Positions 1-64,000 of a stretch of DNA of 64,000 nucleotides are shown piece by piece. The stretch is taken from positions 1-64,000 of IMG/VR virus record IMGVR_UViG_3300047445_000153. One strand, given 5' to 3'. This DNA is from a virus. The notes beneath the pieces were generated by a model. That model searched no databases. It was given only the letters and a program-made list of their open reading frames with translations, and was not told the origin of the DNA. A program made the translations under genes and the position numbers. Within the stretch, counting starts at the first letter, position 1. Each line of letters opens with the position of its first letter.

Positions 1-242
1 ATCAGACGAACAAAACGCAACTAAAAGTCAGCCTGCGGTTACGCCTCGTACCAAATTCCGCTTTTCGTAACGCATCTCTCCATGCGTAACCGCCCCCGCG
101 CCCCCTCCACCGCCCACATTCCCCCCCCACTCTGTGCGCAAGCGCACCAACTCCCACCAATTCTAACCACACGCGACGGAGCTGTCCTACAAAACGCACC
201 GAAACGCACCCCCGTGCACTTTACATAACGACCACCGATACA

Positions 243-722
243 CTACACACTCCATACGGACCCTTTCAGTCGGGCACCCCACTTATCCGCCAACTGCACC
301 AGCGCACTGCGCGCCCGCTCCTGCGCCTGTTGGTCCGCTACCACACCCTTCTGCCGCTTCTGCGTCAGCCGCCGCTCCACATGCGTGCTGTAGGTAACGG
401 GCGCGGGAGCGGGAGCGTCGAGCTGCGCCCAGTCCGGCAACTCCTCGGGGCGCACGTCGCCGCGGGCCACGGCCCGGTGCAGCATCGCGATCTGCGCCTG
501 ACGCTGCGCCGCCAGCCGCTGGCGCTCGTCCTGCACCTGGGCGGCATGCTGATAGACCCCTTCGATCCCGTGCGACACCGCCTTCGAGTACTCCGAGCAG
601 GTCGGATCTTCGTCGCGCGTGGCTTTGCCGCCACCTTTGCGCCAGTGACCGGGCGCCCGAGCATTACCGAGAAACCCTAGCTCTTTGGTATAGAGCAATG
701 CAACGCGCTCTTGCTTGGTCAT
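243..722 (-). CDS. hypothetical protein (start moved to MTKQER)
   Basis: ORF 243..851; AGGAG RBS precedes the ATG at 722; no recognisable motif. Confidence 0.55.
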   Translation of the reverse strand: MTKQERVALLYTKELGFLGNARAPGHWRKGGGKATRDEDPTCSEYSKAVSHGIEGVYQHAAQVQDERQRLAAQRQAQIAMLHRAVARGDVRPEELPDWAQLDAPAPAPVTYSTHVERRLTQKRQKGVVADQQAQERARSALVQLADKWGARLKGSVWSV

Positions 723-916
723 TTGGCTTGTCTCCTGAAAGTGCGACGGTCGAACTTTTCCCAAGTTAATCAAAAAGCGGATTATTGATAACGCTCCCGC
801 TTCACATGCTGCCGCTCGCGCAATGGGCTGACGCGAGACGCACGCCCACACGCAGGCGCATTCACCGCGTATAAAGCCGGTGATTAAAGGGGCGCCCTTA
901 TAGCGGCGCGCATTTA

Positions 917-944
917 AAGCCGACTGGAGTTAACCAGTCGGCTT
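917..944. terminator. hairpin, possible terminator or operator
   Basis: AAGCCGACTGG-agttaa-CCAGTCGGCTT perfect 11-bp stem with AT-rich flanks. Confidence 0.5.
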
Positions 945-1147
945 AAATCCGCGTCGCGCGGATTACGTACGGGCGAATAACAAGCGCTCCAATCCGGCGA
1001 AAAGCGGCGCGATAACGAGCAGCGCGGGATTGTGACTCACGATAGCGCCAACGATGATAAGCGCAGCAAACGACAGGGAATAACGGGACATGGCGAGTAC
1101 TCCAAAATAGGGGGTTAGCGCGCCGCACGCGGCGCGCGGGATAAGCG

Positions 1148-1951
1148 TTAGGCGGTTGCCTTTTCCTTGCTCTTACGGGTGGACTTAGCCGGGGCGGGCG
1201 TTGCGTCCGGTGCGGGCAGCGCATAGGCCATGATCGTATTGCGCAACGCGTTGGCAAACGCTTCCTTTTCGTCAAACGAAAGCGCTTCAAACGCTGCAAT
1301 CGTGACTTGCGCCAGACGTGCGCCGGTCATGACTTCGGCGTTAGGCGTGGCGTCCACCTTGGGCGCATCCGGGGCGGGCGTGGCGTCCACCTTGGGTGCA
1401 TCCGGGGCGGGCGTGTCGTCCGACGTCGGGACGCTAACCGGTTGACCATCGGCACCCAGCGCGGTACCGGCGGGCGTGGCGGGCGTGGCGGGCGTGGCGG
1501 GTTTCTTACCCTTGGTCTGTGCAAAGTCAAAGTGCGCGAAGAGGGTTTCTTGCGTGTAAATCCCGTTGTCGGAGAAATACGCTTTGACCAACACAATCGA
1601 CTCTTCGATGGTCTTGGCGTCGCACACCGGCAGCAAGTCCAAACCCTTATCCTTCGCCATGCGACAGATCGCGGCCGATTTTTCGGCATAGCGCTTTGCC
1701 GTTGCTTCCGCCCGGTCAATCAACGGTTGGCGCGCGTCAGAATCGAGCGCGTCCCATTGCGTACCTGCACGCGCGGCCGCAATGGCACTTTTCAAACGCG
1801 AGATTTGCGACTTTGCGAAGCCGTGCGACTCATACCCGCCGACACGCGCGAAACCTGCGACGACTGACGCATAAGCATGCGCAACGCCCAATTCGCCATT
1901 CACGACATTGGCACCAATAACCGTTGCATCTTCAATCGAGATAACCGCCAT
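1148..1951 (-). CDS. hypothetical protein with Pro/Ala/Thr-rich linker
   Basis: 267-aa ORF, AAGGGG upstream; PATPATPATPA and tandem TPAPDAPKVDA repeats; basic C-terminus. Confidence 0.7.
   Translation of the reverse strand: MAVISIEDATVIGANVVNGELGVAHAYASVVAGFARVGGYESHGFAKSQISRLKSAIAAARAGTQWDALDSDARQPLIDRAEATAKRYAEKSAAICRMAKDKGLDLLPVCDAKTIEESIVLVKAYFSDNGIYTQETLFAHFDFAQTKGKKPATPATPATPAGTALGADGQPVSVPTSDDTPAPDAPKVDATPAPDAPKVDATPNAEVMTGARLAQVTIAAFEALSFDEKEAFANALRNTIMAYALPAPDATPAPAKSTRKSKEKATA
1344..1409. repeat. 33-bp tandem duplication in coding sequence
   Basis: GGCGTGGCGTCCACCTTGGG(C/T)GCATCCGGGGCG twice. Confidence 0.85.
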
Positions 1952-2003
1952 GATAAAACCCCTTTTTTCCGATTGGCGCCCTATTGCGCCGATTTGACTG
2001 ATT

Positions 2004-2059
2004 AGTGCGACTGTCGCACTTAATCCCGTTTGCGTAATAAGTGCGACTGTCGCACTTAT
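2004..2059. promoter_or_regulatory. two copies of a palindromic operator-like site
   Basis: AGTGCGAC-T-GTCGCACT at 2004-2020 and ATAAGTGCGAC-T-GTCGCACTTAT at 2037-2059, centres 36 bp apart. Confidence 0.65.
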
Positions 2060-2330
2060 CGCCTAGCCCTCAGAGCGCAAAGCGTGGACGCATCTCTCCC
2101 GAAGCCCAGACGCGTAACGCGTAGGCGAGCGCCCCCCTTTGCCCTCCGCCCCCGTTGCGCGGGGACCCTGCAACCCTCCTTTCATTAGATTAGATACAGG
2201 ATACCACACTTTTTACCGTCATTTTTACTGATTTTGGCGAGCATGGGCGGGAGGTTGCTGTGAATTTTTGAGATTTTCGAACTAGGGTATGTTATAGTCT
2301 GGGCTGTCACCTACCTACCCGAGCCAGACC

Positions 2331-2888
2331 ATGAAAAAACCACCCTTCACCCGTAACCAGCTGACCGTGGAGCTGGCCCGAGAATGGTTCGCCTACGACC
2401 CGGTCGAAGGCTGCGTGATCCGCATCAAGAACCCCGCCAGGGGGCTGAAGGTGGCCGGTCAGAAGGCCGCGAACTACCACCCCCCCACCAACACCATGAA
2501 ACTGACGTTCAGGGGCCTCACGATCTCTGAGCACCACATGGTCTGGGCACTGTGCAGGGGCTATTGGTCGCCTCATGCCCTAAGACACAGGGACGACAAC
2601 CGGCGAAATAACCACATTGAGAATCTGGTTGAGATGACCAACGCCTCAGACAGTTACAACGAGTTACAAACCGAGTCGAGTCCCGAGACTGGCACTTGGT
2701 CCGGGGTCGTCAAAAGTCCGACAGGAAGCTATAAGGCTCAGATTTTTAGGGGAAAGATGTACCACCTGGGAACTTTTAAGACCCCCGAGGAGGCCCACAT
2801 GGTCTACCTACGAGCCAAACATGTACTGCATAGCCCGCTTAACCGTGGAATTCCCACCGAGGAACTATTGGCCCAGGTACTTAAGTAA
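2331..2888 (+). CDS. HNH homing endonuclease with C-terminal AP2-like DNA-binding domain
   Basis: HRDDNRRNNHIENL HNH motif; GVVKSPTGSYKAQI..YHLGTFKTPEEAH AP2-like motif. Confidence 0.85.
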   Translation: MKKPPFTRNQLTVELAREWFAYDPVEGCVIRIKNPARGLKVAGQKAANYHPPTNTMKLTFRGLTISEHHMVWALCRGYWSPHALRHRDDNRRNNHIENLVEMTNASDSYNELQTESSPETGTWSGVVKSPTGSYKAQIFRGKMYHLGTFKTPEEAHMVYLRAKHVLHSPLNRGIPTEELLAQVLK

Positions 2889-3176
2889 GAGTCTGGGGGC
2901 AGATTGGAATGATCGGAGGAACTTGAAGCAACTTCTAGACTGTCTCCCAACCTTTTTTGGGAGGCTCAAGTGTTGGTTTGCAGACAAATTAACAAATTTG
3001 ACAATCTTGAGAGTTGCACAGTGACAGTTGAGTCTGTATATTTCGTTCATTGCTTCGCGATCTGTGGTGGTGAGTGAAGCGCAGCGAGGCTCCATGAGTC
3101 TCCTGTACTAGATGATTGGGTGGCCAGCTCAATCATCGACCCCAGACATGGGGATGTTTCGATCCAGCAGTGCCTG

Positions 3177-3215
3177 AAACCCCTACGACCAGCTATCGTA
3201 GGGGTTTTCCTTTTT
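3177..3215. terminator. intrinsic terminator, probably bidirectional
   Basis: AAACCCCTACGA-ccagcta-TCGTAGGGGTTT followed by a T-run, between convergent HNH and primase genes. Confidence 0.75.
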
Positions 3216-3254
3216 AGAGTTAGTAATCGTTCTCTTTGTTGAAGATTTGTAGCG

Positions 3255-5774
3255 CTAGACGGTGCTCAGCTTCTCGCCAGAAGGGGCTATTGGGGTACTC
3301 GACGACCCCGTCACGCCCACAAGTGTGAGATTTTCGTAGTTGACCTCCTGGCCCCCCATCTCCGTGCCTCTGATTAAAAGCTTGAATCCGAACTCGGTAG
3401 CCAGCTCCCTCATCTTTGCTCTGAACTGAGTCGATCCAACAGGCTTGGCACTGCCCGGTCCGACGCAGAAGGACCAATATGCTTGATAAAGTTTCAGCTC
3501 CGGAACGCAGGTGGGGGTCGAAGTCTTGGACCCAGCGGATGACTGACTTTGGAGAGGGGCGATCCGCACCTTGCCACTCTCCATGAGAAAAAAACGTACG
3601 CTGTTATTCAAATTCGCGACTTCACGCATCGTCTGGGTATGGGACTCGGGGAGCGTGTACTCATTATTTACCCGCAGCCGCAGCATCGATTGCACCGCCC
3701 AAGCGACGATTGCCTCGCGTTCCTCGACCACGATCGTGTCGCCCAGGTCAAGCCGCCGCTCCGATGCCTTCACCGGCCGGTTGAACTGGAGCACCAGCCA
3801 TCGCCGGTTGAAGCCCTCCGACGTGTCCTCCGTCTTCGGGTAGTGGTTGCTCGCGAACCAGTGCGTGCAGACGGGACTGAACCGGAAGATCTGGCCACCC
3901 TTCAGCTGCCCGCTCATCTCCGCGCCGTCGATGATGTCCTTGAACCGCTGGCCATCAACCAGCTTCTTTTCCGACAGCTCACCGGCCACGTTGATGATCT
4001 TCTCGAACATCTGCGTCGGCAGGAACTTGTCGCTCCACTCATTAGGGGGCGTCGCAGCCCGAGCTGAGTCCGGCACCAGCGCCTGAGCCACCCGCAACAG
4101 CTGGCTTTTCCCGGATTTCGGGGCGCCTTGCAGCAAAATCGCCCGTTGATACCTCGGCCCAAGCCCGAAAAGCGTCACCGCGAGGGCTTCCTGAAGCGCC
4201 ATGATCTTGGCTTCACAGTCCTCGTCCTCACCCCAGCTCTTGCGCAAAAACTCGAAAAACAGCGTCGATTTGCCCGCTAACTCGGGCATATACCGGAACG
4301 GCAGCGTGTACGTCATGCCGTAGCCGGGGTCGTGAGGCAGCAACTTCAGCTCTTCGGTCAGGAACCCATTGGCGAAGTTCACGCCCTTCACGTCGAGCGT
4401 CTTGATGCCTTGGGTCATCAGCATCTTCATGACGCTATAAACGCCCTTGAGGTCGTTGAACTTCTTGCACGCAGCCAGATGGCCATAGTCCGCGCTGATC
4501 CTCGACAGGACATACTGGTCCTCGACCTTCTCCCAGTTCGACCCCGCCCACTTCCAGACGAAGCCGTTGTGTGAGCGGATGGCATACAGCTGCTCCAGGT
4601 CCTTGATCACCGCCCGCGCGACCTCCGACTGGTCCTGGCCCTTGATGTCGCCCATGCGCAGCTCTTTGACGCGCGCCTTGAGCGTCGACACCCGCACCCC
4701 CATACCCCCCGCGAGCCCGATGAACTCAAGCAGGCGGTCCTCTTCGAGCTTGTTCAGGCTCGACGTGGTGGCCAGCTTCTGCAACGCCTTGTCGATCGAT
4801 GCCGCGCGCTGCGGGCTCTCCTTCGGAAACCGCTCGAACTCATCGATCAGGAACTGCTTCAAGTCCTCGAACGTGGACTCTTCCTGCTCCTTCGAAAACT
4901 CAAGACCGTACGCGACCTTCTCATCATTAGTCAGCCCCTCGTCCCACCCGGTCGGCAGCACCTTCTGCTTCTCGAATACGTCCCGGTGCAGGAACTTCAG
5001 CATGTTGCGCACGTGCTTGTCGACATCGATCGGGTCCCCCGCGACGTTCTCGACGAAGTCCGCGGCATAGGCCTGAAGCATGCCGATCGCCTCCTTGACC
5101 GACCGGTCACCGCGCATCACCGCGTAGGCGAAGAGTCCTGCCCGCTCGGTCAGCGACGTGTCGCGCGAGCCCGCCGAGGCGTAGTCCACCACCCGCGTCC
5201 AACCGCTGTGCGACAGCTCGACCCCCGCGCTGGTGAGCGCTGCGCGCAAGATCGCCTCGATGTTCTCGTCGAGCGGCACGAGGTTACGGTGAACATCGAC
5301 CAGCTCGCAGTTGGCCAGATACGGCATCTGCGTATCCGGGTGGATCGACGGCGGCAGCACCGATTGCGTACGTGCCGACAGCATTTCGCAGATCGTCTCA
5401 CCGCTGGTATTCTTGATCCGGAAGGTCTTCAGGCCCGAGTAGCGGTAGGCGAGCATGAAGCCCTTCTTGCCAACGCGCTTCCAGGGTGACGGCGGCAGGA
5501 TCTGCTCGATCAGGTTGATCAGCCGGACATCCTCCGTGTCGATGTCGATCATGCAGATGCCTGACTGCGGCCCGAGCACGATGCCGATGTTGCCGTCGCG
5601 GCACGACTCGATCCACTGGATCTGTTGCTCGGGCTCGACCGGATGATCGAAATAGCGCGACCAGTCGTTCGGGATGGGACGCTTTTCCAAGGGAAAAAGC
5701 GGGATGACAGGCAGGCCCGCTGCGTAGTAGCGTGGCGCTGTCTGTGCGAAAATAGGTTGACGTTCTGGTCTCAT
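3255..5774 (-). CDS. primase-polymerase / SF3 (D5-like) helicase fusion
   Basis: N-terminal Prim-Pol (GLPVIPL..KRP, NIGIVLG..IDID, SVLPPSIHP); NFANG D5_N motif; Walker A GAPKSGKS; FASN..GFNRRW. Confidence 0.9.
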   Translation of the reverse strand: MRPERQPIFAQTAPRYYAAGLPVIPLFPLEKRPIPNDWSRYFDHPVEPEQQIQWIESCRDGNIGIVLGPQSGICMIDIDTEDVRLINLIEQILPPSPWKRVGKKGFMLAYRYSGLKTFRIKNTSGETICEMLSARTQSVLPPSIHPDTQMPYLANCELVDVHRNLVPLDENIEAILRAALTSAGVELSHSGWTRVVDYASAGSRDTSLTERAGLFAYAVMRGDRSVKEAIGMLQAYAADFVENVAGDPIDVDKHVRNMLKFLHRDVFEKQKVLPTGWDEGLTNDEKVAYGLEFSKEQEESTFEDLKQFLIDEFERFPKESPQRAASIDKALQKLATTSSLNKLEEDRLLEFIGLAGGMGVRVSTLKARVKELRMGDIKGQDQSEVARAVIKDLEQLYAIRSHNGFVWKWAGSNWEKVEDQYVLSRISADYGHLAACKKFNDLKGVYSVMKMLMTQGIKTLDVKGVNFANGFLTEELKLLPHDPGYGMTYTLPFRYMPELAGKSTLFFEFLRKSWGEDEDCEAKIMALQEALAVTLFGLGPRYQRAILLQGAPKSGKSQLLRVAQALVPDSARAATPPNEWSDKFLPTQMFEKIINVAGELSEKKLVDGQRFKDIIDGAEMSGQLKGGQIFRFSPVCTHWFASNHYPKTEDTSEGFNRRWLVLQFNRPVKASERRLDLGDTIVVEEREAIVAWAVQSMLRLRVNNEYTLPESHTQTMREVANLNNSVRFFLMESGKVRIAPLQSQSSAGSKTSTPTCVPELKLYQAYWSFCVGPGSAKPVGSTQFRAKMRELATEFGFKLLIRGTEMGGQEVNYENLTLVGVTGSSSTPIAPSGEKLSTV

Positions 5775-6316
5775 GTTGACTCTTCTGTGGTGGTGATAGG
5801 TGCGCTATCGTCAAGAGCTAGTTGACGGGCCAGAGCGCCCCTAAGTCGATCCATAACCTCGGTACGCTGGGCGGGGCTCAGCGTGTCCTCCATTACTGTG
5901 AGCACGGTGTCTTGAAAGTCCTTGACCTGCTTGACCCCCATCGCCCGCTCACGAGCTGTCACAAGTCGTTCTAGAAGACTGGTCGCGGTGCGGAAGTACG
6001 CCATTTTCTCCGCTTGATCAGACTTCCCGATGGTCTTACCGTAGTTCTTCAACTCTTGAAACACCGCGTACAGGTCTTCAGCCAGCGTGCTATCGATCTC
6101 ATCCTCTGAAATCGGAATTGACTTCTCTCCCCCCTCCGTATCCTCACTCGTGTCCAGCCTCATCCAGATCGAGTCCTGGATCAACTTCTTGAGCGCATCG
6201 TCGTAAGGACAATCCGGACTCTTAAGGTAGTCGCTGTTTTCACGGGCCAGCGTGACGACAGTCTTGAAAGCCCACTGGGCATGCTCAGTCAGCTCGGGGT
6301 AGTGGTAGTCGCTCAT
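5771..6316 (-). CDS. helical phage protein, possible terminase small subunit
   Basis: GGAGG RBS before MSDYHY; adjacent to but divergent from the large terminase; function inferred from position only. Confidence 0.5.
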   Translation of the reverse strand: MSDYHYPELTEHAQWAFKTVVTLARENSDYLKSPDCPYDDALKKLIQDSIWMRLDTSEDTEGGEKSIPISEDEIDSTLAEDLYAVFQELKNYGKTIGKSDQAEKMAYFRTATSLLERLVTARERAMGVKQVKDFQDTVLTVMEDTLSPAQRTEVMDRLRGALARQLALDDSAPITTTEEST

Positions 6317-6492
6317 TGGTTCCTCCGTCGAGGAGTGCAAAGATAGCGCGGGTTGGAAAACATAAAAACAAAAATCAGCGCAACTATCAGATAAATCCCC
6401 GAAACTATCGTCTAGTCGTGTAGGAATTCAGTTTTCCTTTGTGTTGCAGGGACGCCTCATTGAGAATAGCGCCTGTTCCAAGGCCCGCCTCA

Positions 6493-8277
6493 ATGAGCAA
6501 CCCGTACCTCCAATCACTCCTCGATCGCGCTGCAAGTCGCTGGTCTACTGACCGAGCGGCGATGACCTATGGGGACTGGATGTGCGCGAACACGCACCTT
6601 GCCGACCGGCCCTTCAGCTTCAAGCGCTACCCGTTCCAGAAGCAGATCGCGGACGACATGCACCCGAACATGGACGTGATCAAGCCGTCTCAGGTCGGGC
6701 TGACCGAGCTTCAGATCCGCAAGGTGCTGGCCTTCATCGCCCGCAATCGTGGTGTGTCGGTGATCTACACGCTGCCCGACGAGAACATGATGCTGCGGAT
6801 CGCAGCAGGCCGGATCCGCCCGATCGTCGACGAGGAGAAGGTCTTCAACTTGGAGTCCATCGGCAGTGGCAAGCCCACCCGCACGAAGGAGATGATCCAG
6901 GTCGGCAAGAGCTTCCTCTACGTGACTGCGGCGGGCGAAGGCGCTGCGACCTCGATCTCAGCTGACATGGTCGTCAACGACGAAGTGGACTTGACCGATC
7001 AGGCGATCCTCGCGCTCTTCGGCTCGCGCTTGCAGGGCTCCGACTACCGGATCGCACACCGCTTCTCGACCCCGACGTTCGAGGACTTTGGCATCGACCA
7101 GACGTTCAGGGTGAGCGATCAGCACCAGTACCTGCTGAAGTGCCCGCACTGCAACCACTGGCAGCTGCCCGACTTCAACAAGACGTTCGTGCAGCTCCCC
7201 GGCCTCGGTGACCTCGAATTCGAGGAGATCGACCAGTCGATGATTGACTCAGGCCGTATCGACCTCGACCTCGCGACGGTCAACTGCGAGCACTGCGGCG
7301 GGCTGCTGGACCTCGGCGACCACGAGCGGCGTGAGTGGGTCGCGAAGTTCCCGAACCGCAAGCACGCGCGCGGCTATCAGGTCCTCCCCTTCTCGACCGA
7401 ACGGCTGGGTCCGAAGTACGTTATCACCGAGCTGTTCAAGTACAAGCGCAAGGACTTCATCCGAGGCTGGTACAACACCGTGCTCGGTCGCCCGCACACA
7501 GGCGGCGACCAGCGCCTGTCGGACGCAGACATCAACGCGTGCTTCACCGAGAACGTGCTCAAGCAGCCCCCGCTCATCGGCCTGCCCGCGTGGATCGGCG
7601 TTGACATGGGCCAGACCTGCCACATCGTGGTCGGCCAGGGCTACGACGTCAGCTCGATGCACGTGCGCGAGTTCATCGCGGTGCCGGTCGGCCAGCTGCT
7701 CACCGAGCTGGTGCGGATCTGCGACGAATACCGGGTCGTAGGCGGCTCCTGTGACCGCCACCCGTACACGCCGACCTCTGAGGCCGCGCGTGACGTCACG
7801 TACCGGCGCGTGCTGCCGAACGAGTACCGGGGCGCGAAGGAAATCAATCTCATCAAGGACCCGGCTGGCGACATCCTCTACATGCAGTCGAACCGGACGA
7901 TGTTGCTCGACGAGGTCGCGCGAGCGGTGCGTCTGCGCCGGATCAAGTTCTCGGGCTACGGCACGCAGAAGTCCGTGATCGCTGAGCACCTGAAGGACAT
8001 GGTCCGTAACGAGGAGCCCGAGAAGGAAGCGGAGTGGAAGAAGTTGAACGGCAACGACCACTACTTCCACGCGATGGGCTTCATGCTGAGCGCGGTCAAG
8101 CTGCACACGACCAACGCCTCCATCCTGATGAGCACCGAAGTGCGCAGTGTCATTGCCATTGCGGGTGCTGACATGGGCATCAACCGGACGCCAGGACTGG
8201 TGCAGCAGGTTAAACCCGGTGACAACAACCTAAGAAAGCTCTATGGCCACTCCCAAAGCAGCATCTTCCACTTCTAA
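6493..8277 (+). CDS. terL: terminase large subunit (GpA-like)
   Basis: YPFQ motif, Walker A KPSQVGLTE, Walker B VVNDEVD, FSTPT, CPHC/CEHC Zn motif, nuclease GVDMG and NDHYFHA. Confidence 0.9.
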   Translation: MSNPYLQSLLDRAASRWSTDRAAMTYGDWMCANTHLADRPFSFKRYPFQKQIADDMHPNMDVIKPSQVGLTELQIRKVLAFIARNRGVSVIYTLPDENMMLRIAAGRIRPIVDEEKVFNLESIGSGKPTRTKEMIQVGKSFLYVTAAGEGAATSISADMVVNDEVDLTDQAILALFGSRLQGSDYRIAHRFSTPTFEDFGIDQTFRVSDQHQYLLKCPHCNHWQLPDFNKTFVQLPGLGDLEFEEIDQSMIDSGRIDLDLATVNCEHCGGLLDLGDHERREWVAKFPNRKHARGYQVLPFSTERLGPKYVITELFKYKRKDFIRGWYNTVLGRPHTGGDQRLSDADINACFTENVLKQPPLIGLPAWIGVDMGQTCHIVVGQGYDVSSMHVREFIAVPVGQLLTELVRICDEYRVVGGSCDRHPYTPTSEAARDVTYRRVLPNEYRGAKEINLIKDPAGDILYMQSNRTMLLDEVARAVRLRRIKFSGYGTQKSVIAEHLKDMVRNEEPEKEAEWKKLNGNDHYFHAMGFMLSAVKLHTTNASILMSTEVRSVIAIAGADMGINRTPGLVQQVKPGDNNLRKLYGHSQSSIFHF

Positions 8278-9835
8278 GGGCATCGGCGGGGCCATCGGGT
8301 CGGCGCTTGCCATCATCCTGCCACGCACGAAGGGCGCCGGTAAGGGCAAGTCGATGCCGGGGACATTCAACCCGGCCGCGCCCGAGCAGATCCTCACGCT
8401 CCCAACCTATCGTGAGCACCTGACCGACATCTTCGCGACGCGGACGGCCAACGACTCGCGCGCGCTGATCAAACAGCTGTTTGTGCAGGACCCGGACATG
8501 TCGGCTGCGGTCAACGCGTACCTGACGGTGGCCAACACCGATATGGTGCCGGTCGTGCGTGACGTGAACGGCATGATCGACCGCGAGGGGCACAAGCTCC
8601 TGAACGCGGCGATGGAGGCCTACGACACGCGCTTCGACTACTCGAAGGGCTTCGACCTGCGTCCGTCGTTCAAGGAGCTGGCCGAGAACTTCCGCTACAT
8701 GCTACTCGCGAGCGGTACGCTGCCGGTCGAGATGGTGCTCTCCAAGGACTTCGCTCCACAGGAGTTCCGGATGATCGACCCGGTGACGCTGAACTGGAAG
8801 CAGACCCAGCCCGGTGTCTTCAAGCCGATCCAGAAGACGACCGATGGCAACGAAGTCGACTTGAGCATCCCGACGTTCTTCGTCAAGTTCTTCCGTCGCG
8901 ATCCAACCAACCTTTACACGTACTCGCCGTTCGTCTCGACGATCAACACCATCGCCGCGCGACAACAAGTCATCAACGACCTGTATCGCATCATGCAGCT
9001 GACGGGTTATCCCCGTATGGAGATCGTTGTAGTCGAGGAAGTCGTGACTCGTAACGCTCCGCTTGAGATCAAGACGGATCAGGCGAAGCTTCAAGAGTAC
9101 GTGCAGCAGGTTCTCGCCAACATCAGCGCGTCTGTTTCCAACATTCGCCCGGATCAAGCGTTCGTGCACACGGATGCCGCCGAAGTGAAGATGACGAACG
9201 AAAAGAATCCAGGCATGGCACTGGACATTTCGAAGATCATCGACACGCTCAACTCGCAGAACCAAGCGGGTCTGCGGATCATGGGCACGATCATCGGTCG
9301 AGGCAATGCGGGCGTGAACACAGCCTCAGTCGAGGCGCGCATCTTCTCGATGATCGCGGAAGAGCTGAACCAGCCGATCGCTGACCTCTTCTCCGACATG
9401 CTGACGCTGGCCATTCGCCTGCAAGGCTCGCAGTCGTCCGTGAGCGTCAAGTTCCGGCCGGTCGAGCTGCGCCCGATGACCGAACTCGAACCGATGCTCA
9501 CGATGCGTCAAGCGCGCCTGAAGGCTGACTTGTCGCTTGGCATCATCGACGACGACGAGTACCACCTTGAGATGTACGGACGCCTGCGTCCGGACAGTGC
9601 ACCTATCCTCACCGGCACGAACTTCATGCCGGGGACCAACGTGCAGGCTCAGGCCGAGCTGGACATGCAGGCCGCGGCAGCTGCGGCGGGTGACCAGAAC
9701 AACTCGAACAGCAAGACGAGCAAGAGCGATCCGTCGTCCAACGCGAAGAAGGTCACACCCAATTCCGACCCGATGGGCCGCTCGCTTGCACCGAGTGGTT
9801 CGAAGTCCGCACGAAGCAATGGCGTGAAGCCTTAA
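8243..9835 (+). CDS. portal protein
   Basis: 530 aa directly after terL, low-complexity C-terminal tail; synteny. Confidence 0.8.
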   Translation: MATPKAASSTSKGIGGAIGSALAIILPRTKGAGKGKSMPGTFNPAAPEQILTLPTYREHLTDIFATRTANDSRALIKQLFVQDPDMSAAVNAYLTVANTDMVPVVRDVNGMIDREGHKLLNAAMEAYDTRFDYSKGFDLRPSFKELAENFRYMLLASGTLPVEMVLSKDFAPQEFRMIDPVTLNWKQTQPGVFKPIQKTTDGNEVDLSIPTFFVKFFRRDPTNLYTYSPFVSTINTIAARQQVINDLYRIMQLTGYPRMEIVVVEEVVTRNAPLEIKTDQAKLQEYVQQVLANISASVSNIRPDQAFVHTDAAEVKMTNEKNPGMALDISKIIDTLNSQNQAGLRIMGTIIGRGNAGVNTASVEARIFSMIAEELNQPIADLFSDMLTLAIRLQGSQSSVSVKFRPVELRPMTELEPMLTMRQARLKADLSLGIIDDDEYHLEMYGRLRPDSAPILTGTNFMPGTNVQAQAELDMQAAAAAAGDQNNSNSKTSKSDPSSNAKKVTPNSDPMGRSLAPSGSKSARSNGVKP

Positions 9836-9871
9836 AAACTCTTTGACTCTCGTTAAGCCCATCGAAATAAT
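9836..9871 (+). promoter_or_regulatory. putative sigma70-like late promoter
   Basis: A-tract/CTCT, TTGACT-17-AATAAT. Confidence 0.45.
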
Positions 9872-9912
9872 ACGGGCTACTTAAACCGGTCGGTCGCAAA
9901 CGCACCAACGTC

Positions 9913-11034
9913 ATGCCGAAGAGCGTAGTCATCACACCGAGGATCCAAGCCCTCATCGCCCAGAACAACGGCGGTGAGTCGGTCGACCTCCAGTCGATCG
10001 CGGTCTTCGAGGCCTCGGTGCTGAACACTCGCCCGCTCTCGAAGCCGGGATCGATTTTCGACAAGGGTCAGGTGAGCGTGAGCACGCTCAGCCAGATGGC
10101 GACCTACCTGAACGGCGGCGGTTTCGTTCCGCTACAGACGCTGCACCCAGCGGGAGACGAGCTGCCGATCGGCCGCTTCTTCCACGCGCAGGTCATGCCC
10201 TCCACGCTCGCGGATGCGTCGAGCGAGCTGATCTCCCTCTTCTACCTGCCGAAGAGCGACGAGAACACGCCGAAGCTGGAGCAAGGGATCATTGACGAGG
10301 TCAGCGTTGGTGTCGTCGCGCAGCACATGAACTGCTCGCAGTGCGGCTGGGACTACATGAGCGCCGAGGCGACGTTCGACAACTTCTACGACCGCACGTG
10401 CGCGAACGGCCACGTGCTCGGCACGGATGGTGTGCACCTGAAGCTCGAAGGCCTGGACCGCTGGACCGAAACGTCGCTCGTGTCCAAGGGCGCCGCGAAC
10501 AACGCAAAGATCCTGGGCCGCGCGAAGCAGCGGCTCGGACAAGAGCAGTACGACCGCTTGGCAGCTTCGGGCGTTGCACCCGAGCAGAAGATGTTGATTG
10601 CCACCACCACAGACAAACCTCGGAGTCCGAAGATGGATAAGGAAACGCTGGAACTGATGACGCAGATGTCGGACTTGAAGGCCGATGCGAAGGTCTACAC
10701 GATCACGCTGGCCGCGAAGGATGCCGAACTCGCAACGCTCAAGGCAGCTGTCGAAACGAAGGATGCCGAGATCGCCACCCTGAAGGCCAGCGACGTCTCC
10801 ACCAAGCTGGCCGAAGTCGAAGGTCAAGTCGTCGCCCTGATGACCGCAAAAGAAACCGCCGAAACCGCGCTCGCAGCTGCTGAAGCTGAACTCGCGACGG
10901 CAAAAGCGCAAGTCGCCACGCTGCAAGCCGGTGCCGGAAACGGTGGCCGTGCCGAAGGTGCGGGCGCTGGCAACGTGAAGCTCGGACAAGCCCCGGCCGC
11001 TTCGGCGTTCAAGGCTGCGCCGCGCGCACGCTAA
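9913..11034 (+). CDS. prohead protease with C-terminal coiled-coil scaffold
   Basis: IDEVSVG, CSQCG, ETSLVSKGA protease-type motifs; Ala/Lys/Glu coiled coil; lies between portal and capsid. Confidence 0.8.
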   Translation: MPKSVVITPRIQALIAQNNGGESVDLQSIAVFEASVLNTRPLSKPGSIFDKGQVSVSTLSQMATYLNGGGFVPLQTLHPAGDELPIGRFFHAQVMPSTLADASSELISLFYLPKSDENTPKLEQGIIDEVSVGVVAQHMNCSQCGWDYMSAEATFDNFYDRTCANGHVLGTDGVHLKLEGLDRWTETSLVSKGAANNAKILGRAKQRLGQEQYDRLAASGVAPEQKMLIATTTDKPRSPKMDKETLELMTQMSDLKADAKVYTITLAAKDAELATLKAAVETKDAEIATLKASDVSTKLAEVEGQVVALMTAKETAETALAAAEAELATAKAQVATLQAGAGNGGRAEGAGAGNVKLGQAPAASAFKAAPRAR

Positions 11035-11058
11035 TCACTCGCAAACCGAGAGGAAAGA

Positions 11059-11466
11059 ATGGCAAACGTAATTGGTAATGGCGTCTCGCTTCGTGGCCTG
11101 TACCACGACGACTTCCAATACCCGTTCCTGCTCGCCACCGGAATCACCAAAGCCGACGAAGGCAAGGCTGTAGCTCTCGATGCGAGTGCAGCGAACACGG
11201 TGAAGCTGGCTGGCGACGGCGATCGGGTCATCGGCCGTCTGGAAGTGGTTGAAATCCGCGTGCAGGAAGGCATCAACATCGGCACGGTCTCGATTCAGGG
11301 TGGTCTCGACTACCCGGTCAAGGCCGGCGAAACGCTCGTCCCCGGCGACAGCGTCCTCGGCTCGACGGTCCTCGGATCGCTCAAGAAGGCGGGCGCTGGT
11401 GTTGTGACGAACCTCGTGGTCGTTCAAGTGCTGGCGAACGGCAACGCGGTCGCGATCAAGGCCTAA
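11059..11466 (+). CDS. head decoration / cement protein
   Basis: 135 aa, GKAVALD..TVKLAGDGD..GRLEVVE, immediately upstream of the capsid gene. Confidence 0.65.
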   Translation: MANVIGNGVSLRGLYHDDFQYPFLLATGITKADEGKAVALDASAANTVKLAGDGDRVIGRLEVVEIRVQEGINIGTVSIQGGLDYPVKAGETLVPGDSVLGSTVLGSLKKAGAGVVTNLVVVQVLANGNAVAIKA

Positions 11467-11574
11467 GCGCGGTCGGCTCCGTCCACCACCGGAGCCGGAT
11501 GAAAGAAGAAGCTGGGTGCCCCGACCACCACCGGGGTTCCCAGCGGGTTCAACCAAAACCACACGGATCGAAAC

Positions 11575-12762
11575 ATGCCCGATTTGATCGACATCAAGCG
11601 CGAAGCACCGGAAGTGGTGCTGAGCAATCTGCGGCCGGACGATGCGAGCGACCAAGGTCGCTCCATCATGGCCGGTCAAAAGCTGGTTCGCCTCGCGGCG
11701 GATTCCGGCCTCAACCTGCGTGACTACCTCACGCTCGCGATCGACCCGCGCAAGGCGTCGGAACCGGCACGCTACGAAGGCCTGAACGGCTACGAAGCCG
11801 CGCTGTCGTTCCTCAACCTGCCGGTTCGCCAGGACCTCGAACAAGGCGTGCTGCTGCAAGCCGCCTCGGAAACGTTCCAGACGTATCCTGGCACGCGTGC
11901 CATGTTCCCGGAAGTGATGGACGACGTGCTGCGCTGGCGCAATCGTCAAGACCAGCTGGAATCGGTCGCACCGATCCTCGCGCAATCGCGCACGATCACG
12001 GGCACCGAGATGATCTCGACGTTCGTCGACGACGACAGCGCCGAGCGCACCACGCACTCGGTGGCTGAATTCGGCCGCGTGCCGGTTCGCACGATCCGTA
12101 CGTCGCAGTCCAGCGTCGGTATCTTCAAGCACGGCTCGGGCTACCGTACCTCGTACGAGTTCAACCGCCGCGCTTCGCTCGACCTCATGACGCCCTTCGC
12201 GTCGCGTGTCGGTCGCGAGCTGGAGATCTCGAAGGTGCGCGCTGCCACGAGCATCCTGATCAACGGCGACGGCGTGAACCCCGCAGCTCCGGTGGTCAAC
12301 CTGACCGCGTTCGGCGGCGACGCAGCCAAGCCGTTCGCGACCAACTACAAGGCGCTCGCCAAGTGGTTGCTCGCTCGCGCGAAGGCGGGCTACCCGATCG
12401 ACACGCTGCTCGGCAACTACGACATGTTCATTGAAATCTTGTTCATGTTCCAGCCGGTGCTGAACCTGGGCACGGCCACGGACATCGAGAAGATGGTCGC
12501 GCACGGTGCGCCGCAAGTGAACACCAGCCTGCCGATTCTGAACAAGTCGGTGAACTTCGCGCTGTCCAGCTCGGTGCCGGAAGGCCAGCTGATCGGCTTC
12601 ACGAAGGGTGAAACGCTGGAAGAGCTGGTTGAAGCAGGTTCGAACATCTCGGAAAACGAGCGTTCGATCATCAACCAGTCGATCACGTACGTGCGCACCG
12701 AAAACACGGGCTACAAGCTCGCGTTCGGCGACACCCGTCAGATCCTCGACACCGCAGCCTAA
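11575..12762 (+). CDS. major capsid protein
   Basis: 395 aa, VAEFG..P HK97-like E-loop motif, strong codon bias, followed by a terminator. Confidence 0.85.
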   Translation: MPDLIDIKREAPEVVLSNLRPDDASDQGRSIMAGQKLVRLAADSGLNLRDYLTLAIDPRKASEPARYEGLNGYEAALSFLNLPVRQDLEQGVLLQAASETFQTYPGTRAMFPEVMDDVLRWRNRQDQLESVAPILAQSRTITGTEMISTFVDDDSAERTTHSVAEFGRVPVRTIRTSQSSVGIFKHGSGYRTSYEFNRRASLDLMTPFASRVGRELEISKVRAATSILINGDGVNPAAPVVNLTAFGGDAAKPFATNYKALAKWLLARAKAGYPIDTLLGNYDMFIEILFMFQPVLNLGTATDIEKMVAHGAPQVNTSLPILNKSVNFALSSSVPEGQLIGFTKGETLEELVEAGSNISENERSIINQSITYVRTENTGYKLAFGDTRQILDTAA

Positions 12763-12788
12763 TAGCTTCCGGGTTGAAGGGTTGAAGG

Positions 12789-12820
12789 AAAGGCCCGCCC
12801 TCACGGGTGGGCCTTTTTTC
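12789..12820 (+). terminator. intrinsic terminator after capsid gene
   Basis: AAAGGCCCGCCC-tcac-GGGTGGGCCTTT plus T-run. Confidence 0.85.
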
Positions 12821-12842
12821 ACGCCTACGGACTCCACCACAC

Positions 12843-13208
12843 ATGAAAGTCATTGCACACACCACTGGCGCCTTCCAGTTGCTGGACGCCTTCAGCGGCG
12901 ACCTCATCCCGGCGCACCGCCCCGCTGTCATCGAAAAGACGATGTTCATCACCGCGCGCCTCGCGATTGAGCAAGTGAAGATCGTCGCTGAAGTGAACAG
13001 CTCGGCGACCGACGCGCAATTCGTGAAGCACTGGAAGGACTCGGACGGCGACATGGATCTCGCGATCCAGTCGTTCCTCGCGATCTACGGCCTGGACGTC
13101 GTGGCTCAAGAAGACGTGGCTCGGGAGCGCGAAGCTGAAGCTGAGACGGCCGCGCAAGAACCCGAAGCTGCCCCCGCCCCCGACGCGAAGAAAACGTCGA
13201 AGAAGTAA
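12843..13208 (+). CDS. hypothetical head-associated protein
   Basis: start MKVIAH at 12843, after the terminator; synteny. Confidence 0.65.
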   Translation: MKVIAHTTGAFQLLDAFSGDLIPAHRPAVIEKTMFITARLAIEQVKIVAEVNSSATDAQFVKHWKDSDGDMDLAIQSFLAIYGLDVVAQEDVAREREAEAETAAQEPEAAPAPDAKKTSKK

Positions 13209-13232
13209 GGCCTCCACCGAACAGGACTCATC

Positions 13233-13649
13233 ATGGCAAGCGATCTCAAGTACAGCGTCCCGCTGAAGAACGCTCAGCAAGACGCGATCACGACCGTGCT
13301 CGGCTCGAACGCGGTGCTGGAACTCTACAGCGGCACGAAGCCCGCTGGAGGTCCCTCCACCGCAATTACGTCGCAAGTGTTGCTATCCACGCACGCGTGT
13401 AGCGCGACGTTTGCACCGGGTTCCGCGAACGGCGTGGTCACGCTCAACAGCATCGCGAACGGCACCGGCACCGCAGGCGCGGGCGCGGGCACGAACGCAA
13501 CGTGGTATCGCTTGAAGACCTCGGGCGGCGTCGCGCACGTGGACGGCACGGTTGGTATCAGCGGCTGCGACCTGAACATCGACAACCCGAACATCGCGAC
13601 TAATCAGGTGGTCAAGGTGACGAGCTTCACGCTGGCTAACGGCAACTGA
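13233..13649 (+). CDS. virion structural protein (beta-rich)
   Basis: LELYSGTKPA..ATWYRL..DGTVG..DL pattern seen in phage structural proteins; AGGA RBS. Confidence 0.65.
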   Translation: MASDLKYSVPLKNAQQDAITTVLGSNAVLELYSGTKPAGGPSTAITSQVLLSTHACSATFAPGSANGVVTLNSIANGTGTAGAGAGTNATWYRLKTSGGVAHVDGTVGISGCDLNIDNPNIATNQVVKVTSFTLANGN

Positions 13650-13669
13650 TGTTCTGATCGGGGGCACGC

Positions 13670-16003
13670 ATGGGTAGCCTCTCCGGCTCCACTACCATCC
13701 TCGCGGGCACGGAGACATTCAACCTCTCGTCGCCCGCGCAGACGGACTGGATTCAGTTCCCGCAGTCAGCAACCACGCCGAACCGGAAGTCAGGGGGCGG
13801 GTCGACCATCGGCCTGCCCACGCTCCTCGGTCCCGGCACGAAGACCTGGGGTGGCTTTGCCTTCGGGTATGGCTACACGTGGACGGGTGGCACGCCGACC
13901 GCGTCCGCTACCGCGCTCAAGCAAGGCATCTTCGTCAGCGTCTCACCGTCAGCGATTGGGCAGGGCTATCAGTTCACTCTGCCCGCTGACACCACCGAGC
14001 GCACCGTCACGATCTACTGGGGCGGCAATAGCTGTGCCTCGCAGCTTGATTTCACGCTGTCTGATGGTAGCGCGGCAGCACTGCAACACAACCCGACTGC
14101 TGCCGGGAATGGGGCTGCGCAATACCTGAGTACGACGCTGACGTACAGCGCGGACTCGGCGGGGCAAACGCTCACGTGCAAGCTCGTGGTCAAGACGCTC
14201 GTGGGAGGGAGCGGCAACGTCTGGATGGGCGCGGCCAAGTACCTGAACTCTACAACGACGACCTCCACCGGCACGGGCGCCGCTACGCAGGGCCGGAACG
14301 TCAGCTCGGCCTCGGGCTCGGTCGAGATCTCGGGCTCGGGTGCGGCCACCGAAGCGAAGGACACGGCAAGCGCTACCGGCGCCGTAGGCGTGGCGGGGAC
14401 AGGCTCGGTGACTCAGGCCCAGGACGTCAGTGCGGCGACCGGTGCGGTCGGTGTGGCGGGCACCGGCAGCGCCACGCAGGCGAAGAACACAGCTGCGGCA
14501 ACCGGCGCCGTAGGCGTGTCAGGAACCGGTAGCGCCACGCAGGTGAAGAACACGGGTGCGGCAACCGGCGCCGTGGAAGTCTCGGGCACAGCATCGAGCA
14601 CGCAGGCAGTGGGCTCGGGCAACGGCACGGCGCAGCTCGGGATCACCGGCACCGCGGCGTCTAGCGAGCAGCCAGACACGAGCGCGGCGAGCGCGGGGGT
14701 GGAGGTCAGCGGCAACGCTGCCTCGACGCAGGCTCGGGATACAGCTGCGGCCACCGGCAGCGTGCAGGCTACCGGGTCCGGTGCAGCGACGCAGCAGAAG
14801 GACATGGCGTCGGCTGTGGTCACGGTGGACGTCACCGGCTCGGCGGCGTCGGTCCAGGCGCCGAACATCTCCGAGGCCACCGCCGTGATCGGCGACGAAT
14901 CGCACGGTGCTGGTGCGGCCACGCAGGCGCCGAACGTTTCGAACGCAACCGGCTCGGTGTCGGTCGAGGGGAGCGCCGCGAGCACGCAGCAAGCCGACAC
15001 GGCGGATGCAACCGGCTCGGTGTCGATCGAGGGTACCGGCGCGGCGACGCAGGCGCCGAACATCTCCGACGCGACGGGCACCGTCACGGGCAGCAATGAA
15101 GTGACCGGCACGGGCGCCGCCACACAGGCGCCGAACGTGTCGACCGCGTCAGCAACGGTGGTGGTCACGGGTTCTGCGTCAAGCGTGCAGCGCAAGAACG
15201 TCTCGCACGCATCAGCTTTGGTATCTGGGGGTGATACGCCGCCCCCGATCCGTAACGTTGTTCTGAACAGAGGACGAGCCATGAAATGGTTCCAAGCGGG
15301 TGAAGACCTCACCTTCGACATCGACATTCTGGTCAACGGCATTCCGTCGCAGCCCGACGCGGGCACGGTCAGCTACACGGTGCGCGATCAGGCTGGCCAG
15401 CCGATCCCCGGTCTGAACCAGCAGCCGGTCGCCGTGCCGGGGACGACCGCGTCGATCTCTGTGCCCGCCAGCGCCAACCAGCTTGCCTCGGGGTCCGAGA
15501 GCGAGTCACGCATCGTGACGCTCTCGTTCATCGCGGCCGGACAGAGCCGCCAGCTGCGCACGTCCTACAGCCTGCACGCGTTCCTACCCATCGAAGCCTC
15601 ATGCGACGCGGTGCGCAGCTTAGTCGGGGTGTCGGTGGACGAACTACCGGACGACGACATCGATCTGGTCGTCTCCTACTTCGACCTCGTGGCTGAGGAG
15701 GGCGAGACATTCCGCAGCGCCTTTACGGCAACGAACCAGTCGCGCGGGGCGGCGAACCGCGCGCTCGCGCTGCGCGCCGCGCTCGATGCTGTCCCGTCGT
15801 TGCAGCTGCGGATTTTCCAGTCGCGCCAGAGCGAGAACTCATCGTTCAGCCGCTTCACGGCGGTTGACTTCGAGCGCTTGAAGAATGATCTGCGCGACAA
15901 GCTGGCCGCAGCACTGAAGAGCATCACGGCCCCCTCGGTCAGCGCCTCGATCCCGACGCTGTTCGTGGTGTCATCCCCAACCGACTCTCTGACGAACTCA
16001 TAA
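13670..16003 (+). CDS. fibre-like protein with 21-aa repeats fused to a probable head-tail adaptor domain
   Basis: N-terminal beta domain, about 15 GxGxATQAxxxxxATGxVxV repeats, C-terminal domain from MKWFQA. Confidence 0.7.
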   Translation: MGSLSGSTTILAGTETFNLSSPAQTDWIQFPQSATTPNRKSGGGSTIGLPTLLGPGTKTWGGFAFGYGYTWTGGTPTASATALKQGIFVSVSPSAIGQGYQFTLPADTTERTVTIYWGGNSCASQLDFTLSDGSAAALQHNPTAAGNGAAQYLSTTLTYSADSAGQTLTCKLVVKTLVGGSGNVWMGAAKYLNSTTTTSTGTGAATQGRNVSSASGSVEISGSGAATEAKDTASATGAVGVAGTGSVTQAQDVSAATGAVGVAGTGSATQAKNTAAATGAVGVSGTGSATQVKNTGAATGAVEVSGTASSTQAVGSGNGTAQLGITGTAASSEQPDTSAASAGVEVSGNAASTQARDTAAATGSVQATGSGAATQQKDMASAVVTVDVTGSAASVQAPNISEATAVIGDESHGAGAATQAPNVSNATGSVSVEGSAASTQQADTADATGSVSIEGTGAATQAPNISDATGTVTGSNEVTGTGAATQAPNVSTASATVVVTGSASSVQRKNVSHASALVSGGDTPPPIRNVVLNRGRAMKWFQAGEDLTFDIDILVNGIPSQPDAGTVSYTVRDQAGQPIPGLNQQPVAVPGTTASISVPASANQLASGSESESRIVTLSFIAAGQSRQLRTSYSLHAFLPIEASCDAVRSLVGVSVDELPDDDIDLVVSYFDLVAEEGETFRSAFTATNQSRGAANRALALRAALDAVPSLQLRIFQSRQSENSSFSRFTAVDFERLKNDLRDKLAAALKSITAPSVSASIPTLFVVSSPTDSLTNS
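14270..15215 (+). repeat. 63-bp (21-aa) degenerate tandem repeat array
   Basis: GTGSVTQAQDVSAATGAVGVA-like units. Confidence 0.8.
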
Positions 16004-16515
16004 TGGCCATCGTGAACCTCACGCGTGTCCTGATCAACACGACGCGCGGCAACTCGAAGATCTGGGGCAACGTCACTCTGCCGACCCCCGGCACGAGCGG
16101 CACCGTTGCGTTCGGGCCTGTTGCGAAGGTCCTGCTCGCGAAGCGTGGCTCAGTCGCGTACCCCGGCGACACCGTCATCGACCTCGACGACCGCTACGTC
16201 CTCGGCTACTACAGCAAGTCGGCCAACGACGAGCTGTTCCGCATGTTCCGCACGCCCTTCGCTGCGGACGTGATGCGGGTGGTCCCCGGCCAGGACCCGG
16301 TGACGGGATTCGATCGAGGCAGCAAGCCGGTGAAGGTCGGCTTCGCATGGTACGACTCGATGAACACTGGCTACGAGAATGACGTCAACTCGCTCAAGCG
16401 CACGAAGTACCGGATCATCACCGGCTTCGATCTGAAGGTGGGCGACCTACTCGATGGCATGAAGATCGCGACCGTCGCACAAGAGCTGGGCGTCACAATC
16501 GCTGAGGCCGAGTAA
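16003..16515 (+). CDS. putative head-closure / neck protein
   Basis: translationally coupled, neck position, QDPVTG motif. Confidence 0.55.
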   Translation: MAIVNLTRVLINTTRGNSKIWGNVTLPTPGTSGTVAFGPVAKVLLAKRGSVAYPGDTVIDLDDRYVLGYYSKSANDELFRMFRTPFAADVMRVVPGQDPVTGFDRGSKPVKVGFAWYDSMNTGYENDVNSLKRTKYRIITGFDLKVGDLLDGMKIATVAQELGVTIAEAE

Positions 16516-17378
16516 TGGCAACCCGTCCGCTCGACAAGGAATGGGCCGAGGTTAAAGCCTACGTGGAGGATATCTTCTTCACGGACCTGAACGAGAAGAT
16601 CGAGGGTGTTGCCGTCGATCTTGCGGATGAGATCGAGAAGTCGATCACCAAGCAGCTCGACACCTTCTTCTCGAACTTGGCGAACATGTTCGGGAACTGG
16701 GCGAACGGAGCCCCGGATTGGGTGCTTGATACCAACGGCGAGTGGCAGAACTACGCCTACTCTTACGCGGACTTCAAACAGGTCAAGAAGCGCGGTAGCC
16801 GGGACTTCTTCGTGCTGCGTGAGATGGCCCCGGCCTTTCGAGGCAAGTCCAACCTGGATCGCTACCTGCGTCGCCAGCGCCAGAAACGCGACACGAAGAC
16901 GAGAAAGAAAGGTCAGCTGAAGGGGCCGAGCCTCAAGCAAGAGATCAAGAGCCTAGCGAATCCCTCGAAGTATTGGGGAAGGCCCCTCGTGCTGATCGAG
17001 TCCCATACGAATACCCGCGGCAGGGATGGCAAGCGGCGTTACAACAAGGGCGTGACGCGCATGGGGAGTCATCCAGGCGGGCGGATCATGAACATCAAAG
17101 GGGACTTCGTCACCCTCCATGTCGAGTGGCTACCCGCGCTTTCAGGGCTTGACGTGCTCGAACGGGGCATCACCGAAGAGCCCGCTGCCGCAATGGGAAA
17201 GGGTGCGGGGGCTAGTCTTCCTCACGACGTGATTGCGAAGCTGATGAACCGCGAGATGCGCAACGACGGAAAGCTGGCGTACCGGCCGCTGCTTGGCCCC
17301 TACATGCTCTGGTATCAAGACACCACGGTGAGGCAGGTCATGCGGAAGACCGCCCTACCCTACGGACCACAACTATGA
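16515..17378 (+). CDS. putative neck / tail completion protein
   Basis: coupled ORF, basic, neck position. Confidence 0.5.
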   Translation: MATRPLDKEWAEVKAYVEDIFFTDLNEKIEGVAVDLADEIEKSITKQLDTFFSNLANMFGNWANGAPDWVLDTNGEWQNYAYSYADFKQVKKRGSRDFFVLREMAPAFRGKSNLDRYLRRQRQKRDTKTRKKGQLKGPSLKQEIKSLANPSKYWGRPLVLIESHTNTRGRDGKRRYNKGVTRMGSHPGGRIMNIKGDFVTLHVEWLPALSGLDVLERGITEEPAAAMGKGAGASLPHDVIAKLMNREMRNDGKLAYRPLLGPYMLWYQDTTVRQVMRKTALPYGPQL

Positions 17379-17836
17379 TCAGCGAAAACATTTACGAAGA
17401 CCTGCTCGCGAGCCTGATGAAGTTCTGCAAGGATTTCGCGGCTGAGATCAATGTCGTCGATGAAGACCCATTCCAGCCGGTGCTTCTCGACGCTCTCAAC
17501 GACTATGAGCAGCTGCCGAAAGGGTCGTTGATTGGCGTGGCGGGCTACACGATCGACATCGACGAACATCTGGTGTCGGTGAAGACGATGATCGGGATTG
17601 GAACCGAGAACGACACGAACACGTTCCGCTTGACGGCGGCGATGGGTAAGCTCGTCAATCGGCTCTTGCCGACGAAGCGTATCGACGTGATCGATTCCGT
17701 GACTGGGGAAGTGCTCGGGGGGATGTCTATCGAATCTGGCGTTCGAGTGATGCCAGCGAGTAATGCAGGCGGACGGACCATGAAGTACATCGCGTTCATG
17801 GCCTCATCCGACGTCACTGTGGCTCTTTCTTCTTGA
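17375..17836 (+). CDS. putative tail terminator
   Basis: 153 aa, acidic, just upstream of tail tube. Confidence 0.5.
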   Translation: MISENIYEDLLASLMKFCKDFAAEINVVDEDPFQPVLLDALNDYEQLPKGSLIGVAGYTIDIDEHLVSVKTMIGIGTENDTNTFRLTAAMGKLVNRLLPTKRIDVIDSVTGEVLGGMSIESGVRVMPASNAGGRTMKYIAFMASSDVTVALSS

Positions 17837-18008
17837 TGCTCTCGATCAACTTCAGATCAGAGCTTGTGCCAACGTCGATCCCAGCTTCAATCAGCAAGAT
17901 CAGCTCGGCGTTCTTCGTGCGCCGGTTGATCTTGGCCCGCACCACAACCTGTTCGTGAACCTCGCGCGGCAGGCGCAACGTCGAAGCCACCATATCGTCC
18001 ATTTCCAT
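17814..18008 (-). CDS. Arc-family ribbon-helix-helix regulator
   Basis: STLRLPREVHEQV..RAKINRRTKNAELILLI Arc pattern; AGGAG RBS. Confidence 0.8.
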   Translation of the reverse strand: MEMDDMVASTLRLPREVHEQVVVRAKINRRTKNAELILLIEAGIDVGTSSDLKLIESIKKKEPQ

Positions 18009-18032
18009 AACTTGGTTCTCCTATCAACCAAT

Positions 18033-18069
18033 AAAAACCTTTGATTCTCAAAGGTAGCACACGTAGCAT
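18033..18069 (+). promoter_or_regulatory. putative promoter of tail tube gene
   Basis: AAAAACCT TTGATT-17-TAGCAT. Confidence 0.55.
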
Positions 18070-18104
18070 CCGTGCTACCAGATTTTTCAACCGGAGAACT
18101 CACG

Positions 18105-18896
18105 ATGGCTGGTGAAGCAAAGTCAAATAAGTTCATGCTGGGCACGGCCACCGTGATGATTGGCCCCCAGTCGGAACTGTTCAACCTGAACCCGCTCGAA
18201 CACTCGATCGGCCTCGTCAAGAACTTCACCATCAGCGGCGAACCGGCATACACCGAACTGACGCAGGGCGTGAAGAACTCGGTGGTGTACTCGGTGATGA
18301 CCGGCAACCCGGTCACGGCGACGATGGAAGTGTACGAACACACGTCGAAGAACTTGGCCTATGGCCTGGGGCTCGACGGCTCGACGTTCGACCCGACCAC
18401 GGTCAGCACCACGACCAACGCCGACATTCCGGCCAACCCGGCGGGTACGTCGCTGATCCCGGCGACGCTCGTCACGGGCTTCACGGAGGGCGACTGGCTT
18501 CAGGTGCTGACCCCCGGCATCGCCGACAAGGTGCTCGTCGCCAAGATCAAGACGATCGACGCGACGGCGAAGACCTTCACGGTCGAGGATGAGCAGTCGT
18601 TCGACTACGCCATCCCGTCTGGCGCGGTCATCAAGAAGGTGAACGTGGTTGGTATCGGCTCGCGCTCGGACCAGCCGTTCCTGTCGGCAAAGGTCGTCGG
18701 CCAGCTCGCGGACACCACGCCGGTCGCGCTGCTGATCCCGAAGATCCGTATCACGGGCGGCTTCACGCTGGCGTTCAAGTCGGACTCGTTCGGCAACCTG
18801 CCGTACAAGTTCCAGCCGTACGACCTGACGCTGGACGACCCGTTCTACGACACCTTCCTGCCGTTCGGTCAGGCGATGCTCGCAGCGGCAAACTAA
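18105..18896 (+). CDS. major tail (tube) protein
   Basis: GGAG RBS; position before chaperones and tape measure; SIGLVKNFTI, LAFKSDSFGNLPYKF. Confidence 0.8.
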   Translation: MAGEAKSNKFMLGTATVMIGPQSELFNLNPLEHSIGLVKNFTISGEPAYTELTQGVKNSVVYSVMTGNPVTATMEVYEHTSKNLAYGLGLDGSTFDPTTVSTTTNADIPANPAGTSLIPATLVTGFTEGDWLQVLTPGIADKVLVAKIKTIDATAKTFTVEDEQSFDYAIPSGAVIKKVNVVGIGSRSDQPFLSAKVVGQLADTTPVALLIPKIRITGGFTLAFKSDSFGNLPYKFQPYDLTLDDPFYDTFLPFGQAMLAAAN

Positions 18897-18912
18897 GGTT
18901 CTTCGCGGTACT

Positions 18913-18970
18913 AAAAAGATCCTTGATGCACCAAGCCACACGGTCTAAGATCCGTGTGGCTTTCTCATTT
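18913..18970 (+). promoter_or_regulatory. overlapping terminator-like hairpin and promoter
   Basis: AAGCCACACGG-tctaagat-CCGTGTGGCTT plus T-run; TTGATG-17-TAAGAT with the -10 in the loop. Confidence 0.55.
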
Positions 18971-18981
18971 CCGGATCAAAC

Positions 18982-19410
18982 ATGTCCACCACCACGAAGA
19001 AACCCACAGCTCCCGTGCCGCGTCTGAAGGTCACCGTCAACGGCGAGCCGCGCGAGCTGTTCATGTCGTTCGGCTTGCTCAACGAGCTTTGCCGAGGCGT
19101 CGGCAACGTCCAAGCCGCGATCCAGATCCCGGCCGACTCTGAGCTGCGCGACTACACCCTGATGGCCATCCTGTCGCCGCGCGATGCCCACGGCGAGGTC
19201 CAAGACCCGATCAATCTACGCTTGCTGGACATGTCGCTCGACGACGCCGAAGCCGTGCTGACCTGGGCCTCGGAGCACTGTTGCGATTTTTTTCTGCGGA
19301 CGATGGAGAGAATCGTCAAGACGCAGGAGAAAAATCTGGAGCGATACACGAAACTCGCACCAAAAAGCCAGGAAAGCTCACCGCCTTCACCGACTGGTTC
19401 CGCGACCTGA
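18982..19410 (+). CDS. tail assembly chaperone (gpG-like)
   Basis: between tail tube and tape measure; DFF motif on T TTT TTT. Confidence 0.75.
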   Translation: MSTTTKKPTAPVPRLKVTVNGEPRELFMSFGLLNELCRGVGNVQAAIQIPADSELRDYTLMAILSPRDAHGEVQDPINLRLLDMSLDDAEAVLTWASEHCCDFFLRTMERIVKTQEKNLERYTKLAPKSQESSPPSPTGSAT

Positions 19411-19697
19411 GCTTCACGGAAGGGGTCTGCTGGGCGTTTGATGTAGTGCCCTCCCAGCTCTCCCGAATTATCTGGTCCTACACCCGCGAGGACATTAAAA
19501 TTCGCACACGCTTGAAGCTTGGCGAGGGTCAAGCGCATCATGTGCAGCAATTCCAGACGATCGCCACCCTTCTCTCCGGATTCTTAGGCTCTGATTCTGC
19601 CGACTCAAGTGGCTCAGATAGTGAGTCATCCTCATCGGTGCCGAAGAACTTCGAGGATGCGCAACGTCAACTAGCAGCAGTCTTCGGGAAATCGTAG
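19287..19697 (+). CDS. -1 frameshift extension of tail chaperone (gpT-like)
   Basis: slippery heptamer T TTT TTT at 19287-19293; -1 frame open to 19697, ending just before the TMP start. Confidence 0.65.
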   Translation, partial: FFSADDGENRQDAGEKSGAIHETRTKKPGKLTAFTDWFRDLSFTEGVCWAFDVVPSQLSRIIWSYTREDIKIRTRLKLGEGQAHHVQQFQTIATLLSGFLGSDSADSSGSDSESSSSVPKNFEDAQRQLAAVFGKS

Positions 19698-19698
19698 G

Positions 19699-22600
19699 AT
19701 GGCAGATAAACAGCAGATCAAGGACTTCAAGATCGGTCTCGGCCCTGCCGAGGACACGTTCAAGAAGTACGACCAGCTCTCTGACGTTCTGAAGCAGGTC
19801 TACAACGACCTTCTGAAGATCAAGGAAGTCGGTGCGAAGATCACCATCGGTGCGGTGGATCAAGCTTTCACCAGGGAGCTTGGTGGTCTGCAACGTGAGA
19901 TGCGTACGCTTCTCAACGCCCTCCGCTCCGGGAGCCCGAACGCACAGTTCAACTCCGCGACCCTCTCGGGCGCGAATCAGTCGCGTACCTTTCAGGACAA
20001 GAACGTCCCCCTGCTGGCGAACAAGCAGCTCAACGCCTACTACGAGCGGCGTGCGCTGCTCGACAAGAACCTCTCCGTCACGGCTGAGGCGAATCGCAAG
20101 TACGCCAAAGACCAGATCAGCCTCAACGGTGAGATCGAGAAGACGCTCAAGCGTGTCACCGCCGCGCAAGAGCAGTACAAGCAGGCGTTGATCGACGGCG
20201 ACCGGGTGGTCTCGGATAGCGCCAAGCGTGAACTGCGCCAAGGCCGCGATCGCCTGGAACAACTTCAGAAAGAGCTAGAGCTGCGCCAGCTCGGCTCGAA
20301 GGTGCGCCTCGGGCGTGCACTCGATCAGGGGCAGCCGAAGGTCACGCAGGTTGCGCGTGATCAGCTTGAACAGCTCGACGCTGACAAGCAGACGCTCGCC
20401 CTGGCTCGTCGTGCGGCAGCGGCAGCGCAGCGCCAAGCCGAGTCTCAATCCAGGCAGGAGCTGGATCGCCTTGGCAGGCAGATGCAGAGCGCGCAGGTCG
20501 AGGACAACCGGAGGACGGTCTCTGACTCCGTGAAGCTCGAAACGAACATCCGCCGCGCCGAGTTGTGGAAGCGGATGGACGACGCAAGGAAAGAAGCGGC
20601 GCTCGAAAAGGCAATGCGTCAGGCCTTCGCTGAAGACGCGCGTCGTGACCGCGCGCAAGAGGCACGACTCGATAGCCAGATCCGTCAAGCCGAACTCTGG
20701 AAGCGGATGGATGACGCGCAGAAGGAAGCCGCGCTAGAAAAGATGATGCGGCAGGCCGCTGCCGAGGACAAGCGCCGCACGCTCGCCCAAGCGAACGCGC
20801 TCGAAGCGAACGTGCGCCGCGCCGAGCTGTGGAAGCGGATGGACGATGCGAAGAAGGAAGCTGCGCTCGAAAAGGCAATGCAGCAGGCCTTCGCTGAAGA
20901 CGCACGCCGCACCCGGCAGCAGGACGCTCAGCTCGACGCGAATATTCGCCGCGCGCAAGTCTGGAAGCGGATGGATGACGCGAAGAAGGATGCTGCGCTT
21001 GAGAAGGCTCTGCGGCAGGCCTACGCCGAGGACGCACGTCGCGAGGCCGCGAAGCAGAATGCCACCCCCGCTGCGCAATCCGCACGCGACGCGCAGACGC
21101 GCCAGCGCCGTTACCGGCAGGCCTTCGGCGACGGTGGTGCTGCCATCGCGCTGACGCAGACTGCACTGCTCGCCAACTACACGATCACTCAGGGCTTCAT
21201 CAATGCGTTTGCGAACGCGATCCGCTTCACCGTCGAGTACGAGGAAGCGCTGGCCCACCTGAAGACGATCGCTGGTGCCACGCAAGGCCAGATGACAGAG
21301 CTGTCGGCGACGATCGAGGGTGTCTCGAACGCGACCCGCTACAGCGCGGTGGACCTGACGAAAGCTGCTGCCGCCCTGTCGGAGACGGGTGTCACCGTGG
21401 GCCAGATGGGCGTCGCGCTCAAGGGCGTGGCAGACCTCGCGACGGCAACAGGTGAGGACTTCAACCAGACTGTCGAGACCGTTACCGGCGCGCTCGGCGC
21501 GTTCAAGCTGTCAGCGACCGACACTGTCCAGATCACGAACCAGATCGCGCAGGCAGTCAACTCGTCGCGCCTGACAATGGACAAGCTGCGCACGTCGATC
21601 GAAACGGCGGGCGAGACCGCGAGCGAAGCCGGTGTCTCGTTCAAGGACATGCTGGCTGCAACCGTGGCCATCACTGACAACGGCACCGCCTCGGGCGCAA
21701 CGCTCGGCGGTGGTCTGCGCCAGTTGCTGATCGACCTTGAGAAGCCCAGCAAGGCGCTGAAGGCGATCCTCGACCAGCTCGGCCTCACGCAAGAGGACAT
21801 CAGCGTCAAGACGCATGGCTTGGCGGGCGCGCTGCAAAACCTGAAGGACGCGGGCTTCACGTCGGCCGACGCGTTGCAGGCGTTCGAAGCACGTAGCGCC
21901 TCGGCGTTCACCGCGCTGTCGAACAACCTGCCCCGCATGGCTGAGTTCCAGCAGTCGCTGAACAACACCGACGCGGCGGCACGTGCCAACGCCGAGCAGT
22001 TCAACACGCTCGGCGCGCAGTTCGATCGCTTCAAGAATCAGGCAAGCGCGCTGGCGGGTGACGCGTTCAAGCCCCTGCTCGATGGCTTCAAGAATTTGCT
22101 GAAGGTGACCTCTGACGCGTCGGCCTTCTTGCGTGAGTTCGAGACAACTGTCGAGGTCGTCGGCATCGCGGTCGGAACCGGCACGCTCGCGGTGGGGATG
22201 GCCTATTTGGGCAAATTGATCGGAGGCCTCTCGGGGCTCCTGTTCGTGAGCGCGGAGGCCTCGGTCGGGATGGCCGCGATGGGTGCTGCCATCGGCCCAG
22301 TCGTCGCCCTGATCGCGGGGCTCGGGGCGGGCATCGCCTACTTCGTGTCGAAGGCCAAGGAGGCTGAGGACACGTTCGACAAGCAGCGCACCGCCGTCAA
22401 CGGCGCGAAGGACGCGATGCAGGAGTCGAAGCAGGCCTACGACAGCGTCGGCAAGCAGATCGACACGCTGCGCAGCAAGACGCAGGCCCTGAACAACGAC
22501 AAGGGCGCGCTGAAGAGCGCAACTGATGACGCGGCGCAGCAGTTCGAGAAGTACGGCGTTCAGCTCGACAAAAGCGGGATCGAGAAGACGCAAGACCTGA

Positions 22601-25600
22601 TCGACAAGCTGGAGGACCTTCGCCACCAGCTGGCCAAGCGCTACGAGATGAACACCGACGTGCTCAGCTCGCAGCTGGGCGTCATGATCGACAAGGCGCG
22701 GGAAGCGGCGGGTGAGCGCGCGAGGGATCTTCAAGGGCGTGCGACCGCAGGCCCGAGCGACAAGATCCGAGCGGCGCTGGCAGGAGATGCCCCGAACGTC
22801 GACGTCGGCGAGGGCTTCCTCTCACAAAATGAGAAGAACCAGAGCCGCTTCGGGTTGCTGCCCGGTCGCAAGCAATCGCAGGGGTTCCTCCCGCTGGACA
22901 CGGGCTTGACTGCCGAGACCATTCCGGCTGTCCTCCAGTACCTGAAGGATCTGGGTGTGGACGTGACGGAGCAGGTCAAGGCGGGCTTCGAGGACGTCGC
23001 GGGTATCCACGGCCAGCCTAACAACCTCGTGGCCCAAGCAGCGGCTCGTACGGCCATCAGCGACGCCGTACAGAAGGCTGGCCAGCGCGGACGCGCGGCT
23101 GACGTCACCGTAGACGACAAGAAGATCGCAGCGGGGACCGTCCAGGCACTGACGAACCTGCTGGACAACGTTACGAAGGTGTCGCAGAGCGTCCAGGCCG
23201 CAGAGGGCTTCGAGCGCGACAAGAAGAACGCTGACAAGTCATCGGCAAACCAGAAGTTCGCGAACGGCAACCCCGACGCGCAGGCGCTCGCCGCTACCGT
23301 TAAGGCCGCAACGCAAGCCACGGAGAACGTACTCGGTGCCGCCTCTGGGCCGGTCGAGCGCGTCTGGTCTGCGCTCAAGCTTCAGGAGACGGGCAACCGC
23401 CAGTTCGACAAGTTCGGCAACCCGCAGAGGTCGATGCCGGGGGACCCTGACAGCCCGGTCGGCATCGCGCAGATCCGCCCGAGCACGGCCCGCGAGGTCG
23501 CCGCGAAGAACGGTATCCCGTTCGACCTGAACGCGCTCAACACGGACTCGGCCTACAACGAAAAGCTTGGCAAGCTCTACCTCGGGCAGCAGATTCAGCG
23601 GTACGGCGGCGACGTCAACCTCGGCCTTGCAGCCTACAACTGGGGGCCGGGGAAGTTCGACAACTTCCTCGGCCAGAAGACAAAGGACGGACGGTCTTAT
23701 GACTACCGCGACCCGACCGGTGTCACGAAGGACGAGTTCCTTCAGCTGCTCTCGCAGGCCAGCCCCGAGACTGGCCGGTACGTGTCGACGGTTGGACGTG
23801 GCATCGGCGCGCTTGGCCGTCTGAACAACCTTGAAGGCAACTCGGGCCTCATGAAGCAGAGCGAGGACAACAGCGCGCTGCTGCGTCAACTCGAAGCCAA
23901 ACTGGCTGAGGCGACGACCGAGCCTGAAAAGGAGTTTCTGAAGGGGCAGATCGATGACCTGCAAACTGCACAGACCTCGATTCGTTCGAGGCTGGAGTCA
24001 GCTCGTGCTGAAGCCGCTACGGCACTGAAGAAGACCGATCAGGCCGCAGCCCGCGCGCTCAAGGCGCAGCTCGCCAAGACCGATCAGGAGATGCAGGGGA
24101 CGCTGGATCCGGATAAGGCCGAGGCCCTTGGCGTGAAGGCCGTTACGCTCATCACGGACGAGTACAAAGGCCACATCGAAACGCTTGAACGGTCGAGCGC
24201 GAAGATGGGCAAGACCGGTGAGTACTCGGATGAGGTCAAGGAACAACTTGAGTCGCTGCGCACCGAGATGGACGCAGCCGTCAAGACGCAGATCGAGAAG
24301 AACGCGCAGCACGTCGGAGCGCTGAAAGAGCGGATCCGACAGGAAGAGTTCAAGTCGGAGATGCGTGCGAGCGACCGGGCCTTCGCCTCCTTCATGAACA
24401 AGCTGAAGCAGGACGAGCAGACCCGTGCCGTGCAAATGGCCATTGACCTGAAGCAGAACGCTCGCCCGGTGACGGAGGACCAAGCGCAAGCTCAGTTCAT
24501 GGGCGACCCGCGCTTCGCCGGACGCTTCAGCGGCGTTCAACGCCAGAGCCTGTCCATGAAGGCTGCTGCGGATCAGGACGCCACCGACGCGAAGGACTTG
24601 GTCACCTACTCAGCGAACCTACGCGCGCTTCAAGAGTTGCGAGCCAGGGCAGAGCGGGAACTCGCCAAGACGGCGGGACTGGGTGATGAAGGTGATGGGA
24701 CGAAGGGCTCCGCGACGGGGCTGTTCGCGAAACGCGACGCGCTGGCACCAAGCCTGCGGCCGGAAGATCAGGCCGAGTTCAAGCGCACCGAGGATGAGAT
24801 CACCCGCCTTTCGGCTAAACGCCAGCAGTCGCAGGCCGAGATCACTGACCTGAAGAACAAGGAAGTCTCGCTCACGGAGAAGCAAGCGCAGCTCGAAGCG
24901 AAGATGGCCGCGAAGAACGAGGCAACTCCGTTTGGGCTGATGGAGGGGATCAACGCAGCGAACCAGAACTTCCTCACGACGCACGACCAGATGGCGCTGG
25001 CCCTCGACGACTACAACCAGCTGCTCAACCAGTCGACCAACGCCTTCGCCAAGTTCTTCGACGACATCCTCACGGGGTCGAAGAGCGCGGGCGAAGCGAT
25101 CAAGGATTTCGCGCGCTCGTTCCTGCAAGCGATGTTGCAGATCCTCGAACAGCAGGCCGCGCTGGCTGTCGTGAAGTCGATCATCGGAGCGTTCGGGGGT
25201 GGTGGGAGTGGTGTGGGCGGTGGCGCTGGGATGACGGGTGGCTTCGACTCAGCCGGTACGGCCTTCGCAATCCAAGGTGGTGTCGTGAGCGCAGGCGGCA
25301 CCATTACGCGCGGTGGTTCGATGCGCCGTTACATCGGCGGCGGCAAGGTGCAAGGTCCGATAAACACGCGCGACTCGGTCCACGCCCTGCTCCAACCGGG
25401 CGAAGTGGTGATGAACACGAGCGCGGTGGACTCGGTCGGGGAGGACTTCTTGAACGGCCTGAACGCGCAAGGCAACCGGGTGGTCTCGAAGAGCACACCG
25501 GCCCCGCAAGCGAAGCGCGAGAAGCAGCCTGACCACGTCAACGTCTGGGTAGTGGCGCCTGACCAGAAGCCGCAGCTCGGCCCGCGCGATGTCCTGGCCA

Positions 25601-25674
25601 CGATCTCCGATGACATCATCCGCGGTGGCTCGACGAAACAGCTGATCAAGCAGGTAGCAATGGGACAAGTCTAA
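19699..25674 (+). CDS. tail tape measure protein with lytic transglycosylase (SLT) domain
   Basis: 1991 aa helical; TP901-type core; hydrophobic segment; QETGNRQ..GIAQIRPSTA..LAAYNWGPG; LLQPGEVV C-terminal motif. Confidence 0.92.
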   Translation: MADKQQIKDFKIGLGPAEDTFKKYDQLSDVLKQVYNDLLKIKEVGAKITIGAVDQAFTRELGGLQREMRTLLNALRSGSPNAQFNSATLSGANQSRTFQDKNVPLLANKQLNAYYERRALLDKNLSVTAEANRKYAKDQISLNGEIEKTLKRVTAAQEQYKQALIDGDRVVSDSAKRELRQGRDRLEQLQKELELRQLGSKVRLGRALDQGQPKVTQVARDQLEQLDADKQTLALARRAAAAAQRQAESQSRQELDRLGRQMQSAQVEDNRRTVSDSVKLETNIRRAELWKRMDDARKEAALEKAMRQAFAEDARRDRAQEARLDSQIRQAELWKRMDDAQKEAALEKMMRQAAAEDKRRTLAQANALEANVRRAELWKRMDDAKKEAALEKAMQQAFAEDARRTRQQDAQLDANIRRAQVWKRMDDAKKDAALEKALRQAYAEDARREAAKQNATPAAQSARDAQTRQRRYRQAFGDGGAAIALTQTALLANYTITQGFINAFANAIRFTVEYEEALAHLKTIAGATQGQMTELSATIEGVSNATRYSAVDLTKAAAALSETGVTVGQMGVALKGVADLATATGEDFNQTVETVTGALGAFKLSATDTVQITNQIAQAVNSSRLTMDKLRTSIETAGETASEAGVSFKDMLAATVAITDNGTASGATLGGGLRQLLIDLEKPSKALKAILDQLGLTQEDISVKTHGLAGALQNLKDAGFTSADALQAFEARSASAFTALSNNLPRMAEFQQSLNNTDAAARANAEQFNTLGAQFDRFKNQASALAGDAFKPLLDGFKNLLKVTSDASAFLREFETTVEVVGIAVGTGTLAVGMAYLGKLIGGLSGLLFVSAEASVGMAAMGAAIGPVVALIAGLGAGIAYFVSKAKEAEDTFDKQRTAVNGAKDAMQESKQAYDSVGKQIDTLRSKTQALNNDKGALKSATDDAAQQFEKYGVQLDKSGIEKTQDLIDKLEDLRHQLAKRYEMNTDVLSSQLGVMIDKAREAAGERARDLQGRATAGPSDKIRAALAGDAPNVDVGEGFLSQNEKNQSRFGLLPGRKQSQGFLPLDTGLTAETIPAVLQYLKDLGVDVTEQVKAGFEDVAGIHGQPNNLVAQAAARTAISDAVQKAGQRGRAADVTVDDKKIAAGTVQALTNLLDNVTKVSQSVQAAEGFERDKKNADKSSANQKFANGNPDAQALAATVKAATQATENVLGAASGPVERVWSALKLQETGNRQFDKFGNPQRSMPGDPDSPVGIAQIRPSTAREVAAKNGIPFDLNALNTDSAYNEKLGKLYLGQQIQRYGGDVNLGLAAYNWGPGKFDNFLGQKTKDGRSYDYRDPTGVTKDEFLQLLSQASPETGRYVSTVGRGIGALGRLNNLEGNSGLMKQSEDNSALLRQLEAKLAEATTEPEKEFLKGQIDDLQTAQTSIRSRLESARAEAATALKKTDQAAARALKAQLAKTDQEMQGTLDPDKAEALGVKAVTLITDEYKGHIETLERSSAKMGKTGEYSDEVKEQLESLRTEMDAAVKTQIEKNAQHVGALKERIRQEEFKSEMRASDRAFASFMNKLKQDEQTRAVQMAIDLKQNARPVTEDQAQAQFMGDPRFAGRFSGVQRQSLSMKAAADQDATDAKDLVTYSANLRALQELRARAERELAKTAGLGDEGDGTKGSATGLFAKRDALAPSLRPEDQAEFKRTEDEITRLSAKRQQSQAEITDLKNKEVSLTEKQAQLEAKMAAKNEATPFGLMEGINAANQNFLTTHDQMALALDDYNQLLNQSTNAFAKFFDDILTGSKSAGEAIKDFARSFLQAMLQILEQQAALAVVKSIIGAFGGGGSGVGGGAGMTGGFDSAGTAFAIQGGVVSAGGTITRGGSMRRYIGGGKVQGPINTRDSVHALLQPGEVVMNTSAVDSVGEDFLNGLNAQGNRVVSKSTPAPQAKREKQPDHVNVWVVAPDQKPQLGPRDVLATISDDIIRGGSTKQLIKQVAMGQV
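20533..21045 (+). repeat. 4 x 132-bp (44-aa) tandem repeat in tape measure
   Basis: TGGAAGCGGATGGA at 20566, 20698, 20830, 20962. Confidence 0.9.
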
Positions 25675-26066
25675 TGGCCATCTCGCCGACATTTGATTTT
25701 TCAAACCACATGGTTGAGGAGAAGTACCCGGATCCGGGTACTACGGTCGTGCTCGGCAACTCATATCGGTTTGCTACGCCCCCAACGTCGCCCGATCAAC
25801 GCATCTTCGTTCTCTCCTTTGAGTCGATGTGGCGCGGCATCACGGCCAACGGCGCGATGGACTCGACCACGAACTACAAGAACAACGCGGGGGCTCTGCT
25901 CCTGTTCTACGAGAACTACAAGCTTCACAAGACCTTCCAGTACCCCCACCCGTGGCTAGGCCTCCTGAACGTTCGCTTCAGCAAGCCGCTAGAACTTCCG
26001 AAGGGTGTGAAGGGTGGAGACGGCTGGACGGAAGGCTTCAGCCTTGAATTCGTGGAGATGCCATGA
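25674..26066 (+). CDS. distal tail protein (lambda gpM-like)
   Basis: 130 aa after TMP; tail tip synteny. Confidence 0.6.
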   Translation: MAISPTFDFSNHMVEEKYPDPGTTVVLGNSYRFATPPTSPDQRIFVLSFESMWRGITANGAMDSTTNYKNNAGALLLFYENYKLHKTFQYPHPWLGLLNVRFSKPLELPKGVKGGDGWTEGFSLEFVEMP

Positions 26067-26560
26067 CGATCGACACAATTCCGCAGACCCACATCGACGA
26101 TGCGTACAAGCTTGATGCAGACGCGAAGATCGACTTGTTCAAGATCGTCCTCAACCAGATCGGTGGGAGCACCACTGTCTGCGTGACCGCGAGGAAGGAT
26201 GTGGTGTGGCAGGGCCTGACGTTCGAGTCTATCCCGGTCAGCTTGACGCAGGAAGGTGCAAATGCAACCGGTGAGTGGAAGCGTCCGAAGTTCACGCTCG
26301 CAAACCCTGACGGTGTCTGGTCAGCGTTCATCGCGCAGGGCAAGCTTGATGGTGCGCAGATCACACGCTACCGCGTGCTGCTCTCACACCTGATCGCAAA
26401 CGCGGGCATCTTCCAGATGAACACGTGGCGTATCTCGAAACCTCTTCAGCTGAATAAGACCCTCGCGACATTCGAGCTGCGCTCGCCTCTCGACGGACAG
26501 CAGTTCCTGCTGCCGGGTCGAGCCTTCTATCCACCTGAATACCCGCATGTCTCTCTTTGA
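26063..26560 (+). CDS. minor tail protein L-like (short)
   Basis: IDLF..VVWQG..PKFTLAN..GAQITRYR..FELRSPLD..LPGR. Confidence 0.75.
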   Translation: MTIDTIPQTHIDDAYKLDADAKIDLFKIVLNQIGGSTTVCVTARKDVVWQGLTFESIPVSLTQEGANATGEWKRPKFTLANPDGVWSAFIAQGKLDGAQITRYRVLLSHLIANAGIFQMNTWRISKPLQLNKTLATFELRSPLDGQQFLLPGRAFYPPEYPHVSL

Positions 26561-27065
26561 AAAGTACACCGAGGGCTACGAAGGCATCCCGTATGTAGTC
26601 GGACGAGACGACTGCTACGGTCTCGTGCGCCGCTGGATGGCCGACAAGTACGGCATGAAGCTGACCAACTACGCTCGACCGTTCGGATTCGACGATTCTG
26701 GCCTGAACCTCCTCACGGACTACTTCAACCGTGAGGGGTTTCAGATTGTGTGCGTGCCGTTCAATCGACTGGAGATCGGTGACCTGTTGATGATGCGGCT
26801 CGCGAACCGGAGTGGCCACGCGAATCACATCGGGGTCTATGTCGGCAACGGCTACATGCTGCACCACTTGTTCAACCAGAAGTCGGTCGCGGACCCTCTC
26901 ACTGACAGATGGACGGGTCGCGTGCTGGACGTCATCCGCCATCCCGACATCACTGCGAAGAACCTGGAGCTGGTAGAGAAGGTCGACATCATGAACTTCC
27001 TACCTCCGCACTTGAGGGCAAGATATGAACGAATTACTGCTGGCTCTGTGGAACCCGCAGGTTGA
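26547..27065 (+). CDS. NlpC/P60 tail tip protein (gpK C-terminal-like)
   Basis: PYVVGRDDCYGLV, GDLL, NHIGVYVGNG.MLHH. Confidence 0.85.
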   Translation: MSLFEKYTEGYEGIPYVVGRDDCYGLVRRWMADKYGMKLTNYARPFGFDDSGLNLLTDYFNREGFQIVCVPFNRLEIGDLLMMRLANRSGHANHIGVYVGNGYMLHHLFNQKSVADPLTDRWTGRVLDVIRHPDITAKNLELVEKVDIMNFLPPHLRARYERITAGSVEPAG

Positions 27066-27390
27066 GCGCTGCGGCTTTGTGCTTGATGACGGGTCGATCG
27101 TCGAGTGTCCTAACGTTGATCCGAACCCCGAGAAATCCTTTGAAATCAGTCCGGACTCCATCGGACAATACGAGGGCCGCGTGTCGGCCACTTGGCACAC
27201 GCACCCCCGAACTGGGCCGAACCTTTCGGTCGAGGACTATCGGGCCTTCCAAAGCTACCCCGACTGGTTCCACTACATCGTCAGCGAAAGCGAGGTCTGG
27301 TGCTACTACGTACGGAACAAGGCGGTGATACTCCATGAAGACGATCTATCTGCATGGCTCCCTGAAGGAGCTGCATCCAGAACCGATTAA
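27025..27390 (+). CDS. JAB/MPN domain tail tip protein (gpK N-terminal-like)
   Basis: ERCGFV..CPN..WHTHP..LSVED JAMM motif. Confidence 0.85.
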   Translation: MNELLLALWNPQVERCGFVLDDGSIVECPNVDPNPEKSFEISPDSIGQYEGRVSATWHTHPRTGPNLSVEDYRAFQSYPDWFHYIVSESEVWCYYVRNKAVILHEDDLSAWLPEGAASRTD

Positions 27391-27967
27391 GGTCCACGCC
27401 GACACGGTGGCCGAAGCCCTGTCGATCTTGAGGCAGTACCCCGGCTTTGACGTGGAGAATCCCACCCCGGTACGCGTGAAGGGCGTAGAGTGCCGCGACG
27501 CCGTCTATGCGCCGACCGAGCTGGAAGAGCTGCACATCTACCCCGCTCTCGCTGGCTCGGGTGGCAACGGCGGTCTGTTTCAGATCATCATTGGCGTGGT
27601 GATGGTTATCGTCGGCATCGTGCTTAGCGTCTTCGGGTACGGCGCTGGCACACCGCTGATTACGAGCGGTGCGATGATGATCCTGGGGGGCATCCTCCAG
27701 ATGCTCGCGCCAACCCCGAAGTCGAACACTGGCAGCTCAGACCAGTCGCTCTATGTCCCCTCGAACCAGAACACCGTGAAGATCGGCACGCGCATCCCGC
27801 TGATCTATGGCCGCGTGCGTCACTTCGGGCACTACCTGTCGTTCAACGTCGACTCGAAGCGCCTGGACGACAGCACCATGAACCTTGCTGGCTACTGTAG
27901 CGGTCGCACCGACGCCAACGGGAACCGATACTCCTACGGCCAGGATGGCCACTGCCTGCTCGCATAA
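27335..27967 (+). CDS. tail assembly protein I-like
   Basis: ubiquitin-like N-terminus ending GSGG, hydrophobic segments, NTVKIGTRIPLIYG. Confidence 0.85.
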   Translation: MKTIYLHGSLKELHPEPIKVHADTVAEALSILRQYPGFDVENPTPVRVKGVECRDAVYAPTELEELHIYPALAGSGGNGGLFQIIIGVVMVIVGIVLSVFGYGAGTPLITSGAMMILGGILQMLAPTPKSNTGSSDQSLYVPSNQNTVKIGTRIPLIYGRVRHFGHYLSFNVDSKRLDDSTMNLAGYCSGRTDANGNRYSYGQDGHCLLA

Positions 27968-27968
27968 T

Positions 27969-30900
27969 ATGACCGACGCCGTAATCAACTACCCGAAACT
28001 CAGCGGAGCCGGTGGGGGCCAGAAGCAGCCCAGCCGCACCGACGACAACCTTTTCTCGCGCGACGTGGTAGAGATGGTCTTCGCCCTCGGTGAAGGCCCG
28101 ATTCGTGGCCCGGTCGATGGCATGAAGACGATCTACGTCGGCGGGACCCCGCTGATGTCTCAGGACGGGAGTGTCAACTTCGACAGCTTCAACGTCGGGA
28201 TCATGCGGGGCCACGCGGGCGATCCCCCGGTCAACTACCGCCTCGGCGGTGAGACGTCGAATACCGCGGTGGGCGTGCGGCTCTTCCAAGGGACTTGGGT
28301 CAGCCGAGCCACCAATGATTCGTTGAAGGGCAAGGTTGACCAGCTGCAAGCGCGGATGCTCTTCAACACGTTGTACAAGTCGAATGACGATGGCACGTTC
28401 AATCACACCGCGTCATTCGAGATCCAGTACCGCCAATCCACCAGCCCGAACTGGACGGCGGTCAACGGTGGAACGATCAACGTCACGGGCAAGACGACGG
28501 CGGGGTATGTCGTCGACTACGTGTGGGACGTGCCGCGTGTGAACGACACGTGGGTCATCCGGGTGAAGAAGAACAACCCTGATTCAAGCACCACAGATTT
28601 CGCCGACTTCAGCTGGGAGTCCTTTCAAGAGGTCACGAAGGGCAACCGCACGTACGATCGCGTGGCGCTCATGCACGTCGTCGCGCTCGCGACTAGCCAG
28701 TTCGGCTCGGTTCCGGAAATCGGCCTCGATATTGACGGTCTTGAGATCTTGGTCCCGACGAACTACAACCCGGATCTGCGTACCTACTCTGGTGCCTGGG
28801 ATGGGTCGTTCAAGCAGGCGTGGACGAACAACCCTGCGTGGGTTCTCTATGACCTGATCATGAACCCCAACTACGGGCTGCGAAAGTACTACCCGTGGTT
28901 GACCTGCAATCGCTTTGACTTCTACGACGCTGCGGTGTTTTGCGATACGCCAGTGGCGAACGGACGGGGTGGGGCGCAGCCGCGCTACACGTTCAACATG
29001 TCGATCAAGGACCAGCAGTCTGGGCTGGACATGTTGCAATACGTGGCGGGCTCGTTCGGTGCGATCATCTTTGATGACGCGACTGGAATGGTCCATCTGC
29101 GCGTCGACAAGTGGGAAGAACCCACCCTGCTCTTCACTCCCGAGAACGTGACGCCCGAGGGCTTCACCTACACGTTCACGGACATGACGACTCGATACAA
29201 CGATCTCACCGTCAAGTTCGTGAACCCAGATCTTGACTGGCAAGAGGACATTCGTCCCGCTCGCAGCCCGGACCACATCGCTCTGAACGGAAGCATTCCG
29301 CTCACCTTCGATGCTGTTGGCTGTACCGACGAGCATGAAGCGCTGCGTCGTGCCCACTACCGCCTCATCACGGCGACGACGGAATGCGCCACGGTGACGT
29401 TCACGACCGCGCGGCTCGGTGTCCTTCTCGACCCGTACAAGACGATCTACGTCGCCGACCCAGTGACGGGCTGGGCTACGAGCGGCCGGATCAAGTCGAT
29501 CGCTAACGGCAAGATCAACCTTCGTGACCCGATCTACTTCACGCAGAACCAGAACTTCGGCCTTCGCTTGCAAACGACCACCGGGCTCGTGAACCTCGTG
29601 GTCAACCCAGGCAAGGTCGGCGCGGTGTACGAGCTGTTGATCGTGAGCGGCGTGCTGCCGCCTAACATCCCTGACCGCACCGTGTTCTCGATCGAGGACA
29701 ACGGCGGCTTCGGCTTGGCCAAGCCGTTCCGCGTCATGTCGATTGAACCGGTCGACAACAACCCGAACCAGTTCACTATCACTGCTGTTGAGATGAACGT
29801 CAACAAGCAGTGGGCGGCAGACAACTGCATCCCAATTGGTTCGGTTCCCTACTCGTTCAAGAACCCGTTGATCCCGCCCCCGCCAACCAACCTCGTTGCC
29901 GAGTCCGGTACCGACATGCTGCTGCTCGGCCAGGATGGTTCGATCATGGCGCGGATCTTCGCGCACTGGGACCCACCGGGCAACGCGCTGGTCGAGAAGT
30001 ACATCATCCGCTGGCGCGAAAGCCTCCAGTCGACGTGGTTCGAGACGAACAGCACGGGTGAAGGCGTGATCCTTGCACCTTGCAAGACCGGTACCCTGTA
30101 CGACATCGTGGTGGAGGCGGTGAGCGCGTTCGGCTACCGCAGCGCGCAGCTCGCGATGTGGAACTACAAGTGTGTCGGCAAGGACCAGCCCCCGAGCAAC
30201 GTGAAGAACTTCCGCTTCGAGCGGCGCGCACTCGACATCCTGCTGAGCTGGGACGCGATCCCTGACCTCGACCGCTTCGGCTACGAGATCCGGCTGGGAG
30301 ACACGTGGGATACCGCGAAGGTTCTGATCACTGACTATGCGGCGACGAAGTATGCGTGGACGACGGATACGGGAGGCTCGTACAGCTTCCTGATCCGAGC
30401 GAAGGATACGTCGGGTAACTACTCGCCGCAGGCCACGCTGTGCTTGGCGCTCCTCGCTGGACCGTCGCCGGTCAGCGGTGTGATCGCGGTTCAGTCGGGC
30501 AACTTCGTCGACATCCGCTGGGACCCGAATCCCGAGGACAACATTCTCGACTACGAGATCCGTGAAGGAGCTACCTGGGCCACCGCGATCTTTCTCGCGA
30601 AGGTCAAGTCTACGAGCTACCACGTGACGGCGGGCGCCGCGGGCACGCGCCTATTCTGGCTCAAGGCCATCGCTTCACCGGGGATCTACTCCGACAAGGC
30701 GACGTTCGTCACGACCGACATCGCGAAGTCCGACAACACCAACCTGCTGTACACGACCGACGAAGTGGTGAACAACTTCCAAGGTGCGAAGTACAACATG
30801 GTCACGTACGGCCCGAACCAGCTGCGTATGGACGACGGCCAAACCAAGTCGGAGTACATGTTCTCGGTCGCGCTGCCCGATGTGTTCAAGGCGCAGAACA

Positions 30901-31562
30901 GCTTGTTCATCGGGCTGAACGCCATCGTCGACGACAAGACGACGTGGGCTCAATCCACGTTCCCCTGGAATGACCCGATCGCAAACAAGACATGGACGAC
31001 GCCGGGTGACGTCGCCTCGATCGTGTATAGCATCCAGATCGCAATGTCGGTAGGACTCCCGGCTAATGTCCTGTACCAGTGGCGGCTCGACAACGTGCTC
31101 ACCTACGCGGGCACCGGCGAGGATGGTGCGGTGGTCGAGAACCAGACCGTCACCTACAAGCCGAGCAAGTTCGGGGCGGGCCTCTGGTGTCAGGTCGCGC
31201 CGCTTCAACCGCTGCCGACTAAGGTGAAGTACAGCACCAACGTGCCGAACGCTTTCTCGATGAGCTTCTGGATCCTTCCTGATGACCTGACCGACAAGGT
31301 CTTCGCCACCGTGGTTGGCCGGGATGGCAAGTTCATCCGCATCGGCTACACCGCAGCTACGCAGTCACTGTATGCGATCGACAACGATGGTACGAAGGTA
31401 TCGATGCCGGTTGGTCTGCTTGTCGGCCAGCGCTACCTCGTCGGCTTGTCGCAGGACTTGAACGATCGCCGGATCTACTTCGGCAAAGAGAATGGCGCGT
31501 GGTATCGCGCGTCGATCGCGAAGGCTGGCATTGGTGCCGGAATCTACGTCCAACTGTATTGA
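27969..31562 (+). CDS. central tail fibre / host specificity protein J-like
   Basis: ALGEGPIRG, WDGSFK.AWTNNPAW, PRYTFN, FN3 repeats. Confidence 0.92.
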   Translation: MTDAVINYPKLSGAGGGQKQPSRTDDNLFSRDVVEMVFALGEGPIRGPVDGMKTIYVGGTPLMSQDGSVNFDSFNVGIMRGHAGDPPVNYRLGGETSNTAVGVRLFQGTWVSRATNDSLKGKVDQLQARMLFNTLYKSNDDGTFNHTASFEIQYRQSTSPNWTAVNGGTINVTGKTTAGYVVDYVWDVPRVNDTWVIRVKKNNPDSSTTDFADFSWESFQEVTKGNRTYDRVALMHVVALATSQFGSVPEIGLDIDGLEILVPTNYNPDLRTYSGAWDGSFKQAWTNNPAWVLYDLIMNPNYGLRKYYPWLTCNRFDFYDAAVFCDTPVANGRGGAQPRYTFNMSIKDQQSGLDMLQYVAGSFGAIIFDDATGMVHLRVDKWEEPTLLFTPENVTPEGFTYTFTDMTTRYNDLTVKFVNPDLDWQEDIRPARSPDHIALNGSIPLTFDAVGCTDEHEALRRAHYRLITATTECATVTFTTARLGVLLDPYKTIYVADPVTGWATSGRIKSIANGKINLRDPIYFTQNQNFGLRLQTTTGLVNLVVNPGKVGAVYELLIVSGVLPPNIPDRTVFSIEDNGGFGLAKPFRVMSIEPVDNNPNQFTITAVEMNVNKQWAADNCIPIGSVPYSFKNPLIPPPPTNLVAESGTDMLLLGQDGSIMARIFAHWDPPGNALVEKYIIRWRESLQSTWFETNSTGEGVILAPCKTGTLYDIVVEAVSAFGYRSAQLAMWNYKCVGKDQPPSNVKNFRFERRALDILLSWDAIPDLDRFGYEIRLGDTWDTAKVLITDYAATKYAWTTDTGGSYSFLIRAKDTSGNYSPQATLCLALLAGPSPVSGVIAVQSGNFVDIRWDPNPEDNILDYEIREGATWATAIFLAKVKSTSYHVTAGAAGTRLFWLKAIASPGIYSDKATFVTTDIAKSDNTNLLYTTDEVVNNFQGAKYNMVTYGPNQLRMDDGQTKSEYMFSVALPDVFKAQNSLFIGLNAIVDDKTTWAQSTFPWNDPIANKTWTTPGDVASIVYSIQIAMSVGLPANVLYQWRLDNVLTYAGTGEDGAVVENQTVTYKPSKFGAGLWCQVAPLQPLPTKVKYSTNVPNAFSMSFWILPDDLTDKVFATVVGRDGKFIRIGYTAATQSLYAIDNDGTKVSMPVGLLVGQRYLVGLSQDLNDRRIYFGKENGAWYRASIAKAGIGAGIYVQLY

Positions 31563-31564
31563 TC

Positions 31565-32026
31565 ATGCCGCACACAATCTCTGACGTTACGATCAAGTCA
31601 ACCCTGCTCGACGACGACAGCTTCCCGGCGTTGCTCTACGGCGACGCCCCAGCTGGCTTCTCGAAGTTCCAAAACTTCTTCGCGGGTGACTACACCTACA
31701 AGAACGCGATCTTCCGCCTCGGGATGGAGTCGGAGAACGGGGACCGGGGCATCATCGAAAAGCTCCAGCTGGTCGTCGATGTCCCCGACATCTTCGACCG
31801 GGGCTCGAAGATCATCAACGTGGCGAACAGCGTGCACGTCAACTTCAACCGCACGTTCCACATTCCACCCACGATGGTCGTGGCCGTGGAGAGCGCGAGT
31901 GATGCGTGCGTGGCGCGCGTGGTGGACGGCTCGGTGACGAAGACGGGCTTCGACTGCTACCTCGAACGTACGGTGGACAAGGCGAAGATCACAGGCGCGC
32001 TGACCTGGGCTGCGCACGCGTACTAA
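31565..32026 (+). CDS. small tail tip protein (lectin-like beta fold)
   Basis: VDVPD..DRG..FNRTFHIPP..VTKTGF..WAAHAY pattern. Confidence 0.6.
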   Translation: MPHTISDVTIKSTLLDDDSFPALLYGDAPAGFSKFQNFFAGDYTYKNAIFRLGMESENGDRGIIEKLQLVVDVPDIFDRGSKIINVANSVHVNFNRTFHIPPTMVVAVESASDACVARVVDGSVTKTGFDCYLERTVDKAKITGALTWAAHAY

Positions 32027-32061
32027 AACTCCTTGGGCGCGCTGGCCCGCGCCCGTAAAAT
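32025..32061 (+). promoter_or_regulatory. putative promoter of fibre-Hint-rSAM module
   Basis: AAAACTCC TTGGGC-17-TAAAAT. Confidence 0.5.
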
Positions 32062-32085
32062 TCGGGAACCAGAGGACACCACCAC

Positions 32086-33567
32086 ATGCAGCAATACACT
32101 CAGATTCCAGACAGTGCGCGAGTCTCCGACTCGCTGCTGCCGCTCCTGAATAACGACCAGACCGCGATCTCGCGCAACTCCGGCCCGAACTTCCCGACCG
32201 TGGGGCTGGTCGTTGGCATGCCCTACTACAGCACGAGCCAGAACAAGCTCTATCGGCTGTCGAGCGTGTCACCGCTCACGTGGGTGGTCGAGCTGGATTA
32301 CACGCGTCCCTTCGCCTATCAGGACAGCGTGGACGCGGCTAACGCGAACGCGAACGCGCGGGTGTCGCGAGCTGGCGACACCATGACCGGTTACCTGACG
32401 CTGGTCAACGACCCGGTCTCCGCGCTGCACGCCGCGTCGAAACGGTACGTCGATGCACAGGCAACGAATGCAATCAACAGCGCGAACTCGCGGGTCTCGC
32501 GTGGCGGCGACAGCATGTCGGGGTTCCTGACGCTGTACACCGATCCACAGCAGCCCTACCACGCCGCGACGAAGAACTACGTCGACTACCTCTACAACGT
32601 GGTGCAGGGCGCGAAGCTGAACCGTAACGGTGACACGCTCGGAGAGGTCTTCAACAACGGCTGGTACCGCTCGAACGGCGTGACGGGCTGGTACAGCCAG
32701 ACCTTCGGCGGCGGGATCTTCATGCAGGATACGTCCAACGTGCGTATCTACGGCGGCAAGGGCTTCAGCACCGACTGGCACTCGCTCGAACAGGGCACGG
32801 GGATGATTTGGACGAGTGGCTACGGCTGGCTTCACGAGCGCTTCGCGTCCAAGAGCGCCGAGGGCGCCCTGACTTCGGTCGGTACGCTGAACAGCCAGCC
32901 GAGTGGCGTCGTGCTGCCGCAGGCTTTCTACCTCCAGAAGAGCGGCAGTCAGGTGCAGCTGGTGCGTACGCTCGGCAACTGCAACTGCAACTGCGCCTGC
33001 ACGTGCTTCCCGGCTGGGACGCGGATCCTGATGGGCGACCGCAAGACGTGGCGCACCGTTGAGTCGCTGATGGTTGGCGAGATCGTCATGACCCCCACCG
33101 GCCCCGAGCCGATCATCGAGATCGAGACGCCGTTCCTCGGCGAGCGCTCGATGTGCATGTTCGCCGACGGCTCGCTCAAGTGGACCGATGACCATGCGTT
33201 CTGGACGCGCCGCGACGGCGTGGAAGGCTTCGCGGTGGTCGACAAGGCCTCGTTCATGAACGGGGTCCATGCGGGCGTCGTGAAGGGCCTGAATGACCAT
33301 GACGACCTACTGGAGCTGAACGACAAGCTCGACGAGTTCGCGCATCTCGATGGCTGGAAGAAGAAACGCGTGTTCCGCTACCCCGCCCCCGCCGAGACCA
33401 AGGTCTACCTGCCGATCGTCGGTGGCTCCCACATGATCATCGCGGAAGGCTTCGTCGTCAGCGCTGGCATGGACGAAGCCACCTTCGACTACGACAGCTT
33501 CGAGTGGAAGGGCATGGCCCTCGCCCACGTGCCGCTCAACAAGGAGCTGTTCAATGCTCGTCCATAA
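32086..33567 (+). CDS. tail fibre with Cys-rich motif and C-terminal Hint domain
   Basis: GDTMTG..HAA(S/T)K.YVD fibre repeats; GWY..GGGIFMQD shufflon/fibre-like motif; NCNCNCACT; CFPAGTRI (Hint block A), TDDH (block B), VY..V..SH..AEGFVVS (block F/G). Confidence 0.8.
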   Translation: MQQYTQIPDSARVSDSLLPLLNNDQTAISRNSGPNFPTVGLVVGMPYYSTSQNKLYRLSSVSPLTWVVELDYTRPFAYQDSVDAANANANARVSRAGDTMTGYLTLVNDPVSALHAASKRYVDAQATNAINSANSRVSRGGDSMSGFLTLYTDPQQPYHAATKNYVDYLYNVVQGAKLNRNGDTLGEVFNNGWYRSNGVTGWYSQTFGGGIFMQDTSNVRIYGGKGFSTDWHSLEQGTGMIWTSGYGWLHERFASKSAEGALTSVGTLNSQPSGVVLPQAFYLQKSGSQVQLVRTLGNCNCNCACTCFPAGTRILMGDRKTWRTVESLMVGEIVMTPTGPEPIIEIETPFLGERSMCMFADGSLKWTDDHAFWTRRDGVEGFAVVDKASFMNGVHAGVVKGLNDHDDLLELNDKLDEFAHLDGWKKKRVFRYPAPAETKVYLPIVGGSHMIIAEGFVVSAGMDEATFDYDSFEWKGMALAHVPLNKELFNARP

Positions 33568-34255
33568 AAGCCTGATCCCCACGGATCTCTCAGAAGAAGA
33601 CGCCGCTCGAATCACCGACATCGTCACCGTGCTGCCTACGGAGACGGGCTTCGTCTTGCAGTGCGCATCGCTCAGCCTCTACTGGCAGTTCAACATGAAC
33701 CTCGTCCAGTATGGTAACGACATCATGTACTTGACCCGCACGCGCGGAGGTACGTGGGCCGTGATGTGGGCGACGGATCTGCACGAGTCGCGTGACAGCT
33801 GGTCTGAGGCGATGCTGCGCAAGAACGTCGATGAGTTCCGCCCGGTGGTGATGATCGGCATCAACCCCGAGAAGACCGACTACACGGCGATCCTCTTCTG
33901 CAACACACGCGAACCGAACAACCCGAACCCCACGGTCGACAACTCGACGGACAGCGGCGACATGGCCATGAAGCGGTTGATGCCGAGCATCGAACCGCTG
34001 CTGCAACGGCACTGGGCCAAGCACAAGCTACTCAAGCACACGAAGACGAACGACTCGCTCGCGGCGCTTGAGGCCCAGGTCGATCTGCTGACGAGCTGGT
34101 TGATCGAGCTGCTGCCTGCTGAGAAGGTGCAGCGACTCATCGATGCGGGCGTGCTGACGCTGAAGGATGAAGCCGCTACCCTCGACGACGTGGTGGCCTT
34201 CAAGACAGCCTTGCGAGAACGCCAGCAGGTCTACCTCACCACCATCGGCAAATGA
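33554..34255 (+). CDS. hypothetical protein in fibre/rSAM operon
   Basis: overlaps both neighbouring genes; helical C-terminus. Confidence 0.7.
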   Translation: MLVHKSLIPTDLSEEDAARITDIVTVLPTETGFVLQCASLSLYWQFNMNLVQYGNDIMYLTRTRGGTWAVMWATDLHESRDSWSEAMLRKNVDEFRPVVMIGINPEKTDYTAILFCNTREPNNPNPTVDNSTDSGDMAMKRLMPSIEPLLQRHWAKHKLLKHTKTNDSLAALEAQVDLLTSWLIELLPAEKVQRLIDAGVLTLKDEAATLDDVVAFKTALRERQQVYLTTIGK

Positions 34256-35598
34256 CAACCTTCGTCCTCAAAACGGCCGAGGGCCGCGACTTCTTCTACA
34301 ACAACATGCGCAGCACGCTGGTCGACGCCTGCACGGGTCGCCCCGTGCTCGCTCCGCGAGAGGTTGACACCCCTCGAAGCCCTGCCCCGCAAGACTTCCG
34401 CAAGTCGGAAACGATCCGGACGCTGAAGATCCAGATGGGTCTGTCGTGCAACTACAGCTGCGAGTATTGCTCGCAGCGGTTCGTGCCGCACGCGGAGCCC
34501 ACCGGCCCCTACTCGGTCGATCACTTCATCTCGCGCCTGAGCTGGAACGCCTCGCTCGCGGACGACGCCACGGTGGAGTTCTGGGGTGGCGAGCCACTGG
34601 TCTACTGGAAGACGCTGGTCCCGCTCGTCGAGCAGCTGCGCATTCGCTACCCGGCGCTGACCTTCAAGATGATCACGAACGGGTCGCTGCTCGATCCGAT
34701 GAAGGCGAGCTGGCTGATCGCGAATGGCTTCCACATCGGCATCTCGCACGACGGTCCTGGCCAAGCCGCACGCGGGCCGGACCCGCTCGATGATCCCGAG
34801 AAGCGCGAGGCGATCCTGATGCTGTACCGGCGCCTGCGACCGCTCGGGCGTATCAGTTTTAATGCAATGCTGCACTCGCAAAATACATCGCGTGCGGCGA
34901 TACAACAGTTCTTCGTCCGGCTGACGAACGACGCGGAAGTGCCCATCGGCGAGGGCATGTTTGTGGATGCCTACGACGAGGGCGGCAGGGGTATGTCTTT
35001 CCTTGACGCTCAGGATCACGTCGACTATCGTCGCAAGGCGTTCGACGAGCTGAAGGCGGGGATGGCTCTCAATTTCAGCTCGGTGACCGAGAAGATCTAC
35101 GACTTCGCAGACTCCTTGCAAACGGGTCGCTTGGCGTCCACCGTTGGCCAGAAGTGCGGTTCCGATCGCTCCGACAGCCTCACGGTGACGCTCGACGGCG
35201 ATGTCCTCACGTGCCAGAACGTATCGGCTGTCTCCGTCGCCCCGAACGGAAAGAGCCACCGGGCTGGCTCGATCGAAGACATGGCTGCGGTGCGCGTGCA
35301 GTCCTCGCGCCACTGGTCGACCCGCGAGCACTGTTCCAGCTGCCCTGTCGTGCAGCTATGCAAAGGCTCTTGCATGTTCCTCGAAGGCGATCTCTGGGAT
35401 GTCACGTGCGATACCGCCTACAGCGATAACGTCGTGTTCCTGGCGACTGCCCTCTTGGAGCTGACAGGCTGTACGTTGCAACGCATCGAGCCGATGACTG
35501 GTTCGCTGCCCGAAACCCGCCAGAGTGTCTTCGGACCTCTGGCGCATAAGCGGACCACCACCCGCAAAATCATACGGATCGAAACGGAAAAATCATGA
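34252..35598 (+). CDS. radical SAM protein with SPASM domain
   Basis: CNYSCEYC; FWGGEPL; ITNGSLL; ISHDG; C..GDVLTC..CSSC..LCKGSC..C SPASM cysteines. Confidence 0.92.
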   Translation: MTTFVLKTAEGRDFFYNNMRSTLVDACTGRPVLAPREVDTPRSPAPQDFRKSETIRTLKIQMGLSCNYSCEYCSQRFVPHAEPTGPYSVDHFISRLSWNASLADDATVEFWGGEPLVYWKTLVPLVEQLRIRYPALTFKMITNGSLLDPMKASWLIANGFHIGISHDGPGQAARGPDPLDDPEKREAILMLYRRLRPLGRISFNAMLHSQNTSRAAIQQFFVRLTNDAEVPIGEGMFVDAYDEGGRGMSFLDAQDHVDYRRKAFDELKAGMALNFSSVTEKIYDFADSLQTGRLASTVGQKCGSDRSDSLTVTLDGDVLTCQNVSAVSVAPNGKSHRAGSIEDMAAVRVQSSRHWSTREHCSSCPVVQLCKGSCMFLEGDLWDVTCDTAYSDNVVFLATALLELTGCTLQRIEPMTGSLPETRQSVFGPLAHKRTTTRKIIRIETEKS

Positions 35599-35984
35599 GC
35601 ACACCGCAAGCACCACAGCCACAGCAAGACCCGATGCCCCTCATCCGCACGTTGCAGGCGCAGCGCAACATGGCGCTCGACCAGCTGGCCGACACCAGCG
35701 CCGCGCTCGAACACGTGCAAGCCGTACTGCGTGGCACGCAGGAACTGGCCGCGAAGCAGCAGTCGGAGATCGACGATCTGAACATGCGGATGGGCAAGAC
35801 GCTCGCCGCGCTGGCGAGCATGCAAGACTGCAACGCGAAGCTCACCGAGCAGAACCTCGATCTGCAAATCGATCTGGACGAGGCCCGTCGAGTTCCGGAC
35901 GCGGAGATCGCGGTGGCCGTAGAGTCACCGGCAGGCGTGCTGACGCTGCCGGTGGCTTATCCGTCTGCTTCGGACGAGCTGTAA
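35595..35984 (+). CDS. coiled-coil hypothetical protein
   Basis: coupled to rSAM stop; LQAQRNMALD heptads. Confidence 0.65.
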   Translation: MSTPQAPQPQQDPMPLIRTLQAQRNMALDQLADTSAALEHVQAVLRGTQELAAKQQSEIDDLNMRMGKTLAALASMQDCNAKLTEQNLDLQIDLDEARRVPDAEIAVAVESPAGVLTLPVAYPSASDEL

Positions 35985-36098
35985 TCATGCCCGTCTTCTT
36001 GGTCATGTGGCTGTTCTGGTCGGTGATCCTGTCGCCGACCCGGCCTTCGGGATACGACCTGCCGAAGCCCTGATACCACGCTGGTTCAAGCTGGTTCC

Positions 36099-36124
36099 AA
36101 AGGACACCGAACGGTGTCCTTTTT
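36099..36124 (+). terminator. intrinsic terminator
   Basis: AAAGGACACC-gaac-GGTGTCCTTT plus T-run. Confidence 0.8.
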
Positions 36125-36137
36125 CGTTTGTGGTGCA

Positions 36138-36177
36138 AAGAAACTCTTTGGACCAACGTAAACGCTCCCCTTAAAAT
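36138..36177 (+). promoter_or_regulatory. putative promoter of lysis cassette
   Basis: AAACTCT TTGGAC-18-TAAAAT. Confidence 0.45.
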
Positions 36178-36207
36178 TTCGGCACTCACCACCACCACGA
36201 GTGCTCG

Positions 36208-36741
36208 ATGTCCATCACCGCCGCCCAGCTCCAGAGGGTTTGGAAGCGCGCGCCGGCCGCGCGCTGTGCCCTGTTCGCCCCACTTCTCTCCGACGCGATG
36301 GCTCGCTTCGGTATCGACACGCTCGAAGAGACGGCCGAGTTCATCGCGCAGGTCTCGCACGAGTCTGGAGAAGGCCAGTGGCTTGAAGAGATTGCGAGCG
36401 GCAAGGCCTATGAAGGCCGCTTGGATCTCGGCAATACCGAGCCGGGGGACGGGGAAAAGTTTAAGGGTCACGGGATGATCCAGTGTACTGGCCGCAAGAA
36501 CCATCTCTTGATGGGAATGCTGCTTGGCCTGGACCTCATCGCCAACCCTCGCCTGCTGTGTGAACCGAAGAACGCGTGTGACAGCGCTGCGGCTTTCTGG
36601 TGGAACCACAAGCTCGACGACCTCGCGGCCAAGAAGGACTTCGTCAAGGTGACGAAGGTGGTCAACGGCGGTACGAACGGTCTAGCGGAACGGCAAGCCT
36701 ACCTTGCACTCGCCCGCGCAGCGCTCACGGAGATTGCATAA
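36208..36741 (+). CDS. endolysin, glycoside hydrolase family 19
   Basis: FIAQVSHESG, YEGRLDLGN..GDG.KFKGHGMIQCTGR, TKVVNGGTNG. Confidence 0.9.
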   Translation: MSITAAQLQRVWKRAPAARCALFAPLLSDAMARFGIDTLEETAEFIAQVSHESGEGQWLEEIASGKAYEGRLDLGNTEPGDGEKFKGHGMIQCTGRKNHLLMGMLLGLDLIANPRLLCEPKNACDSAAAFWWNHKLDDLAAKKDFVKVTKVVNGGTNGLAERQAYLALARAALTEIA

Positions 36742-37128
36742 ATGAACCGGAAAGACTTCTTCTTCAGAGCAGCTTTCACGACATGGGCGTTGATCGTAGC
36801 TGGAATCGCCGTGGTGAATTCGATGGATGTCGGTGGTTGGACCTTCACCGGAATCATGGTGGCAGTAAGCGTCCTGCTGGTTGCTGACCTGCTGGTCAAT
36901 GACCTTCTACCAGAGCGTTTTGTTTTCAAGCGGGCTATGGAGTGGCGGCAATGGGCCTACACGCTCGCGGCATTTTCCTACGCGTCACACCTGTTCGTTG
37001 CTGAGCAGTCAACTAGAAGCGTGCGTATAGACATGCTCGTTATTTACAGCTCGATGTCGATATTCGCTTTGATGTTGAGCTTCCGAAATCTTTTTCACGT
37101 ACGGGGTCGAGCGTGCAGAGAACAATAA
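36742..37128 (+). CDS. membrane protein (holin/antiholin candidate)
   Basis: 3-4 hydrophobic segments inside the lysis cassette. Confidence 0.6.
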   Translation: MNRKDFFFRAAFTTWALIVAGIAVVNSMDVGGWTFTGIMVAVSVLLVADLLVNDLLPERFVFKRAMEWRQWAYTLAAFSYASHLFVAEQSTRSVRIDMLVIYSSMSIFALMLSFRNLFHVRGRACREQ

Positions 37129-37514
37129 AGCAGTGGGCCGTACTTCTTAGCCTCATGTGGTCGGTGACTGCGTATGCAGCCACTCACTCGGATGTCGCGT
37201 TCGGGGCTGACTTGGCCAGCATCCCGGTGATCGCCTACATGATCACCGTGATCCTGAGTGGCATCGGTGGTGCGGCCTTCACGCTTCAGCGCTTGTCAGC
37301 CGCCCCCGATCTATCGCGGTGGAAGCTTGAAGTCTCGAAGGATCTCGTGTGCGGGGTCGCCGCGGGTCTTGTCACGTTCTTCTTCTGCGAAGCAATGCAC
37401 TGGTCTTCGACGAGTGAGGCTGGTGCGATCACGGTCGCTGGTTACGGCAGCTCGAAGGTACTTGACCTGTTCCTCAACCGCTTCACTCAGCAAGCCGGGG
37501 ATGCCAAGCCGTGA
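37113..37514 (+). CDS. holin
   Basis: several TM segments, LSGIGG..AGLVTF..AGYG pattern. Confidence 0.65.
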   Translation: MQRTIKQWAVLLSLMWSVTAYAATHSDVAFGADLASIPVIAYMITVILSGIGGAAFTLQRLSAAPDLSRWKLEVSKDLVCGVAAGLVTFFFCEAMHWSSTSEAGAITVAGYGSSKVLDLFLNRFTQQAGDAKP

Positions 37515-38008
37515 AAATCACCTTGATCGTTTCAGCCATAGTCGGATTGCTTGGGACTGCTATGGGATGGGGACTCACGCACGGTTATTACCGCAGCGTG
37601 CTGGCTGAGAACGCATTGGCCCTCTCTCAAGCGCAGCAACGCGCGGATTCACTCGCGCTCTTCGCACAAACCCAGTCGACGCTGGTCATCAACCAGATCG
37701 ACGCGACCTATCAGGAAAAGCTCCATGAACAAGATGCTCTCCACGCTCGCGATCTCGCTGATGTTCGTTCCGGTGCTCTGCGGTTGCGGGACTCCGGCGC
37801 CAAGTGCCCCGCCCAAGTTTCAGCTGCCCCCGGCGCCAGCGTCGGTGACGGTCAAGCAGGAGCCGAACTTTCGGCTGCGGCTACTGAATTTCTTCTCAGT
37901 GAAGCCGAACGAGCTGACCGCGTCGCCATTCAGCTTGGCGCCTGCCAACAAGTAATCGAGTCCGACCGCAAGACCCTTGACCAACTCTTCAACAGGATTT
38001 CTGAATGA
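37511..38008 (+). CDS. i-spanin (Rz-like)
   Basis: N-terminal TM, coiled coil, DVRSGALRLR, AERADRVA.QL.ACQ. Confidence 0.85.
   Translation: MKITLIVSAIVGLLGTAMGWGLTHGYYRSVLAENALALSQAQQRADSLALFAQTQSTLVINQIDATYQEKLHEQDALHARDLADVRSGALRLRDSGAKCPAQVSAAPGASVGDGQAGAELSAAATEFLLSEAERADRVAIQLGACQQVIESDRKTLDQLFNRISE
37725..37955 (+). CDS. o-spanin (Rz1-like) embedded in i-spanin
   Basis: AGGA RBS; MNKMLSTLAISLMFVPVLCG-C lipobox; Pro-rich. Confidence 0.8.
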   Translation: MNKMLSTLAISLMFVPVLCGCGTPAPSAPPKFQLPPAPASVTVKQEPNFRLRLLNFFSVKPNELTASPFSLAPANK

Positions 38009-41000
38009 CAACGAATACCGGCGTTCCAACAAACCCGGATGGCCAGACACTGGCGCTCGTCGTGGCGCCAGTCCTCTCCACCACGCCGCACGCTGCGAGC
38101 AAGATCCTGTACGGGTCTGGCGCACCTTCGGCTTCCATCGGCGTTGACGGTGACTTCTACCGCAACCTCGACAACGACGACATGTATGGCCCGAAACTGG
38201 CTGGGGCATGGCCGGATGGGTACTCCATCCGCGGCTTCCAGGGGGACCCCGGTCCGGCTGGACCTGCTGGTCTTCTGGACCCCGAACAACTGGACGACAT
38301 CGAGACGTCGGCCGAGGCAGCGGCAGCGAGCGCAGCGGCATCGGCGCAAAGCGCCGTAGCAGCTGCGGCAAGCGCGACGGCGGCGAACACGTCGAAGGTC
38401 GCAGCGGGCACGAGCGCAACAAACGCCGCAGCCTCCGAGACGGCCTCGAACGCGAGCAAGGTCGCGGCAGCAGCGAGCGCAACCGCAGCATCTGGATTCG
38501 CCACGCAGGCTGCATCTAGCAACACTGGTGCGACCACTGCTGCGACAGACTCGGCCGCAAGCGCAACCGCCGCGAACGCCTCGAAGATCGCAGCAGGGAT
38601 CTCGGAAACGAACGCAGCCGCCTCAGCCGTGGCAGCGAACACGTCGAAGGTCGCAGCGGGCGTCTCGGAAGGCAACGCGGCAGCAGCTGCTGTCGCAGCG
38701 GGCATCGCTCGGGATGAAGCACAGACGGCAGCGCAGCAGGCCCTGCAAGGCGCCGCGCCGATCGTGTCCCCTGCTTTCACCGGCAACCCGACCGCACCGA
38801 CACCGGCGACTTCCGACAACGATACTTCGGTCGCGACCACCGCGTTCGTGAAGGCAGCAATCGCAGCAGCGGGTGGTGGCGGCGGCGGCGCAGTGTCGAC
38901 CGTCGCGGGCCGCACGGGCGACATCCTGCTCACAATCGCAGACGTGACGGGCGGCGCACCGCTGGCCTCCCCCACCTTCACGGGAGATCCGAAGGCACCG
39001 ACCCCGGCAACCAGCGACAACGACACGTCGATCGCGACCACCGCGTTCGTGAAAGCGCAGGCCTACGCCCCGCTCTTGTCGCCTGCCCTGACGGGTACGC
39101 CGACTGCACCGACTGCGGCGGCTGGGACCAGCACAACCCAGCTGGCCACCACCGCGTTCGTCACCGCAGCAATGGCAGCGGGCGCAGGCAGCGGCGATGC
39201 GGGTGTGCGCTTCGTCGAGTCGTTCCCCTCGGGCGGCACCGACGACACGACCCAGCTGACCAACGCGCTCGCGTGGCTTCAGGCTGCTCCGCGTCGCACG
39301 CTGGCGATGCAGCACAACAAGGCCTACACGCTCGGCCACCAGATCACGGTGCAAGGCGCGTCGTGGTTCCGCATCGAAGTCAACGGCGCGACCATCAAGG
39401 CAGCGAATGGCATGCCCTGCCAGTTCGGTGACTGGATGCTGAACTTCGTGAGCTGTACGGATGGTGTGATCGTCGACCTGAACTTGGACGGCAACCGCGC
39501 GAACCGCCCGGTGGTCGTTGGTCTGCAAGAGGCACACAACATCCGCGTGTGGAACAACTGCAAGCGCATCACGTTCGTGCGTACCCAGTCCGACAATGGG
39601 TGCTGTGACGGCTTCTACATCGGTGCGGACGACGTGACGAACCTGTCCACGTTCCCGACCGACATCCGGCAGATCGATTGCGGCGCAAACAACTCGTTCC
39701 GCAACGGGCTGTCGCTGATCAACTCGGTCAACTTCGAGGACTACAGAGGCGCCTACAACAACTCGGTCGGCACGGCGCCTGAAGATGGTGTGGATTGCGA
39801 ACCGAACGGTGACGTGGCTTCTGGTGACCTGGGCAACATCAACCCGCGCTTCTACCACACGACGGCCAACGGCAACAGCGGTCTCGGGTTCCAGATCTTC
39901 CTCGACTCCAACCACGGTGTGAAGCTGTACGACGTCACGGCCAGCGGCAACATCTCGGGTGCAGTCAGCGCATTCCGCGGTGGTGTCGAGATCTACGGCA
40001 TCACGCTGGAAGGTAGGCCGGGGATGGATACCGACCGGGGGGTGATCGACTTGGCGGGTGCTGGCGCGGGCTTGAGCGTCATCAAGGACGTCGTGGCGCG
40101 TGACTACATCACGAACGACAACGACCTCCGTCCGATTGTCTTCGTCGACGTCGACGTGGCGGGACCTGTCACGGTCGATAACGTGAAGACGTTCGACTGT
40201 GACTGCCCGATCCTGATTGCCAACTCCCCGGTTGAGCTGGCGCAGAACCTCGAAGCGCATGGCCAGATGGGTGGCTACACCGTCAAGCTGATGGCGGGGG
40301 CTGACCAGTCTACGCTCAAGGGCATCACGGCCCACGACGGCCAGCTGGGCGTGTACGTCAACGCACCGGATGTCTCGGTGAACGACGTGAAGCTCCACAA
40401 TCTGGAAGTCACCGCCCCGTTGATCGTGTTCGACACGGGCGCGCTGCGGCCCTCGCTCGACGGTGTCGAGCTGTTCCAAGACGCGGGCGTGCCGTCCGGC
40501 CAGATCGGGGTGTCCTTCGCACAGGCTCCGGTACGCGCGACCAACATCGTCGGTCACGTGCGGACTGGCACGGCCTGGACGCCGACGACGCTCATCTCGT
40601 TCGCAGGCGGCACCACGGGCTCGCTGATCGCCAACAACTCGCCGTCGACGGTCAGCTCGGGTGTGGCTCCGCTCGCCTCCCCGGCTTTCACTGGCAACCC
40701 CACCGCGCCCACCCCGGCGACGTCCGACAACGATACATCGGTCGCGACGACCGCTTTCGTGAAGGCGGCAATCGCCGCAGCTGGCACGGGTAGTGGCGCA
40801 CCGCTCGACTCCCCGGTCTTCACCGGCAACCCGACCGCACCGACACCGGCCACGTCGGACAACGACACGAGCCTCGCGACGACGGCGTTCGTGAAAGCGC
40901 AGGCGTACGCACCGCTCGCCTCCCCCGCCTTCACCGGCAACCCGACCGCGCCCACTCCGAGCGCTGGTGACAACGACACGTCGGTCGCGACGACGGCCTT

Positions 41001-42222
41001 TGTCACGGCTGCGATCGCAGCTGCGGGCACGGGTGGTGGCGGCACGACCACGGTGCGGCAGACGGCGCTGCGCAACTGGAAGAAGTCGAACACCAGCAAG
41101 ATCGCGGCGCTCATGGGCCGTGGCCAGTCTGGTTTCGGCCGTGGCCGGATCCTCGGCATCGGCGACTCGTTCACGGCGGGGTTCGCGGGAGCAGGCACGT
41201 CCTTCACGAACGGACGCTCGCAGTCGTTCCTCACGCATCTCGCCCGAGCGATGGCCGCACGGGGCATGAAGGCGACGGCGGATTGGGCGGTGGGTGACGG
41301 CAACTCGGGCGACGTGCCGCTGGTCTACGATCCGCGACTGGTGCTCAGCGGGGGTGCGAGCCTGCTGGATACCTCTTTCAAGTGCCTCGGTGGCAGCGGC
41401 TGGACGATGGATGGTACCGGCAACCGGATCACCTTCACGCCGGTGGACGCGGCAGGCGTGGCGATTGCGTTCGACACGGTCGAAGTGCTGGTGATGTGTA
41501 ACAACAACACCGGGGTGTCGGGCAACTTCGACGTGTTCTACAACGGCAATTTCACCACGCCTGCGCAGACGGTCACCAGCAACGACATCATGGGCGTGAA
41601 GAAGGTCACGCTCACGGTGCCCGGTGCGGCTGGCACGACGGCGAACTCGGTGACGTTCCAGCGCAAGACCAATACGACGTTCATCGCGGCGGTCGGCACG
41701 CGGGTTGCATCCAAACCCGGCATCGAGATCATCAACGCGGGTAGCACGGGCACGCCGCTGGCGACGTATGCAGCAGCCCCCGGCTCTACCAGCGGCTCGG
41801 GTGACTCGAACACGTGGAACACGCGTGCAGCGGCGAACGTGCTGATGGACACGAACGCGGTCAACGTGACGTTTATCAACGGCTGGTACAACGACAAGGA
41901 TGCAGCCTCGACGATCGCCGCCACGCAGACGCAGCTCGCCAACCTGATCACCGCCGCGAAGGCTTGGGGTGATGTGGTCTTCATCGGCTACGCGCCGCTC
42001 GACCCGAGCGACACCACGCTGACCCTCTACAACCAGTGGCAGGATGCGATGTATGCGACGTGTATCGCCGCTGACATCCCGATCATCGATCCGCCCGCAC
42101 TGCTGCCGGTGTATGCAACCGGCGTGTCGTACGGGCTGTACGGTGACTCGCTGCACTTGAACGGTTCCGGCCATGCGCTCATCGCGCGATCCATCCTCGA
42201 AGCTATGAGTGACATCGCGTAA
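38005..42222 (+). CDS. tailspike/fibre with beta-helix depolymerase-like and SGNH esterase domains
   Basis: Ala-rich Stf-like stalk; 6 SPxFTGxPTAPT..ATTAFV repeats; GTDDTTQL and DG-rich beta-helix; GDSFT..NAG..N..DSLH SGNH blocks. Confidence 0.85.
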   Translation: MTTNTGVPTNPDGQTLALVVAPVLSTTPHAASKILYGSGAPSASIGVDGDFYRNLDNDDMYGPKLAGAWPDGYSIRGFQGDPGPAGPAGLLDPEQLDDIETSAEAAAASAAASAQSAVAAAASATAANTSKVAAGTSATNAAASETASNASKVAAAASATAASGFATQAASSNTGATTAATDSAASATAANASKIAAGISETNAAASAVAANTSKVAAGVSEGNAAAAAVAAGIARDEAQTAAQQALQGAAPIVSPAFTGNPTAPTPATSDNDTSVATTAFVKAAIAAAGGGGGGAVSTVAGRTGDILLTIADVTGGAPLASPTFTGDPKAPTPATSDNDTSIATTAFVKAQAYAPLLSPALTGTPTAPTAAAGTSTTQLATTAFVTAAMAAGAGSGDAGVRFVESFPSGGTDDTTQLTNALAWLQAAPRRTLAMQHNKAYTLGHQITVQGASWFRIEVNGATIKAANGMPCQFGDWMLNFVSCTDGVIVDLNLDGNRANRPVVVGLQEAHNIRVWNNCKRITFVRTQSDNGCCDGFYIGADDVTNLSTFPTDIRQIDCGANNSFRNGLSLINSVNFEDYRGAYNNSVGTAPEDGVDCEPNGDVASGDLGNINPRFYHTTANGNSGLGFQIFLDSNHGVKLYDVTASGNISGAVSAFRGGVEIYGITLEGRPGMDTDRGVIDLAGAGAGLSVIKDVVARDYITNDNDLRPIVFVDVDVAGPVTVDNVKTFDCDCPILIANSPVELAQNLEAHGQMGGYTVKLMAGADQSTLKGITAHDGQLGVYVNAPDVSVNDVKLHNLEVTAPLIVFDTGALRPSLDGVELFQDAGVPSGQIGVSFAQAPVRATNIVGHVRTGTAWTPTTLISFAGGTTGSLIANNSPSTVSSGVAPLASPAFTGNPTAPTPATSDNDTSVATTAFVKAAIAAAGTGSGAPLDSPVFTGNPTAPTPATSDNDTSLATTAFVKAQAYAPLASPAFTGNPTAPTPSAGDNDTSVATTAFVTAAIAAAGTGGGGTTTVRQTALRNWKKSNTSKIAALMGRGQSGFGRGRILGIGDSFTAGFAGAGTSFTNGRSQSFLTHLARAMAARGMKATADWAVGDGNSGDVPLVYDPRLVLSGGASLLDTSFKCLGGSGWTMDGTGNRITFTPVDAAGVAIAFDTVEVLVMCNNNTGVSGNFDVFYNGNFTTPAQTVTSNDIMGVKKVTLTVPGAAGTTANSVTFQRKTNTTFIAAVGTRVASKPGIEIINAGSTGTPLATYAAAPGSTSGSGDSNTWNTRAAANVLMDTNAVNVTFINGWYNDKDAASTIAATQTQLANLITAAKAWGDVVFIGYAPLDPSDTTLTLYNQWQDAMYATCIAADIPIIDPPALLPVYATGVSYGLYGDSLHLNGSGHALIARSILEAMSDIA

Positions 42223-42252
42223 CAACCCTGTTGTTTCCGTAGTCGTCCGTTT

Positions 42253-42278
42253 GGGAGCCTTCGTGGCTCCCTTTTTTT
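42253..42278 (+). terminator. intrinsic terminator ending late operon
   Basis: GGGAGCC-ttcgt-GGCTCCC-TTTTTTT. Confidence 0.85.
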
Positions 42279-42288
42279 ATGTATGATG

Positions 42289-42394
42289 AACTAGTCGACG
42301 GCCTAGCTAGCTAGCTAGTTTGTTGTCAAGCGTGCGTCTAATCGGGTCAACCTCCATCCACGGAGTTGAACTCCACCGCTCGATAGTCTATCCT
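42289..42394 (+). promoter_or_regulatory. par promoter/operator region
   Basis: (CTAG)4 at 42303-42318; palindrome GGAGTT-G-AACTCC 42362-42374 overlapping TTGAAC-17-TATCCT. Confidence 0.5.
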
Positions 42395-42427
42395 CCTGCA
42401 ACAATCCATCATAACTAGGAGCGCAGG

Positions 42428-43096
42428 ATGACTGTCGTTGCGTTAGCCGTAGAGAAGGGTGGTGTGGGGAAAAGCAACCTGACGGAATCGTTAGCCGCGC
42501 TGCGCGCTGGGTTGAAGTACCGCGTGGCGATCTTGGACCTAGACCGTCAGGCGTCCACCAGCAAGTGGGGCTTGCGAAGAAAGGACACAGGAGGTCTTCC
42601 TCACGTCCACATAGAGAGGGGGGCGGGTGTCGACGAGGTCGTCGTGCTGGAGGACTTTAGGCGTCGGTTGTCGGACCTGAAGCAAGCGTATCAGGACGTG
42701 TTCATTGATGTCGGGGGGCAGGACAACGGGCTGTTCCGCGAAACGCTTTTGTTGGCGGATAAGGTCGTGGCCCCGTTGGTGCCTGGACCCGCAGAAGCCG
42801 ACACAGTCATCGACCTTGCGAACACGCTGCGCGGCATGAGGCAACGCCCGGACGTCCGCGTGGTGCTGAACATGGTCAGCGGGATGCCGAACCTGTTACG
42901 CGTCATGCAAAGCACACTGGACGACCACAAGGATGTCTTGCCGACCGTTGGCTTCACGATCGGTCGGCGCGTCGCGTTCCCGTACGCGAGCGCGGCAGGG
43001 AAGGGCGTGAGCGAGCTGGCCACCCGCAAGGAAGGGTTTGATCCTGCTGCTGCAAATGATCTGCGCAGCCTTTACTTGGAGATTTTCGGAAAATGA
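42428..43096 (+). CDS. parA: ParA family partition ATPase (type Ib)
   Basis: deviant Walker A KGGVGKS, DLDRQAS, FIDVGG; no N-terminal HTH. Confidence 0.92.
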   Translation: MTVVALAVEKGGVGKSNLTESLAALRAGLKYRVAILDLDRQASTSKWGLRRKDTGGLPHVHIERGAGVDEVVVLEDFRRRLSDLKQAYQDVFIDVGGQDNGLFRETLLLADKVVAPLVPGPAEADTVIDLANTLRGMRQRPDVRVVLNMVSGMPNLLRVMQSTLDDHKDVLPTVGFTIGRRVAFPYASAAGKGVSELATRKEGFDPAAANDLRSLYLEIFGK

Positions 43097-43491
43097 GCAC
43101 AGCCCGATTCAACGCGAAGAGCAAGAAGGAGTTTTCCGATCTCGCGCCCGCAGAGGAGGGCGCACAGGCGGCTCCGGAGACCCCACCCGCTACTCAGCCC
43201 TCAGCAGAGCCTCAGCAGCCCGCTGTGGCCCCTCCTGTGCAGCAGCTGGTGGCAAACCACCCTCCTGCGAAACCGCCTTTGACTGCTCCAGCGTTGCCGC
43301 AGGGCTACGTCAAGAAGCGCGGTGTTCGAGACCGTGGCCAGCCGCTGAACGTGTTGATCCCGTCGCCACTGTTCGACAAGCTCCAGCAGACGGCGCGCGA
43401 CCTGGGCGTCACGCAGAAGGACATCGTGGCCAAGGCGATCGAGAAGGAGCTGAAGCTGATCGAGTTCGAACTGGGGCAACCGGGCGGGTGA
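43093..43491 (+). CDS. ParG-like ribbon-helix-helix partition protein
   Basis: coupled to parA; disordered N-terminus; LNVLIPSPLFDKL..GVTQKDIVAKAIE. Confidence 0.75.
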   Translation: MSTARFNAKSKKEFSDLAPAEEGAQAAPETPPATQPSAEPQQPAVAPPVQQLVANHPPAKPPLTAPALPQGYVKKRGVRDRGQPLNVLIPSPLFDKLQQTARDLGVTQKDIVAKAIEKELKLIEFELGQPGG

Positions 43492-43507
43492 CCGTGGATT
43501 TGCCCTA

Positions 43508-43841
43508 TTGGGAGGATTTCCGGGTTGCGTTAGTTCGGAGGAAATGGTTATCCACAAACGCTCGCGCGGGGTTTGTAGACGTTTGTATACGTTTGTAGGA
43601 GGCTGAGACCCTTCACCAGTAAGGCTTTGCTGGGAGCTATTGGGAGGATTTCCAGACGCATTGGGAGAATTTCCAGACGAACTGGGAGGATTTCCGGGTT
43701 GGTGATTGGGAGGATTTCCAGACGAATGCCTGTTATCCACAGGTTTTGCCCGGAAATCCTCCCAGTGACAACGGATCGGGAGGGATGATAATCTAAACCC
43801 TCCCAGTCATCCGGCCTGCGACAACCCGGAAATCCTCCCAA
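43508..43841. repeat. iteron-type plasmid origin: 7 iterons and 2 DnaA boxes
   Basis: TGGGAG(G/A)ATTTCC direct copies near 43509, 43641, 43662, 43683, 43707; inverted copies near 43752 and 43828; TTATCCACA at 43548 and 43733. Confidence 0.9.
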
Positions 43842-44596
43842 TGAAACTCAAGCACGCGAAGGCTGCGATCGATTTAGTCGATCGGCATGTGACCCTGCAT
43901 AACGACCTTGTCGTTGCCTCGCATGGGCTGAAGACCCTGGCTGAACAGCGCATCGTGAAGTCGTGCGCGGCCAAGATCGACTCCGTGCGGCTTGAGAACA
44001 ATCGATACAAGATCAAGCTAAACGCGAGAGAGTATGCAGAGACCTTCGGGCTGGATATGGCCACCGCCTACGAGCAGCTGAAGAGCGGGTGCACAGAGCT
44101 GACTGAGCGGTGGATCGAGTGGTCGGAGACGGTGGTGAAGGAGAGGGGAGTCATCGCGCGGCATAAGGACCGCTGGGTGAGCGGTGCGACGTACGTCGAC
44201 AAGGCGGGTTGGATCGAGCTGCGGTTCACGCCGGAAGCGACGCCGTTCCTGAACGTGCTCCGTGGCAACCACACGACCTACTTGCTGCGGCAGGCTGCGT
44301 CGTTGCGGTCGATCTACTCATGGCGGCTGCTGGAGCTGCTGATGCAGTTCAAGGACACTGGCTGGCGGCAGATGCCGATCAAGGACTTCCTCCGCGCGAT
44401 GGACGCGAAGCCGAGCCATATGCAGAACTTCAAAGATGCTCGGAGGCAGATCATCGAAGTCGCGGTGAAGGAGTTGCAAGAGAAGGACGGGTGGATGATC
44501 GATTGGGATACCGTCCGGGAGGGGCGGAAGGTTGTAGGTATCAAGTTCAACTTCAAACGTGATCCTCAAGGAAAACTGGCCTTCACAGAGGCCTGA
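43841..44596 (+). CDS. plasmid replication initiator (Rep_3 / RepB family)
   Basis: HNDLVVASH.L..EQRI, RWVS..Y..G.IELRFT, LRSIYSWRLLELL, AVKEL, GRKVVGIKF. Confidence 0.92.
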   Translation: MKLKHAKAAIDLVDRHVTLHNDLVVASHGLKTLAEQRIVKSCAAKIDSVRLENNRYKIKLNAREYAETFGLDMATAYEQLKSGCTELTERWIEWSETVVKERGVIARHKDRWVSGATYVDKAGWIELRFTPEATPFLNVLRGNHTTYLLRQAASLRSIYSWRLLELLMQFKDTGWRQMPIKDFLRAMDAKPSHMQNFKDARRQIIEVAVKELQEKDGWMIDWDTVREGRKVVGIKFNFKRDPQGKLAFTEA

Positions 44597-44599
44597 CTT

Positions 44600-44815
44600 A
44601 TGCCAAAGCTTGCCCAGCTCGCTGGCCAACGATTCGGCCGACTGGTCGCGGTCGAGCGTGTACAACCCGAAATCCCGAGGGCTCAATGGCTCTGCGTGTG
44701 TGACTGCGGCGCCACAACTGTCACGTACGCGGAGAACCTTAAACGTGGCCGGACCAAATCCTGCGGGTGCCTCCCTCGGGAACGCGTGCGGATTTTTAAA
44801 CTTCAAAAGACATGA
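44600..44815 (+). CDS. stand-alone N-terminal domain of phage HNH/AP2-type endonucleases (possibly truncated)
   Basis: LAGQRFGRLVAV..WLCVCDCG..NLKRG.TKSCGC with no nuclease domain. Confidence 0.6.
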   Translation: MPKLAQLAGQRFGRLVAVERVQPEIPRAQWLCVCDCGATTVTYAENLKRGRTKSCGCLPRERVRIFKLQKT

Positions 44816-45165
44816 CCCAGACGTTGCAGGAGATGGAGGCTGAGCTGGCCGCGCTGTACGCGAAGGTACAGGCAGAGAAGACGCGCGTACGTACGACCGC
44901 GCTCGAAGGCATTAAAGCCATGCTGGAGTCGGGCACGCTGACGGCTGACGATCTGCGGGAGCTGCTACCCCCACCCCCGCCTCCTGAGCGTCCCAGGCGG
45001 GACTACAGGAGGCCTCCGAAGTATCGCGACCCTGAGAGCGGCGGCACGTGGACGGGGCAGGGGGCCGAGCCGAACTGGATCAAGGGCAAGAACCGAGACC
45101 AGTTCTTGATCGATCAGCGCTCCTCGATCTCGACCAGCTCGGGCTCGAACGTGAAGGGCTCGTAG
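44812..45165 (+). CDS. hns: H-NS family nucleoid-associated protein
   Basis: short coiled coil plus PPKYRDPESGGTWTGQGAEPNWI. Confidence 0.88.
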   Translation: MTQTLQEMEAELAALYAKVQAEKTRVRTTALEGIKAMLESGTLTADDLRELLPPPPPPERPRRDYRRPPKYRDPESGGTWTGQGAEPNWIKGKNRDQFLIDQRSSISTSSGSNVKGS

Positions 45166-45455
45166 GTCACCAGTGTGATGCCCCATGAGCCATTGAGTGG
45201 TGGCCACCCTTCGACCTCGCCGCTGTTGAAGCGCTGCTCGGGGTCGAAGTGTTCAGCGCTCTCGGCCATGAACGTTGCGCAGAACATCTTCAGCACAGCG
45301 TCGAGGGGCGTGTCGTGCCTCAGCCGGTACTCGTGACCACCCCAGAAACTATTGATTTCGAGCAGCTTGTCTTCGGTCAAGATCTCGTGGTCGATCTCGA
45401 CGGTCATCTGGTAGCCGTCAGCGTAGATCAGGTTGTAGCGCTTTTTATTAGTCAT
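45114..45455 (-). CDS. phage protein, DUF2528-like
   Basis: VEIDH..EINSFW..RL..AVLKM..EGWP..GI pattern. Confidence 0.6.
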   Translation of the reverse strand: MTNKKRYNLIYADGYQMTVEIDHEILTEDKLLEINSFWGGHEYRLRHDTPLDAVLKMFCATFMAESAEHFDPEQRFNSGEVEGWPPLNGSWGITLVTYEPFTFEPELVEIEER

Positions 45456-45696
45456 GAAACATCTCCTTGAACGCTTGGCGCTTCGCACGAACCGTCTCTA
45501 GCAACTCGCGCTCTTTCTGTTTGTCCCGCTTGAGCATCGGCGCCCATGCGAGGTAGTGCTCACCGACTTCGCCGATCCACGTGCCGGTGACGAGGATGCC
45601 GCCGACCGTCAGCAGCATGCACTTGGCGAGGCCGTGCTTGGGCTTCTCGTAGGTCCAGGCCACGGTCTGCGCGGCCACGTATTCTTGTGCTGTCAT
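45448..45696 (-). CDS. hypothetical protein
   Basis: coupled small ORF in minus-strand array. Confidence 0.6.
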   Translation of the reverse strand: MTAQEYVAAQTVAWTYEKPKHGLAKCMLLTVGGILVTGTWIGEVGEHYLAWAPMLKRDKQKERELLETVRAKRQAFKEMFHD

Positions 45697-45974
45697 GCCA
45701 CATACTCCTCGAATGAGAGTGCGACGTGCCCGTCCTTGAGGCCGTAGCCCGACTGCACGTGCGTAATGAGAAGGGTCTGGATCCAGCCGGTGTAGATGAG
45801 GGGAGCACCAGCTTGCATCTCCTCGAAGCTGTGCTGCGTCTGGTACAGCTCCAGAACGTCCCCCACCCGATAGCCCCGGTCGTTGAAGCGGATCTCGGCC
45901 CGCTTCAACCCATTGGCGACGTCGTCGAAGGTTTGAGGATCAGCCTTCAACAGATGAATTCTGCGTGTGGTCAT
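45693..45974 (-). CDS. ASCH/PUA-like protein (DUF3850)
   Basis: HLLK..F..V..G.KRAEIRFNDRGYRVGD.LEL. Confidence 0.8.
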   Translation of the reverse strand: MTTRRIHLLKADPQTFDDVANGLKRAEIRFNDRGYRVGDVLELYQTQHSFEEMQAGAPLIYTGWIQTLLITHVQSGYGLKDGHVALSFEEYVA

Positions 45975-46181
45975 CTAATCTTCCTCCCTGAACGCTGTGC
46001 GCCGCGCGTGATGGCTCACTTCGAACCAGCCGCCGCAGCGGTGTTTGAACTGCTCGCCTTTGAAGTCACCCGCTTCCAGCTCACCGAGCTGGTTGCAGTG
46101 CGGGCAGTACACGTAGATGTCATTGCTGTTGCTCTCACGGTGATACTCCTTCACCGTGAGGATTTCGTCGGTTACGCTCAT
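45975..46181 (-). CDS. small Zn-ribbon protein
   Basis: CPHC..HRCGGWFEV. Confidence 0.55.
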   Translation of the reverse strand: MSVTDEILTVKEYHRESNSNDIYVYCPHCNQLGELEAGDFKGEQFKHRCGGWFEVSHHARRTAFREED

Positions 46182-46492
46182 TTGTTCTCCGTCACGATGG
46201 TTTCGGTCTCGTCGCGGCGACAGTTCTTGCCGCAGTTGACCGTGTAGTTGCGATCAGTCGTGACCTTGGCGTTCGGGCAGCTGGTGAAGAAGTGATCCGT
46301 TCTATCAACCCGGAAGGCGTAAACCTTGCAGCCGTCCGCTTCACGGATCACGTGCGGCGTAGCCTCGCGCTTTTCGTCAGCTCTGCGCTGGCGTTCGCTC
46401 TCCTGATGCCACTCGGACTGGTCGCAGCGGTACAGGCCGAAGCCAACAAGACCGATCACCCCGATGGTGATAGTGAAGTCTTTCCAGCTCAT
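46178..46492 (-). CDS. hypothetical membrane-anchored protein
   Basis: N-terminal hydrophobic segment; DGCKVY, CGKNC. Confidence 0.6.
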   Translation of the reverse strand: MSWKDFTITIGVIGLVGFGLYRCDQSEWHQESERQRRADEKREATPHVIREADGCKVYAFRVDRTDHFFTSCPNAKVTTDRNYTVNCGKNCRRDETETIVTENK

Positions 46493-47061
46493 GCTGCCTC
46501 CGTGACGTGTGGTTTGCGCTTACGCACCGTGCCAGACGGCGACATGTAAAGCTCGTCTTGCGCGGCGCGCAGCAGGTTGAACTTGCGGTGTGCGTGGTGC
46601 TCGACATCGACGCCCGCGACGTACTCCAGATCGCGCAGGCACAGCAGCACGTCGGCCGCTTCACCACCGACTTCCTTCGCGTCGTACTCCTCGGATACCT
46701 CGCTCGGGAACACGGTCTTGCCCGTCACGCGCGAAGCCTTCAACGCCTGATTGGCCAGCGAGTCGCCGACAACCAGATGGATTGCGCCGGGGTGCGCGCC
46801 CGTGGCCAGACACAGCTCGACACACTCTTCGAGCGCACGCATTGCGATGGCCTGGGGCGTGCGCCTCGGGACGTCGAACCGCGTGCCGATGAAGTCGACG
46901 AAGAGACCGATGTCGTCCGGCCGCACTTGATACTTCTGGAGGAACGACTGGAGTTTGACGCGCGTCTCGCGAACGGCCTTGCACATCTCTCCGGTCTTGT
47001 TGGCCTTATCGGCGATGTGGTCGACCATCTCAAGGACTCGACCGATGGCTGCGGGTGTCAT
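46489..47061 (-). CDS. MazG-like NTP pyrophosphohydrolase domain protein
   Basis: RALEECVEL..GEAADVLLCL..GVDV..KF. Confidence 0.6.
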   Translation of the reverse strand: MTPAAIGRVLEMVDHIADKANKTGEMCKAVRETRVKLQSFLQKYQVRPDDIGLFVDFIGTRFDVPRRTPQAIAMRALEECVELCLATGAHPGAIHLVVGDSLANQALKASRVTGKTVFPSEVSEEYDAKEVGGEAADVLLCLRDLEYVAGVDVEHHAHRKFNLLRAAQDELYMSPSGTVRKRKPHVTEAA

Positions 47062-47168
47062 GCTTTCCTCACGAAATGTTTTTCAGACGGCAGACAACAC
47101 TTCTGTCCGGCTTCGAGTTCCCGCGTGCACCACCAGCAACGGTGGTCGTAGCGACAGAGCTTCATGGT

Positions 47169-47360
47169 TCACTCCGGTCGGGTGAACTCGCGCTTGGGCC
47201 AGACACGGATCACCGGCATGTGATTGCCGGTGGCGAGCGGTTCCAGTGGCTCGCGGGTGACTTCGAAGTTCACGCCATGCTTGTCTGCGTAGTCGACCAG
47301 ATCAGCAATTGTCGAGATGATCACGCGCTCGACTGCCGGGTCAATAAGGACGTTCTTCAT
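47169..47360 (-). CDS. hypothetical protein
   Basis: small ORF in array. Confidence 0.5.
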   Translation of the reverse strand: MKNVLIDPAVERVIISTIADLVDYADKHGVNFEVTREPLEPLATGNHMPVIRVWPKREFTRPE

Positions 47361-47405
47361 AGGATGCCTAATGAAAAGTTGATCATCGGTATTATGTCTA
47401 GTCGC

Positions 47406-47696
47406 CTAGACCCCACCGAAGGACTCGTACGGGCTGACGGCCTCGCGTTGCAGGATCGGCCCGATGCGGTCTACTTCCAGCTGGCGAGCCCCACCGTACG
47501 GGAAGCACATCGCATCCCAGGCCTCCGGCAGCTGGGTGTAGTGCCGGACCTGCTCGGGCGCGCTGTACTTGATCCCGTCGCCGTAGGCGTCGTTGAAGAT
47601 CTCGCGCTTCTCGCGCTCGGCGACCCGACGTGCATGCGCCTCGTTGTCGGCCTCTACCACGACTGGGATCGTGATGTTGAGTTTGAAGATCGGCAT
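47406..47696 (-). CDS. hypothetical protein
   Basis: GGAGG RBS, coupled. Confidence 0.6.
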   Translation of the reverse strand: MPIFKLNITIPVVVEADNEAHARRVAEREKREIFNDAYGDGIKYSAPEQVRHYTQLPEAWDAMCFPYGGARQLEVDRIGPILQREAVSPYESFGGV

Positions 47697-48295
47697 CAGT
47701 CGGCCTCCAACTCAAGCACCCGCTCCAAGAGGCAGTCAGCCTGATGGTGCAGACCCGCCAACTCGTTCTCACGATTGGTGATGATGAAGTCGTAGAGCCA
47801 GTCGTCGAGACCACCTTCGCTGCTGTGGTCGCGCACAGCAGGCGGCACCCCCGGTCGATTCACGCGCACGAAGGTGACATCCACGTCGCCCGCGAGCATC
47901 CGGCCACCTTCACCTTCCGGGTAGCGCCAGTCGTCGATGACGTACACGCGCGAGGGGTCCGCCCGGTGGTCGATGCGGATGCGGGTCATGGTGATACTGG
48001 CCCAGAACTCCGGGTGGATCTCGCGGCCGATGTCCCCGATCGAGCGCATGAGCTGGCGCGGCGTGATGCCGTACAGCTCGCTGATCGGCAGGTTCTTCAT
48101 CTCCGGATCTTCCACGATGATCGCGGCATGCTCCGGTCGTACACCGGCTTCGATCAGCAGCTGTACGACGAGCGCCTTGATCGGGCCAGCGAAGCGGTGA
48201 CGCCGCACACCGTGCGTGCGCTCCAGATACTTCGCGACGGTCGTCTTGCCGTGGTGCATGTCGCCTGCGAGGGCGATGATTCGTGGCTTGCTCAT
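47696..48295 (-). CDS. deoxynucleoside monophosphate kinase
   Basis: GDMHHGKTT, FAGPIK, TPRQLM..GD.GR, IDDWRYPE, DHSSE. Confidence 0.85.
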   Translation of the reverse strand: MSKPRIIALAGDMHHGKTTVAKYLERTHGVRRHRFAGPIKALVVQLLIEAGVRPEHAAIIVEDPEMKNLPISELYGITPRQLMRSIGDIGREIHPEFWASITMTRIRIDHRADPSRVYVIDDWRYPEGEGGRMLAGDVDVTFVRVNRPGVPPAVRDHSSEGGLDDWLYDFIITNRENELAGLHHQADCLLERVLELEAD

Positions 48296-49275
48296 CGCAG
48301 GTCCTCCACGAACACGCGCTCGAACGGGCGCTCCAGATGGGCGTGGTCCATCATCACGCGCAGGCCGTTCAGCTGTGCCCCGGTCAACGGCGTGTTGGCC
48401 ATCTTGTCGGTCTCGGCCAGCGTCATCGAACGACGCAGGCGCGGCGGTGTCGGCAGGCCCTTGAGGGAGATCTCGACGTCCTTGCGGTGCTGGTGCCAGC
48501 CGCGCAGATTGCCGGACGTCGCGGTCGACGTCAGCATCGGCGTGGCCTGATGTTCAGTGGGTGATGCATGGATGGGATGTGATCCGACGAGCTTGCTGTA
48601 GCGATCCCGCTCCTTTTCCTGCGAGGGGTTGCCGTCGAATGGTTCATAGCTGATACGCGCGCAGCGTGCAGCCGAAAACTGGAGCTGGTCGTTGAGCGAC
48701 AGCTTGCGGCGCTCTTCGGTGAGAACATACGGGAGATGCCACTCGTTGTAGCGGAGCAGCTTCGGCACGCTGGTCTCGATCGCGGTCATGATCTCGATCG
48801 CGAGGTCGCGCATCGTCGGATCCGCGTCGGGATGGCAGCGCAGCATGTCGAAGTTGTCCCAGTCCGTCGCCGTGATCAACACGTCGAGGTACTGGTACGG
48901 CTCGGTCACGCGGTTGGCGATTTGCTTGTGTGCGCCGAGCATCATCAGCCCCCAGCTGTGCAGAGCCGCAAACAGCGACGCTGACTTCCAGATGGCCTTG
49001 GCCCCCTTCAACCGCCAGCCGGTGAGCTGTGCGCCCGCCTGCATACCTGGCTTGTTGGTGCCCCACTCCGTGGGACAGGCAGGGTCGAAGATGACTTGAT
49101 CAAGCATCTTGCTGATCGGCTTGGCACGCGAGGAGCCCGAGTTCTGAGAGAACGCTCGATGTCGGAGCAGTTCCGCCGCGACGATGCGCGGGAAGCGGAC
49201 TTTCACAGTGGTGATACGGACGCCATGCTGTGCGATGGAGTCCTCGATTACTTCGGCCAGAATTGTTGGTTTCAT
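48292..49275 (-). CDS. thyX: FAD-dependent thymidylate synthase (ThyX-like)
   Basis: AELLRHRAFSQNSGSSRA, HKQIANR, SAARCARISY, HASPTEHQA. Confidence 0.8.
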   Translation of the reverse strand: MKPTILAEVIEDSIAQHGVRITTVKVRFPRIVAAELLRHRAFSQNSGSSRAKPISKMLDQVIFDPACPTEWGTNKPGMQAGAQLTGWRLKGAKAIWKSASLFAALHSWGLMMLGAHKQIANRVTEPYQYLDVLITATDWDNFDMLRCHPDADPTMRDLAIEIMTAIETSVPKLLRYNEWHLPYVLTEERRKLSLNDQLQFSAARCARISYEPFDGNPSQEKERDRYSKLVGSHPIHASPTEHQATPMLTSTATSGNLRGWHQHRKDVEISLKGLPTPPRLRRSMTLAETDKMANTPLTGAQLNGLRVMMDHAHLERPFERVFVEDLR

Positions 49276-49329
49276 TGTTCGATTCAGGAGCGGTGGTGGA
49301 CGCCCCTTTGCCTGTTAAAAGTTTTGTTT

Positions 49330-49908
49330 TTAGGAGTTACGTGCGTCGAGCCCGCCCTTGTCTGCCCGTGCTTCAGCAGCGACATTCGAATACTTGTCGG
49401 GGAAACGCTCTTGAAGCTTCGCGATGTTCTCCGCCATGAGATCTTCGATCGTGAAAGCTTGCAAGGCATCGCAGGCATGAGTCACTGCGGCAACGATGTT
49501 GATCAGGCTGCGCATGACGAACTCCCGGCTGGCAGGGCTGTCAAGCAGAGGAGCCTGGAAGGCAATGAAGCCGATTTCCATCGCGATGCGGCACGCGATC
49601 ATGTTCAACTGCGTGGCCGTGCCGAAGCGCGAGAAGTCTTCGAACAGGCCCTGACCTGTCGGGACGTCGCAGTCGATCGCGTCAGCTGCGATGGCCACGT
49701 ACCAGAGGAGATCTCCAAGCTCCTCGCGCATGTGACCGATGAACTCAACCGACAACGGCTTTTCATAGATCGCGATGCGTTTGACTACGGTTGTGAATTC
49801 GCCGTTCTCGGTGGCCAGACCAAGGATGGCGTGATTGAGACGCAGGTGAGTCGTAGCTAACGGCTTCTCGGTGCGTAGTGCCAAAGGCTTGTATTGCTGA
49901 AAGTTCAT
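49330..49908 (-). CDS. MazG-like nucleotide pyrophosphohydrolase
   Basis: LGLATENGEF, EELGDLLWY, NIAKLQERFP. Confidence 0.85.
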   Translation of the reverse strand: MNFQQYKPLALRTEKPLATTHLRLNHAILGLATENGEFTTVVKRIAIYEKPLSVEFIGHMREELGDLLWYVAIAADAIDCDVPTGQGLFEDFSRFGTATQLNMIACRIAMEIGFIAFQAPLLDSPASREFVMRSLINIVAAVTHACDALQAFTIEDLMAENIAKLQERFPDKYSNVAAEARADKGGLDARNS

Positions 49909-49929
49909 AGTCGTTGTGGTGGTGATCGG

Positions 49930-50280
49930 TTAATAAGTTTCAGGCGGTGCTGTGAACCACAGACGGCGCCTTTCTGTTGCTACCGCAGGCAGTGCGTACT
50001 GAATCAGGAACCCCTCCTGATCCTTCTTCTGCATCAGCGTTACCAACCCCTCGTCATGTTTGATGCGAGCAACAAACAAGGTATGGAGATCCCGCTGATT
50101 CCATCTGTACTCACCCGGTTGCCTACGGGCGATGATGAATCGATACAGCTGCGGGTCTCCCCAGTTGGAGAGATCAAGCTCCTTCATCTCTTCAACTACG
50201 CGCTCCACGGTGGTGGCGAGGAGCGCAGCGATATACGGGGGCGTACAGTTTTGATCCAACAGCGTCTTGATGTTTTCCAT
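49930..50280 (-). CDS. hypothetical protein
   Basis: AAGGGG RBS; ORF in array. Confidence 0.6.
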   Translation of the reverse strand: MENIKTLLDQNCTPPYIAALLATTVERVVEEMKELDLSNWGDPQLYRFIIARRQPGEYRWNQRDLHTLFVARIKHDEGLVTLMQKKDQEGFLIQYALPAVATERRRLWFTAPPETY

Positions 50281-50292
50281 GATCCCCTTATT

Positions 50293-52320
50293 TCATGCGG
50301 CTTCCTTGAGAGGTAGCGTGAAAACGTGATCAGCGATCGGGCGCTTGTGCGTCACCACGATGACCTGCTTGATCGTCTCCTTCAACCGCTGGAGACATTC
50401 CGCCGTATAACGTGCGCGTTCCTCGTCCATGCTTTCATCAAATTCATCCGCCATGAACACGGAAAACACACCATTGGTCAGCACTTGGCCCAGCCCGATT
50501 CGCAACGCGAGATTGGCGACTGCCTTGCCCGACCCAGACAACGTTTGAACCTGCTGACCGTCGACCGTGATATTGAATTCGTCGTCGACGATGATCGAGC
50601 TGCGTGCGCCGCCCGTCATCTGGTTCAGCAGCAGGCTCGCCACCTTGTTCAACGACGGGATCAGGAACGACTTGATCACCGTCTTGGCTTCGACGATGGC
50701 CGCTTTGGCCTTCGTGTAATCCTCAGCCTGTGCGAGCAGGCCGTCCAGCTTTTCTTTATCCACCGCGTAGGTCGCAGCAGAAGCCTCGTACGCGGCTTGC
50801 GCCTGCTCGTAGGCACGCGAGGTCACGAGCTTGCCTTCCAGCCCCTTCAGCTGCCCTTCCACGGGCTCCAGCTCGGCGATGCGCGCTTCGCGCTCGGCCA
50901 GCTTGTCGAAGAACTGCTTGTACGCCAGCATCTGCGCGCCGTGGGCCAGCATCGCGCCTTCGTACTTCTGGCGTGCAGCGATCTTCGCCGACTGGTCCGG
51001 GTTCGTCTTCAGCAGCTCATCGAGCTGGACGATCTGCTTGGCGTTCGCGTCGAACTCGTCCTGCTTCGCGTCGATCTCCTTCACCTTTTCTTTGAGCTTG
51101 GCTTGCAGCTCGGTATGCTCGTCCGCGAGCCGGTGATTCAGCTGCTCAATAGACAGTTCGAGGTCCGTCTTGCGCTGGATGTTGCCTTGCAGCGAGCGCT
51201 GGGCGTTCAGGTAGCCGCCTGAGAACTCCGATGCTGGCGTCTCGACCACGTCGGCGTAGGCGTCAAGCGCGTGGCTCGCGAGCGGCCACTGGTGGGCGCA
51301 CGCGGGGCACGTGTGGTTACCCTGCCCCAGCAGCTTCTGCTTCGCTGACCAGCGGTTGTGCATCTCCTGCTGCGCGAAGGCCGCGTCGATCTCCTCGGTG
51401 GTCATCGTCGGCATCACCAGAGCAGCGAGATCCTGCTTCGCGCGCGCCAGCTCCTTCGCCGTCCGCGACTCCCCGTTCATCTCGCCGTGGATCCTCAGCA
51501 GCTCACATTCGAGCGCCGTCCGCTGGCGCATGATCGTCGAGGCGTTGGTGTCGGCCAGCTTGCGTGCGTCCAGCAGGCCCGTACGCACGCCCTGGAGGCC
51601 TTGCAGCGTCTCGATGGTCTCTGTGACCTCGCACGTCGGCGCGACCGGCTCAGCGGGCTTGTGAGCGACCATGCCACGCAGCTGGTTCAGTTCCGTGGCG
51701 AAGGCGACGGCAAGGGCGCGGCACTGTTCCAGCGTCGTGCTGCTTTCGTAGTCGGCCGGCGCTTCAGGCTGCACCGGCTCGCGCAGCACGCTCGCGATGC
51801 CCTCCGCTTGGCGGCGGAACGTGAGCGCAGTCTCGCCCGCGTCCTTGGCCAGCTCATCGAGCACGTTCAGGCCGATCGTCTGGTCGACGATCTTCTTGCG
51901 CTCAGTCGGCTTCGCGTCCGACAGCTTCTCGATCTGGCCTTGCAGGCAGGCGTTCGCCATCGTGAACACGTCGAAGTCGTAGCCGAAGATCTCCTTCATC
52001 TTGGCGTTCACCGGCTTCGTGCCGACCGCGACGTCCTCAACGTCCTCGTCGGTCAAACGTCGGAGCTTGGCGTTCTTGATCGTGCGCGTCACGCGGTACT
52101 GCACGCCCTTGACCATGAAGTCGAGGCTCACTTCGAGCTTCTTGTAGTCCTCGGCCGCGCCACGCAGCGCGACGGTACCCCACAGCGCGAACAGGATCAT
52201 CTCCAGCGTGACGCTCTTGCCGGACTCGTTCTTGCCCGTGATGGCGGTCTGCCCATTCTGAAAATGGAAGATCGAGTTCGGATGACGGTAACCGTTCGTG
52301 ATTCGCAGTTGTTGGAGCAT
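50293..52320 (-). CDS. SbcC/Rad50-like ATPase
   Basis: GKNESGKS, coiled coils, CPAC Zn hook, LSGSG signature, FMADE, VTH. Confidence 0.9.
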   Translation of the reverse strand: MLQQLRITNGYRHPNSIFHFQNGQTAITGKNESGKSVTLEMILFALWGTVALRGAAEDYKKLEVSLDFMVKGVQYRVTRTIKNAKLRRLTDEDVEDVAVGTKPVNAKMKEIFGYDFDVFTMANACLQGQIEKLSDAKPTERKKIVDQTIGLNVLDELAKDAGETALTFRRQAEGIASVLREPVQPEAPADYESSTTLEQCRALAVAFATELNQLRGMVAHKPAEPVAPTCEVTETIETLQGLQGVRTGLLDARKLADTNASTIMRQRTALECELLRIHGEMNGESRTAKELARAKQDLAALVMPTMTTEEIDAAFAQQEMHNRWSAKQKLLGQGNHTCPACAHQWPLASHALDAYADVVETPASEFSGGYLNAQRSLQGNIQRKTDLELSIEQLNHRLADEHTELQAKLKEKVKEIDAKQDEFDANAKQIVQLDELLKTNPDQSAKIAARQKYEGAMLAHGAQMLAYKQFFDKLAEREARIAELEPVEGQLKGLEGKLVTSRAYEQAQAAYEASAATYAVDKEKLDGLLAQAEDYTKAKAAIVEAKTVIKSFLIPSLNKVASLLLNQMTGGARSSIIVDDEFNITVDGQQVQTLSGSGKAVANLALRIGLGQVLTNGVFSVFMADEFDESMDEERARYTAECLQRLKETIKQVIVVTHKRPIADHVFTLPLKEAA

Positions 52321-52332
52321 GATGTTCCCCGG

Positions 52333-53337
52333 TTAAGCGTTACGTTTTTCGAGATACTTCGCGAGGAAGTCGCTGGATACATCAGCGCTCACCCCATGCT
52401 TCGTGAAGCAGCGGCCCAGGATGTCCTGCATGTCGAAGCTCTCGACCTGCATGGTGATGTCGACGAACTCCTCGCCGTTATCAGCGATAGGCTTCGTCGT
52501 GACCGACCACGCATCGATCGGGAAGTCGATCTGTTCACCCGGCTTGAGCAGCACGCGCACGGCCATGTCATGGAAGAGAGTCGGGTCGGACATGAGCGCC
52601 GTCTTCACGTCTTCGAGGCTCATGGTCACGTACATCGACTCGTCGGGATCTTCACCGTGGCTATACGGTTGCATCGAGCCGGGGAACACCACGCGGATGC
52701 CGTTGATCTCTTCGTCGAACGGACGGTGATCATGGCCGCTGACCACCAGCTTCGTGAACGGGCGCAGCTCGAACAGGGGGATCGCGTTGTGCGGCGACTC
52801 CTCGAACGTCACGCGGTCCCAGTGGCCGACGACGAGGTCGTACTCGCGGTAGTCTGCGCCCCCGCCCAGATTGCGCGCCATCTCCTTCGAGTTGATGAAG
52901 GGATGCCACGGTACGATGCCCAGACGAAAGATGCCGTGTTCGAGGATTTCGACTTGGTCCTTCACGACGATCACGCCGCTGTCTTTCAGCAGCTCGTACA
53001 GCAGATCGAAGGAGCTTGCTTTGTCCGCGTCGCGGGAGGCGTCATGGTTGCCGCGCAGGAGCACGAACCACGTCTTCGGGTTCTGCTTGACCGCATGCCG
53101 GTACTGGTCAGCAACACGCAGCACGTACTCGGGCGCGACCACGTACTGATCGAAGATGTCGCCCAGGCAGATATTGACATCGAGGTCGGGTGTCGCCAGC
53201 TCGCACACGAACTGATTGAAGACTGAAGCTTCACGCTCCCCTTGCCGTTCAAGCGGGACACCCGTCTTAAACGAACGGCCAAGGTGCACGTCTCCAATAA
53301 AGCCAACGCGGGCGTTGGCAATTTCCATGACCTTCAT
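52333..53337 (-). CDS. SbcD/Mre11-like nuclease
   Basis: GDVHLG, GDIFD, GNHD, GH, GHDH. Confidence 0.9.
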   Translation of the reverse strand: MKVMEIANARVGFIGDVHLGRSFKTGVPLERQGEREASVFNQFVCELATPDLDVNICLGDIFDQYVVAPEYVLRVADQYRHAVKQNPKTWFVLLRGNHDASRDADKASSFDLLYELLKDSGVIVVKDQVEILEHGIFRLGIVPWHPFINSKEMARNLGGGADYREYDLVVGHWDRVTFEESPHNAIPLFELRPFTKLVVSGHDHRPFDEEINGIRVVFPGSMQPYSHGEDPDESMYVTMSLEDVKTALMSDPTLFHDMAVRVLLKPGEQIDFPIDAWSVTTKPIADNGEEFVDITMQVESFDMQDILGRCFTKHGVSADVSSDFLAKYLEKRNA

Positions 53338-53450
53338 GATTTACCCCTTAATGGGTCAGTGTGTATCCGAAAAGGAAGACCACCCCGGTGGTGAACAGCG
53401 AGGCGGTTACTACCTGGACCAGCTTGAGGAGCTGGTCCACTTTGTTGATT

Positions 53451-54059
53451 TCAGCTTGGGACATCGACAACTTGACCGGCAACAGAGAGGGAGGGATGCT
53501 TCGTGGAATGCTCGCGCACCGCGTAGATCACCTTCAACTGATGGAACACGTCGAACAGCGCGCTGTGTGCATCGCCGACGAACGGGATCTCGCGCTCGAA
53601 CGCGGGCGGCTCCTGCGGCCAGTAGCGGCCACGGATCCACGAGTTCATGTCGTTGGTGTAGCGAAAGTGGAACGGGTTCGCGACCTCGAACTGGCGGAAG
53701 TAGCTTTCGAGGAACGGGAACTCGAAGTGAGAGGGCTTGGCCCACAGACGCAGCGTGTCGTTGTACGGGTCGGTCCCCACCTTGCACCACGTCACGAAGT
53801 CTTCGAGCACCTTCTTCGGTTGCTCGGAACGCTGCATGATGCTGGTCAGGATGTGACGCTTGTCCTTCAGCCACCACGCGCGTGTGTCTTCGTCGAAGTA
53901 GCGCTTCGGGGGGATCATCAGGCAACGGTCGAACGTCTCGGGCATGATCTCACCCGAGGCGAAGTCGAAGCGCACTGCTGCGATTTGGATGATCGCCGAC
54001 GAACCGGGTTCGGTACCCGTCGTTTCGAGGTCGACCATTACGTCAAGATACTTTGTCAT
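53451..54059 (-). CDS. DEDDh 3'-5' exonuclease
   Basis: MVDLETTG, IIQIAAV, HSALFD. Confidence 0.85.
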   Translation of the reverse strand: MTKYLDVMVDLETTGTEPGSSAIIQIAAVRFDFASGEIMPETFDRCLMIPPKRYFDEDTRAWWLKDKRHILTSIMQRSEQPKKVLEDFVTWCKVGTDPYNDTLRLWAKPSHFEFPFLESYFRQFEVANPFHFRYTNDMNSWIRGRYWPQEPPAFEREIPFVGDAHSALFDVFHQLKVIYAVREHSTKHPSLSVAGQVVDVPS

Positions 54060-54507
54060 TACTTTGGCCAGATAGAAGAAGTGCGAATCGTGGATGATTC
54101 GAGAATAGGTGGTGGGCTATCTCGGACCACTTCACCGACATTGCATCATGGTCGATGAGAAACGCTGCGTTGATCACATACCACTCGCCGGTTGATTCCC
54201 GACGAATGATGAATAGGTACTGCCCGCCAGCTGTGATAGCTTTGCGCGCGGCACGCCATTGGTTTTTGGAGATCATGCTGAGGCGAAACGACGGCTCGTG
54301 AGCCGTGCTCTTCACTTCAGCGTAGAACATCATCCCGTCCCACGTCACGACGAAGTCGGCGGGCTGGGCGTCCTTGATTGATTTCTTGAGACCAGTTGCT
54401 CCGCGCACGTAGGCGGTATCGGTCAGGCGCTCGACAGCCGCGCGCTTCCCGAATGGCGCAAAGAACGAGACGAACTCATCCTCCGCGTCTTTCCAGACGT
54501 GCTTCAT
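54043..54507 (-). CDS. PD-(D/E)xK nuclease, probable Holliday junction resolvase
   Basis: AE..PADF..YAEVKS..Q. Confidence 0.7.
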   Translation of the reverse strand: MKHVWKDAEDEFVSFFAPFGKRAAVERLTDTAYVRGATGLKKSIKDAQPADFVVTWDGMMFYAEVKSTAHEPSFRLSMISKNQWRAARKAITAGGQYLFIIRRESTGEWYVINAAFLIDHDAMSVKWSEIAHHLFSNHPRFALLLSGQSNDKVS

Positions 54508-54592
54508 TTTTCTTTGACTTTTACCAGTGGTGGTGGTGTCTGAGGATTATAAACAAGATGCAAGCTTTAAGGATCAATGTTGTAAAAAAGTT

Positions 54593-55915
54593 TTACACGA
54601 CCTTGTCAGTCCTGAATCTCGTATATACGGGATTGCGCAGTGCGCCACCCGAGGTTACCTCCATGTACTCACACTCCAGCACCCAGCCAAGCATCTCCTC
54701 GCGCTCGGCCCAGAACTTGGCACGCTCCTCGGGCGTGAAGCCGCCGCCGACGTTGGTTCGGAAAGGCATGCCGTCTTCGAGCTTGCCCTCGATAGTGAAG
54801 CCACCAAGCACGTGCTCGAAAGCCCCCTTCTTCTTGCCGTTGTAGTAGGCGACGATCTTGCCCTCGGCCGTGTGCAGCGGCTTGCCCTTCAACCAGAACG
54901 GGGAGCGGCCCCAGACGTACGGCGCGTCGAGCTGCTTGAGCATGAAGCCTTCGAAGCCCTGCGCGACGGCGGTGTTGAAGAAGGCGTTGACTTCCTCGCG
55001 GCTGTGGACCACTTCCTTGTAGCTCGGGTACAGCTTGCCGTGCCAATCCACACCATACTCGACCTCCGTCGAGCAGACCTTCGCCAGCGCCGCGTCGAGC
55101 TGCGCACTGCGCTCCTGCTGCGGGCGCAGACAGACCTGCTGGTCCCACTCCGTGCGGGTGAGCCAGTCGTACGCATAGAAGCGCACAGCTGACCGATCCG
55201 CGCCCTCCTTCTTGGCCTCCATCGTCGCCGTCCACGAAGGGTGCTTCTTGCTCGGGTCGATGATGTGGATCATCGCTTCGCCGTCCAGCACCATCGGCTG
55301 GTCGCCGACCAGCTCCTGACGCAGTGCCTGCATCTCGCCGTCGAAGAGCCCACCGAGCCAGTACGTCTGGTCCAGGCCGTCGCGCGAGTAGCCGACCACC
55401 GGCCGGTCGGGGGTGATGAAGAACGTGACCCGCTGGCCATCCATCTTGAACTCGATCTGCGCCGGGAACGCCGGGTCGTGGTCGCCGTACTTCTCTGCCA
55501 GCATCACGTCGAACACCGGGATCAGGCCGGGGAAGACCTTGTTGATCTCCTTCGCGCCGATGCCGATGCGCAAGTTCTTGCGGAGCACAGCCGCGAGGTT
55601 GTCGGCGGTCTCGACGGTGTACTGCGCCAGTGTGCAGCGGATCGCATCCTTCGCGGCATTGCCAGTCAGGCTCCGGGTCGACAGGCTAAGAAGCAGCTGG
55701 ATGAACTCCTCACCGTTGTCGACGTCTTCGACGCGGGCCGTCAGCGGCATCTCGAAGTCCTTCACGCCGTACGTCACGAACGGGCTCAACGCCGCGACCA
55801 GCATCGTCTTGGCGAACTCGTTCGGATCGGCGCCGAGCTTGGTCAAAGCTTCCGTCTTCGCGGTCTTGCTAGTGGTGGCCTTGCACTCGGCCATCAGTCG
55901 GTTGAAGCGTCTCAT
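54593..55915 (-). CDS. ATP-dependent DNA ligase
   Basis: EFKMDGQR, LDGE, FYAYD, EGFMLK, WLKGK, LRNP. Confidence 0.92.
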   Translation of the reverse strand: MRRFNRLMAECKATTSKTAKTEALTKLGADPNEFAKTMLVAALSPFVTYGVKDFEMPLTARVEDVDNGEEFIQLLLSLSTRSLTGNAAKDAIRCTLAQYTVETADNLAAVLRKNLRIGIGAKEINKVFPGLIPVFDVMLAEKYGDHDPAFPAQIEFKMDGQRVTFFITPDRPVVGYSRDGLDQTYWLGGLFDGEMQALRQELVGDQPMVLDGEAMIHIIDPSKKHPSWTATMEAKKEGADRSAVRFYAYDWLTRTEWDQQVCLRPQQERSAQLDAALAKVCSTEVEYGVDWHGKLYPSYKEVVHSREEVNAFFNTAVAQGFEGFMLKQLDAPYVWGRSPFWLKGKPLHTAEGKIVAYYNGKKKGAFEHVLGGFTIEGKLEDGMPFRTNVGGGFTPEERAKFWAEREEMLGWVLECEYMEVTSGGALRNPVYTRFRTDKVV

Positions 55916-56193
55916 GCTTTGTGTTCCTTGTAGGCGCGCTGTTGCCAATCGATCACATCGTCGTTGCGCGTTTTCCATTCGGCGGGCGGGTTGATGATCG
56001 TGCCGGTCTTGGGACGAACCAGCACCACGTTGAGAAATTCCAGCTTGCTCATCGCCTCCCGCAAAACCGTGCGGCTCACGCCGAGCTGTTTCGCCAGTTG
56101 GTCTTGGGCGGGGAGCTGTTCCCCATGCCCGGTTTCGATGATCAGGTCCACCAGCTGGTCGAGCGCTCTGCCGACCATAGACTGCGTACTCAT
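55912..56193 (-). CDS. GntR-family winged HTH protein (DNA-binding domain only)
   Basis: GEQLP..LAKQLGVSRTVLREAM..L..V..RPKTGT. Confidence 0.85.
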   Translation of the reverse strand: MSTQSMVGRALDQLVDLIIETGHGEQLPAQDQLAKQLGVSRTVLREAMSKLEFLNVVLVRPKTGTIINPPAEWKTRNDDVIDWQQRAYKEHKA

Positions 56194-56420
56194 GACACTT
56201 TCTCCTTCAAGTATTCTTCGACTGCGGCCTTAGCTTCGGCGACGAGACGAACTGCCTCGTCGCCTTCGCCGTTGATCGTCAACACCCGCGCGATCTCGCG
56301 CAGCGCGCCCTTGAGGGGCAGCGTTGCGTCATCGCTGCTGTTGCTCCATGTTTCCTCCGACACGTAGCCGGTGTCGGTGTCGAACGCAACCTGCACACGG
56401 CTTTTCACGATGGTGCTCAT
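56190..56420 (-). CDS. hypothetical protein
   Basis: coupled small ORF. Confidence 0.6.
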   Translation of the reverse strand: MSTIVKSRVQVAFDTDTGYVSEETWSNSSDDATLPLKGALREIARVLTINGEGDEAVRLVAEAKAAVEEYLKEKVS

Positions 56421-56674
56421 GCTGCTTGCCCCTGTGGAATGCTGAAGGTGTACGTCGCGACCGGGTACTGGATCGTCAACATATGCTTCACATAGAACTT
56501 CCCAGCATCCGTGATGACTAGCCCTGTCAGGCTGTTCATCTCAGCTACGCCCGCATCGACGAGGCGACGGGCGGCTTCACCGTGGGTCACGGAGCGCGTG
56601 TAATTAACGGGCTCCCCGGAGTAATACAGCTGGAGCAACATCTCCAGCTCGGCAACGTTGCGCGGCCTGCTCAT
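56417..56674 (-). CDS. hypothetical protein (wHTH-like)
   Basis: coupled to polymerase stop; LV.AG..ITDAGK. Confidence 0.55.
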   Translation of the reverse strand: MSRPRNVAELEMLLQLYYSGEPVNYTRSVTHGEAARRLVDAGVAEMNSLTGLVITDAGKFYVKHMLTIQYPVATYTFSIPQGQAA

Positions 56675-59376
56675 GCGGTGCACTCCTCTTCTTGTTCGAC
56701 GGGCATGCCGTCGAGGATGTAATCCAAAATCGCCTTGCGCTCTTCCCGCGTGGCATGCTTGCCCCAGCGGTCTTCAGAGACACACGGCAACCCCTTTTGC
56801 ATTTCCATCAGTTCGACCTGACCGCTGGTCGACGTCTTCGGGTTCCACGCCTGCAACGTCTTGCCGATCGCAAGCGATGAGTCCAGCATCAAGTTCTTGA
56901 TCAGGCCGCTGTCCTTGATCATCTCCTCATACAGCACGTCGAGGAAGTCGAGCACTTGCGAGCGCGGCACGCTGTAAACCAGCTCATCGTGGATCAGCAG
57001 GTAGAAGCGCGCACGGAAGGCCTCAGCCTTGATGCGATCGTTCATGCGCGCCATCGTCCGCTTAGCAAGCGCAGCACACAGCCCCTGCACCTTCGCGTTC
57101 ACACACTGGTTGCCAGCACGGCGATTGATCTTCTTGATGACCAGTTCACCGAACGCCGCGATGGCCGGGTCACCATAGGACTGGAACTTCATCCGCATGA
57201 TGTTGACCCACTCGTCGGTCGACTCGAAGCGGTCCCGCCGATGATGGTCCGGCAGCTCGACGTAGCCCAGCTCGCGCGCCTCGTTGATGGTGCCGATGCG
57301 CCACTCCTCGGCCACGGGGAACGTCGCACGGTACTTGTCCGTCATCTCCCACATGGTCTCGCTCGACCACCCCAGGACCTCGGCCGTCGTGCCGAGCGCA
57401 CCTGAGTACCAGTACCCGAAGTTCGCTGGCTTGCCCACGTCGGTGCGCAGCTGCTTCTTGTTCGGGTTGTTCTCGTACTCTTCGTCGGTCAGCCCCATCA
57501 GACCGGTGACGGCCTCCTTGTGCAGATCGTCGTGCGGACGCTGGCCATAAGCCTTGCGGAACTTCGGATCGTTCGAGTAATCCCCGATGATCACCAGCTC
57601 CACTGCCGACCAGTCGGCCGATACCAGCACGTGCTCCTCGCCCTCTGCGTCGTCGTCATCGGCCTCGAAGAAGCCCCGGACATACGCCGCCTCACCGAAC
57701 TTGCTGAGCTGCTGGCCGTTCGGGTTCTGGCACGAGCTGCGGCGGGTCGCCAGCAGCGACGACAGCTGCGGATACACGCGACCGGTGTCCGGGTCCACCA
57801 GCAGCAGGTACGGGGTCAGGTACAGCTTCACGCGCTGCGCGAGGCTCGCCATCGCCTTGTACGTGCGGAAGACCGTGAGGCCTGCCTCGTAGCGCTCGAT
57901 TACCGAGATCTTGTTGAGCGTCAGGCCTAGCTTCAGCTTCAGCGCCGGGGCCACTTCGCCCTTGTCGTCGATCTCCAGGCCTGCGTCGCGGTGCTGCTTG
58001 ATCCAGCGGCGCTCCAGCTCATCACGGCAGTCGCCATCGCTCTGCGTCTTGCCATCAGCCTGCATGTACGAGCCGCGCAGCAGGTCATAGATGACCGTGC
58101 GCATCGGCATGTAGTGGACCAGATTCACGCCGCTCGATTCCTTCATGCCGCGCTCGGTCGCCCACGCGGCCGACACCGGGCTGCGGACCTGATAGCACTG
58201 CTCGAAGTCGTCGTCGCTATCCGGTGACAGCGCCCACTTCTCGATCTGCTGGCGGTACTTCTTGTAGCCCGTCGAGCCCTTGACCGGGTCGACATACCAC
58301 TTGTCGTACTTGGCCAGCTTCTCGTGTGGCTCGTCATCGAACGGCAGCAGCGCCTTGATCGCGGCCTTCATGGTGCGAAGGTGACGTGCCTCGTTCGAGC
58401 GCTCGATGTCGCGGCGTTCGAGCACCGCCTTGCCGTTGAGCTTGATGCCATGCTGCCACGCCTCGGAGGCCGAGCGAACGAACGGCATCTCCTGCTGCAT
58501 GAACGTGTTGAAGACCGGTGGGTTGGTCTGCATGATGTACTGCATGAGGCGGTGGAACAGCTGCACACACCAGTACGCATCGTCCACGCCGTACTCGTAG
58601 ACCTGCTCGCCGGTCAGCATGCCCATGTGGACTTCGTCGCCCAGCGTCTCGTCGAAGGTCGCCATCTTGTAGCCGAACCAGCTCAGCACCGCGCGCTTCA
58701 GGTCGTAGCCGATCTTGATCGACGCGACGTAGCCGTTGTAGCTGTGCGCTGAAGTCGACTCCTTGGCCGTGACCTTGAAGACCAGATCTTCTTGGTCCGC
58801 GTTCAGCGTCATGCCCTGCTCGTAGCCCGCGAACTTGCGCGAGACGATCGGCAGCAGCTTCTCGATGCCCCCGAGTCCAGGCTCGCGGAACGTGTCCTTG
58901 AAGTAGGTGTCGGGCGAGTACGCGGACACGGCCATCTGCAACGTGCAGATGACCTTGGTGCCCAGGTCGTAGCCGAGGGACTTCATCATCATCGTCCACT
59001 CGAAGCCCGCGTTGTGGATCAGCCAGTAGGCGTCCGGCGCCTTCGCATCGAGCAGGCGCTTGGCTTGGCTCCAAGGCACACGGTTCTCAACGTCCGCGTG
59101 CTTCAGGTTGATGTAGTAGCCCAGCTCGTTGCCGTCCGGGTAGATCGAGAAGCCCGTGACGTTGGTCCGGTTCGTGTCGAAGACGAGGCGCGTGGACGAG
59201 GACTTCTTGCCTTCGTCGTTGACCTTCATGAAGAGGTTCAAGCCTTCATGACGTTCGCTGTCCTCGGTCTCGATGTCGAAGCCGACAAAGCCGACCGACG
59301 CAATCTCCGAGATGAGCGCTTCCGCGTAGTCATCCCAGTTGCGCGCGTCGATCAGAATTTTCCGATCGCGATCCAT
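56671..59376 (-). CDS. DNA polymerase family A with 3'-5' exonuclease
   Basis: GFDIET, HNAGFE, YGVDDA; motif A SADWSAVE, motif B R..GKPANFGYWY, motif C IHDEL. Confidence 0.93.
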   Translation of the reverse strand: MDRDRKILIDARNWDDYAEALISEIASVGFVGFDIETEDSERHEGLNLFMKVNDEGKKSSSTRLVFDTNRTNVTGFSIYPDGNELGYYINLKHADVENRVPWSQAKRLLDAKAPDAYWLIHNAGFEWTMMMKSLGYDLGTKVICTLQMAVSAYSPDTYFKDTFREPGLGGIEKLLPIVSRKFAGYEQGMTLNADQEDLVFKVTAKESTSAHSYNGYVASIKIGYDLKRAVLSWFGYKMATFDETLGDEVHMGMLTGEQVYEYGVDDAYWCVQLFHRLMQYIMQTNPPVFNTFMQQEMPFVRSASEAWQHGIKLNGKAVLERRDIERSNEARHLRTMKAAIKALLPFDDEPHEKLAKYDKWYVDPVKGSTGYKKYRQQIEKWALSPDSDDDFEQCYQVRSPVSAAWATERGMKESSGVNLVHYMPMRTVIYDLLRGSYMQADGKTQSDGDCRDELERRWIKQHRDAGLEIDDKGEVAPALKLKLGLTLNKISVIERYEAGLTVFRTYKAMASLAQRVKLYLTPYLLLVDPDTGRVYPQLSSLLATRRSSCQNPNGQQLSKFGEAAYVRGFFEADDDDAEGEEHVLVSADWSAVELVIIGDYSNDPKFRKAYGQRPHDDLHKEAVTGLMGLTDEEYENNPNKKQLRTDVGKPANFGYWYSGALGTTAEVLGWSSETMWEMTDKYRATFPVAEEWRIGTINEARELGYVELPDHHRRDRFESTDEWVNIMRMKFQSYGDPAIAAFGELVIKKINRRAGNQCVNAKVQGLCAALAKRTMARMNDRIKAEAFRARFYLLIHDELVYSVPRSQVLDFLDVLYEEMIKDSGLIKNLMLDSSLAIGKTLQAWNPKTSTSGQVELMEMQKGLPCVSEDRWGKHATREERKAILDYILDGMPVEQEEECTA

Positions 59377-59378
59377 GC

Positions 59379-59564
59379 TTACTCCATCGTGCTTGCGGCG
59401 ACTTCCGAGCCGACCAGCGCGACGGCGAACATGCCGATGCCGTCATCGCGCTTGATGATGGAGCGGATCTCATCTGCTGCTGCCTGGATCTTCGCCTGCG
59501 TGTCTGCATCTTGCTTGCCGATCTCGTCCTTGACGATGAGCAGCTGAATGTATTCCGGTGCCAT
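59379..59564 (-). CDS. hypothetical protein
   Basis: fills gap between exonuclease and polymerase. Confidence 0.55.
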   Translation of the reverse strand: MAPEYIQLLIVKDEIGKQDADTQAKIQAAADEIRSIIKRDDGIGMFAVALVGSEVAASTME

Positions 59565-59592
59565 TGTTTCGATCCTGTTGTGGTGGTGGTGG

Positions 59593-60375
59593 TTACAGCA
59601 TGAAATCTTTCAGCACATCGTTGAGCACGCGATCATCGCGCTGGCCGACAACGAGGTTGTCGAAGATGTCTTGGAGCGGCACGTCGTAGAAGCCCGTGAT
59701 CTCCCACATAGCCTTGAGCGTCGCTTCGTTGGCCTTGACCCATTCGATGGTCTTCTTGCCGAGATTGAAGCTGCCAGCTTCGCTGTCCCAGCACGGCGTA
59801 TAGTCTTCCGTGAAGTACTGAAGCCAGCGCTCGCGGTCGCAGTGCTCCCACGCCTTCGGGCCGAAGCCAGGGATGCCGGGGATCTTGTCCGAGCTGTCAC
59901 CGACCAGCGTCTTCATCAACCGGACTTCGGTGAAGTCGGTGTGGGCGTAGCCGTTCTTCTTCGAGCCGATCATCGTCGTGTGCTGGCCGTCACACACGGC
60001 GAAGTAGTCGCCGTCAGTAGAGTGAATCCTGATGGCGTCCGTGCTCGGCTTGTAGTGGTTGGCAAGCTTGACGATCACGTCATCTGCTTCCCACCCCTTC
60101 AGCTCCAGCGACATGCAGCGCGTGAAGCGCAGCACCTGCTTGAACAGATCCGCTGTCTTGTAGAACTGGTCAGGCGCCGGTTGGCGTCCGACCTTGTAGC
60201 CGGGGAAGACCTTGCGACGACGCTCTTTAGCGCCGTGGCCATCCCAGCACCAGATGATCGTATCGAACATGGGGAGCATGTTCATCTCATACAACACGTC
60301 GCGGATCGTGCCGTTCGCTTCGAACTTGATTCGAAACTGGTTGTTGCCATCTATCAGATGGAGAGTGCGTTGCAT
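59593..60375 (-). CDS. 5'-3' exonuclease / flap endonuclease
   Basis: LIDGNN, WDG, YKVGR, EADD, STDGD, LVGDSSDKIPGIPGFGPK. Confidence 0.92.
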   Translation of the reverse strand: MQRTLHLIDGNNQFRIKFEANGTIRDVLYEMNMLPMFDTIIWCWDGHGAKERRRKVFPGYKVGRQPAPDQFYKTADLFKQVLRFTRCMSLELKGWEADDVIVKLANHYKPSTDAIRIHSTDGDYFAVCDGQHTTMIGSKKNGYAHTDFTEVRLMKTLVGDSSDKIPGIPGFGPKAWEHCDRERWLQYFTEDYTPCWDSEAGSFNLGKKTIEWVKANEATLKAMWEITGFYDVPLQDIFDNLVVGQRDDRVLNDVLKDFML

Positions 60376-60397
60376 GGTTGACCTCGCAGGGGCGTAG

Positions 60398-60430
60398 AAA
60401 AAGCCGCGAACTTTCCCAAGTTCGCGGCTT
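60398..60430 (-). terminator. intrinsic terminator
   Basis: AAGCCGCGAACTT-tccc-AAGTTCGCGGCTT with A-run on the left. Confidence 0.8.
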
Positions 60431-60447
60431 CCGATGACGCTAGGCGG

Positions 60448-61185
60448 TTAGGCCGTCGCGCCTTCTTCCTGCTCTACTTCTGCGTACTCGCCCAGCGACT
60501 CCCAGCACATCACGCCCCAGGCGTTGCCCGCCTTGTTCGTCATCCGCTTCGAGGTCACCTTGACCGCCACTTGCGCGCCGATCAGGCCTTCCTGCATGAC
60601 CCGCTGGTAGAAGTCCTGCCATTCCCGCCAGTTGGTCGTCGACGTGGCGTAGCCCACGCGGGTACCCGCCTTGGCCAGCAGCACGCCCTTCGGCGACACG
60701 ACGTCTTTCGTCAGGACCATCGGGACGTCGACCGAACGATACGGCTTCTGCTTGTTGTCGATGGTGGTCGCTTTCGTGATCGCCTCGACCCAGCTGATGC
60801 CCTTGTCGCTCTGCACGCCGTCGTACGTCGACCAGTACTGCGCGGGGTTCCCCGCCTTGATCGACATCTTCGGCGCGAAGCCGATGCCTTCGGTCATGTC
60901 GATGTAGGCGTCGAACTCTTGAATGAGTTCTTCGCCGCCGACGAGCATGCCGTATTCCTTGACCTTCGCCCAGATGTCGACGTTCATCGCGCCGGTCATC
61001 AGCTGGTCCATCGAGAGCTTCTGACCCGGCGTACCCGGCATGGCTACTGCACCGGGTTGAGCGACTGCCACGGCCCCGCCTGCTGCTGCGGTTGCTGCCG
61101 CGTTCGATGCTGCTGCGCCTGCTGCTGCGGCGATTTGGCCTGCTGCTGCTTGGGCCTTTTCGATTGCTTGTTGGATCGGATCCAT
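60448..61185 (-). CDS. probable single-stranded DNA-binding protein
   Basis: AAGG RBS; replication cluster; aromatic beta-rich core; acidic C-terminal tail. Confidence 0.55.
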   Translation of the reverse strand: MDPIQQAIEKAQAAAGQIAAAAGAAASNAAATAAAGGAVAVAQPGAVAMPGTPGQKLSMDQLMTGAMNVDIWAKVKEYGMLVGGEELIQEFDAYIDMTEGIGFAPKMSIKAGNPAQYWSTYDGVQSDKGISWVEAITKATTIDNKQKPYRSVDVPMVLTKDVVSPKGVLLAKAGTRVGYATSTTNWREWQDFYQRVMQEGLIGAQVAVKVTSKRMTNKAGNAWGVMCWESLGEYAEVEQEEGATA

Positions 61186-61335
61186 AATGCCTTTTCCTTT
61201 GAAATGTGAAAGCGCCAGTTTCGGGTTCGTAAAACCTCGCGACTGAGTGGTGGGATCAGCAGCGAGTTCGAAGATCATAGCTTCGATCTTCTAACCATTC
61301 AATCGGAACTAGACGATAGTTCCAAAAGAATTTTC

Positions 61336-62778
61336 TTACATAAAGTCAGCCATCGCGATCTTGCGTGCGGTGGCCTTGCTCTTGTCAAACAGCTCCACCT
61401 CCTCCTGCCGTCGTTGCTCTGACAGCTTGAAGATCTCTTTGGTCGGATCGACCTTGTGTGCTTCTCTCGACTTCTGCTCGATGATCTGCATGATGCGTTG
61501 ATCGATCGAGTCACGGTATTCGAGTACGTAGATCAGCAGCGCGCTGGTACGAGCGCCACGGATGCCACGTCGATACGCCTGGACGAAGCTATCGTCCATG
61601 TAGTTGAGCGACGTGAAGACCATCACCGACAGGTGGTGCCAGTTAAAGCCCACGCCTGCTGTATCCGGTGAGGCCACCACGCAATCGAGCTGGCCCGCAC
61701 GGAAGGCCTGATCGATCGCAGCGCGGCGCGACGACGATACGTTGCCGTTGATCAGCGCCGTGCGCAAGCCCATCGACTTGGCGAGCGCAACGATGCGCTC
61801 CATCTCCGGGATCAGCGCGGCGAAGATCGCGATCGGCTCGCCCGACTGAACCGCGTCGGCCAAGTGGATGATCAGACGTTCGTCCTTGCCGGTCTTCTCA
61901 CCCTTCGCGATCCCGAACGTCTCGGGGTGCGACATGATCTGACGGCAGCGCATCGCGTTGACGGCGGGTGTCGCTCCCTCAAGGAACTCATCGGTCAGCT
62001 CGACGAGTGCTTCATCCTCCATCTCTTCATAAGCTTTGCGCTGCTTGGGCGACATGTCACACAACTCGGTCACGATCACCTTCGCTTCTTCCCCGTGGAC
62101 CTCGGTGAAGGTGTGGCGCACCGCGACGCGGGCCAGGATCTGAGCCAGCTTGTCGTGGTTGGTCCAGCCGATGGTCGTGCCGTACTCGTCTTGCAGCCGG
62201 TGATACCCGAGGAAGCCGCCGAACGTGCCGTAGAAGCGCGGCTCGATGACCTCAATCGTGGGGTACGCACTGCCGATGTTCCCCTTGATGATGGTCCCCG
62301 TCATGCCGAGGTTGTACGTGATCTGGCGCATCGCGAGGATCCAGTTCGTCGTGCGCTTCGCGTTGTACCCGGCATAGCCGAGATGCAGTTCGTCTACCAC
62401 GCACGCATCCAGCTCGGAGTGCAGGCCCTTCATCTTCTGCCACTCATCCGAGAAGCGCTGGAAGCCCATCAGGAACACCTTGGCATTCGGGTTGCGCATC
62501 TGGTTGTCACGCCGCTTCGTGTCGCCGTCGATGATCTGGATCTCCTCGGGCTTGAAGTTCGTGAACTCAAGGAGTTCGTCCTTGTTCTTTCGCAACAAAC
62601 TCATCGGCATCACGAACGCGGTCTTGACCTTCAGCACGCTCCACAGGTACCAAATGTACATGCAGGCTGATCCCGTCTTCTGGCAGGCCGGGTCGCTCAG
62701 GTTCAGACACCGCTTGGTCGCGATGTAGAACGCGAGATCTGCGATCTGGTGGTCGCGGGGGACCTTCTTCTCGATCAT
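61336..62778 (-). CDS. SF2 (SNF2-like) helicase
   Basis: PRDHQ, SDPACQKT, VVDELH, MTGT, GVGFN, QAYRRGIR. Confidence 0.88.
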   Translation of the reverse strand: MIEKKVPRDHQIADLAFYIATKRCLNLSDPACQKTGSACMYIWYLWSVLKVKTAFVMPMSLLRKNKDELLEFTNFKPEEIQIIDGDTKRRDNQMRNPNAKVFLMGFQRFSDEWQKMKGLHSELDACVVDELHLGYAGYNAKRTTNWILAMRQITYNLGMTGTIIKGNIGSAYPTIEVIEPRFYGTFGGFLGYHRLQDEYGTTIGWTNHDKLAQILARVAVRHTFTEVHGEEAKVIVTELCDMSPKQRKAYEEMEDEALVELTDEFLEGATPAVNAMRCRQIMSHPETFGIAKGEKTGKDERLIIHLADAVQSGEPIAIFAALIPEMERIVALAKSMGLRTALINGNVSSSRRAAIDQAFRAGQLDCVVASPDTAGVGFNWHHLSVMVFTSLNYMDDSFVQAYRRGIRGARTSALLIYVLEYRDSIDQRIMQIIEQKSREAHKVDPTKEIFKLSEQRRQEEVELFDKSKATARKIAMADFM

Positions 62779-63041
62779 TGAACCCCCCGGAATGCAGGCA
62801 CTGTCTTGACCCTCACGAACTCTCGCGGCTGGACGTTGTAGAGCGCGATGTACATGCCGCTTTCGAGCCAAGCCACTGGCTCGCGGGTGGTATCTCCGAA
62901 CTTCGCATCGTCCGGGTCCAGGTAGTCCCTTTGCACACGGAGCACCAGTCGGGGCACGCCGTGGAGGCTGTCCATCCAGTGGACGTTGCTGTTACGTCGC
63001 AGCGTCATCTTGGCCAGCTGGTCGATCTGGTCGTCAGTCAC
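62775..63041 (-). CDS. hypothetical protein
   Basis: coupled ORF. Confidence 0.55.
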   Translation of the reverse strand: MTDDQIDQLAKMTLRRNSNVHWMDSLHGVPRLVLRVQRDYLDPDDAKFGDTTREPVAWLESGMYIALYNVQPREFVRVKTVPAFRGVQ

Positions 63042-63949
63042 GAGCGCGCCTCCTTCACTTCGAGTGTGACCCTGTCGATTAGAGCCTCCCTGTCGGCTGC
63101 GGCGAGTAGGTCTTCAATCTTGCTCGCCCATCCGTTGTGAATGTGCACGCCTTTGTACTCGTCGGCGGCCGGGTTGTACGTGCGCAACTCGTGCGCGATT
63201 CGCATCAGCGCCGCATCCTTTTCGGCGTCCGCACGCTCAAACAGCCACGTCATCGCGTCTTGGACAGATTGAATCGTGCGCGGCGCTTCGCTCATTTCTG
63301 TCTCAATATTGGCACCCCAAATGCGCAGAACGAAGTCCGGGTAAATCGTCACTTTCCGCTCGCCGTGCCAAACCTCAACCGGCTTATCTTCGGCGTCCGC
63401 ACGCTCATTACTCGCGCCTGCTGTGGCTAGGGCGTCGCGGATCATCAAAATCACTTCGCCGATCTTGTCTGCGGTGTTCGATGCTCGATCAGCGCGCAAG
63501 TCGCCATATGACTGAATCGCCTCTATTATTTCCTTGCTCACCGGAAACGCCCCCGCTGTGTCGGCGTCAGCACGCGGGGCAGGTACGGGCGAAAAATCCT
63601 CGATCGCGTCGATCATTCCGGAGCCGTAAGACTTCGAACGCGGGGCGATAGGTGCGGTGACAAGGACCACATCATGTGGTGCGGGCTTGTATCCGTCGAA
63701 TGCCCACAGCAAGCACGGCTCTTTGCTACGCCCGTCGTAAAATGCCACCGCCTCACGCGGGGCAGGCACCGGAGCGAAATCCTCAATCGCGTCGATCATT
63801 CCGGAGCCGTAAGACTTCGAATGTGGGGCGATAGGGGCGGCGTAAAGCTTCGTCCCGATTGGCAACGTCTTAAGCACTTCCTCTTGAATCACCAGATCAC
63901 GCTCTGCGAACGCGTCAGGGTCGCCATACTTATTGACCACTTCCGCCAC
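63038..63949 (-). CDS. mosaic hypothetical protein with internal repeats (may start beyond the window edge)
   Basis: two APIAP.SKSYGSGMIDAIEDF.PVPAPR units, two ERADAE units. Confidence 0.6.
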   Translation of the reverse strand: MAEVVNKYGDPDAFAERDLVIQEEVLKTLPIGTKLYAAPIAPHSKSYGSGMIDAIEDFAPVPAPREAVAFYDGRSKEPCLLWAFDGYKPAPHDVVLVTAPIAPRSKSYGSGMIDAIEDFSPVPAPRADADTAGAFPVSKEIIEAIQSYGDLRADRASNTADKIGEVILMIRDALATAGASNERADAEDKPVEVWHGERKVTIYPDFVLRIWGANIETEMSEAPRTIQSVQDAMTWLFERADAEKDAALMRIAHELRTYNPAADEYKGVHIHNGWASKIEDLLAAADREALIDRVTLEVKEARS

Positions 63950-64000
63950 CGCCTCACTCTTGCCGCCCTCGGCGCAGCCTGCCGACCTCCATTCGCCGGT

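Follow-up and report, generated by a model that had tools for sequence, protein, structure and literature searches.

A sense-strand CCACCAC element in one clade of JWF-like siphophages trades off with the Shine-Dalgarno sequence and may act in translation initiation

Here, we describe CCACCAC as a genome-wide, sense-strand, RNA-level element tied to translation starts in the phage of IMG/VR record IMGVR_UViG_3300047445_000153, of which the first 64,000 nucleotides (the window) were analyzed together with related genomes. The element lies preferentially 11 to 15 nt upstream of start codons of genes with a weak Shine-Dalgarno (SD) sequence, the motif-free orthologues of which have a strong one. 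An initial annotation had suggested such an element from the letters of the window; our analyses confirm that the observation is real and stronger than could be seen at that stage. Based on sequence comparisons, we suggest with moderate confidence that W-CCACCAC-R, often extended to (CAC)n, is an element of the translation initiation region that stands in for the SD sequence and promotes 30S recruitment.

The window contains 38 copies of CCACCAC compared to 8.5 expected (8.47 ± 2.50, maximum 16, in 100 dinucleotide-preserving shuffles), and these copies divide into 15 intergenic, 13 genic sense and 10 genic antisense copies on our own crude gene map. All 15 intergenic copies are on the local sense strand and none is antisense, while order-1 shuffles of the intergenic DNA of the window gave 0.53 ± 0.74 sense copies (maximum 4 in 1000). 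The switch of strand with the direction of transcription noted initially is confirmed. An unbiased hexamer scan returned CACCAC as the top enriched word in sense-oriented intergenic DNA (35 vs. 5 expected). Intergenic sense:antisense counts in six related genomes were 25:0, 34:1, 32:1, 28:1, 22:2 and 32:7; the antisense count in the genome under study is 0, and its five relatives share the bias (22 to 34 sense, 1 to 7 antisense).

The motif is present between positions -45 and +15 in 106 of 670 genes, i.e., about one in six. With start codons taken from our own crude gene caller, which rewards SD sequences, the 3' ends of the runs cluster at -15 to -11 from the start codon (43 runs in this bin), and a second group is found at +10 to +24. 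The 110 leader elements comprise 65 bare (CAC)n runs, most of which end 11 to 15 nt upstream of the start, 35 elements in hairpin loops and 10 ambiguous cases. Early, replication and late genes alike are preceded by sites, including the capsid, SSB and endolysin genes. Several elements fill the 26- to 47-nt spacers of co-directional genes and begin directly after the upstream stop codon, so that these copies cannot be tied to transcription starts. Six bare runs noted initially (at 5787, 12834, 32077, 49916, 54527 and 59580) were recovered 0 to 19 nt from a start (Table 1). By contrast, the run ahead of a proposed internal scaffold start is indeed upstream of an ATG but is ambiguous as a start element, because it encodes a conserved Thr-Thr-Thr and this ATG has its own GGAG.

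Presence of the motif is inversely related to SD strength, also among orthologues. The median SD duplex energy is -3.1 kcal/mol for the 106 motif genes vs. -5.9 kcal/mol for the others (p = 1e-17), which puts a number on the initial observation that a good SD sequence is missing upstream of several motif genes. In 95 pairs, motif genes had -1.98 kcal/mol vs. -5.24 in motif-free JWF or 2-1 orthologues, while 282 control pairs of non-motif genes had -4.90 vs. -4.93; the pairs were limited to aligned N-termini, which partly secures the crude start calls. These pairs are not independent; collapsed to JWF gene families, the difference persisted, albeit in only 17 families (-2.08 vs. -5.18, p = 0.0008), and was absent from 29 control families (-4.92 vs. 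-5.11, p = 0.5).

Of 173 intergenic sense copies, 21 are located in an exact N+CCACCAC loop on a stem of at least five perfect pairs compared to 0.9% of other positions (p = 3e-17), and TCCACCAC is the most frequent loop of intergenic hairpins when loops of up to 3 nt are set aside. Loops of this class are mostly N-CCACCAC and mostly 8 nt long. The predicted unpaired probability is 0.91 for loops and 0.76 for bare runs but 0.44 to 0.48 for flanks. For the two capsid-leader hairpins, the orthologues of which were selected by location rather than by pairing, the heptamer does not vary while both sides changed in 11 of 13 (distal) and 9 of 13 (proximal) pairs of the stem, and none of 500 shuffles matched the covariation score. 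On the sense strand, G-U outnumbers A-C (28 vs. 9), which points to RNA. These findings agree with the initial interpretation of differing stems and G-U pairs as RNA structure. Six of the seven hairpins originally listed fold with the motif in the loop as described; the seventh, at 53379-53407, was rejected from the class, as its CACCACC is in the stem, paired with GGGGUGG.

Table 1. Positions of hairpin-borne and bare elements in the window (SD, SD dG in kcal/mol here vs. in JWF)
Site	Positions	Strand	Loop or run	Fold	Relation to start codon	SD	Relatives
Distal capsid-leader hairpin	11473-11498	+	UCCACCAC	9-bp stem, -16.6 kcal/mol; model R1, 31.6 bits	Motif ends 85 nt upstream of capsid ATG 11575		Orthologous place in 12/13 sources
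Proximal capsid-leader hairpin	11511-11544	+	ACCACCAC	-25.7 kcal/mol, z -3.8	Motif ends 43 nt upstream of capsid ATG		13/13 sources, 41-45 nt from start
Weak hairpin	35550-35565	+	ACCACCAC	4-bp stem, -6.6 kcal/mol, 15.8 bits, E 0.07	Within 3' end of radical SAM gene, 33 nt upstream of ATG 35595
Endolysin-leader hairpin	36179-36207	+	ACCACCACCAC (11 nt)	-11.1 kcal/mol	3' arm touches ATG 36208; without SD	-2.5 vs. -6.1	G001, G002, G003, G005
ThyX-leader hairpin	49286-49307	-	UCCACCAC	-10.9 kcal/mol	3' arm ends 10 nt upstream of ATG 49275; without SD	+0.1 vs. -5.8	G001-G004, different stems, 14-16 nt from start
SSB-leader hairpin	61236-61266	-	UCCCACCAC	-13.7 kcal/mol	~50 nt upstream of ATG 61185		G001-G003, 57-58 nt from start
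Hairpin, class membership uncertain	50199-50227	-	CCACCAC	-15.9 kcal/mol, z only -1.9	In 5' part of ORF 49930-50280		Like hairpin in G004
Bare run, tentative assignment	3064-3072	-	CACCACCAC		13 nt upstream of in-frame ATG (~3050), small ORF 2865-3095
Bare run	5787-5795	-	CACCACCAC		12 nt upstream of ATG 5774, 839-aa primase ORF
Run, ambiguous	10601-10610	+	CCACCACCAC		22 nt upstream of in-frame internal ATG 10633, protease/scaffold gene
Bare run, directly after terminator-like hairpin	12834-12840	+	CCACCAC		2 nt upstream of ATG 12843; without SD	-3.2 vs. -7.7
Run of the group just downstream of starts	18986-18995	+	CCACCACCAC		Codons 2-5 (ATG TCC ACC ACC ACG), gene 18982-19410
Bare run	32077-32085	+	CACCACCAC		0 nt upstream of ATG 32086, tail fibre/Hint gene; fills whole space from AGAGGA to ATG
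Bare run	49916-49924	-	CACCACCAC		7 nt upstream of ATG 49908, MazG-like gene; without SD	+0.3 vs. -5.8
Bare run	54527-54538	-	(CAC)4		19 nt upstream of ATG 54507, resolvase-like gene	-2.8 vs. -7.9
Bare run	59580-59593	-	ACCACCACCACCAC		15 nt upstream of ATG 59564; 28-nt intercistronic spacer, begins directly after upstream stop codon

The element is confined to a single clade of JWF-like siphophages that includes at least one Burkholderia prophage, with ~20 to 35 sites per genome. The excess of CCACCAC is absent from JWF, 2-1, Seuss, Lumi and KS14, and the motif was present in 0 of 273 sampled host genes.

We suggest that two arrangements keep the element single-stranded on the mRNA. In the bare form, the run would end mostly 0 to 19 nt upstream of the start codon or lie within codons 2 to 7; in the hairpin form, a loop of mostly 8 nt would be carried 9 to 96 nt upstream of the start on a freely variable stem. 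At the genes bearing it, the element would take the place of the SD sequence and promote 30S recruitment, either through a putative factor or directly, with the element serving as a C-rich non-SD site for ribosome binding or standby. Capsid, SSB and endolysin genes presumably need high output, and the presence of the motif on such genes favors an activating over a repressing role; we infer a positive effect on translation, with the ribosome or a putative factor as the binding partner. Some observations count against this reading. The one Burkholderia 16S rRNA searched contains neither GUGGUGG nor GUGGUG but only UGGUGG (twice) and GGUGG (five times). An intrinsic liking of the ribosome for the motif might be expected to lead to its use by host genes or other Burkholderia phages, against which the host sample and the near-absence from KS14 speak. 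Moreover, hairpin loops 42 to 96 nt upstream are outside the normal 30S footprint, and C-rich sites obtained by ribosome display performed badly within E. coli cells (PMC3310771). The partner proposed speculatively in the initial annotation, an ASCH/PUA protein, was rejected: none of the five relatives that carry the motif has a homologue of the DUF3850 (ASCH-like) ORF 45693-45974. The initial interpretation is supported in part, namely as to a genome-wide RNA-level cis-element at translation starts.

A heptamer that is strictly invariant while stems drift, that is displayed in loops and in bare leaders beside the start, and that occurs in one clade only and is not used by the host would also fit the operator of a sequence-specific RNA-binding regulator of phage or host repressing or timing translation at the initiation region, where T4 RegA, and CsrA on GGA loops, provide parallels. 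Two proteins of unknown function, P0001 (81 aa, its N-terminal half being basic and conserved) and P0002 (228 aa), occur in each of the five relatives but not in JWF, 2-1, Seuss or Lumi, and relatives of P0001 in IMG/VR are found only on contigs of this phage family; however, this co-occurrence is confounded with phylogeny, and no RNA-binding domain was detected among 86 small and medium phage proteins. The SD sequence is lost exactly where the motif is present, and if the site served repression only, the capsid, SSB and endolysin genes would have almost no means of initiation left, while the spread of sites over all gene classes is ill-suited to a timing switch. We, therefore, consider such an operator unlikely. 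It is improbable that the elements are mRNA processing or stability signals, i.e., cleavage sites of a sequence-specific endoribonuclease or protective barriers for flanking cistrons, with a secondary link to start codons. The hairpins are indeed intercistronic, some of them a short distance downstream of the preceding stop codon, none of them is an intrinsic terminator (0 of 35 with at least 5 T in the next 10 nt) and the phage encodes an Rv2179c-like 3'-5' exoribonuclease domain. Yet protective hairpins do not need an invariant loop, the bare runs that make up most leader elements form no barrier, motif-free JWF also has the exonuclease, and neither the sharp peak at starts nor the reciprocal SD loss would be expected.

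An element acting as DNA, either an oriented transcription-blocking site like the L5 stoperators or a priming or Chi-like signal on the lagging-strand template, appears very improbable, even though the complement GTGGTGG resembles Chi cores. Its orientation follows the gene arms, which may coincide with replication direction, the relatives are proviruses, the genome carries a Rep3 plasmid-type replicon, and the sites resemble stoperators in being asymmetric, intergenic and one-way (PMC3203893, in the part concerning these sites). However, a DNA element has no reason to sit 11 to 15 nt from start codons or to trade off with SD sequences, stem covariation and the G-U excess argue for RNA, a heptamer is a small target for a DNA-binding protein, and genic copies are only mildly biased (106 sense vs. 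56 antisense). Barely credible, finally, is an effect on elongation through boxB-like antitermination, as raised in the initial annotation, or Rho-related C-rich loading sites. The conserved loop atop a variable stem, the C-rich and G-poor composition shared with rut sites, and a sequence ahead of the endolysin-leader hairpin, CGCTCCCCTTAAAA, that can be likened to the boxA consensus are in its favor. The sites, however, number far more than the one or two expected after early promoters, many touch the start codon or lie within the short intercistronic spacers, U-tract terminator logic is absent, no N-like or NusG-like protein was seen in the phage, and SD loss is left unexplained.

The proposed translation-start element shares features with several known systems. 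In the loop-displayed protein operators lambda boxB/N, the MS2 coat operator and the GGA loops of CsrA, a short invariant loop is likewise carried on a freely varying stem, and CsrA also uses the same motif unstructured beside the SD sequence; they differ from CCACCAC in loop sequence, copy number and placement, and a search of the phage proteins yielded no family matching theirs. The stoperators of cluster A mycobacteriophages are similarly numerous, asymmetric, intergenic and transcription-oriented but are 13-bp DNA sites for a repressor, with no hairpin covariation, fixed start-codon relation or SD trade-off in the passages describing them (PMC3203893). The ACA-motif C/A-rich translational enhancers targeted by GcvB (Yang et al. 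2014, PMC3879156) are single-stranded, located just upstream of the SD sequence and stimulate initiation without strict spacing; however, their active unit is ACA and they work with the SD sequence in host genes, while the unit here is CCACCAC, at genes with a weak SD sequence or none. The phage offers no G/U-rich partner, as its genome has 0 intergenic antisense copies.

When ribosome display was used to select fast-translating sequences, no pentamer was more frequent than CCACC among the non-SD ribosome-binding sites, AC repeats were associated with SD function, and position dependence was loose, as here (Barendt et al. 2012, PMC3310771). The authors pointed out C-rich phage leaders, including that of the Burkholderia phage KS14, which has a single CCACCAC in 32 kb. 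These sites were selected in vitro on E. coli ribosomes and functioned poorly in E. coli cells, and the pertinent parts of the study describe no fixed heptamer, hairpin display or natural regulon (PMC3310771). There are also similarities to the SAS and ESAS repeats found in cluster K mycobacteriophages (Pope et al. 2011, PMC3203893), which are short, asymmetric, in one orientation just upstream of many starts, conserved cluster-wide on genes of varied families and essentially missing from the host genome, with a translation-initiation role proposed for SAS. SAS, however, is 13 bp long, has the SD core AGGAG, lies 3 to 7 bp from the start and precedes non-structural genes only, and the inverted repeats of ESAS were judged not to support RNA hairpins (PMC3203893). 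By contrast, CCACCAC has no SD complementarity and replaces the SD sequence, serves structural, lysis, replication and early genes, occurs also downstream of the start or up to 96 nt upstream of it, and is displayed in covarying hairpin loops in about one third of cases.

In this phage genome, which was assembled from rhizosphere metagenomes to 81,905 bp and whose initial 64 kb make up the window, the heptamer CCACCAC is enriched and follows the direction of transcription. The window holds 38 copies versus 8.5 +/- 2.5 in shuffles, and its intergenic DNA holds 15 copies, all sense and 0 antisense, where shuffled intergenic DNA gives 0.53 +/- 0.74. The motif upstream of many genes, switching strand with transcription, that the initial annotation described is thus real. 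An unbiased scan of sense-oriented intergenic DNA also returned CACCAC as the top-enriched hexamer (35 versus 5 expected). According to a crude home-made caller, genes point leftward over 1-6.3 kb, rightward over 6.3-45 kb, and leftward again from 45 kb onward; all gene starts used here were assigned by a home-made caller, in which Shine-Dalgarno (SD) sequences are rewarded. The 64-kb window contains no tRNA genes and 0 Rfam matches at gathering score.

The motif is shared across one phage lineage. Achromobacter phage JWF is related (∼75% nucleotide identity across the capsid gene) and has the same gene order, while nearer relatives in IMG/VR, among them a phage-like locus in Burkholderia paludis MSh1, have capsid identities of 79-89%. 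Our clade comparison covers this genome and five complete relatives (G001-G005), the six motif-bearing genomes being one lineage. Each has 22-34 intergenic sense-strand heptamers, and the intergenic sense:antisense ratio is 25:0 in this genome and 34:1, 32:1, 28:1, 22:2, and 32:7 in the relatives. In JWF, this ratio is 3:0, its 32 copies being mostly genic antisense, and the totals in the comparison phages JWF, 2-1, Seuss, and Lumi (32, 35, 24, and 28) show no excess over the reversed control pattern (25, 40, 31, and 39). A general feature of Burkholderia phages is ruled out by one of them, KS14, which has 1 copy and thus likewise no excess. Hairpins with a CCACCAC loop lie upstream of the capsid gene in 11 of 15 IMG/VR loci and, among these 15, are missing from JWF-type loci and from L011, whose genome (G005) nevertheless carries the motif elsewhere. 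A scan of IMG/VR with one 14-mer hairpin core returned at least 116 stretches, among which 4 of 80 inspected loci encode relatives of this phage's proteins; in five inspected motif-dense but unrelated loci, and as a statement on these five, the copies lie off starts and without hairpins.

The element is displayed in two ways. Across the six genomes, 110 sense CAC-run elements lie no more than 120 nt ahead of a called start, comprising 65 bare runs, 35 in the loop of a hairpin with at least 6 pairs, and 10 ambiguous cases. There are ∼20-35 sites per genome, many touching start codons. Except for one of 48 nt, bare runs measure 7-12 nt; they are preceded by T or A in 56/65 cases and are followed by A or G in 54/65 (A in 37/65). 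Their 3' ends peak 11-15 nt upstream of the start codon, and 42/65 end within 0-15 nt of it; a second group of motifs occupies codons 2-7, e.g., ATG ACC ACC ACC. The exceptional run, in G005, is an uninterrupted (CAC)16 lying 15 nt upstream of a start codon, a length that is prone to slippage. Most hairpin loops read N-CCACCAC, with G-C as the usual closing pair; loop size is mostly 8 nt (range 8 to 16 nt), and TCCACCAC is the most frequent loop of >3 nt across all intergenic hairpins. This exact N+CCACCAC geometry is found for 21/173 intergenic sense copies versus 0.9% at other positions. In hairpins, the motif ends 9-17, 42-46, 57-61, 69, 79, or 85-96 nt from the start, with single cases at 24 nt and 50 nt; the proximal capsid hairpin lies 41-45 nt from the start in 13/13 sources. 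The predicted unpaired probability is 0.76 for bare runs and 0.91 for loops versus 0.44-0.48 for flanks. Six of the seven hairpins in the initial annotation fold as described there; the one before SbcD has the motif in its stem and is a different kind of structure. The positions given there for bare runs also hold for the primase, 12843, tail-fibre, MazG, resolvase, and 59564 starts; the run linked to an internal scaffold start is ambiguous. The motif can also fix start calls, marking true starts that SD-based callers overlook: The primase ORF (839 aa) has an ATG at 5774 preceded, 12 nt away, by a CACCACCAC run, and this ATG is most likely the start, whereas the SD-rewarding caller picked a TTG at 5690.

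Two hairpins in the capsid leader, picked for covariation analysis by place and not by pairing, point to RNA. In both, the heptamer is invariant while two-sided changes occur at 11/13 and 9/13 stem pairs, respectively, although these changes are not independent events because the sequences are related. Paired cells amount to 87% and 74% versus 63% and 64% in shuffles, sliding of the stem partner abolishes the signal, and G-U outnumbers A-C on the sense strand by 28:9. On this comparative evidence, the hairpin structure is selected, and selected at the RNA level, with a direction that is clear despite the kinship. Pair statistics from alignment A1, on which the hairpin covariance model R1 is based, are circular because A1 was selected for pairing and were left out of the evidence. 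Intrinsic terminators are ruled out: 0/35 hairpins have ≥5 T in the next 10 nt (mean 1.7). The depositors of the JWF record (L001/L002) labelled many intergenic hairpins “putative transcriptional terminators”; the counterparts of these hairpins in the clade have no T-runs.

What sets motif genes apart is their SD. The motif lies between −45 and +15 in 106/670 called genes of the six genomes, and the median anti-SD duplex energy is −3.1 kcal/mol for these genes versus −5.9 kcal/mol for the others, with 10% and 47%, respectively, reaching −6. Among orthologue pairs, restricted to those with aligned N-termini, motif genes average −1.98 and their motif-free JWF/2-1 counterparts −5.24 (95 pairs), while genes without the motif average −4.90 here and −4.93 in JWF/2-1 (282 pairs). 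Grouped by JWF gene family, the values are −2.08 versus −5.18 (p 0.0008) for the 17 families that include a motif gene and −4.92 versus −5.11 for the 29 control families. Essentially no SD precedes the ThyX, MazG, endolysin, resolvase, and 12843 starts in this genome, and a good one does in JWF. Because motif genes have a weak SD and their motif-free orthologues a strong one, the motif is, as read from these leaders, located where the SD was given up. CCACCAC itself fails as an SD: It is anti-SD-like and has no complementarity to CCUCC (the Burkholderia 16S 3' end is GGATCACCTCCTTT). A weak ribosome-binding block, GGATC(G/A)AA(A)C, occurs just upstream of the ATG in 20/106 motif genes and 17/564 others in the six genomes, and is found in JWF and 2-1 too.

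We lean, by a modest degree, toward a model in which the heptamer, exposed as single-stranded mRNA within the initiation region, takes the place of the SD and helps the 30S subunit to bind. In this model, bare runs would work inside the ribosome footprint, loop copies adjoining the start, as for ThyX and endolysin, would work like bare runs, and copies 40-96 nt upstream would serve as standby or tethering sites. If the heptamer were instead a repressor operator, it would lower translation; we infer a positive effect because the capsid, SSB, and endolysin genes cannot afford a missing initiation signal and because the SD is lost exactly at the motif. A processing or stability signal is a further rival, of which neither the position peak near starts nor the SD trade-off would be expected. 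A DNA-level site, as in stoperators, would have the same orientation rule, but stem covariation, the G-U excess, and the SD trade-off are not expected of a double-stranded DNA site of that type. AT-rich −10-like boxes before some runs raised the idea of a transcription-start or promoter-proximal element, which we dropped as a general reading because several elements fill 26-47-nt co-directional spacers right after a stop codon. The boxB-like antitermination site considered in the initial annotation does not fit either: Lambda-type nut sites occur once or twice after early promoters and have a short GNRA-like loop, whereas here there are 20-35 sites with mostly 8-nt loops, and a Pfam scan of 86 proteins returned no N-type protein.

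Under SD replacement, the partner of the heptamer would be either the ribosome, by direct contact, or a clade-specific factor. As to pairing with 16S rRNA, the 16S of a genus relative has no 6-7-nt match above chance: In this 1533-nt Burkholderia sequence, used because the draft host genome yielded no 16S, GUGGUGG and GUGGUG are absent, UGGUGG has 2 sites and GGUGG 5, and the hexamer count is near chance. Antisense intergenic copies that could provide an RNA partner number 0 in this phage genome. A host-wide element is rejected: In a 400-kb sample of the host, 0/273 genes carry the motif close to their start, and the best R1 matches lie around the phage-like locus. Against the B. paludis genome, R1 gave at least 35 matches at E up to 10, with 150 of 3540 candidates scored; four, the best among the matches listed, fall within 187-231 kb of contig C1, where locus L021, the phage-like one, spans 221-242 kb, while six inspected matches outside are GC-rich stretches under long ORFs and coding-like. 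What speaks for a factor is that the seven bases are strictly invariant and that the host does not use the heptamer. We regard as improbable the specific version in which a clade-dedicated factor reads single-stranded CCACCAC in loops or bare runs and delivers the 30S to SD-less phage mRNAs as a private recruitment code.

That factor would perhaps be P0001 or P0002, the only two proteins of unknown function that are present in all five relatives and in none of JWF, 2-1, Seuss, and Lumi; their co-occurrence with the motif is confounded with descent. In P0001 (81 aa), the N-terminal half is basic and conserved, K, Y, R, and T residues being invariant; in both this genome and G004, its own leader contains a CAC run. 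Its relatives in IMG/VR are confined to this phage family, a PDB profile search returned nothing below E 0.3, and in the Atlas it matched only unnamed viral clusters with scores <0.85. P0002 (228 aa) belongs to phrog_1915. The ASCH/PUA ORF that the initial annotation put forward as a binder is rejected, this DUF3850 ORF being private to this genome with no counterpart in the five relatives. Pfam found no RNA-binding domain in the 86 phage proteins, and a search of 13 clade-restricted proteins against Pfam and PHROGs returned only ArdA, DUF2528, and unnamed families.

The genomes carry further recurrent features (table). Early-arm genes are repeatedly preceded by a 15-bp palindrome, GTGCGAC-N-GTCGCAC, which often abuts a CCACCAC element, e.g., CACCACCAC-aac-GTGCGACTGTCGCAC, and which is a probable operator of a dimeric DNA-binding protein. 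The partly palindromic block AACTATCGTCTAGT(T) has three copies in long intergenic regions, two of them upstream of a CCACCAC hairpin, and may be a promoter or operator. Two further loops recur in intergenic hairpins of the six genomes, CGAAATAAT in 3 copies and CTGGCC in 7. Iterons resembling TTGGGAGGATTTCC form an array that separates an RHH-like gene from a Rep3 initiator gene, and two H-NS-like proteins are encoded.

Positions of recurrent sequence features and candidate genes
Feature	Window	Other record	Remark
GTGCGAC-N-GTCGCAC	∼740-760; 1981-2060	L061: ∼10470-10500; 10850-10880; 16115-16140; 16800-16830	
AACTATCGTCTAGT(T) block	∼6395-6420; 61290-61315	L061: ∼4720-4745	
CGAAATAAT- or CTGGCC-loop hairpins	9850-9900; 32040-32065		with AT-rich −10-like boxes
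GGATC(G/A)AA(A)C block	11560-11577; 35575-35590; 59565-59580; others		
TTGGGAGGATTTCC-like array	43492-43840		
Hairpin with motif in stem	53379-53407		
48-nt (CAC)16 run		G005 (locus L044): ∼69464	record coordinates
P0001 gene		L061: 13269-13514 (-)	
P0002 gene		L061: 7829-8515 (-)	

SD-less initiation in bacteria and phages is poorly understood, and this clade offers a cleaner natural experiment, with a 7-base signal, two display modes, and a sister group, JWF/2-1, that has the same genes with an ordinary SD. Because the signal is short, displayed in two ways, and present in many copies, and because there is such a sister group and one relative is a prophage in a cultured Burkholderia, the question is directly testable. 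Were a factor involved, phages would control host ribosomes in a way new in kind, and the element could offer an orthogonal expression signal; were the private code true, about one-sixth of phage genes would be translated independently of, or preferentially over, host-type initiation.

The literature on CCACCAC in phages and on C-rich or non-SD phage sites that we consulted contains no description of a CCACCAC element, although longer motifs may appear in PMC3310771, Tables S1-S3. C/A-rich enhancers (PMC3879156) and C-rich non-SD sites (PMC3310771) can, according to the portions of these papers considered, stimulate initiation, and in the part of PMC3310771 concerned, selection for fast translation put CCACC first among the pentamers of non-SD sites; the 42 of 65 bare runs that end 0-15 nt upstream have the sequence and placement of such C-rich sites (e.g., CCACC within ∼18 nt before AUG). 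However, neither source, in those portions, has a heptamer of fixed sequence, display in loops, or a natural SD-replacing regulon. The active unit of the ACA enhancer is ACA and it works with an SD, whereas here the core is CAC/CCA, the SD is weak or missing, and ACA arises solely at run ends, where the following base is A (37/65). The nearest described system, and the one well-known start-associated repeat of phages, is the start-associated sequence (SAS) of cluster K mycobacteriophages, a one-way repeat before many starts that is absent from the host and, in the sections of PMC3203893 drawn on here, had no known function in 2011. Like SAS, CCACCAC is asymmetric, lies in one orientation just upstream of many starts (25:0 to 34:1; peak at −15 to −11), and is rare or absent in the host (0/273) and in other phage groups (JWF, 2-1, Seuss, Lumi, and KS14). 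As given in those same sections of PMC3203893, the SAS consensus is a 13-bp sequence, GGGATAGGAGCCC, with an SD core, hairpins are not supported for the inverted repeats that accompany it, and SAS is confined to nonstructural genes; by contrast, CCACCAC has a different sequence without an SD core and also precedes capsid, tail-fibre, and endolysin genes.

What the first reader, a model, noticed from the sequence alone, without database searches (positions are those of the whole stretch)
32086..35984. Tail fibre-(NC)n-Hint plus radical SAM/SPASM operon: candidate RiPP-like maturation of a virion protein
Seen: four overlapping ORFs lie between a promoter-like site (32033-32061) and a terminator (36099). 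They are a fibre-like protein ending ...LGNCNCNCACT|CFPAGTRI..., an unknown 233-aa protein, a CxxxCxxC radical SAM with SPASM cysteines, and a coiled-coil protein. Established: rSAM/SPASM enzymes install thioether crosslinks on Cys-rich peptides (sacti-/ranthipeptides), and Hint domains autocleave before their first Cys. Inference: Hint cleavage at Thr306|Cys307 exposes a C-terminal Cys-X repeat core on the fibre, which the rSAM crosslinks or otherwise modifies. That would give a chemically modified receptor-binding tip, i.e. a RiPP-type pathway acting on a structural protein. I do not know a characterised example.
Basis: partly seen in the sequence, partly recalled or inferred. Interest (0 to 1): 0.92.

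Follow-up and report, generated by a model that had tools for sequence, protein, structure and literature searches.

The report
Radical-SAM module for cysteine-laddered phage fibre
This phage makes a tail fibre whose body ends in an Asn-Cys "ladder" capped by a self-cutting Hint domain, and the iron-sulfur enzyme encoded two genes downstream is found next to such ladders in nearly every related phage, so phages probably finish their fibre tips chemically.

Summary
Four overlapping genes (32086-35984) lie between a weak promoter-like site and a strong terminator. They encode a fibre ending ...GNCNCNCACT|CFPAGT..., an unknown 233-aa protein, a radical SAM enzyme with a complete SPASM domain, and a 129-aa helical protein. 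The window is an 81.9-kb JWF-like siphovirus.

- From the enzyme: 102 of 109 loci with enough upstream DNA carry a ladder. Four of the 7 misses are variant ladders, one contig is cut, and two are real misses.
- From the Hint domain: 18 of 18 assessable ladder-bearing fibres have the enzyme. None of 9 ladder-less Hint fibres has a close one.
- From the bare NCNCNCNC DNA pattern: 56 of 72 terminal ladders have the enzyme, against 1 of 48 other matches.

So the enzyme tracks the ladder, not the Hint. In phages without a Hint domain the ladder is the natural C-terminus. That supports the idea that Hint cleavage exposes it.

The chemistry is untested. Asn-Cys thioether links are my best guess. None of my six searches of the paper library found this system. 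The scan has noted the same system before on other DNA.

The parts
32033..32061 (+). Weak promoter-like site (TTGGGC, 16 nt, TAAAAT). The -10 element is part of TAAAATTCGG, a motif seen again only before the endolysin gene.
   Evidence: sequence. (not called by the consensus scan). (motif occurs 2 times in the window, 0.06 expected).
32086..32976 (+). Tail-fibre body (aa 1-297). It contains tail-fibre repeat motifs and a PilV/shufflon-like tip region.
   Evidence: PHROG tail-fibre families, E 4e-6 to 1e-3. (Shufflon_N, E 2.6e-5, below cut-off). (matches to annotated fibres). The gene sits between the J-like protein and the lysis genes.
32977..33003 (+). Asn-Cys ladder N298-T306 (NCNCNCACT), the predicted mature C-terminus.
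   Evidence: the ladder starts with Asn-Cys in 68 of 68 distinct tails.
33004..33567 (+). Hint-type self-cleaving C-terminal domain (C307-P493, plus stop codon).
   Evidence: profile against PDB hits an intein-domain protein at E 1e-9 and PI-SceI at 1e-6. Cys1 and the block-B His are invariant; language-model features match Hint clusters, 0.94.
33554..34255 (+). 233-aa accessory protein of unknown fold. It is present in JWF-like phages and in two Hint-less loci.
   Evidence: No Pfam, PHROG, NCBIfam, PDB-profile or Atlas match. 19 proteins including the query itself. Homologues in L018 and L019.
34252..35598 (+). Radical SAM enzyme with a full SPASM domain (three predicted [4Fe-4S] sites). No RRE-type leader-recognition domain was detected at its N-terminus.
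   Evidence: C66, C70, C73 and seven SPASM Cys are invariant in 32 of 32 diverse members; nearest solved chains are 8vpo, anSME 4k37 and 5wgg, at E 1e-7 to 2e-4.
35595..35984 (+). 129-aa helical protein that may not belong to the system. BLAST found homologues only in some of the JWF-like loci whose rows I saw.
   Evidence: weak myosin-tail match. (p129 matches in L005 and L006; JWF has a 133-aa gene in the same place).
36099..36132 (+). Intrinsic terminator that closes the operon.
   Evidence: 10-bp stem, 5 GC pairs, T-rich tail. (sequence). JWF has an annotated terminator at the same position.

Best explanation
This is a fibre-maturation module of a JWF-like siphovirus.

Shown:
- The four genes form one late transcription unit, with overlapping stop and start codons.
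- The fibre is made as a 493-aa precursor: body, Asn-Cys ladder, then Hint domain.
- The downstream enzyme has the cysteines for one radical SAM cluster and two SPASM iron-sulfur clusters.
- That enzyme co-occurs with such ladders across many phages.

Inferred:
- The enzyme acts on the ladder of the fibre itself. It most likely abstracts a hydrogen from the carbon skeleton of the residue before or near each Cys (usually Asn) and joins it to a Cys sulfur, giving thioether links.
- Those links would lie within a chain (NCNC can be read as overlapping NxxC motifs) or between the chains of the fibre, which I assume is trimeric by analogy and did not test.
- The Hint domain then, or beforehand, shifts the T306-C307 peptide bond onto the Cys307 thiol. 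The thioester is resolved and the 187-aa cap leaves. The mature fibre ends in ...NCNCNCACT.
- The result is a covalently stiffened, protease- and redox-resistant distal tip.
- The 233-aa protein probably helps present the tail to the enzyme, because the enzyme has no recognisable recognition domain of its own.
For: 1. Starting from the enzyme. I pooled 124 loci. Of the 109 with more than 2.7 kb upstream, 102 carry a same-strand upstream ORF with a terminal or Hint-capped ladder by a strict rule. At 60% enzyme identity, 11 of 11 assessable clusters have one. At 70%, 18 of 22 do.

2. Starting from the Hint domain. Of 28 loci with a full-length homologue, 19 have a ladder. 18 of those 19 have the enzyme (34-87% identity), and the 19th locus ends 350 bp after the fibre gene. 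None of the 9 ladder-less loci has a close enzyme. In 19 loci with only intein-like partial matches there is no ladder and no enzyme.

3. Starting from the DNA pattern for NCNCNCNC, with no homology used. 56 of 72 terminal ladders in ORFs of 60 aa or more have the enzyme, down to 21% identity. 14 of the 16 without it have under 2.7 kb of DNA after the ORF. Only 1 of 14 internal matches and 0 of 34 matches in short ORFs have it. In 57 of 57 cases the enzyme is on the same strand, and in 53 it lies downstream.

4. Only the ladder and the enzyme are constant. Accessory genes, fibre bodies and phage types vary.

5. Hint-less proteins stop 0-3 residues after the last Cys. Predicted cleavage products stop 0-1 residues after it.

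6. Hint catalytic residues are conserved and profile matches to inteins are significant.

7. Ladder make-up. Cys alternates with Asn: 260 of the 410 residues that precede a Cys are Asn, then Cys 44, Ala 42, Asp 36. This resembles the acceptor tolerance reported for NxxcB, which is Asn, also Ala, Gln and Asp, with Cys strictly required (PMC9389541, passages).

8. SPASM enzymes do install thioethers on whole proteins: CrpC/CrpA (PMC13692751, abstract and passages), and QhpD, which that paper cites.

9. The enzyme clade is rare in bacterial genomes. 1 of 400 scored genomes in the class sample has it, and that one is the Burkholderia paludis contig used as the centre.
Against: There is no chemical, proteomic or structural evidence of any modification or cleavage.

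The enzyme reaches no curated family cut-off. Its best NCBIfam match is PapB, at 57.7 bits against a cut-off of 340. Its reaction type is therefore a guess.

Two loci with ample upstream DNA have no ladder (L127, L130).

Many loci are near-duplicates, so counts overstate independence. At 70% enzyme identity there are only 22 assessable clusters.

A run of Cys could serve on its own, by binding metal or forming disulfides.

No RRE-type recognition domain was found in the enzyme, and the 233-aa protein matches nothing.
Confidence: 0.6

Rival explanations
1. The enzyme acts on the ladder but does not make thioethers. Options include converting Cys to formylglycine or dehydroalanine, C-methylation or epimerisation, or building a metal or iron-sulfur site held by the Cys.
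For: anSME is among the nearest solved relatives and aligns over nearly the whole protein, residues 64-377 (TIGR03942 aligns over 62-374). Many tails end in CC, CCC or CCGCC, which look like metal-binding motifs. No curated thioether family cut-off is met.
Against: The anSME score is far below its cut-off (46.6 against 349.45). The sulfatase motif C/S-x-P-x-R (recalled) is absent from the ladder. The invariant Asn before the first Cys (68 of 68) and the Asn/Ala/Asp pattern fit an acceptor-donor pair better than a Cys-only reaction.
Confidence: 0.2
2. The ladder is self-sufficient, working as a disulfide or metal knot that holds the fibre tip together. On this view the enzyme has another substrate and travels with the fibre genes only as part of a shared module.
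For: Cys-x-Cys runs bind metals in other proteins (general knowledge). The enzyme lacks a recognisable substrate-recognition domain.
Against: The linkage survives complete turnover of the neighbouring genes, fibre body and phage type. It holds down to 21% enzyme identity and to ladder-bearing ORFs as short as 67-71 aa. Hint fibres without a ladder lack the enzyme (0 of 9). On one contig, a ladder-less Hint fibre lies about 5 kb from a 26%-identity enzyme. The same contig carries a separate 71-aa ladder ORF, which the pattern scan picked up in another locus together with that enzyme (L055 and L222).
Confidence: 0.08
3. The ladder proteins, or the shorter ones at least, are not virion parts. They would be precursors of a released RiPP-like product such as a bacteriocin or signal, with the Hint or the fibre-like body acting as carrier.
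For: Some ladder ORFs are only 67-134 aa. About ten 300-aa relatives are a Cys-rich domain plus Hint with no obvious fibre body.
Against: In the window, in JWF and in many loci the ladder ends a protein with tail-fibre repeats that sits directly after the J-like tail protein. In L013, L016 and L018 the small ladder ORF follows a long ORF that ends in a heptad-like sequence, which I took for a fibre shaft without testing it. No transporter or leader protease was seen in the ORF maps or in the Pfam scans of a subset of neighbours.
Confidence: 0.1

Closest known systems
NxxcB/NxxcA (streptococcal RaS-RiPP; Cys-to-Asn beta-thioether)
   Same: A radical SAM enzyme joins a Cys sulfur to the beta-carbon of an Asn that lies N-terminal to it. 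The acceptor may also be Ala, Gln or Asp, and Cys is required (PMC9389541, passages). The ladder shows the same residue preferences, and NCNC contains the NxxC spacing.
   Different: The substrate there is a short leader-bearing peptide with one motif. Here it is the C-terminal tail of a 113-690-aa structural protein with 2-9 Cys from the ladder start to its end. Homology between the enzymes was not tested, because no NxxcB sequence was at hand. The chemistry here is untested.
CrpC/CrpA of Methanococcus voltae and QhpD/QhpC (SPASM enzymes that cross-link whole proteins)
   Same: SPASM radical SAM enzymes with three [4Fe-4S] clusters install ranthionine thioethers on Cys-rich protein substrates encoded beside them (PMC13692751, abstract and passages).
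   Different: Those are cellular proteins of archaea and bacteria. That paper mentions no phage (0 occurrences of 'phage'). The QhpD model scores 46.9 bits against its cut-off of 453. QhpD uses a recognition domain for a leader, and none is seen here.
Anaerobic sulfatase-maturating enzyme (anSME, PDB 4k37)
   Same: It is among the nearest solved structures, aligned over residues 64-377. It also acts on full-size proteins and also lacks an N-terminal recognition domain (the last point is recalled).
   Different: The TIGR03942 score is 46.6 against a cut-off of 349.45. anSME oxidises one Cys or Ser in a sulfatase motif that the fibre lacks.
Hedgehog and bacterial intein-like (Hint) autoprocessing domains
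   Same: An N-terminal Cys and a block-B (T/S)xxH motif are conserved. Profile matches to inteins are significant. The domain lies C-terminal to the part that is kept.
   Different: It has no C-terminal His-Asn and no downstream extein, so it cannot splice. It caps phage fibres, a use found in none of the 4 papers returned by my search.
C-terminal intramolecular chaperone domains of phage fibres and endosialidases (Peptidase_S74)
   Same: A C-terminal domain of a phage fibre that removes itself after doing its job (recalled knowledge). This is the closest analogue in function for the Hint cap.
   Different: No Peptidase_S74 match appears in Pfam. The predicted chemistry is a Cys thioester, not a Ser-Lys dyad.

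Membership tests
Radical SAM superfamily | CxxxCxxC motif that binds the SAM-cleaving [4Fe-4S] cluster | tested here: met
   C66, C70 and C73 are invariant in 32 of 32 diverse members. PF04055 scores 28.7 bits, just under its cut-off of 29.5. PHROG 1802 gives E 1.9e-60.
SPASM subfamily | C-terminal seven-Cys motif (CX9-15GX4C ... CX2CX5CX3C ... C) for two auxiliary clusters | tested here: met
   TIGR04085 scores 34.7 bits against a cut-off of 27. C302, G316, C321, C361, C364, C370, C374 and C386 are invariant in 32 of 32.
Anaerobic sulfatase maturase (TIGR03942) | Score at or above the equivalog cut-off, and a sulfatase C/S-x-P-x-R substrate | tested here: not met
   46.6 bits against 349.45. 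No such motif is in the ladder.
PapB-type ranthipeptide maturase (NF047865) | Score at or above the equivalog cut-off, with an N-terminal recognition (RRE) domain | tested here: not met
   57.7 bits against 340, and only residues 55-171 are matched. No family covers the first ~50 residues among the best stretches of the families listed.
QhpD (TIGR03906) | Score at or above the equivalog cut-off | tested here: not met
   46.9 bits against 453.
Sacti-/ranthipeptide RiPP pathway | Enzyme-installed Cys thioether links on the precursor | not testable with these tools
   This needs mass spectrometry. Only genomic linkage and residue pattern are available.
Hint domain | N-terminal nucleophile Cys and a block-B (T/S)xxH motif | tested here: met
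   C1 and H64 are invariant in 11 of 11 sequences, within WTDDH, WSEEH or MTREH. C133 is invariant in 26 of 26.
Hint domain | Significant similarity to known Hint or intein sequences | tested here: met
   Profile against PDB: 8w20_A at E 1e-9, PI-SceI at 1.4e-6, Prp8 inteins at 5e-3. Pfam on the single sequence gives only E 0.12. Precomputed PF05203 is carried by 11 of 26 proteins in the search result. Atlas features score 0.94.
Hint domain | Hint fold and actual self-cleavage | not testable with these tools
Cleavage needs an experiment.
Intein (protein splicing) | C-terminal His-Asn followed by a nucleophile of a downstream extein | tested here: not met
   The domain ends the protein. The block-G-like stretch reads ...VVSAG, not HN.
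Phage tail fibre | Similarity to known fibres and a position in the tail module | tested here: met
   PHROG tail-fibre families match at E 4e-6 to 1e-3. tblastn matches annotated fibres. The gene follows the J-like protein (phrog_31, E 3.5e-170) and precedes the endolysin. Presence in the virion was not tested.

The most novel reading that the evidence does not exclude
Many phages covalently finish their receptor-end fibre tips with a dedicated radical SAM enzyme. Relatives of that enzyme are encoded at more than 550 places in IMG/VR contigs. The enzyme would turn a C-terminal Asn-Cys ladder into a stack of thioether rings or inter-chain staples. In some lineages a Hint domain acts as a removable cap whose thioester chemistry sets the new C-terminus. 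This would be the first enzyme-installed RiPP-type cross-link in a virus particle, and a new determinant of fibre stability or host recognition.
Probability: 0.35. Interest if true: 0.9.

Novelty: new variant of a known kind. Interest (0 to 1): 0.8.

Why it matters
Tail fibres decide which bacteria a phage can attack and how well particles survive outside cells. The maturation steps I know of (recalled) are chaperones, self-cleaving chaperone domains and metal binding.

A dedicated radical enzyme that rewrites the fibre tip would add a new layer to virion assembly. It would extend RiPP-type chemistry from small peptides to virus structural proteins. It would also give RiPP enzymology a large, untouched enzyme clade: 262 clusters at E 1e-30 or better, with a simple repetitive substrate.

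There is a practical point too. Fibres of this kind may not fold or function when expressed without their enzyme. That matters for engineered phages and for receptor-binding-protein tools.

Tried and rejected
No fold search was possible as a result.

The 233-aa protein gave nothing: Pfam, PHROG and NCBIfam, Atlas features (best 0.85, noise level), and a profile against PDB.

A profile comparison of the 233-aa family with the RSP15-ORF047-like family showed no relation (probability 0.15%). The ORF047-like profile had no PDB hit.

I suspected that the ORF046-like and ~205-aa accessory proteins are 2OG-Fe(II) oxygenases, because of an HxD...H pattern. Support is weak. Two L019 ORFs hit PF13759 below its cut-off (17.2 and 22 bits against 27). 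No PDB profile hit appeared.

The fibre body has no PDB relative.

The class-wide genome sample found no further prophage copies. The single-protein scan of species genomes found only 4.

No RNA holder was listed for the operon, so expression could not be examined.

Papers. Six searches (for JWF) found no description of a radical SAM enzyme acting on a phage fibre or of Hint-capped fibres. Passages read in PMC12801897, PMC3556154, PMC5259590, PMC10783043 and PMC5468394 were irrelevant. A search for the RSP15 paper found nothing useful. The original JWF and RSP15 papers and any virion proteomics in them were not seen. Supplements were closed and were not requested.

I rejected the intein reading (no extein, no terminal Asn) and a Peptidase_S74 chaperone (no match).

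Full report
**What is there.**
The window is the first 64 kb of an 81,905-bp virus record rated complete. Its gene order around the finding matches Achromobacter phage JWF gene for gene: J-like tail protein, small lectin-like protein, fibre, unknown, radical SAM, small helical protein, terminator, endolysin, membrane proteins.

The fibre reads ...LGNCNCNCACT followed by CFPAGTRI. Cys is at positions 299, 301, 303 and 305, and the junction is T306|C307. A 10-bp-stem terminator follows at 36099.

The promoter is weak by consensus and was not called by the scan. It reads TTGGGC-16-TAAAAT. Its -10 region is part of a motif, TAAAATT(T)CGG, that occurs only twice in 64 kb: before this operon and before the endolysin gene, with 0.06 expected.

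Contigs from three other rhizosphere metagenome runs reproduce the ladder-Hint junction without a difference. It is therefore not an assembly artefact.

**The parts.**
- Fibre: it carries tail-fibre repeat motifs (PHROG tail-fibre families, E 4e-6 to 1e-3) and a PilV-like tip region (Shufflon_N, below cut-off).
- Enzyme: a radical SAM protein with a complete SPASM domain. TIGR04085 scores 34.7 bits against a cut-off of 27. In an alignment of 32 members as low as 29% identical, the three radical SAM cysteines and all seven SPASM cysteines are invariant.
- It meets no curated equivalog cut-off. PapB scores 57.7 of 340, anSME 46.6 of 349, and QhpD 46.9 of 453. Its nearest solved relatives are distant: 8vpo, anSME 4k37 and 5wgg, at E 1e-7 to 2e-4.
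- It belongs to a large clade. 262 clusters at 50% identity score E 1e-30 or better among 1.84 billion representatives.
- The clade was not found in sampled bacterial genomes. In a class-level sample of 400 scored genomes, only the centre genome has it, and that is the Burkholderia paludis contig that carries a related copy.

**Is the C-terminal domain a Hint?**
Pfam on the single sequence gives only E 0.12. A profile of 11 homologous domains does better. It hits an intein-domain protein (8w20_A, E 1e-9), PI-SceI (1.4e-6), Prp8 inteins and the gp41-1 intein in the PDB.

The first Cys and the His of a (T/S)xxH motif are invariant. 11 of the 26 proteins in the search result carry precomputed PF05203. 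Language-model features place residues 307-493 among Hint clusters, with score 0.94 and 176 shared features.

The domain ends the protein and has no terminal His-Asn. It can therefore cleave at its N-terminus but cannot splice.

**The linkage test.**
I ran it from three starting points.

(a) From the enzyme. I pooled 124 loci: the window, IMG/VR loci, and genome loci. Some contigs appear more than once.
- 109 loci have more than 2.7 kb upstream, and 102 of them carry an upstream same-strand ladder by a strict automated rule.
- Of the 7 misses, L052, L103, L109 and L144 have variant ladders that I saw by eye.
- L014 starts with the gene that normally follows the fibre.
- L127 and L130 have no ladder.
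- By enzyme cluster, 11 of 11 assessable clusters have a ladder at 60% identity, and 18 of 22 at 70%.

(b) From the Hint domain.
- 28 loci have a full-length homologue, and 19 have a ladder before it. 18 of those 19 encode the enzyme. The 19th locus ends 350 bp after the fibre gene.
- The 9 Hint fibres without a ladder have no close enzyme.
- Two of those 9, L055 and L056, have a 26%-identity enzyme 5 kb away. The same contigs turned out to carry a separate 71-aa ladder ORF (L222 and L238).
- 19 loci with only N-terminal, intein-like matches have neither ladder nor enzyme.

(c) From the DNA pattern for NCNCNCNC alone. There were 120 loci.
- 72 put the ladder within 40 residues of the end of an ORF of 60 aa or more. 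56 of these have the enzyme at E 1e-8 or better, at 21-54% identity. 14 of the 16 without it have under 2.7 kb of DNA after the ORF.
- 14 internal matches give 1 enzyme.
- 34 matches in ORFs under 60 aa give none.
- The enzyme is on the ladder's strand in 57 of 57 cases and downstream in 53, at a median distance of 1,326 nt.

Fisher tests give p = 2e-7 for (b) and 2e-18 for (c). These overstate the case, because many loci are close relatives.

**What varies and what does not.**
Accessory genes differ between lineages:
- the 233-aa protein (window, JWF, L018, L019);
- an RSP15-ORF047-like protein;
- an ORF046-like protein or a ~205-aa protein;
- a second radical SAM enzyme (L022, L023).

Fibre bodies also vary, from collagen-like repeats (L047) to ~120-aa ORFs that follow a long ORF ending in a heptad-like sequence, which I took for a fibre shaft without testing it (L013, L016, L018).

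Cultured Ralstonia phage RSP15 is filed under Ackermannviridae. Its 'side tail fiber' protein ends ...NCQCGN, with no Hint, three genes before a 48%-identical enzyme. Only the ladder and the enzyme are constant.

**The Hint is separable.**
On a tree of 79 enzyme sequences, the labels 'Hint-capped' and 'terminal' need 3 changes. Well-supported branches force 2 of them. This is a FastTree tree, and long branches are noted in its output.

Among 68 distinct predicted mature tails, the terminal type stops 0-3 residues after the last Cys, and 0 in 33 of 50. Hint-capped tails would stop 0-1 residues after it if cut before the Hint Cys.

**Clues to the chemistry (inference).**
The ladder always opens with Asn-Cys (68 of 68). 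The residue before a Cys is Asn in 260 of 410 cases, then Cys 44, Ala 42 and Asp 36.

A review of streptococcal RaS-RiPPs reports that NxxcB links Cys sulfur to the beta-carbon of Asn. It tolerates Ala, Gln and Asp as acceptor and strictly needs Cys (PMC9389541, passages). The ladder's make-up parallels this. NCNC also contains the NxxC spacing, so the window's ladder can be read as three overlapping NxxC motifs.

SPASM enzymes that install thioethers on whole proteins are documented: CrpC/CrpA, and QhpD as cited there (PMC13692751, abstract and passages). I therefore favour Asn-Cys thioethers, within or between chains. Nothing here excludes another Cys chemistry.

**Comparison and novelty.**
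The module works like a RiPP maturation pair that has been moved onto a virion protein. It is not a member of any curated maturase family that I tested. The Hint is a non-splicing autoprocessing domain used as a fibre cap.

My searches of the paper library found no description of either feature in phages. The original JWF and RSP15 papers were not available to me.

Earlier notes of this scan describe the same system on other DNA. I re-derived the linkage independently and checked the CrpC/CrpA paper they named. I rate it a new variant of a known kind, of high interest, with the chemistry and the cleavage still to be shown.

Noticed in passing
window 32056-32065 and 36172-36182: The motif TAAAATT(T)CGG occurs only twice in the 64-kb window, 20-36 nt before the fibre operon and before the endolysin gene (0.06 expected). 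It may be a late-promoter element of this phage.
   Followed up: partly
L048, L050, L051, L057, L058, L060, L061 (match at 8001 in each): Homologous Hint domains cap ORFs of up to 1,501 aa that have no Cys ladder and no nearby radical SAM enzyme. I assumed these ORFs are fibre-like and did not annotate them. The Hint seems to be a general removable C-terminal cap.
   Followed up: partly
L045 and L047 (one 109-kb IMG/VR contig): One phage contig carries two separate ladder-Hint-enzyme sets, with enzymes 51% and 34% identical to the window's. One of the fibres has collagen-like GPP repeats before NCNCNCQCPCS.
   Followed up: no
L177:44-943 (- strand): This is a third architecture. A Cys-rich NC domain and ladder are followed by a 167-aa non-Hint C-terminal domain with no Pfam match. 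The enzyme (43% identity) lies upstream.
   Followed up: partly
P0022-P0030 (about 300 aa): These short relatives consist of an 80-100-aa region packed with Asn-Cys and Gln-Cys units, then the Hint domain. They have no obvious fibre body.
   Followed up: no
L019:3690-4535 and L019:4517-5149; L002:5141-5971 and relatives: Accessory proteins in Hint-less loci show an HxD...H pattern and weak, sub-threshold matches to 2OG-Fe(II) oxygenase PF13759. No PDB support was found. They may be a second modifying enzyme.
   Followed up: partly
window 35540-35598 and the enzyme C-termini in L001-L020: After a variable linker, the enzymes end in a conserved basic and hydrophobic tail, for example RKIIRI, RKIIPI, KRRVIPI, KKIIPL. 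It may be a docking peptide.
   Followed up: no
L003 (Ralstonia jumbo phage RP12, record 84042-89152): Three radical SAM genes lie within four consecutive genes. One of them is 26% identical to the window's enzyme. No ladder of the CxCxC type was seen in ORFs of 80 aa or more.
   Followed up: no
L055/L222 and L056/L238 (two IMG/VR contigs): A ladder-less Hint fibre, a separate 71-aa ORF ending ...ACNCNCNCNCSRGIL, and a 26%-identity radical SAM enzyme sit on the same contig.
   Followed up: partly
window 38005-42222: A second long ORF (1,405 aa) lies after the lysis genes. The related record L004 has a 1,436-aa ORF in the matching place, and JWF annotates a 'tail protein' after its lysis genes. 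Homology among these was not tested, and its C-terminus was not examined.
   Followed up: no
window 32086-35984: Seven rhizosphere metagenome runs held half or more of the sampled words for this stretch, and one of them may be the source of the DNA. Contigs with no differences were laid from the four runs tested.
   Followed up: partly

Follow-up and report, generated by a model that had tools for sequence, protein, structure and literature searches.

Some phage fibres are known to lose a C-terminal chaperone domain through serine-protease chemistry. S74 intramolecular chaperone domains, as in endosialidase tailspikes and the L-shaped fibres of phage T5, have a fold unrelated to that of Hint domains and use a Ser-Lys dyad instead of a Cys thioester. 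Here we describe a viral side tail-fibre protein of 493 aa, P0001, that ends in a Hint domain; like S74, this is a C-terminal fibre domain expected to remove itself after assembly. S74 itself has no Pfam match in P0001 at E ≤ 1. The locus lies in the window, i.e., the whole stretch of DNA analysed, 64,000 nt of IMG/VR record IMGVR_UViG_3300047445_000153 (Table 1).

BIL domains, assigned to types A, B and C by Pietrokovski and co-workers, have the fold in common with the P0001 Hint, as BIL2 of Tetrahymena BUBL (6tmm) and a C. thermocellum domain (2lwy) align to it with Z of 17.0 and 14.6. Both BIL domains and the P0001 Hint have an N-terminal Cys nucleophile and a block B His, and both are found in variable, non-housekeeping proteins, although they are only 15–20% identical. 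The family profile reaches 6tmm and 2lwy only through their first 30–70 residues (E 4e-5 and 0.012). Unlike BIL domains, the Hint subfamily of P0001 is consistently placed at the extreme C-terminus, never has a terminal Asn, has its own extension of 15–20 aa (D-Y-x4-W), and is carried by phage tail fibres. BIL domains process by cleavage as well as splicing, as described in excerpts of PMC3091684.

The hedgehog Hog/Hint domain (1at0) also shares the fold, with Z 13.7 over P0001 residues 307–462, and its sequence similarity is marginal (E 0.1–0.4 with the family profile). It too is a C-terminal domain, with the N-terminal part released via a Cys thioester without splicing, as predicted for P0001. 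On the other hand, the sterol-recognition region of hedgehog is larger than 33 aa, and the 33 aa after the P0001 Hint core leave no room for such an adduct recognition region. Inteins (gp41-1, and the DnaB and RecA mini-inteins) have the same fold at Z 13–15 and share blocks A and B, whereas P0001 lacks the His-Asn, the +1 nucleophile and the C-extein.

The SPASM enzymes CrpC/CrpA (PMC13692751), NxxcB/NxxcA (PMC9389541) and PapB (PMC12373016), in the excerpts of those papers, and QhpD cross-link Cys-rich substrates. Likewise, the radical SAM/SPASM enzyme encoded two genes downstream of the fibre gene adjoins a predicted Cys-rich protein substrate, an Asn-Cys ladder directly ahead of the Hint domain. 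The ladder reads N-x-x-C repeatedly, and the residues in between (N, D, A and Q) are acceptors tolerated by NxxcB according to the same excerpts (PMC9389541), while PapB is described there as able to use a C-terminal residue (PMC12373016). Unlike in these named systems, the predicted substrate here is a virion fibre.

In a literature search of main texts, mostly outside subscription journals, no published work was found that deals with tail fibres carrying a Hint domain or with radical SAM enzymes that act on tail fibres. Matches concern terminase inteins (PMC3556154, PMC5259590) and FhaB BILs (PMC3091684), judging from excerpts, and two JWF-related papers (PMC9228384, PMC9959647) contain neither 'Hint' nor 'radical SAM' in their text. 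Incidentally, a match to 10.1101/2024.10.28.620165 was produced by 'hint' as an ordinary word.

Hint domain at the C-terminus of P0001

P0001 consists of a fibre body, with PHROG tail-fibre matches at residues 77–131, followed by the ladder, the Hint domain and a short tail. Its gene follows the J gene, an order also seen in Achromobacter phages JWF and 2-1. A sequence-only reading of this DNA had pointed out CFPAGT, TDDH, SA at the site of the intein HN, a further tail and four extra Cys, and all of these are present at their places. Cys299, 301, 303 and 305 are at most eight residues ahead of Cys307 (codon TGC, 33004–33006), and the tail after SA is 33 residues (461–493).

In an AF2 model, residues 307–470 have a pLDDT of about 80–87. 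Foldseek matched this model to BIL domains, inteins and hedgehog, with 38 matches at E ≤ 0.001 and a best E of 2.5e-7. With VIA, the best match was 6tmm (Z 17.0, rmsd 2.5, 142 residues aligned), the gp41-1 intein scored Z 15.0, the C. thermocellum BIL 14.6 and 1at0 13.7, and inteins ranged over 13–15. All 28 chains at Z ≥ 8 are BIL domains, inteins, hedgehog or Vint, without exception. The alignments to BIL, intein and hedgehog span about residues 305–463; Cys307 is matched to intein residue 1, and A460 to the final intein residue (2imz residue 440).

The family profile, built from 45 members (alignment A2), reaches PDB intein chains with E of 1.3e-9 (8w20) and 2.8e-9 (PI-SceI). At E ≤ 0.01, the Pfam models matched among these members are Hom_end_hint (32), Hint (19), Vint (10) and Hint_2 (5). 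With the P0001 sequence alone, the best Pfam match is Hom_end_hint at E 0.12, with 12.7 bits versus a cut-off of 32.1, and single-sequence HMM scans of its Hint region gave no NCBIfam or PHROGs family match. Because the P0001 sequence itself is below every Pfam Hint model, its family membership rests on fold and family profiles, and an HMM search, as earlier proposed for a check, looks negative unless one of them is used. As the sequence-only reading had it, the last third of P0001 is confirmed by the model and the profiles to be a genuine hedgehog/intein-type (Hint) domain.

The residues for N-terminal chemistry are kept. Cys1 is found in 34/34 members in A2 and in all 128 family members with the position present, and H370, R354, S/T367 and D/E369 are each kept in 45/45; E393 is kept in 41 of 45 members and is Gly in P0001. 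At the intein-type end, A2 has S, G, A or T at position 459, while position 460 holds A, G or S in 44/45 and T in 1/45, so that none of the 45 aligned members has His-Asn there. The +1 position in P0001 is G461 instead of a Cys, Ser or Thr nucleophile, and the 154-aa core has neither an endonuclease insert nor a C-extein. Of 137 near-full-length members, 133 have at most 45 aa between the end of the domain and the C-terminus, with a median of 9 aa after the family motif.

Since a terminal Asn, a +1 nucleophile and a C-extein are all lacking, splicing is excluded for the P0001 Hint. With Cys1 and T/S-x-x-H kept and His-Asn and the +1 nucleophile absent, the domain at most forms a thioester, and then cleaves or transfers, which agrees with the earlier claim of a cleavage-only Hint. 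Judged by these residues, it would probably be able to cut itself off and do nothing else. In the extension G461–P493, which has pLDDT 60–73 and no regular secondary structure in the AF2 model, W474 is conserved in 43/45, Y469 in 38/45 and D468 in 33/45 (A2); the conserved D/N463, D468, Y469 and W474 could mean more than simple hydrolysis.

The P0001 Hint is a member of a large, distinct and so far unnamed subfamily at the extreme C-terminus of phage tail/fibre proteins. The subfamily comprises 378 clusters, almost always with the domain C-terminal, and members are only 26–39% identical to the P0001 Hint domain. Achromobacter phage JWF has a homologue that already carries the annotation 'Hom_end-associated Hint family protein', and in JWF gp028 the predicted junction reads S|CFPAG. 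A scan of genome contigs for such loci gave 2 loci.

Table 1 Features of the ladder-Hint-enzyme locus (positions in the window)
Feature	Position	Strand	Basis or remark
Central tail fibre J gene, upstream	27885..31562	+	phrog_31, E 3.5e-170
Side tail-fibre gene, P0001, 493 aa	32086..33567	+	ORF list and translation
Asn-Cys ladder, N298-C-N-C-N-C-A-C-T306	32977..33003	+	Read directly off the sequence
Hint block A, C307-F-P-A-G-T (CFPAGT)	33004..33021	+	Cys307, predicted nucleophile; T306/C307, predicted scissile bond
Hint-fold core, residues 307–460 (154 aa)	33004..33465	+	AF2 model; Foldseek and VIA matches
Hint block B, T367-D368-D369-H370	33184..33195	+	Residue conservation in alignment A2
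Last Hint strands, VYLPIVGGSHMIIAEGFVVSA, residues 440–460 (V440...S459-A460)	33403..33465	+	Inteins end in His-Asn there
Family-specific C-terminal extension, G461–P493 (33 residues)	33466..33564	+	Conserved D/N463, D468, Y469, W474
233-aa accessory protein	33554..34255	+	First 14 nt overlap the end of the fibre gene
Radical SAM/SPASM enzyme, 448 aa	34252..35598	+	phrog_1802, E 1.9e-60; likely ladder modifier
Small 129-aa ORF, last of the overlapping gene run	35595..35984	+	ORF list
Terminator-like hairpin after the unit, 10-pair stem then T-rich tail	36099..36122	+	Consensus scan only

Asn-Cys ladder, the downstream radical SAM gene and the Hint-less fibres

As the J gene is upstream, the ladder-Hint-enzyme unit is in the tail module. 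The enzyme has a SPASM domain (TIGR04085, 34.7 bits versus a cut-off of 27), and its CxxxCxxC (C66, C70 and C73) and the C-terminal cysteines are invariant in 8/8 aligned homologues. Its best named NCBIfam match is PapB (E 1.1e-15), at 57.7 bits versus a cut-off of 340, while the QhpD-type and anSME models score 46.9 versus 453 and 46.6 versus 349. With all scores far under the curated cut-offs, it was not assigned to any named ranthi- or sactisynthase equivalog (PapB, QhpD, CteB-like or anSME).

The 233-aa protein encoded between fibre and enzyme has no Pfam, PHROGs or NCBIfam family and is kept in JWF-like loci, some of which also have weak homologues of the 129-aa ORF. The best fold match, from the N-terminal domain of its model, is a weak one to SPP1 gp22 (Z 5.2), and an atlas look-up gave nothing usable. 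In Hint-less loci, three accessory-gene families occupy the place between the fibre gene and the enzyme gene; compared with these, the 233-aa protein gave hhalign probabilities of 0.1–0.2, i.e., no link.

Of 19 close homologues, 16 keep the ladder, with the pattern NCNCNC[AN]C[T]. Among 42 Hint clusters, 15 have both ladder and enzyme, 16 have neither, and 11 are untestable; no testable cluster has the ladder without the enzyme, and none has the enzyme without the ladder. Here we chose the rules ourselves, 'testable' meaning a 3-kb limit and a ladder meaning at least two CxC in 40 aa, and left out L069 and L070, whose Hint start is unresolved, and L038, which has no Hint. The association has a Fisher p of 3e-9, for clusters that are not phylogenetically independent and loci that were in part fetched with a pattern touching the ladder. 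Independent contrasts between ladder and enzyme number two on well-supported branches, both concordant, and seven on all branches.

In the wider family, 125 members have 20 or more residues ahead of the domain, and a ladder precedes the Hint in 30 of them; the other 95 have none, and 44 of these have a Pro/Gly-rich junction. On a Hint tree of 53 rows including P0001 (sequences below 150 aa and exact duplicates left out; 12 of 50 inner branches well supported), the ladder state switches at least eight times. For example, the Hint of locus L064 is 70.5% identical to that of the ladder locus L030, and L064 has neither ladder nor enzyme. Fibres with unrelated bodies carry one common Hint lineage.

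The four extra Cys had been listed together with the Hint domain. That they are a feature of it is not borne out; by comparison of these loci, the four Cys near Cys307 belong to the ladder, which follows the enzyme gene and not the Hint, a relationship new here. The ladder is read as a separate module and as the likely target of the radical SAM/SPASM enzyme, which would probably make thioether links from Cys to Asn, Asp or Ala.

Enzyme-centred loci show where fibres end when no Hint follows. Of at least 578 such loci, the 80 best were used, and 67 of these have at least 2.4 kb upstream; a fibre-like ORF ending in the ladder is found in 51 of the 67, and a ladder followed by a Hint in 9. The Hint-less proteins end 0–3 residues beyond the Cys307 column (alignment A6, read without the L014 row). 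In Ralstonia phage RSP15, gp048 ends ...NTNCQCGN, and the radical SAM gene is two genes further on. That fibres end at the ladder in Hint-less loci, a few residues from the P0001 Hint start, is new here, and this comparison favours a cut at T306/C307, where the sequence-only reading had placed it.

No C-terminal chaperone domain was found on the ladder fibres without Hint, so these do not bear out the earlier suggestion that the Hint may replace an S74 chaperone. We also looked for an accessory gene that might stand in for the Hint, one shared by all Hint-less loci and missing from every Hint locus, and none fits; the common accessory genes were rejected because locus L085 has a Hint plus both of them.

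Self-cleavage and other readings of the domain

N-terminal self-cleavage at T306/C307 is the best reading of the P0001 Hint. Cys307 would attack the Thr306 carbonyl for an N-to-S acyl shift assisted by T367 and H370, and the Thr306 thioester would then be resolved by water or a cellular thiol. A 187-aa Hint piece would fall away, leaving a 306-aa fibre with a new C-terminus at the Asn-Cys ladder (...GNCNCNCACT), which the enzyme two genes downstream would most likely modify. We consider it likely as a whole that residues 307 to about 477 are an autoprocessing domain cleaving itself at this bond, that the ladder is a separate, likely enzyme substrate, and that the Hint is a portable cap. Its occurrence on ladder and non-ladder fibres alike makes the Hint look like a portable, self-removing C-terminal cap. 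By analogy with the unrelated S74 chaperone, the cap would most likely serve for a time in folding, assembly or masking, although S74 chaperones work as trimers and most Hint domains are monomers.

Alternatively, much as the sequence-only reading had also suggested, the Cys307 thioester could be captured by a specific nucleophile in a hedgehog/BIL-like transfer, so that the mature fibre ends in an adduct or ring. The nucleophile could be a ladder Cys (giving a C-terminal thiolactone), a small molecule or, for an isopeptide link, a Lys or the N-terminus on a different chain or protein. Such chemistry is open to any Hint without a C-terminal Asn, the top structural match is the BIL domain 6tmm, the conserved extension might position a nucleophile, and the ladder gives four thiols close to the thioester. 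However, as 95 of the 125 members have no ladder, many with a Pro/Gly-rich junction in its place, capture by the ladder cannot be the general function of the family. Hint-less fibres end in the same ladder without any activation, and the post-Hint tail (33 aa in P0001; family median, 9 aa after the motif) is too small for a hedgehog-type recognition region. We regard transfer as unlikely. Its more specific form, in which the Thr306 thioester is captured by a ladder Cys or a neighbouring trimer chain and the resulting C-terminal thiolactone or isopeptide ring is then locked by enzyme-made thioethers, is quite doubtful. If it held, a virion protein would be matured by two successive RiPP-like chemistries, and the Hint-less fibres would have a simpler version of this tip.

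The Hint could also act as a C-terminal 'follower', a docking handle through which the radical SAM enzyme reaches the ladder, and remove itself afterwards. One overlapping gene run holds ladder, Hint and enzyme, and RiPP maturases often depend on a recognition segment that is cut away at a later stage, as also found in excerpts of PMC13692751. Yet this role is improbable, because the 51 Hint-less loci among the 67 enzyme-centred ones and the 16 Hint clusters without enzyme mean that Hint and enzyme do not need each other.

Distal C-terminal domains of fibres are often receptor binders, and an idle Hint could stay on the fibre as a distal knob for receptor binding or as a structural tip. The catalytic set, Cys1 (128/128) and S/T-x-x-H (45/45), is invariant across members with such low identity to the P0001 Hint, which argues for selection on catalysis, and one Hint lineage on fibres with unrelated bodies is unexpected for a host-specific binder, making the idle knob very improbable. 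A true or decayed intein, i.e., a mobile splicing element, is hardly credible despite the weak Hom_end_hint match (E 0.12) and the annotation of the JWF homologue, as P0001 has no terminal Asn, +1 Cys/Ser/Thr, C-extein or endonuclease insert and the same terminal architecture runs throughout the subfamily.

With self-cleavage as the preferred reading, phage tail proteins would have a second, unrelated self-removal device that uses hedgehog/intein chemistry, undescribed within the searched literature though spread across hundreds of them. Tag removal could be one use for this natural cleavage-only Hint, whose N-side context is very short (T/S|C-F-P-A-G, cut at the bar). Annotation and expression of such receptor-binding proteins would change, as the predicted mature fibre is 306 aa, not 493. 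The predicted cleavage would set the true C-terminus of the fibre at the Asn-Cys ladder, where a phage radical SAM enzyme probably acts.

A Hint domain at the end of a side tail fibre

The 493-aa protein P0001 is a side tail fibre. Residues 77-131 match PHROG tail-fibre models, and the gene comes after J, which encodes the central fibre (phrog_31, E 3.5e-170). This order is shared by the related Achromobacter phages JWF and 2-1, which have a homologous fibre after J. Among named homologues, those closest to the fibre come from Burkholderia. The source virus record, of which the window is a part, is 81,905 bp long and rated complete. One Burkholderia whole-fibre homologue (P0007) carries the name 'shufflon system plasmid conjugative transfer pilus tip adhesin PilV'. 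The probable source of the name is residues 179-230, which weakly resemble Shufflon_N (E 2.6e-5, below cut-off). The gene context points to a tail fibre. All features listed in the sequence-only reading were recovered in the ORF and translation of P0001.

Features of the fibre region in the window
Feature	Position	Strand	Basis or remark
175-aa ORF between J and fibre	31499-32026		weakly similar to H-type lectins (E 0.0011, below cut-off); kept in JWF-like loci
Side tail fibre P0001	32086..33567	+	ORF, 493 aa
Block A C-F-P-A-G-T, opened by Cys307	33004-33006 (Cys307 codon)	+	read from sequence
Block B T367-D-D-H370	33184-33195	+	read from sequence
V440...S459-A460	33403-33465	+	read from sequence; 33 residues after it
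Residue 463	33472-33474	+	three residues past Hint core
233-aa protein	33554-34255	+	no family match
Radical SAM/SPASM gene	34252-35598	+	phrog_1802 at 1.9e-60; SPASM model above cut-off; two genes downstream of fibre

HMM searches link the family to Hint proteins, but scans with the single sequence of P0001 yield hardly any signal. In these scans, the best Pfam match was Hom_end_hint (E 0.12, 32 residues long), and PHROGs and NCBIfam gave no match to the Hint domain. When phmmer was run against PDB, one marginal match was obtained (8w20, E 0.0098). A 45-member family profile matched inteins in the PDB (E 1.3e-9 and 2.8e-9), and Pfam matches at E ≤ 0.01 among the 45 members were Hom_end_hint (32), Hint (19), Vint (10) and Hint_2 (5).

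The Hint fold expected by the sequence-only reading is present in an AlphaFold2 model built with 19 homologues, where pLDDT is about 80-87 across residues 307-470 and the fibre body is poorly modelled. Foldseek returned 38 PDB matches at E ≤ 0.001, the top one being the Tetrahymena BIL2 domain (2.5e-7), followed by inteins, C. thermocellum BIL and hedgehog. VIA-align, run without Foldseek, gave Z scores of 17.0 for 6tmm (rmsd 2.5, 142 aa), 15.0 for the gp41-1 intein, 14.6 for 2lwy and 13.7 for hedgehog 1at0, and all 28 chains at Z ≥ 8 are Hint proteins. An ESM Atlas look-up agreed. The predicted fold settles the residues from Cys307 as a Hint domain. Cys307 aligns structurally with intein residue 1 and A460 with the last intein residue, so the structure bears out the earlier remark that SA occupies the place of the intein HN.

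A HMMER search of 1.84 billion representatives yielded 378 family clusters at E ≤ 0.001 (171 at E ≤ 1e-10). Among the 150 members listed out of these 378 clusters, 137 have a near-full-length domain, ending ≤45 aa from the C-terminus in 133 of the 137 (median, 9 residues past the family motif). Position 1 is Cys in 128/128 listed members with a resolved domain start, preceded by T in 55, S in 43 and C in 18. In a 45-sequence alignment, R354, S/T367, D/E369 and H370 are each kept in 45/45 and W373 in 44/45, while His/Asn at positions 459/460 occurs in 0/45. A family-specific extension beyond the Hint comprises D/N463 (Asp in 21 and Asn in 18, or 39/45 members), D468, Y469 and W474 (43/45). The parts N-terminal to the Hint span 5 to 2399 aa in the members listed. 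When ten long members were scanned with PHROGs, five matched tail, tail-fibre or virion-structural domains, two matched solely PHROGs of unknown function and three matched none; no match spans the Hint. Taken together, this is a dedicated C-terminal Hint of phage tail proteins, with its N-terminal chemistry intact and no way to splice.

More distant Hint relatives keep the His-Asn end. These giant proteins of 842-4119 aa (P0032, P0091, P0143, P0147 and P0159) have 4-5 tandem Hint-like repeats that finish in H-N-K, then G/S-C-F.

The Asn-Cys ladder and the radical SAM/SPASM enzyme

Four extra cysteines within eight residues of the thioester had been noted alongside the Hint. They are Cys299, 301, 303 and 305, immediately N-terminal to Cys307, and their home is an Asn-Cys ladder, GNCNCNCACT. 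A ladder of this kind precedes the Hint in 30/125 family members and is absent in 95/125, 44 of which have a Pro/Gly-rich junction. The extra cysteines are a different module from the Hint. In some members (L048, L055, L027, P0031, P0073 and P0162), long Cys-rich repeats of C-x-C-x-C-N-Y-like units, with up to 15 Cys per 40 residues, stand in front of the Hint in place of a short ladder.

Loci centred on the Hint, drawn from viral, genome and metagenome collections, were checked for a radical SAM/SPASM homologue within 3 kb, counting 42 clusters at 70% Hint identity. Ladder and enzyme occur together in 15 clusters, both are lacking in 16 testable ones, and neither occurs alone in any; 11 are not testable (Fisher p = 3e-9, with clusters related to one another). 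Because of this relatedness, a tree of Hint domains was built. Ladder and ladder-less rows alternate across it, which requires at least 8 changes of state, and ladder state equals enzyme state in every testable row. Since the two never disagree, all independent contrasts (2 on well-supported branches, 7 on all branches) are concordant. The Hint of locus L064 is 70.5% identical to a ladder-locus Hint, yet has neither ladder nor enzyme. Thus, the enzyme goes with the ladder, and Hints are exchanged independently among fibres.

A 109-kb viral contig (L025 and L027; also L044/L046) carries two different ladder-plus-Hint fibres in one phage. Behind each lies a separate radical SAM homologue, with 34% and 50% identity to the enzyme of the window.

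Among named families, the enzyme best matches SPASM enzymes that form thioethers, with every score far below its cut-off; among solved structures, 8vpo and anSME come closest (about E 1e-7). Published reports supply precedents. NxxcB joins Cys to the Asn beta-carbon within N-x-x-C and also accepts Ala, Gln and Asp (PMC9389541), CrpC modifies a Cys-rich protein with ranthionine links (PMC13692751), and PapB can use a C-terminal peptide residue (PMC12373016). The ladder likewise can be read as a repeated N-x-x-C, and across loci the residues in between include N, D, A and Q. From these precedents, thioether stapling of the fibre tip by the enzyme is our leading guess.

GenBank labels the JWF fibre homologue 'Hom_end-associated Hint family protein'; the product of the adjacent gene is entered as radical SAM or 'anaerobic sulfatase-maturating enzyme'. 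A full-text literature search found no paper on a Hint in a tail fibre or on a radical SAM enzyme acting on one.

In the 233-aa protein encoded between the two genes, residues 1-130 are confidently modelled as an alpha/beta domain that only weakly resembles SPP1 gp22 (Z 5.2), and the C-terminal helices are poorly modelled. Homologues of this protein occur in JWF-like loci and a few Hint-less ones (L090, L102, L141 and L151). Among the Hint-less loci L080-L151, a gene of ~203 aa lies between ladder fibre and radical SAM gene in 46, one of ~274 aa (a family including RSP15 gp047) in 31, and a third accessory gene of ~195 aa is found in 15; none has detectable kinship to the 233-aa protein.

Where the fibre ends and what the Hint may do

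Among the best 80 of at least 578 IMG/VR relatives of the enzyme, 67 loci have at least 2.4 kb upstream. Within 3.5 kb upstream, an ORF of at least 100 aa finishes in the ladder itself (e.g. YNCNCDCNCC-stop) in 51/67, the ladder is followed by a Hint in 9/67, and neither form is found in 7/67, three of which have a ladder-ending ORF farther off. Tail-fibre PHROGs match 7/10 sampled ladder-ending ORFs. Ralstonia phage RSP15 gp048 (L038:3410-4282) lacks a Hint and ends in NTNCQCGN; two genes downstream lies a radical SAM gene that shares 48% identity with that of the window. Although the annotation of gp048 reads 'putative side tail fiber protein; Fragment', it is probably a complete ladder fibre.

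In an alignment of Hint-less and Hint-bearing tails (one mis-framed row left out), the window's strand-plus-ladder aligns with Hint-less tails that stop 0-3 residues past the Cys307 column. The same end is thus produced in nature either by a stop codon or by a Hint. Of the indirect evidence at hand, this alternation at one point speaks most strongly for cleavage at T306|C307 and departure of the Hint, and we consider this cleavage reading as a whole quite probable.

Chemically, the thioester could instead be caught by one of the ladder thiols, by a different chain or by a small molecule. Such capture cannot be the general function of the family, and the tail after the Hint is too short to hold a recognition region of the hedgehog type. 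That the Hint serves to dock the enzyme is unlikely, since Hints are found without the enzyme and the enzyme without Hints. If the Hint is cleaved off, the simplest idea, by analogy with S74 chaperone domains, is that this cap may serve in folding, assembly or masking of the fibre.
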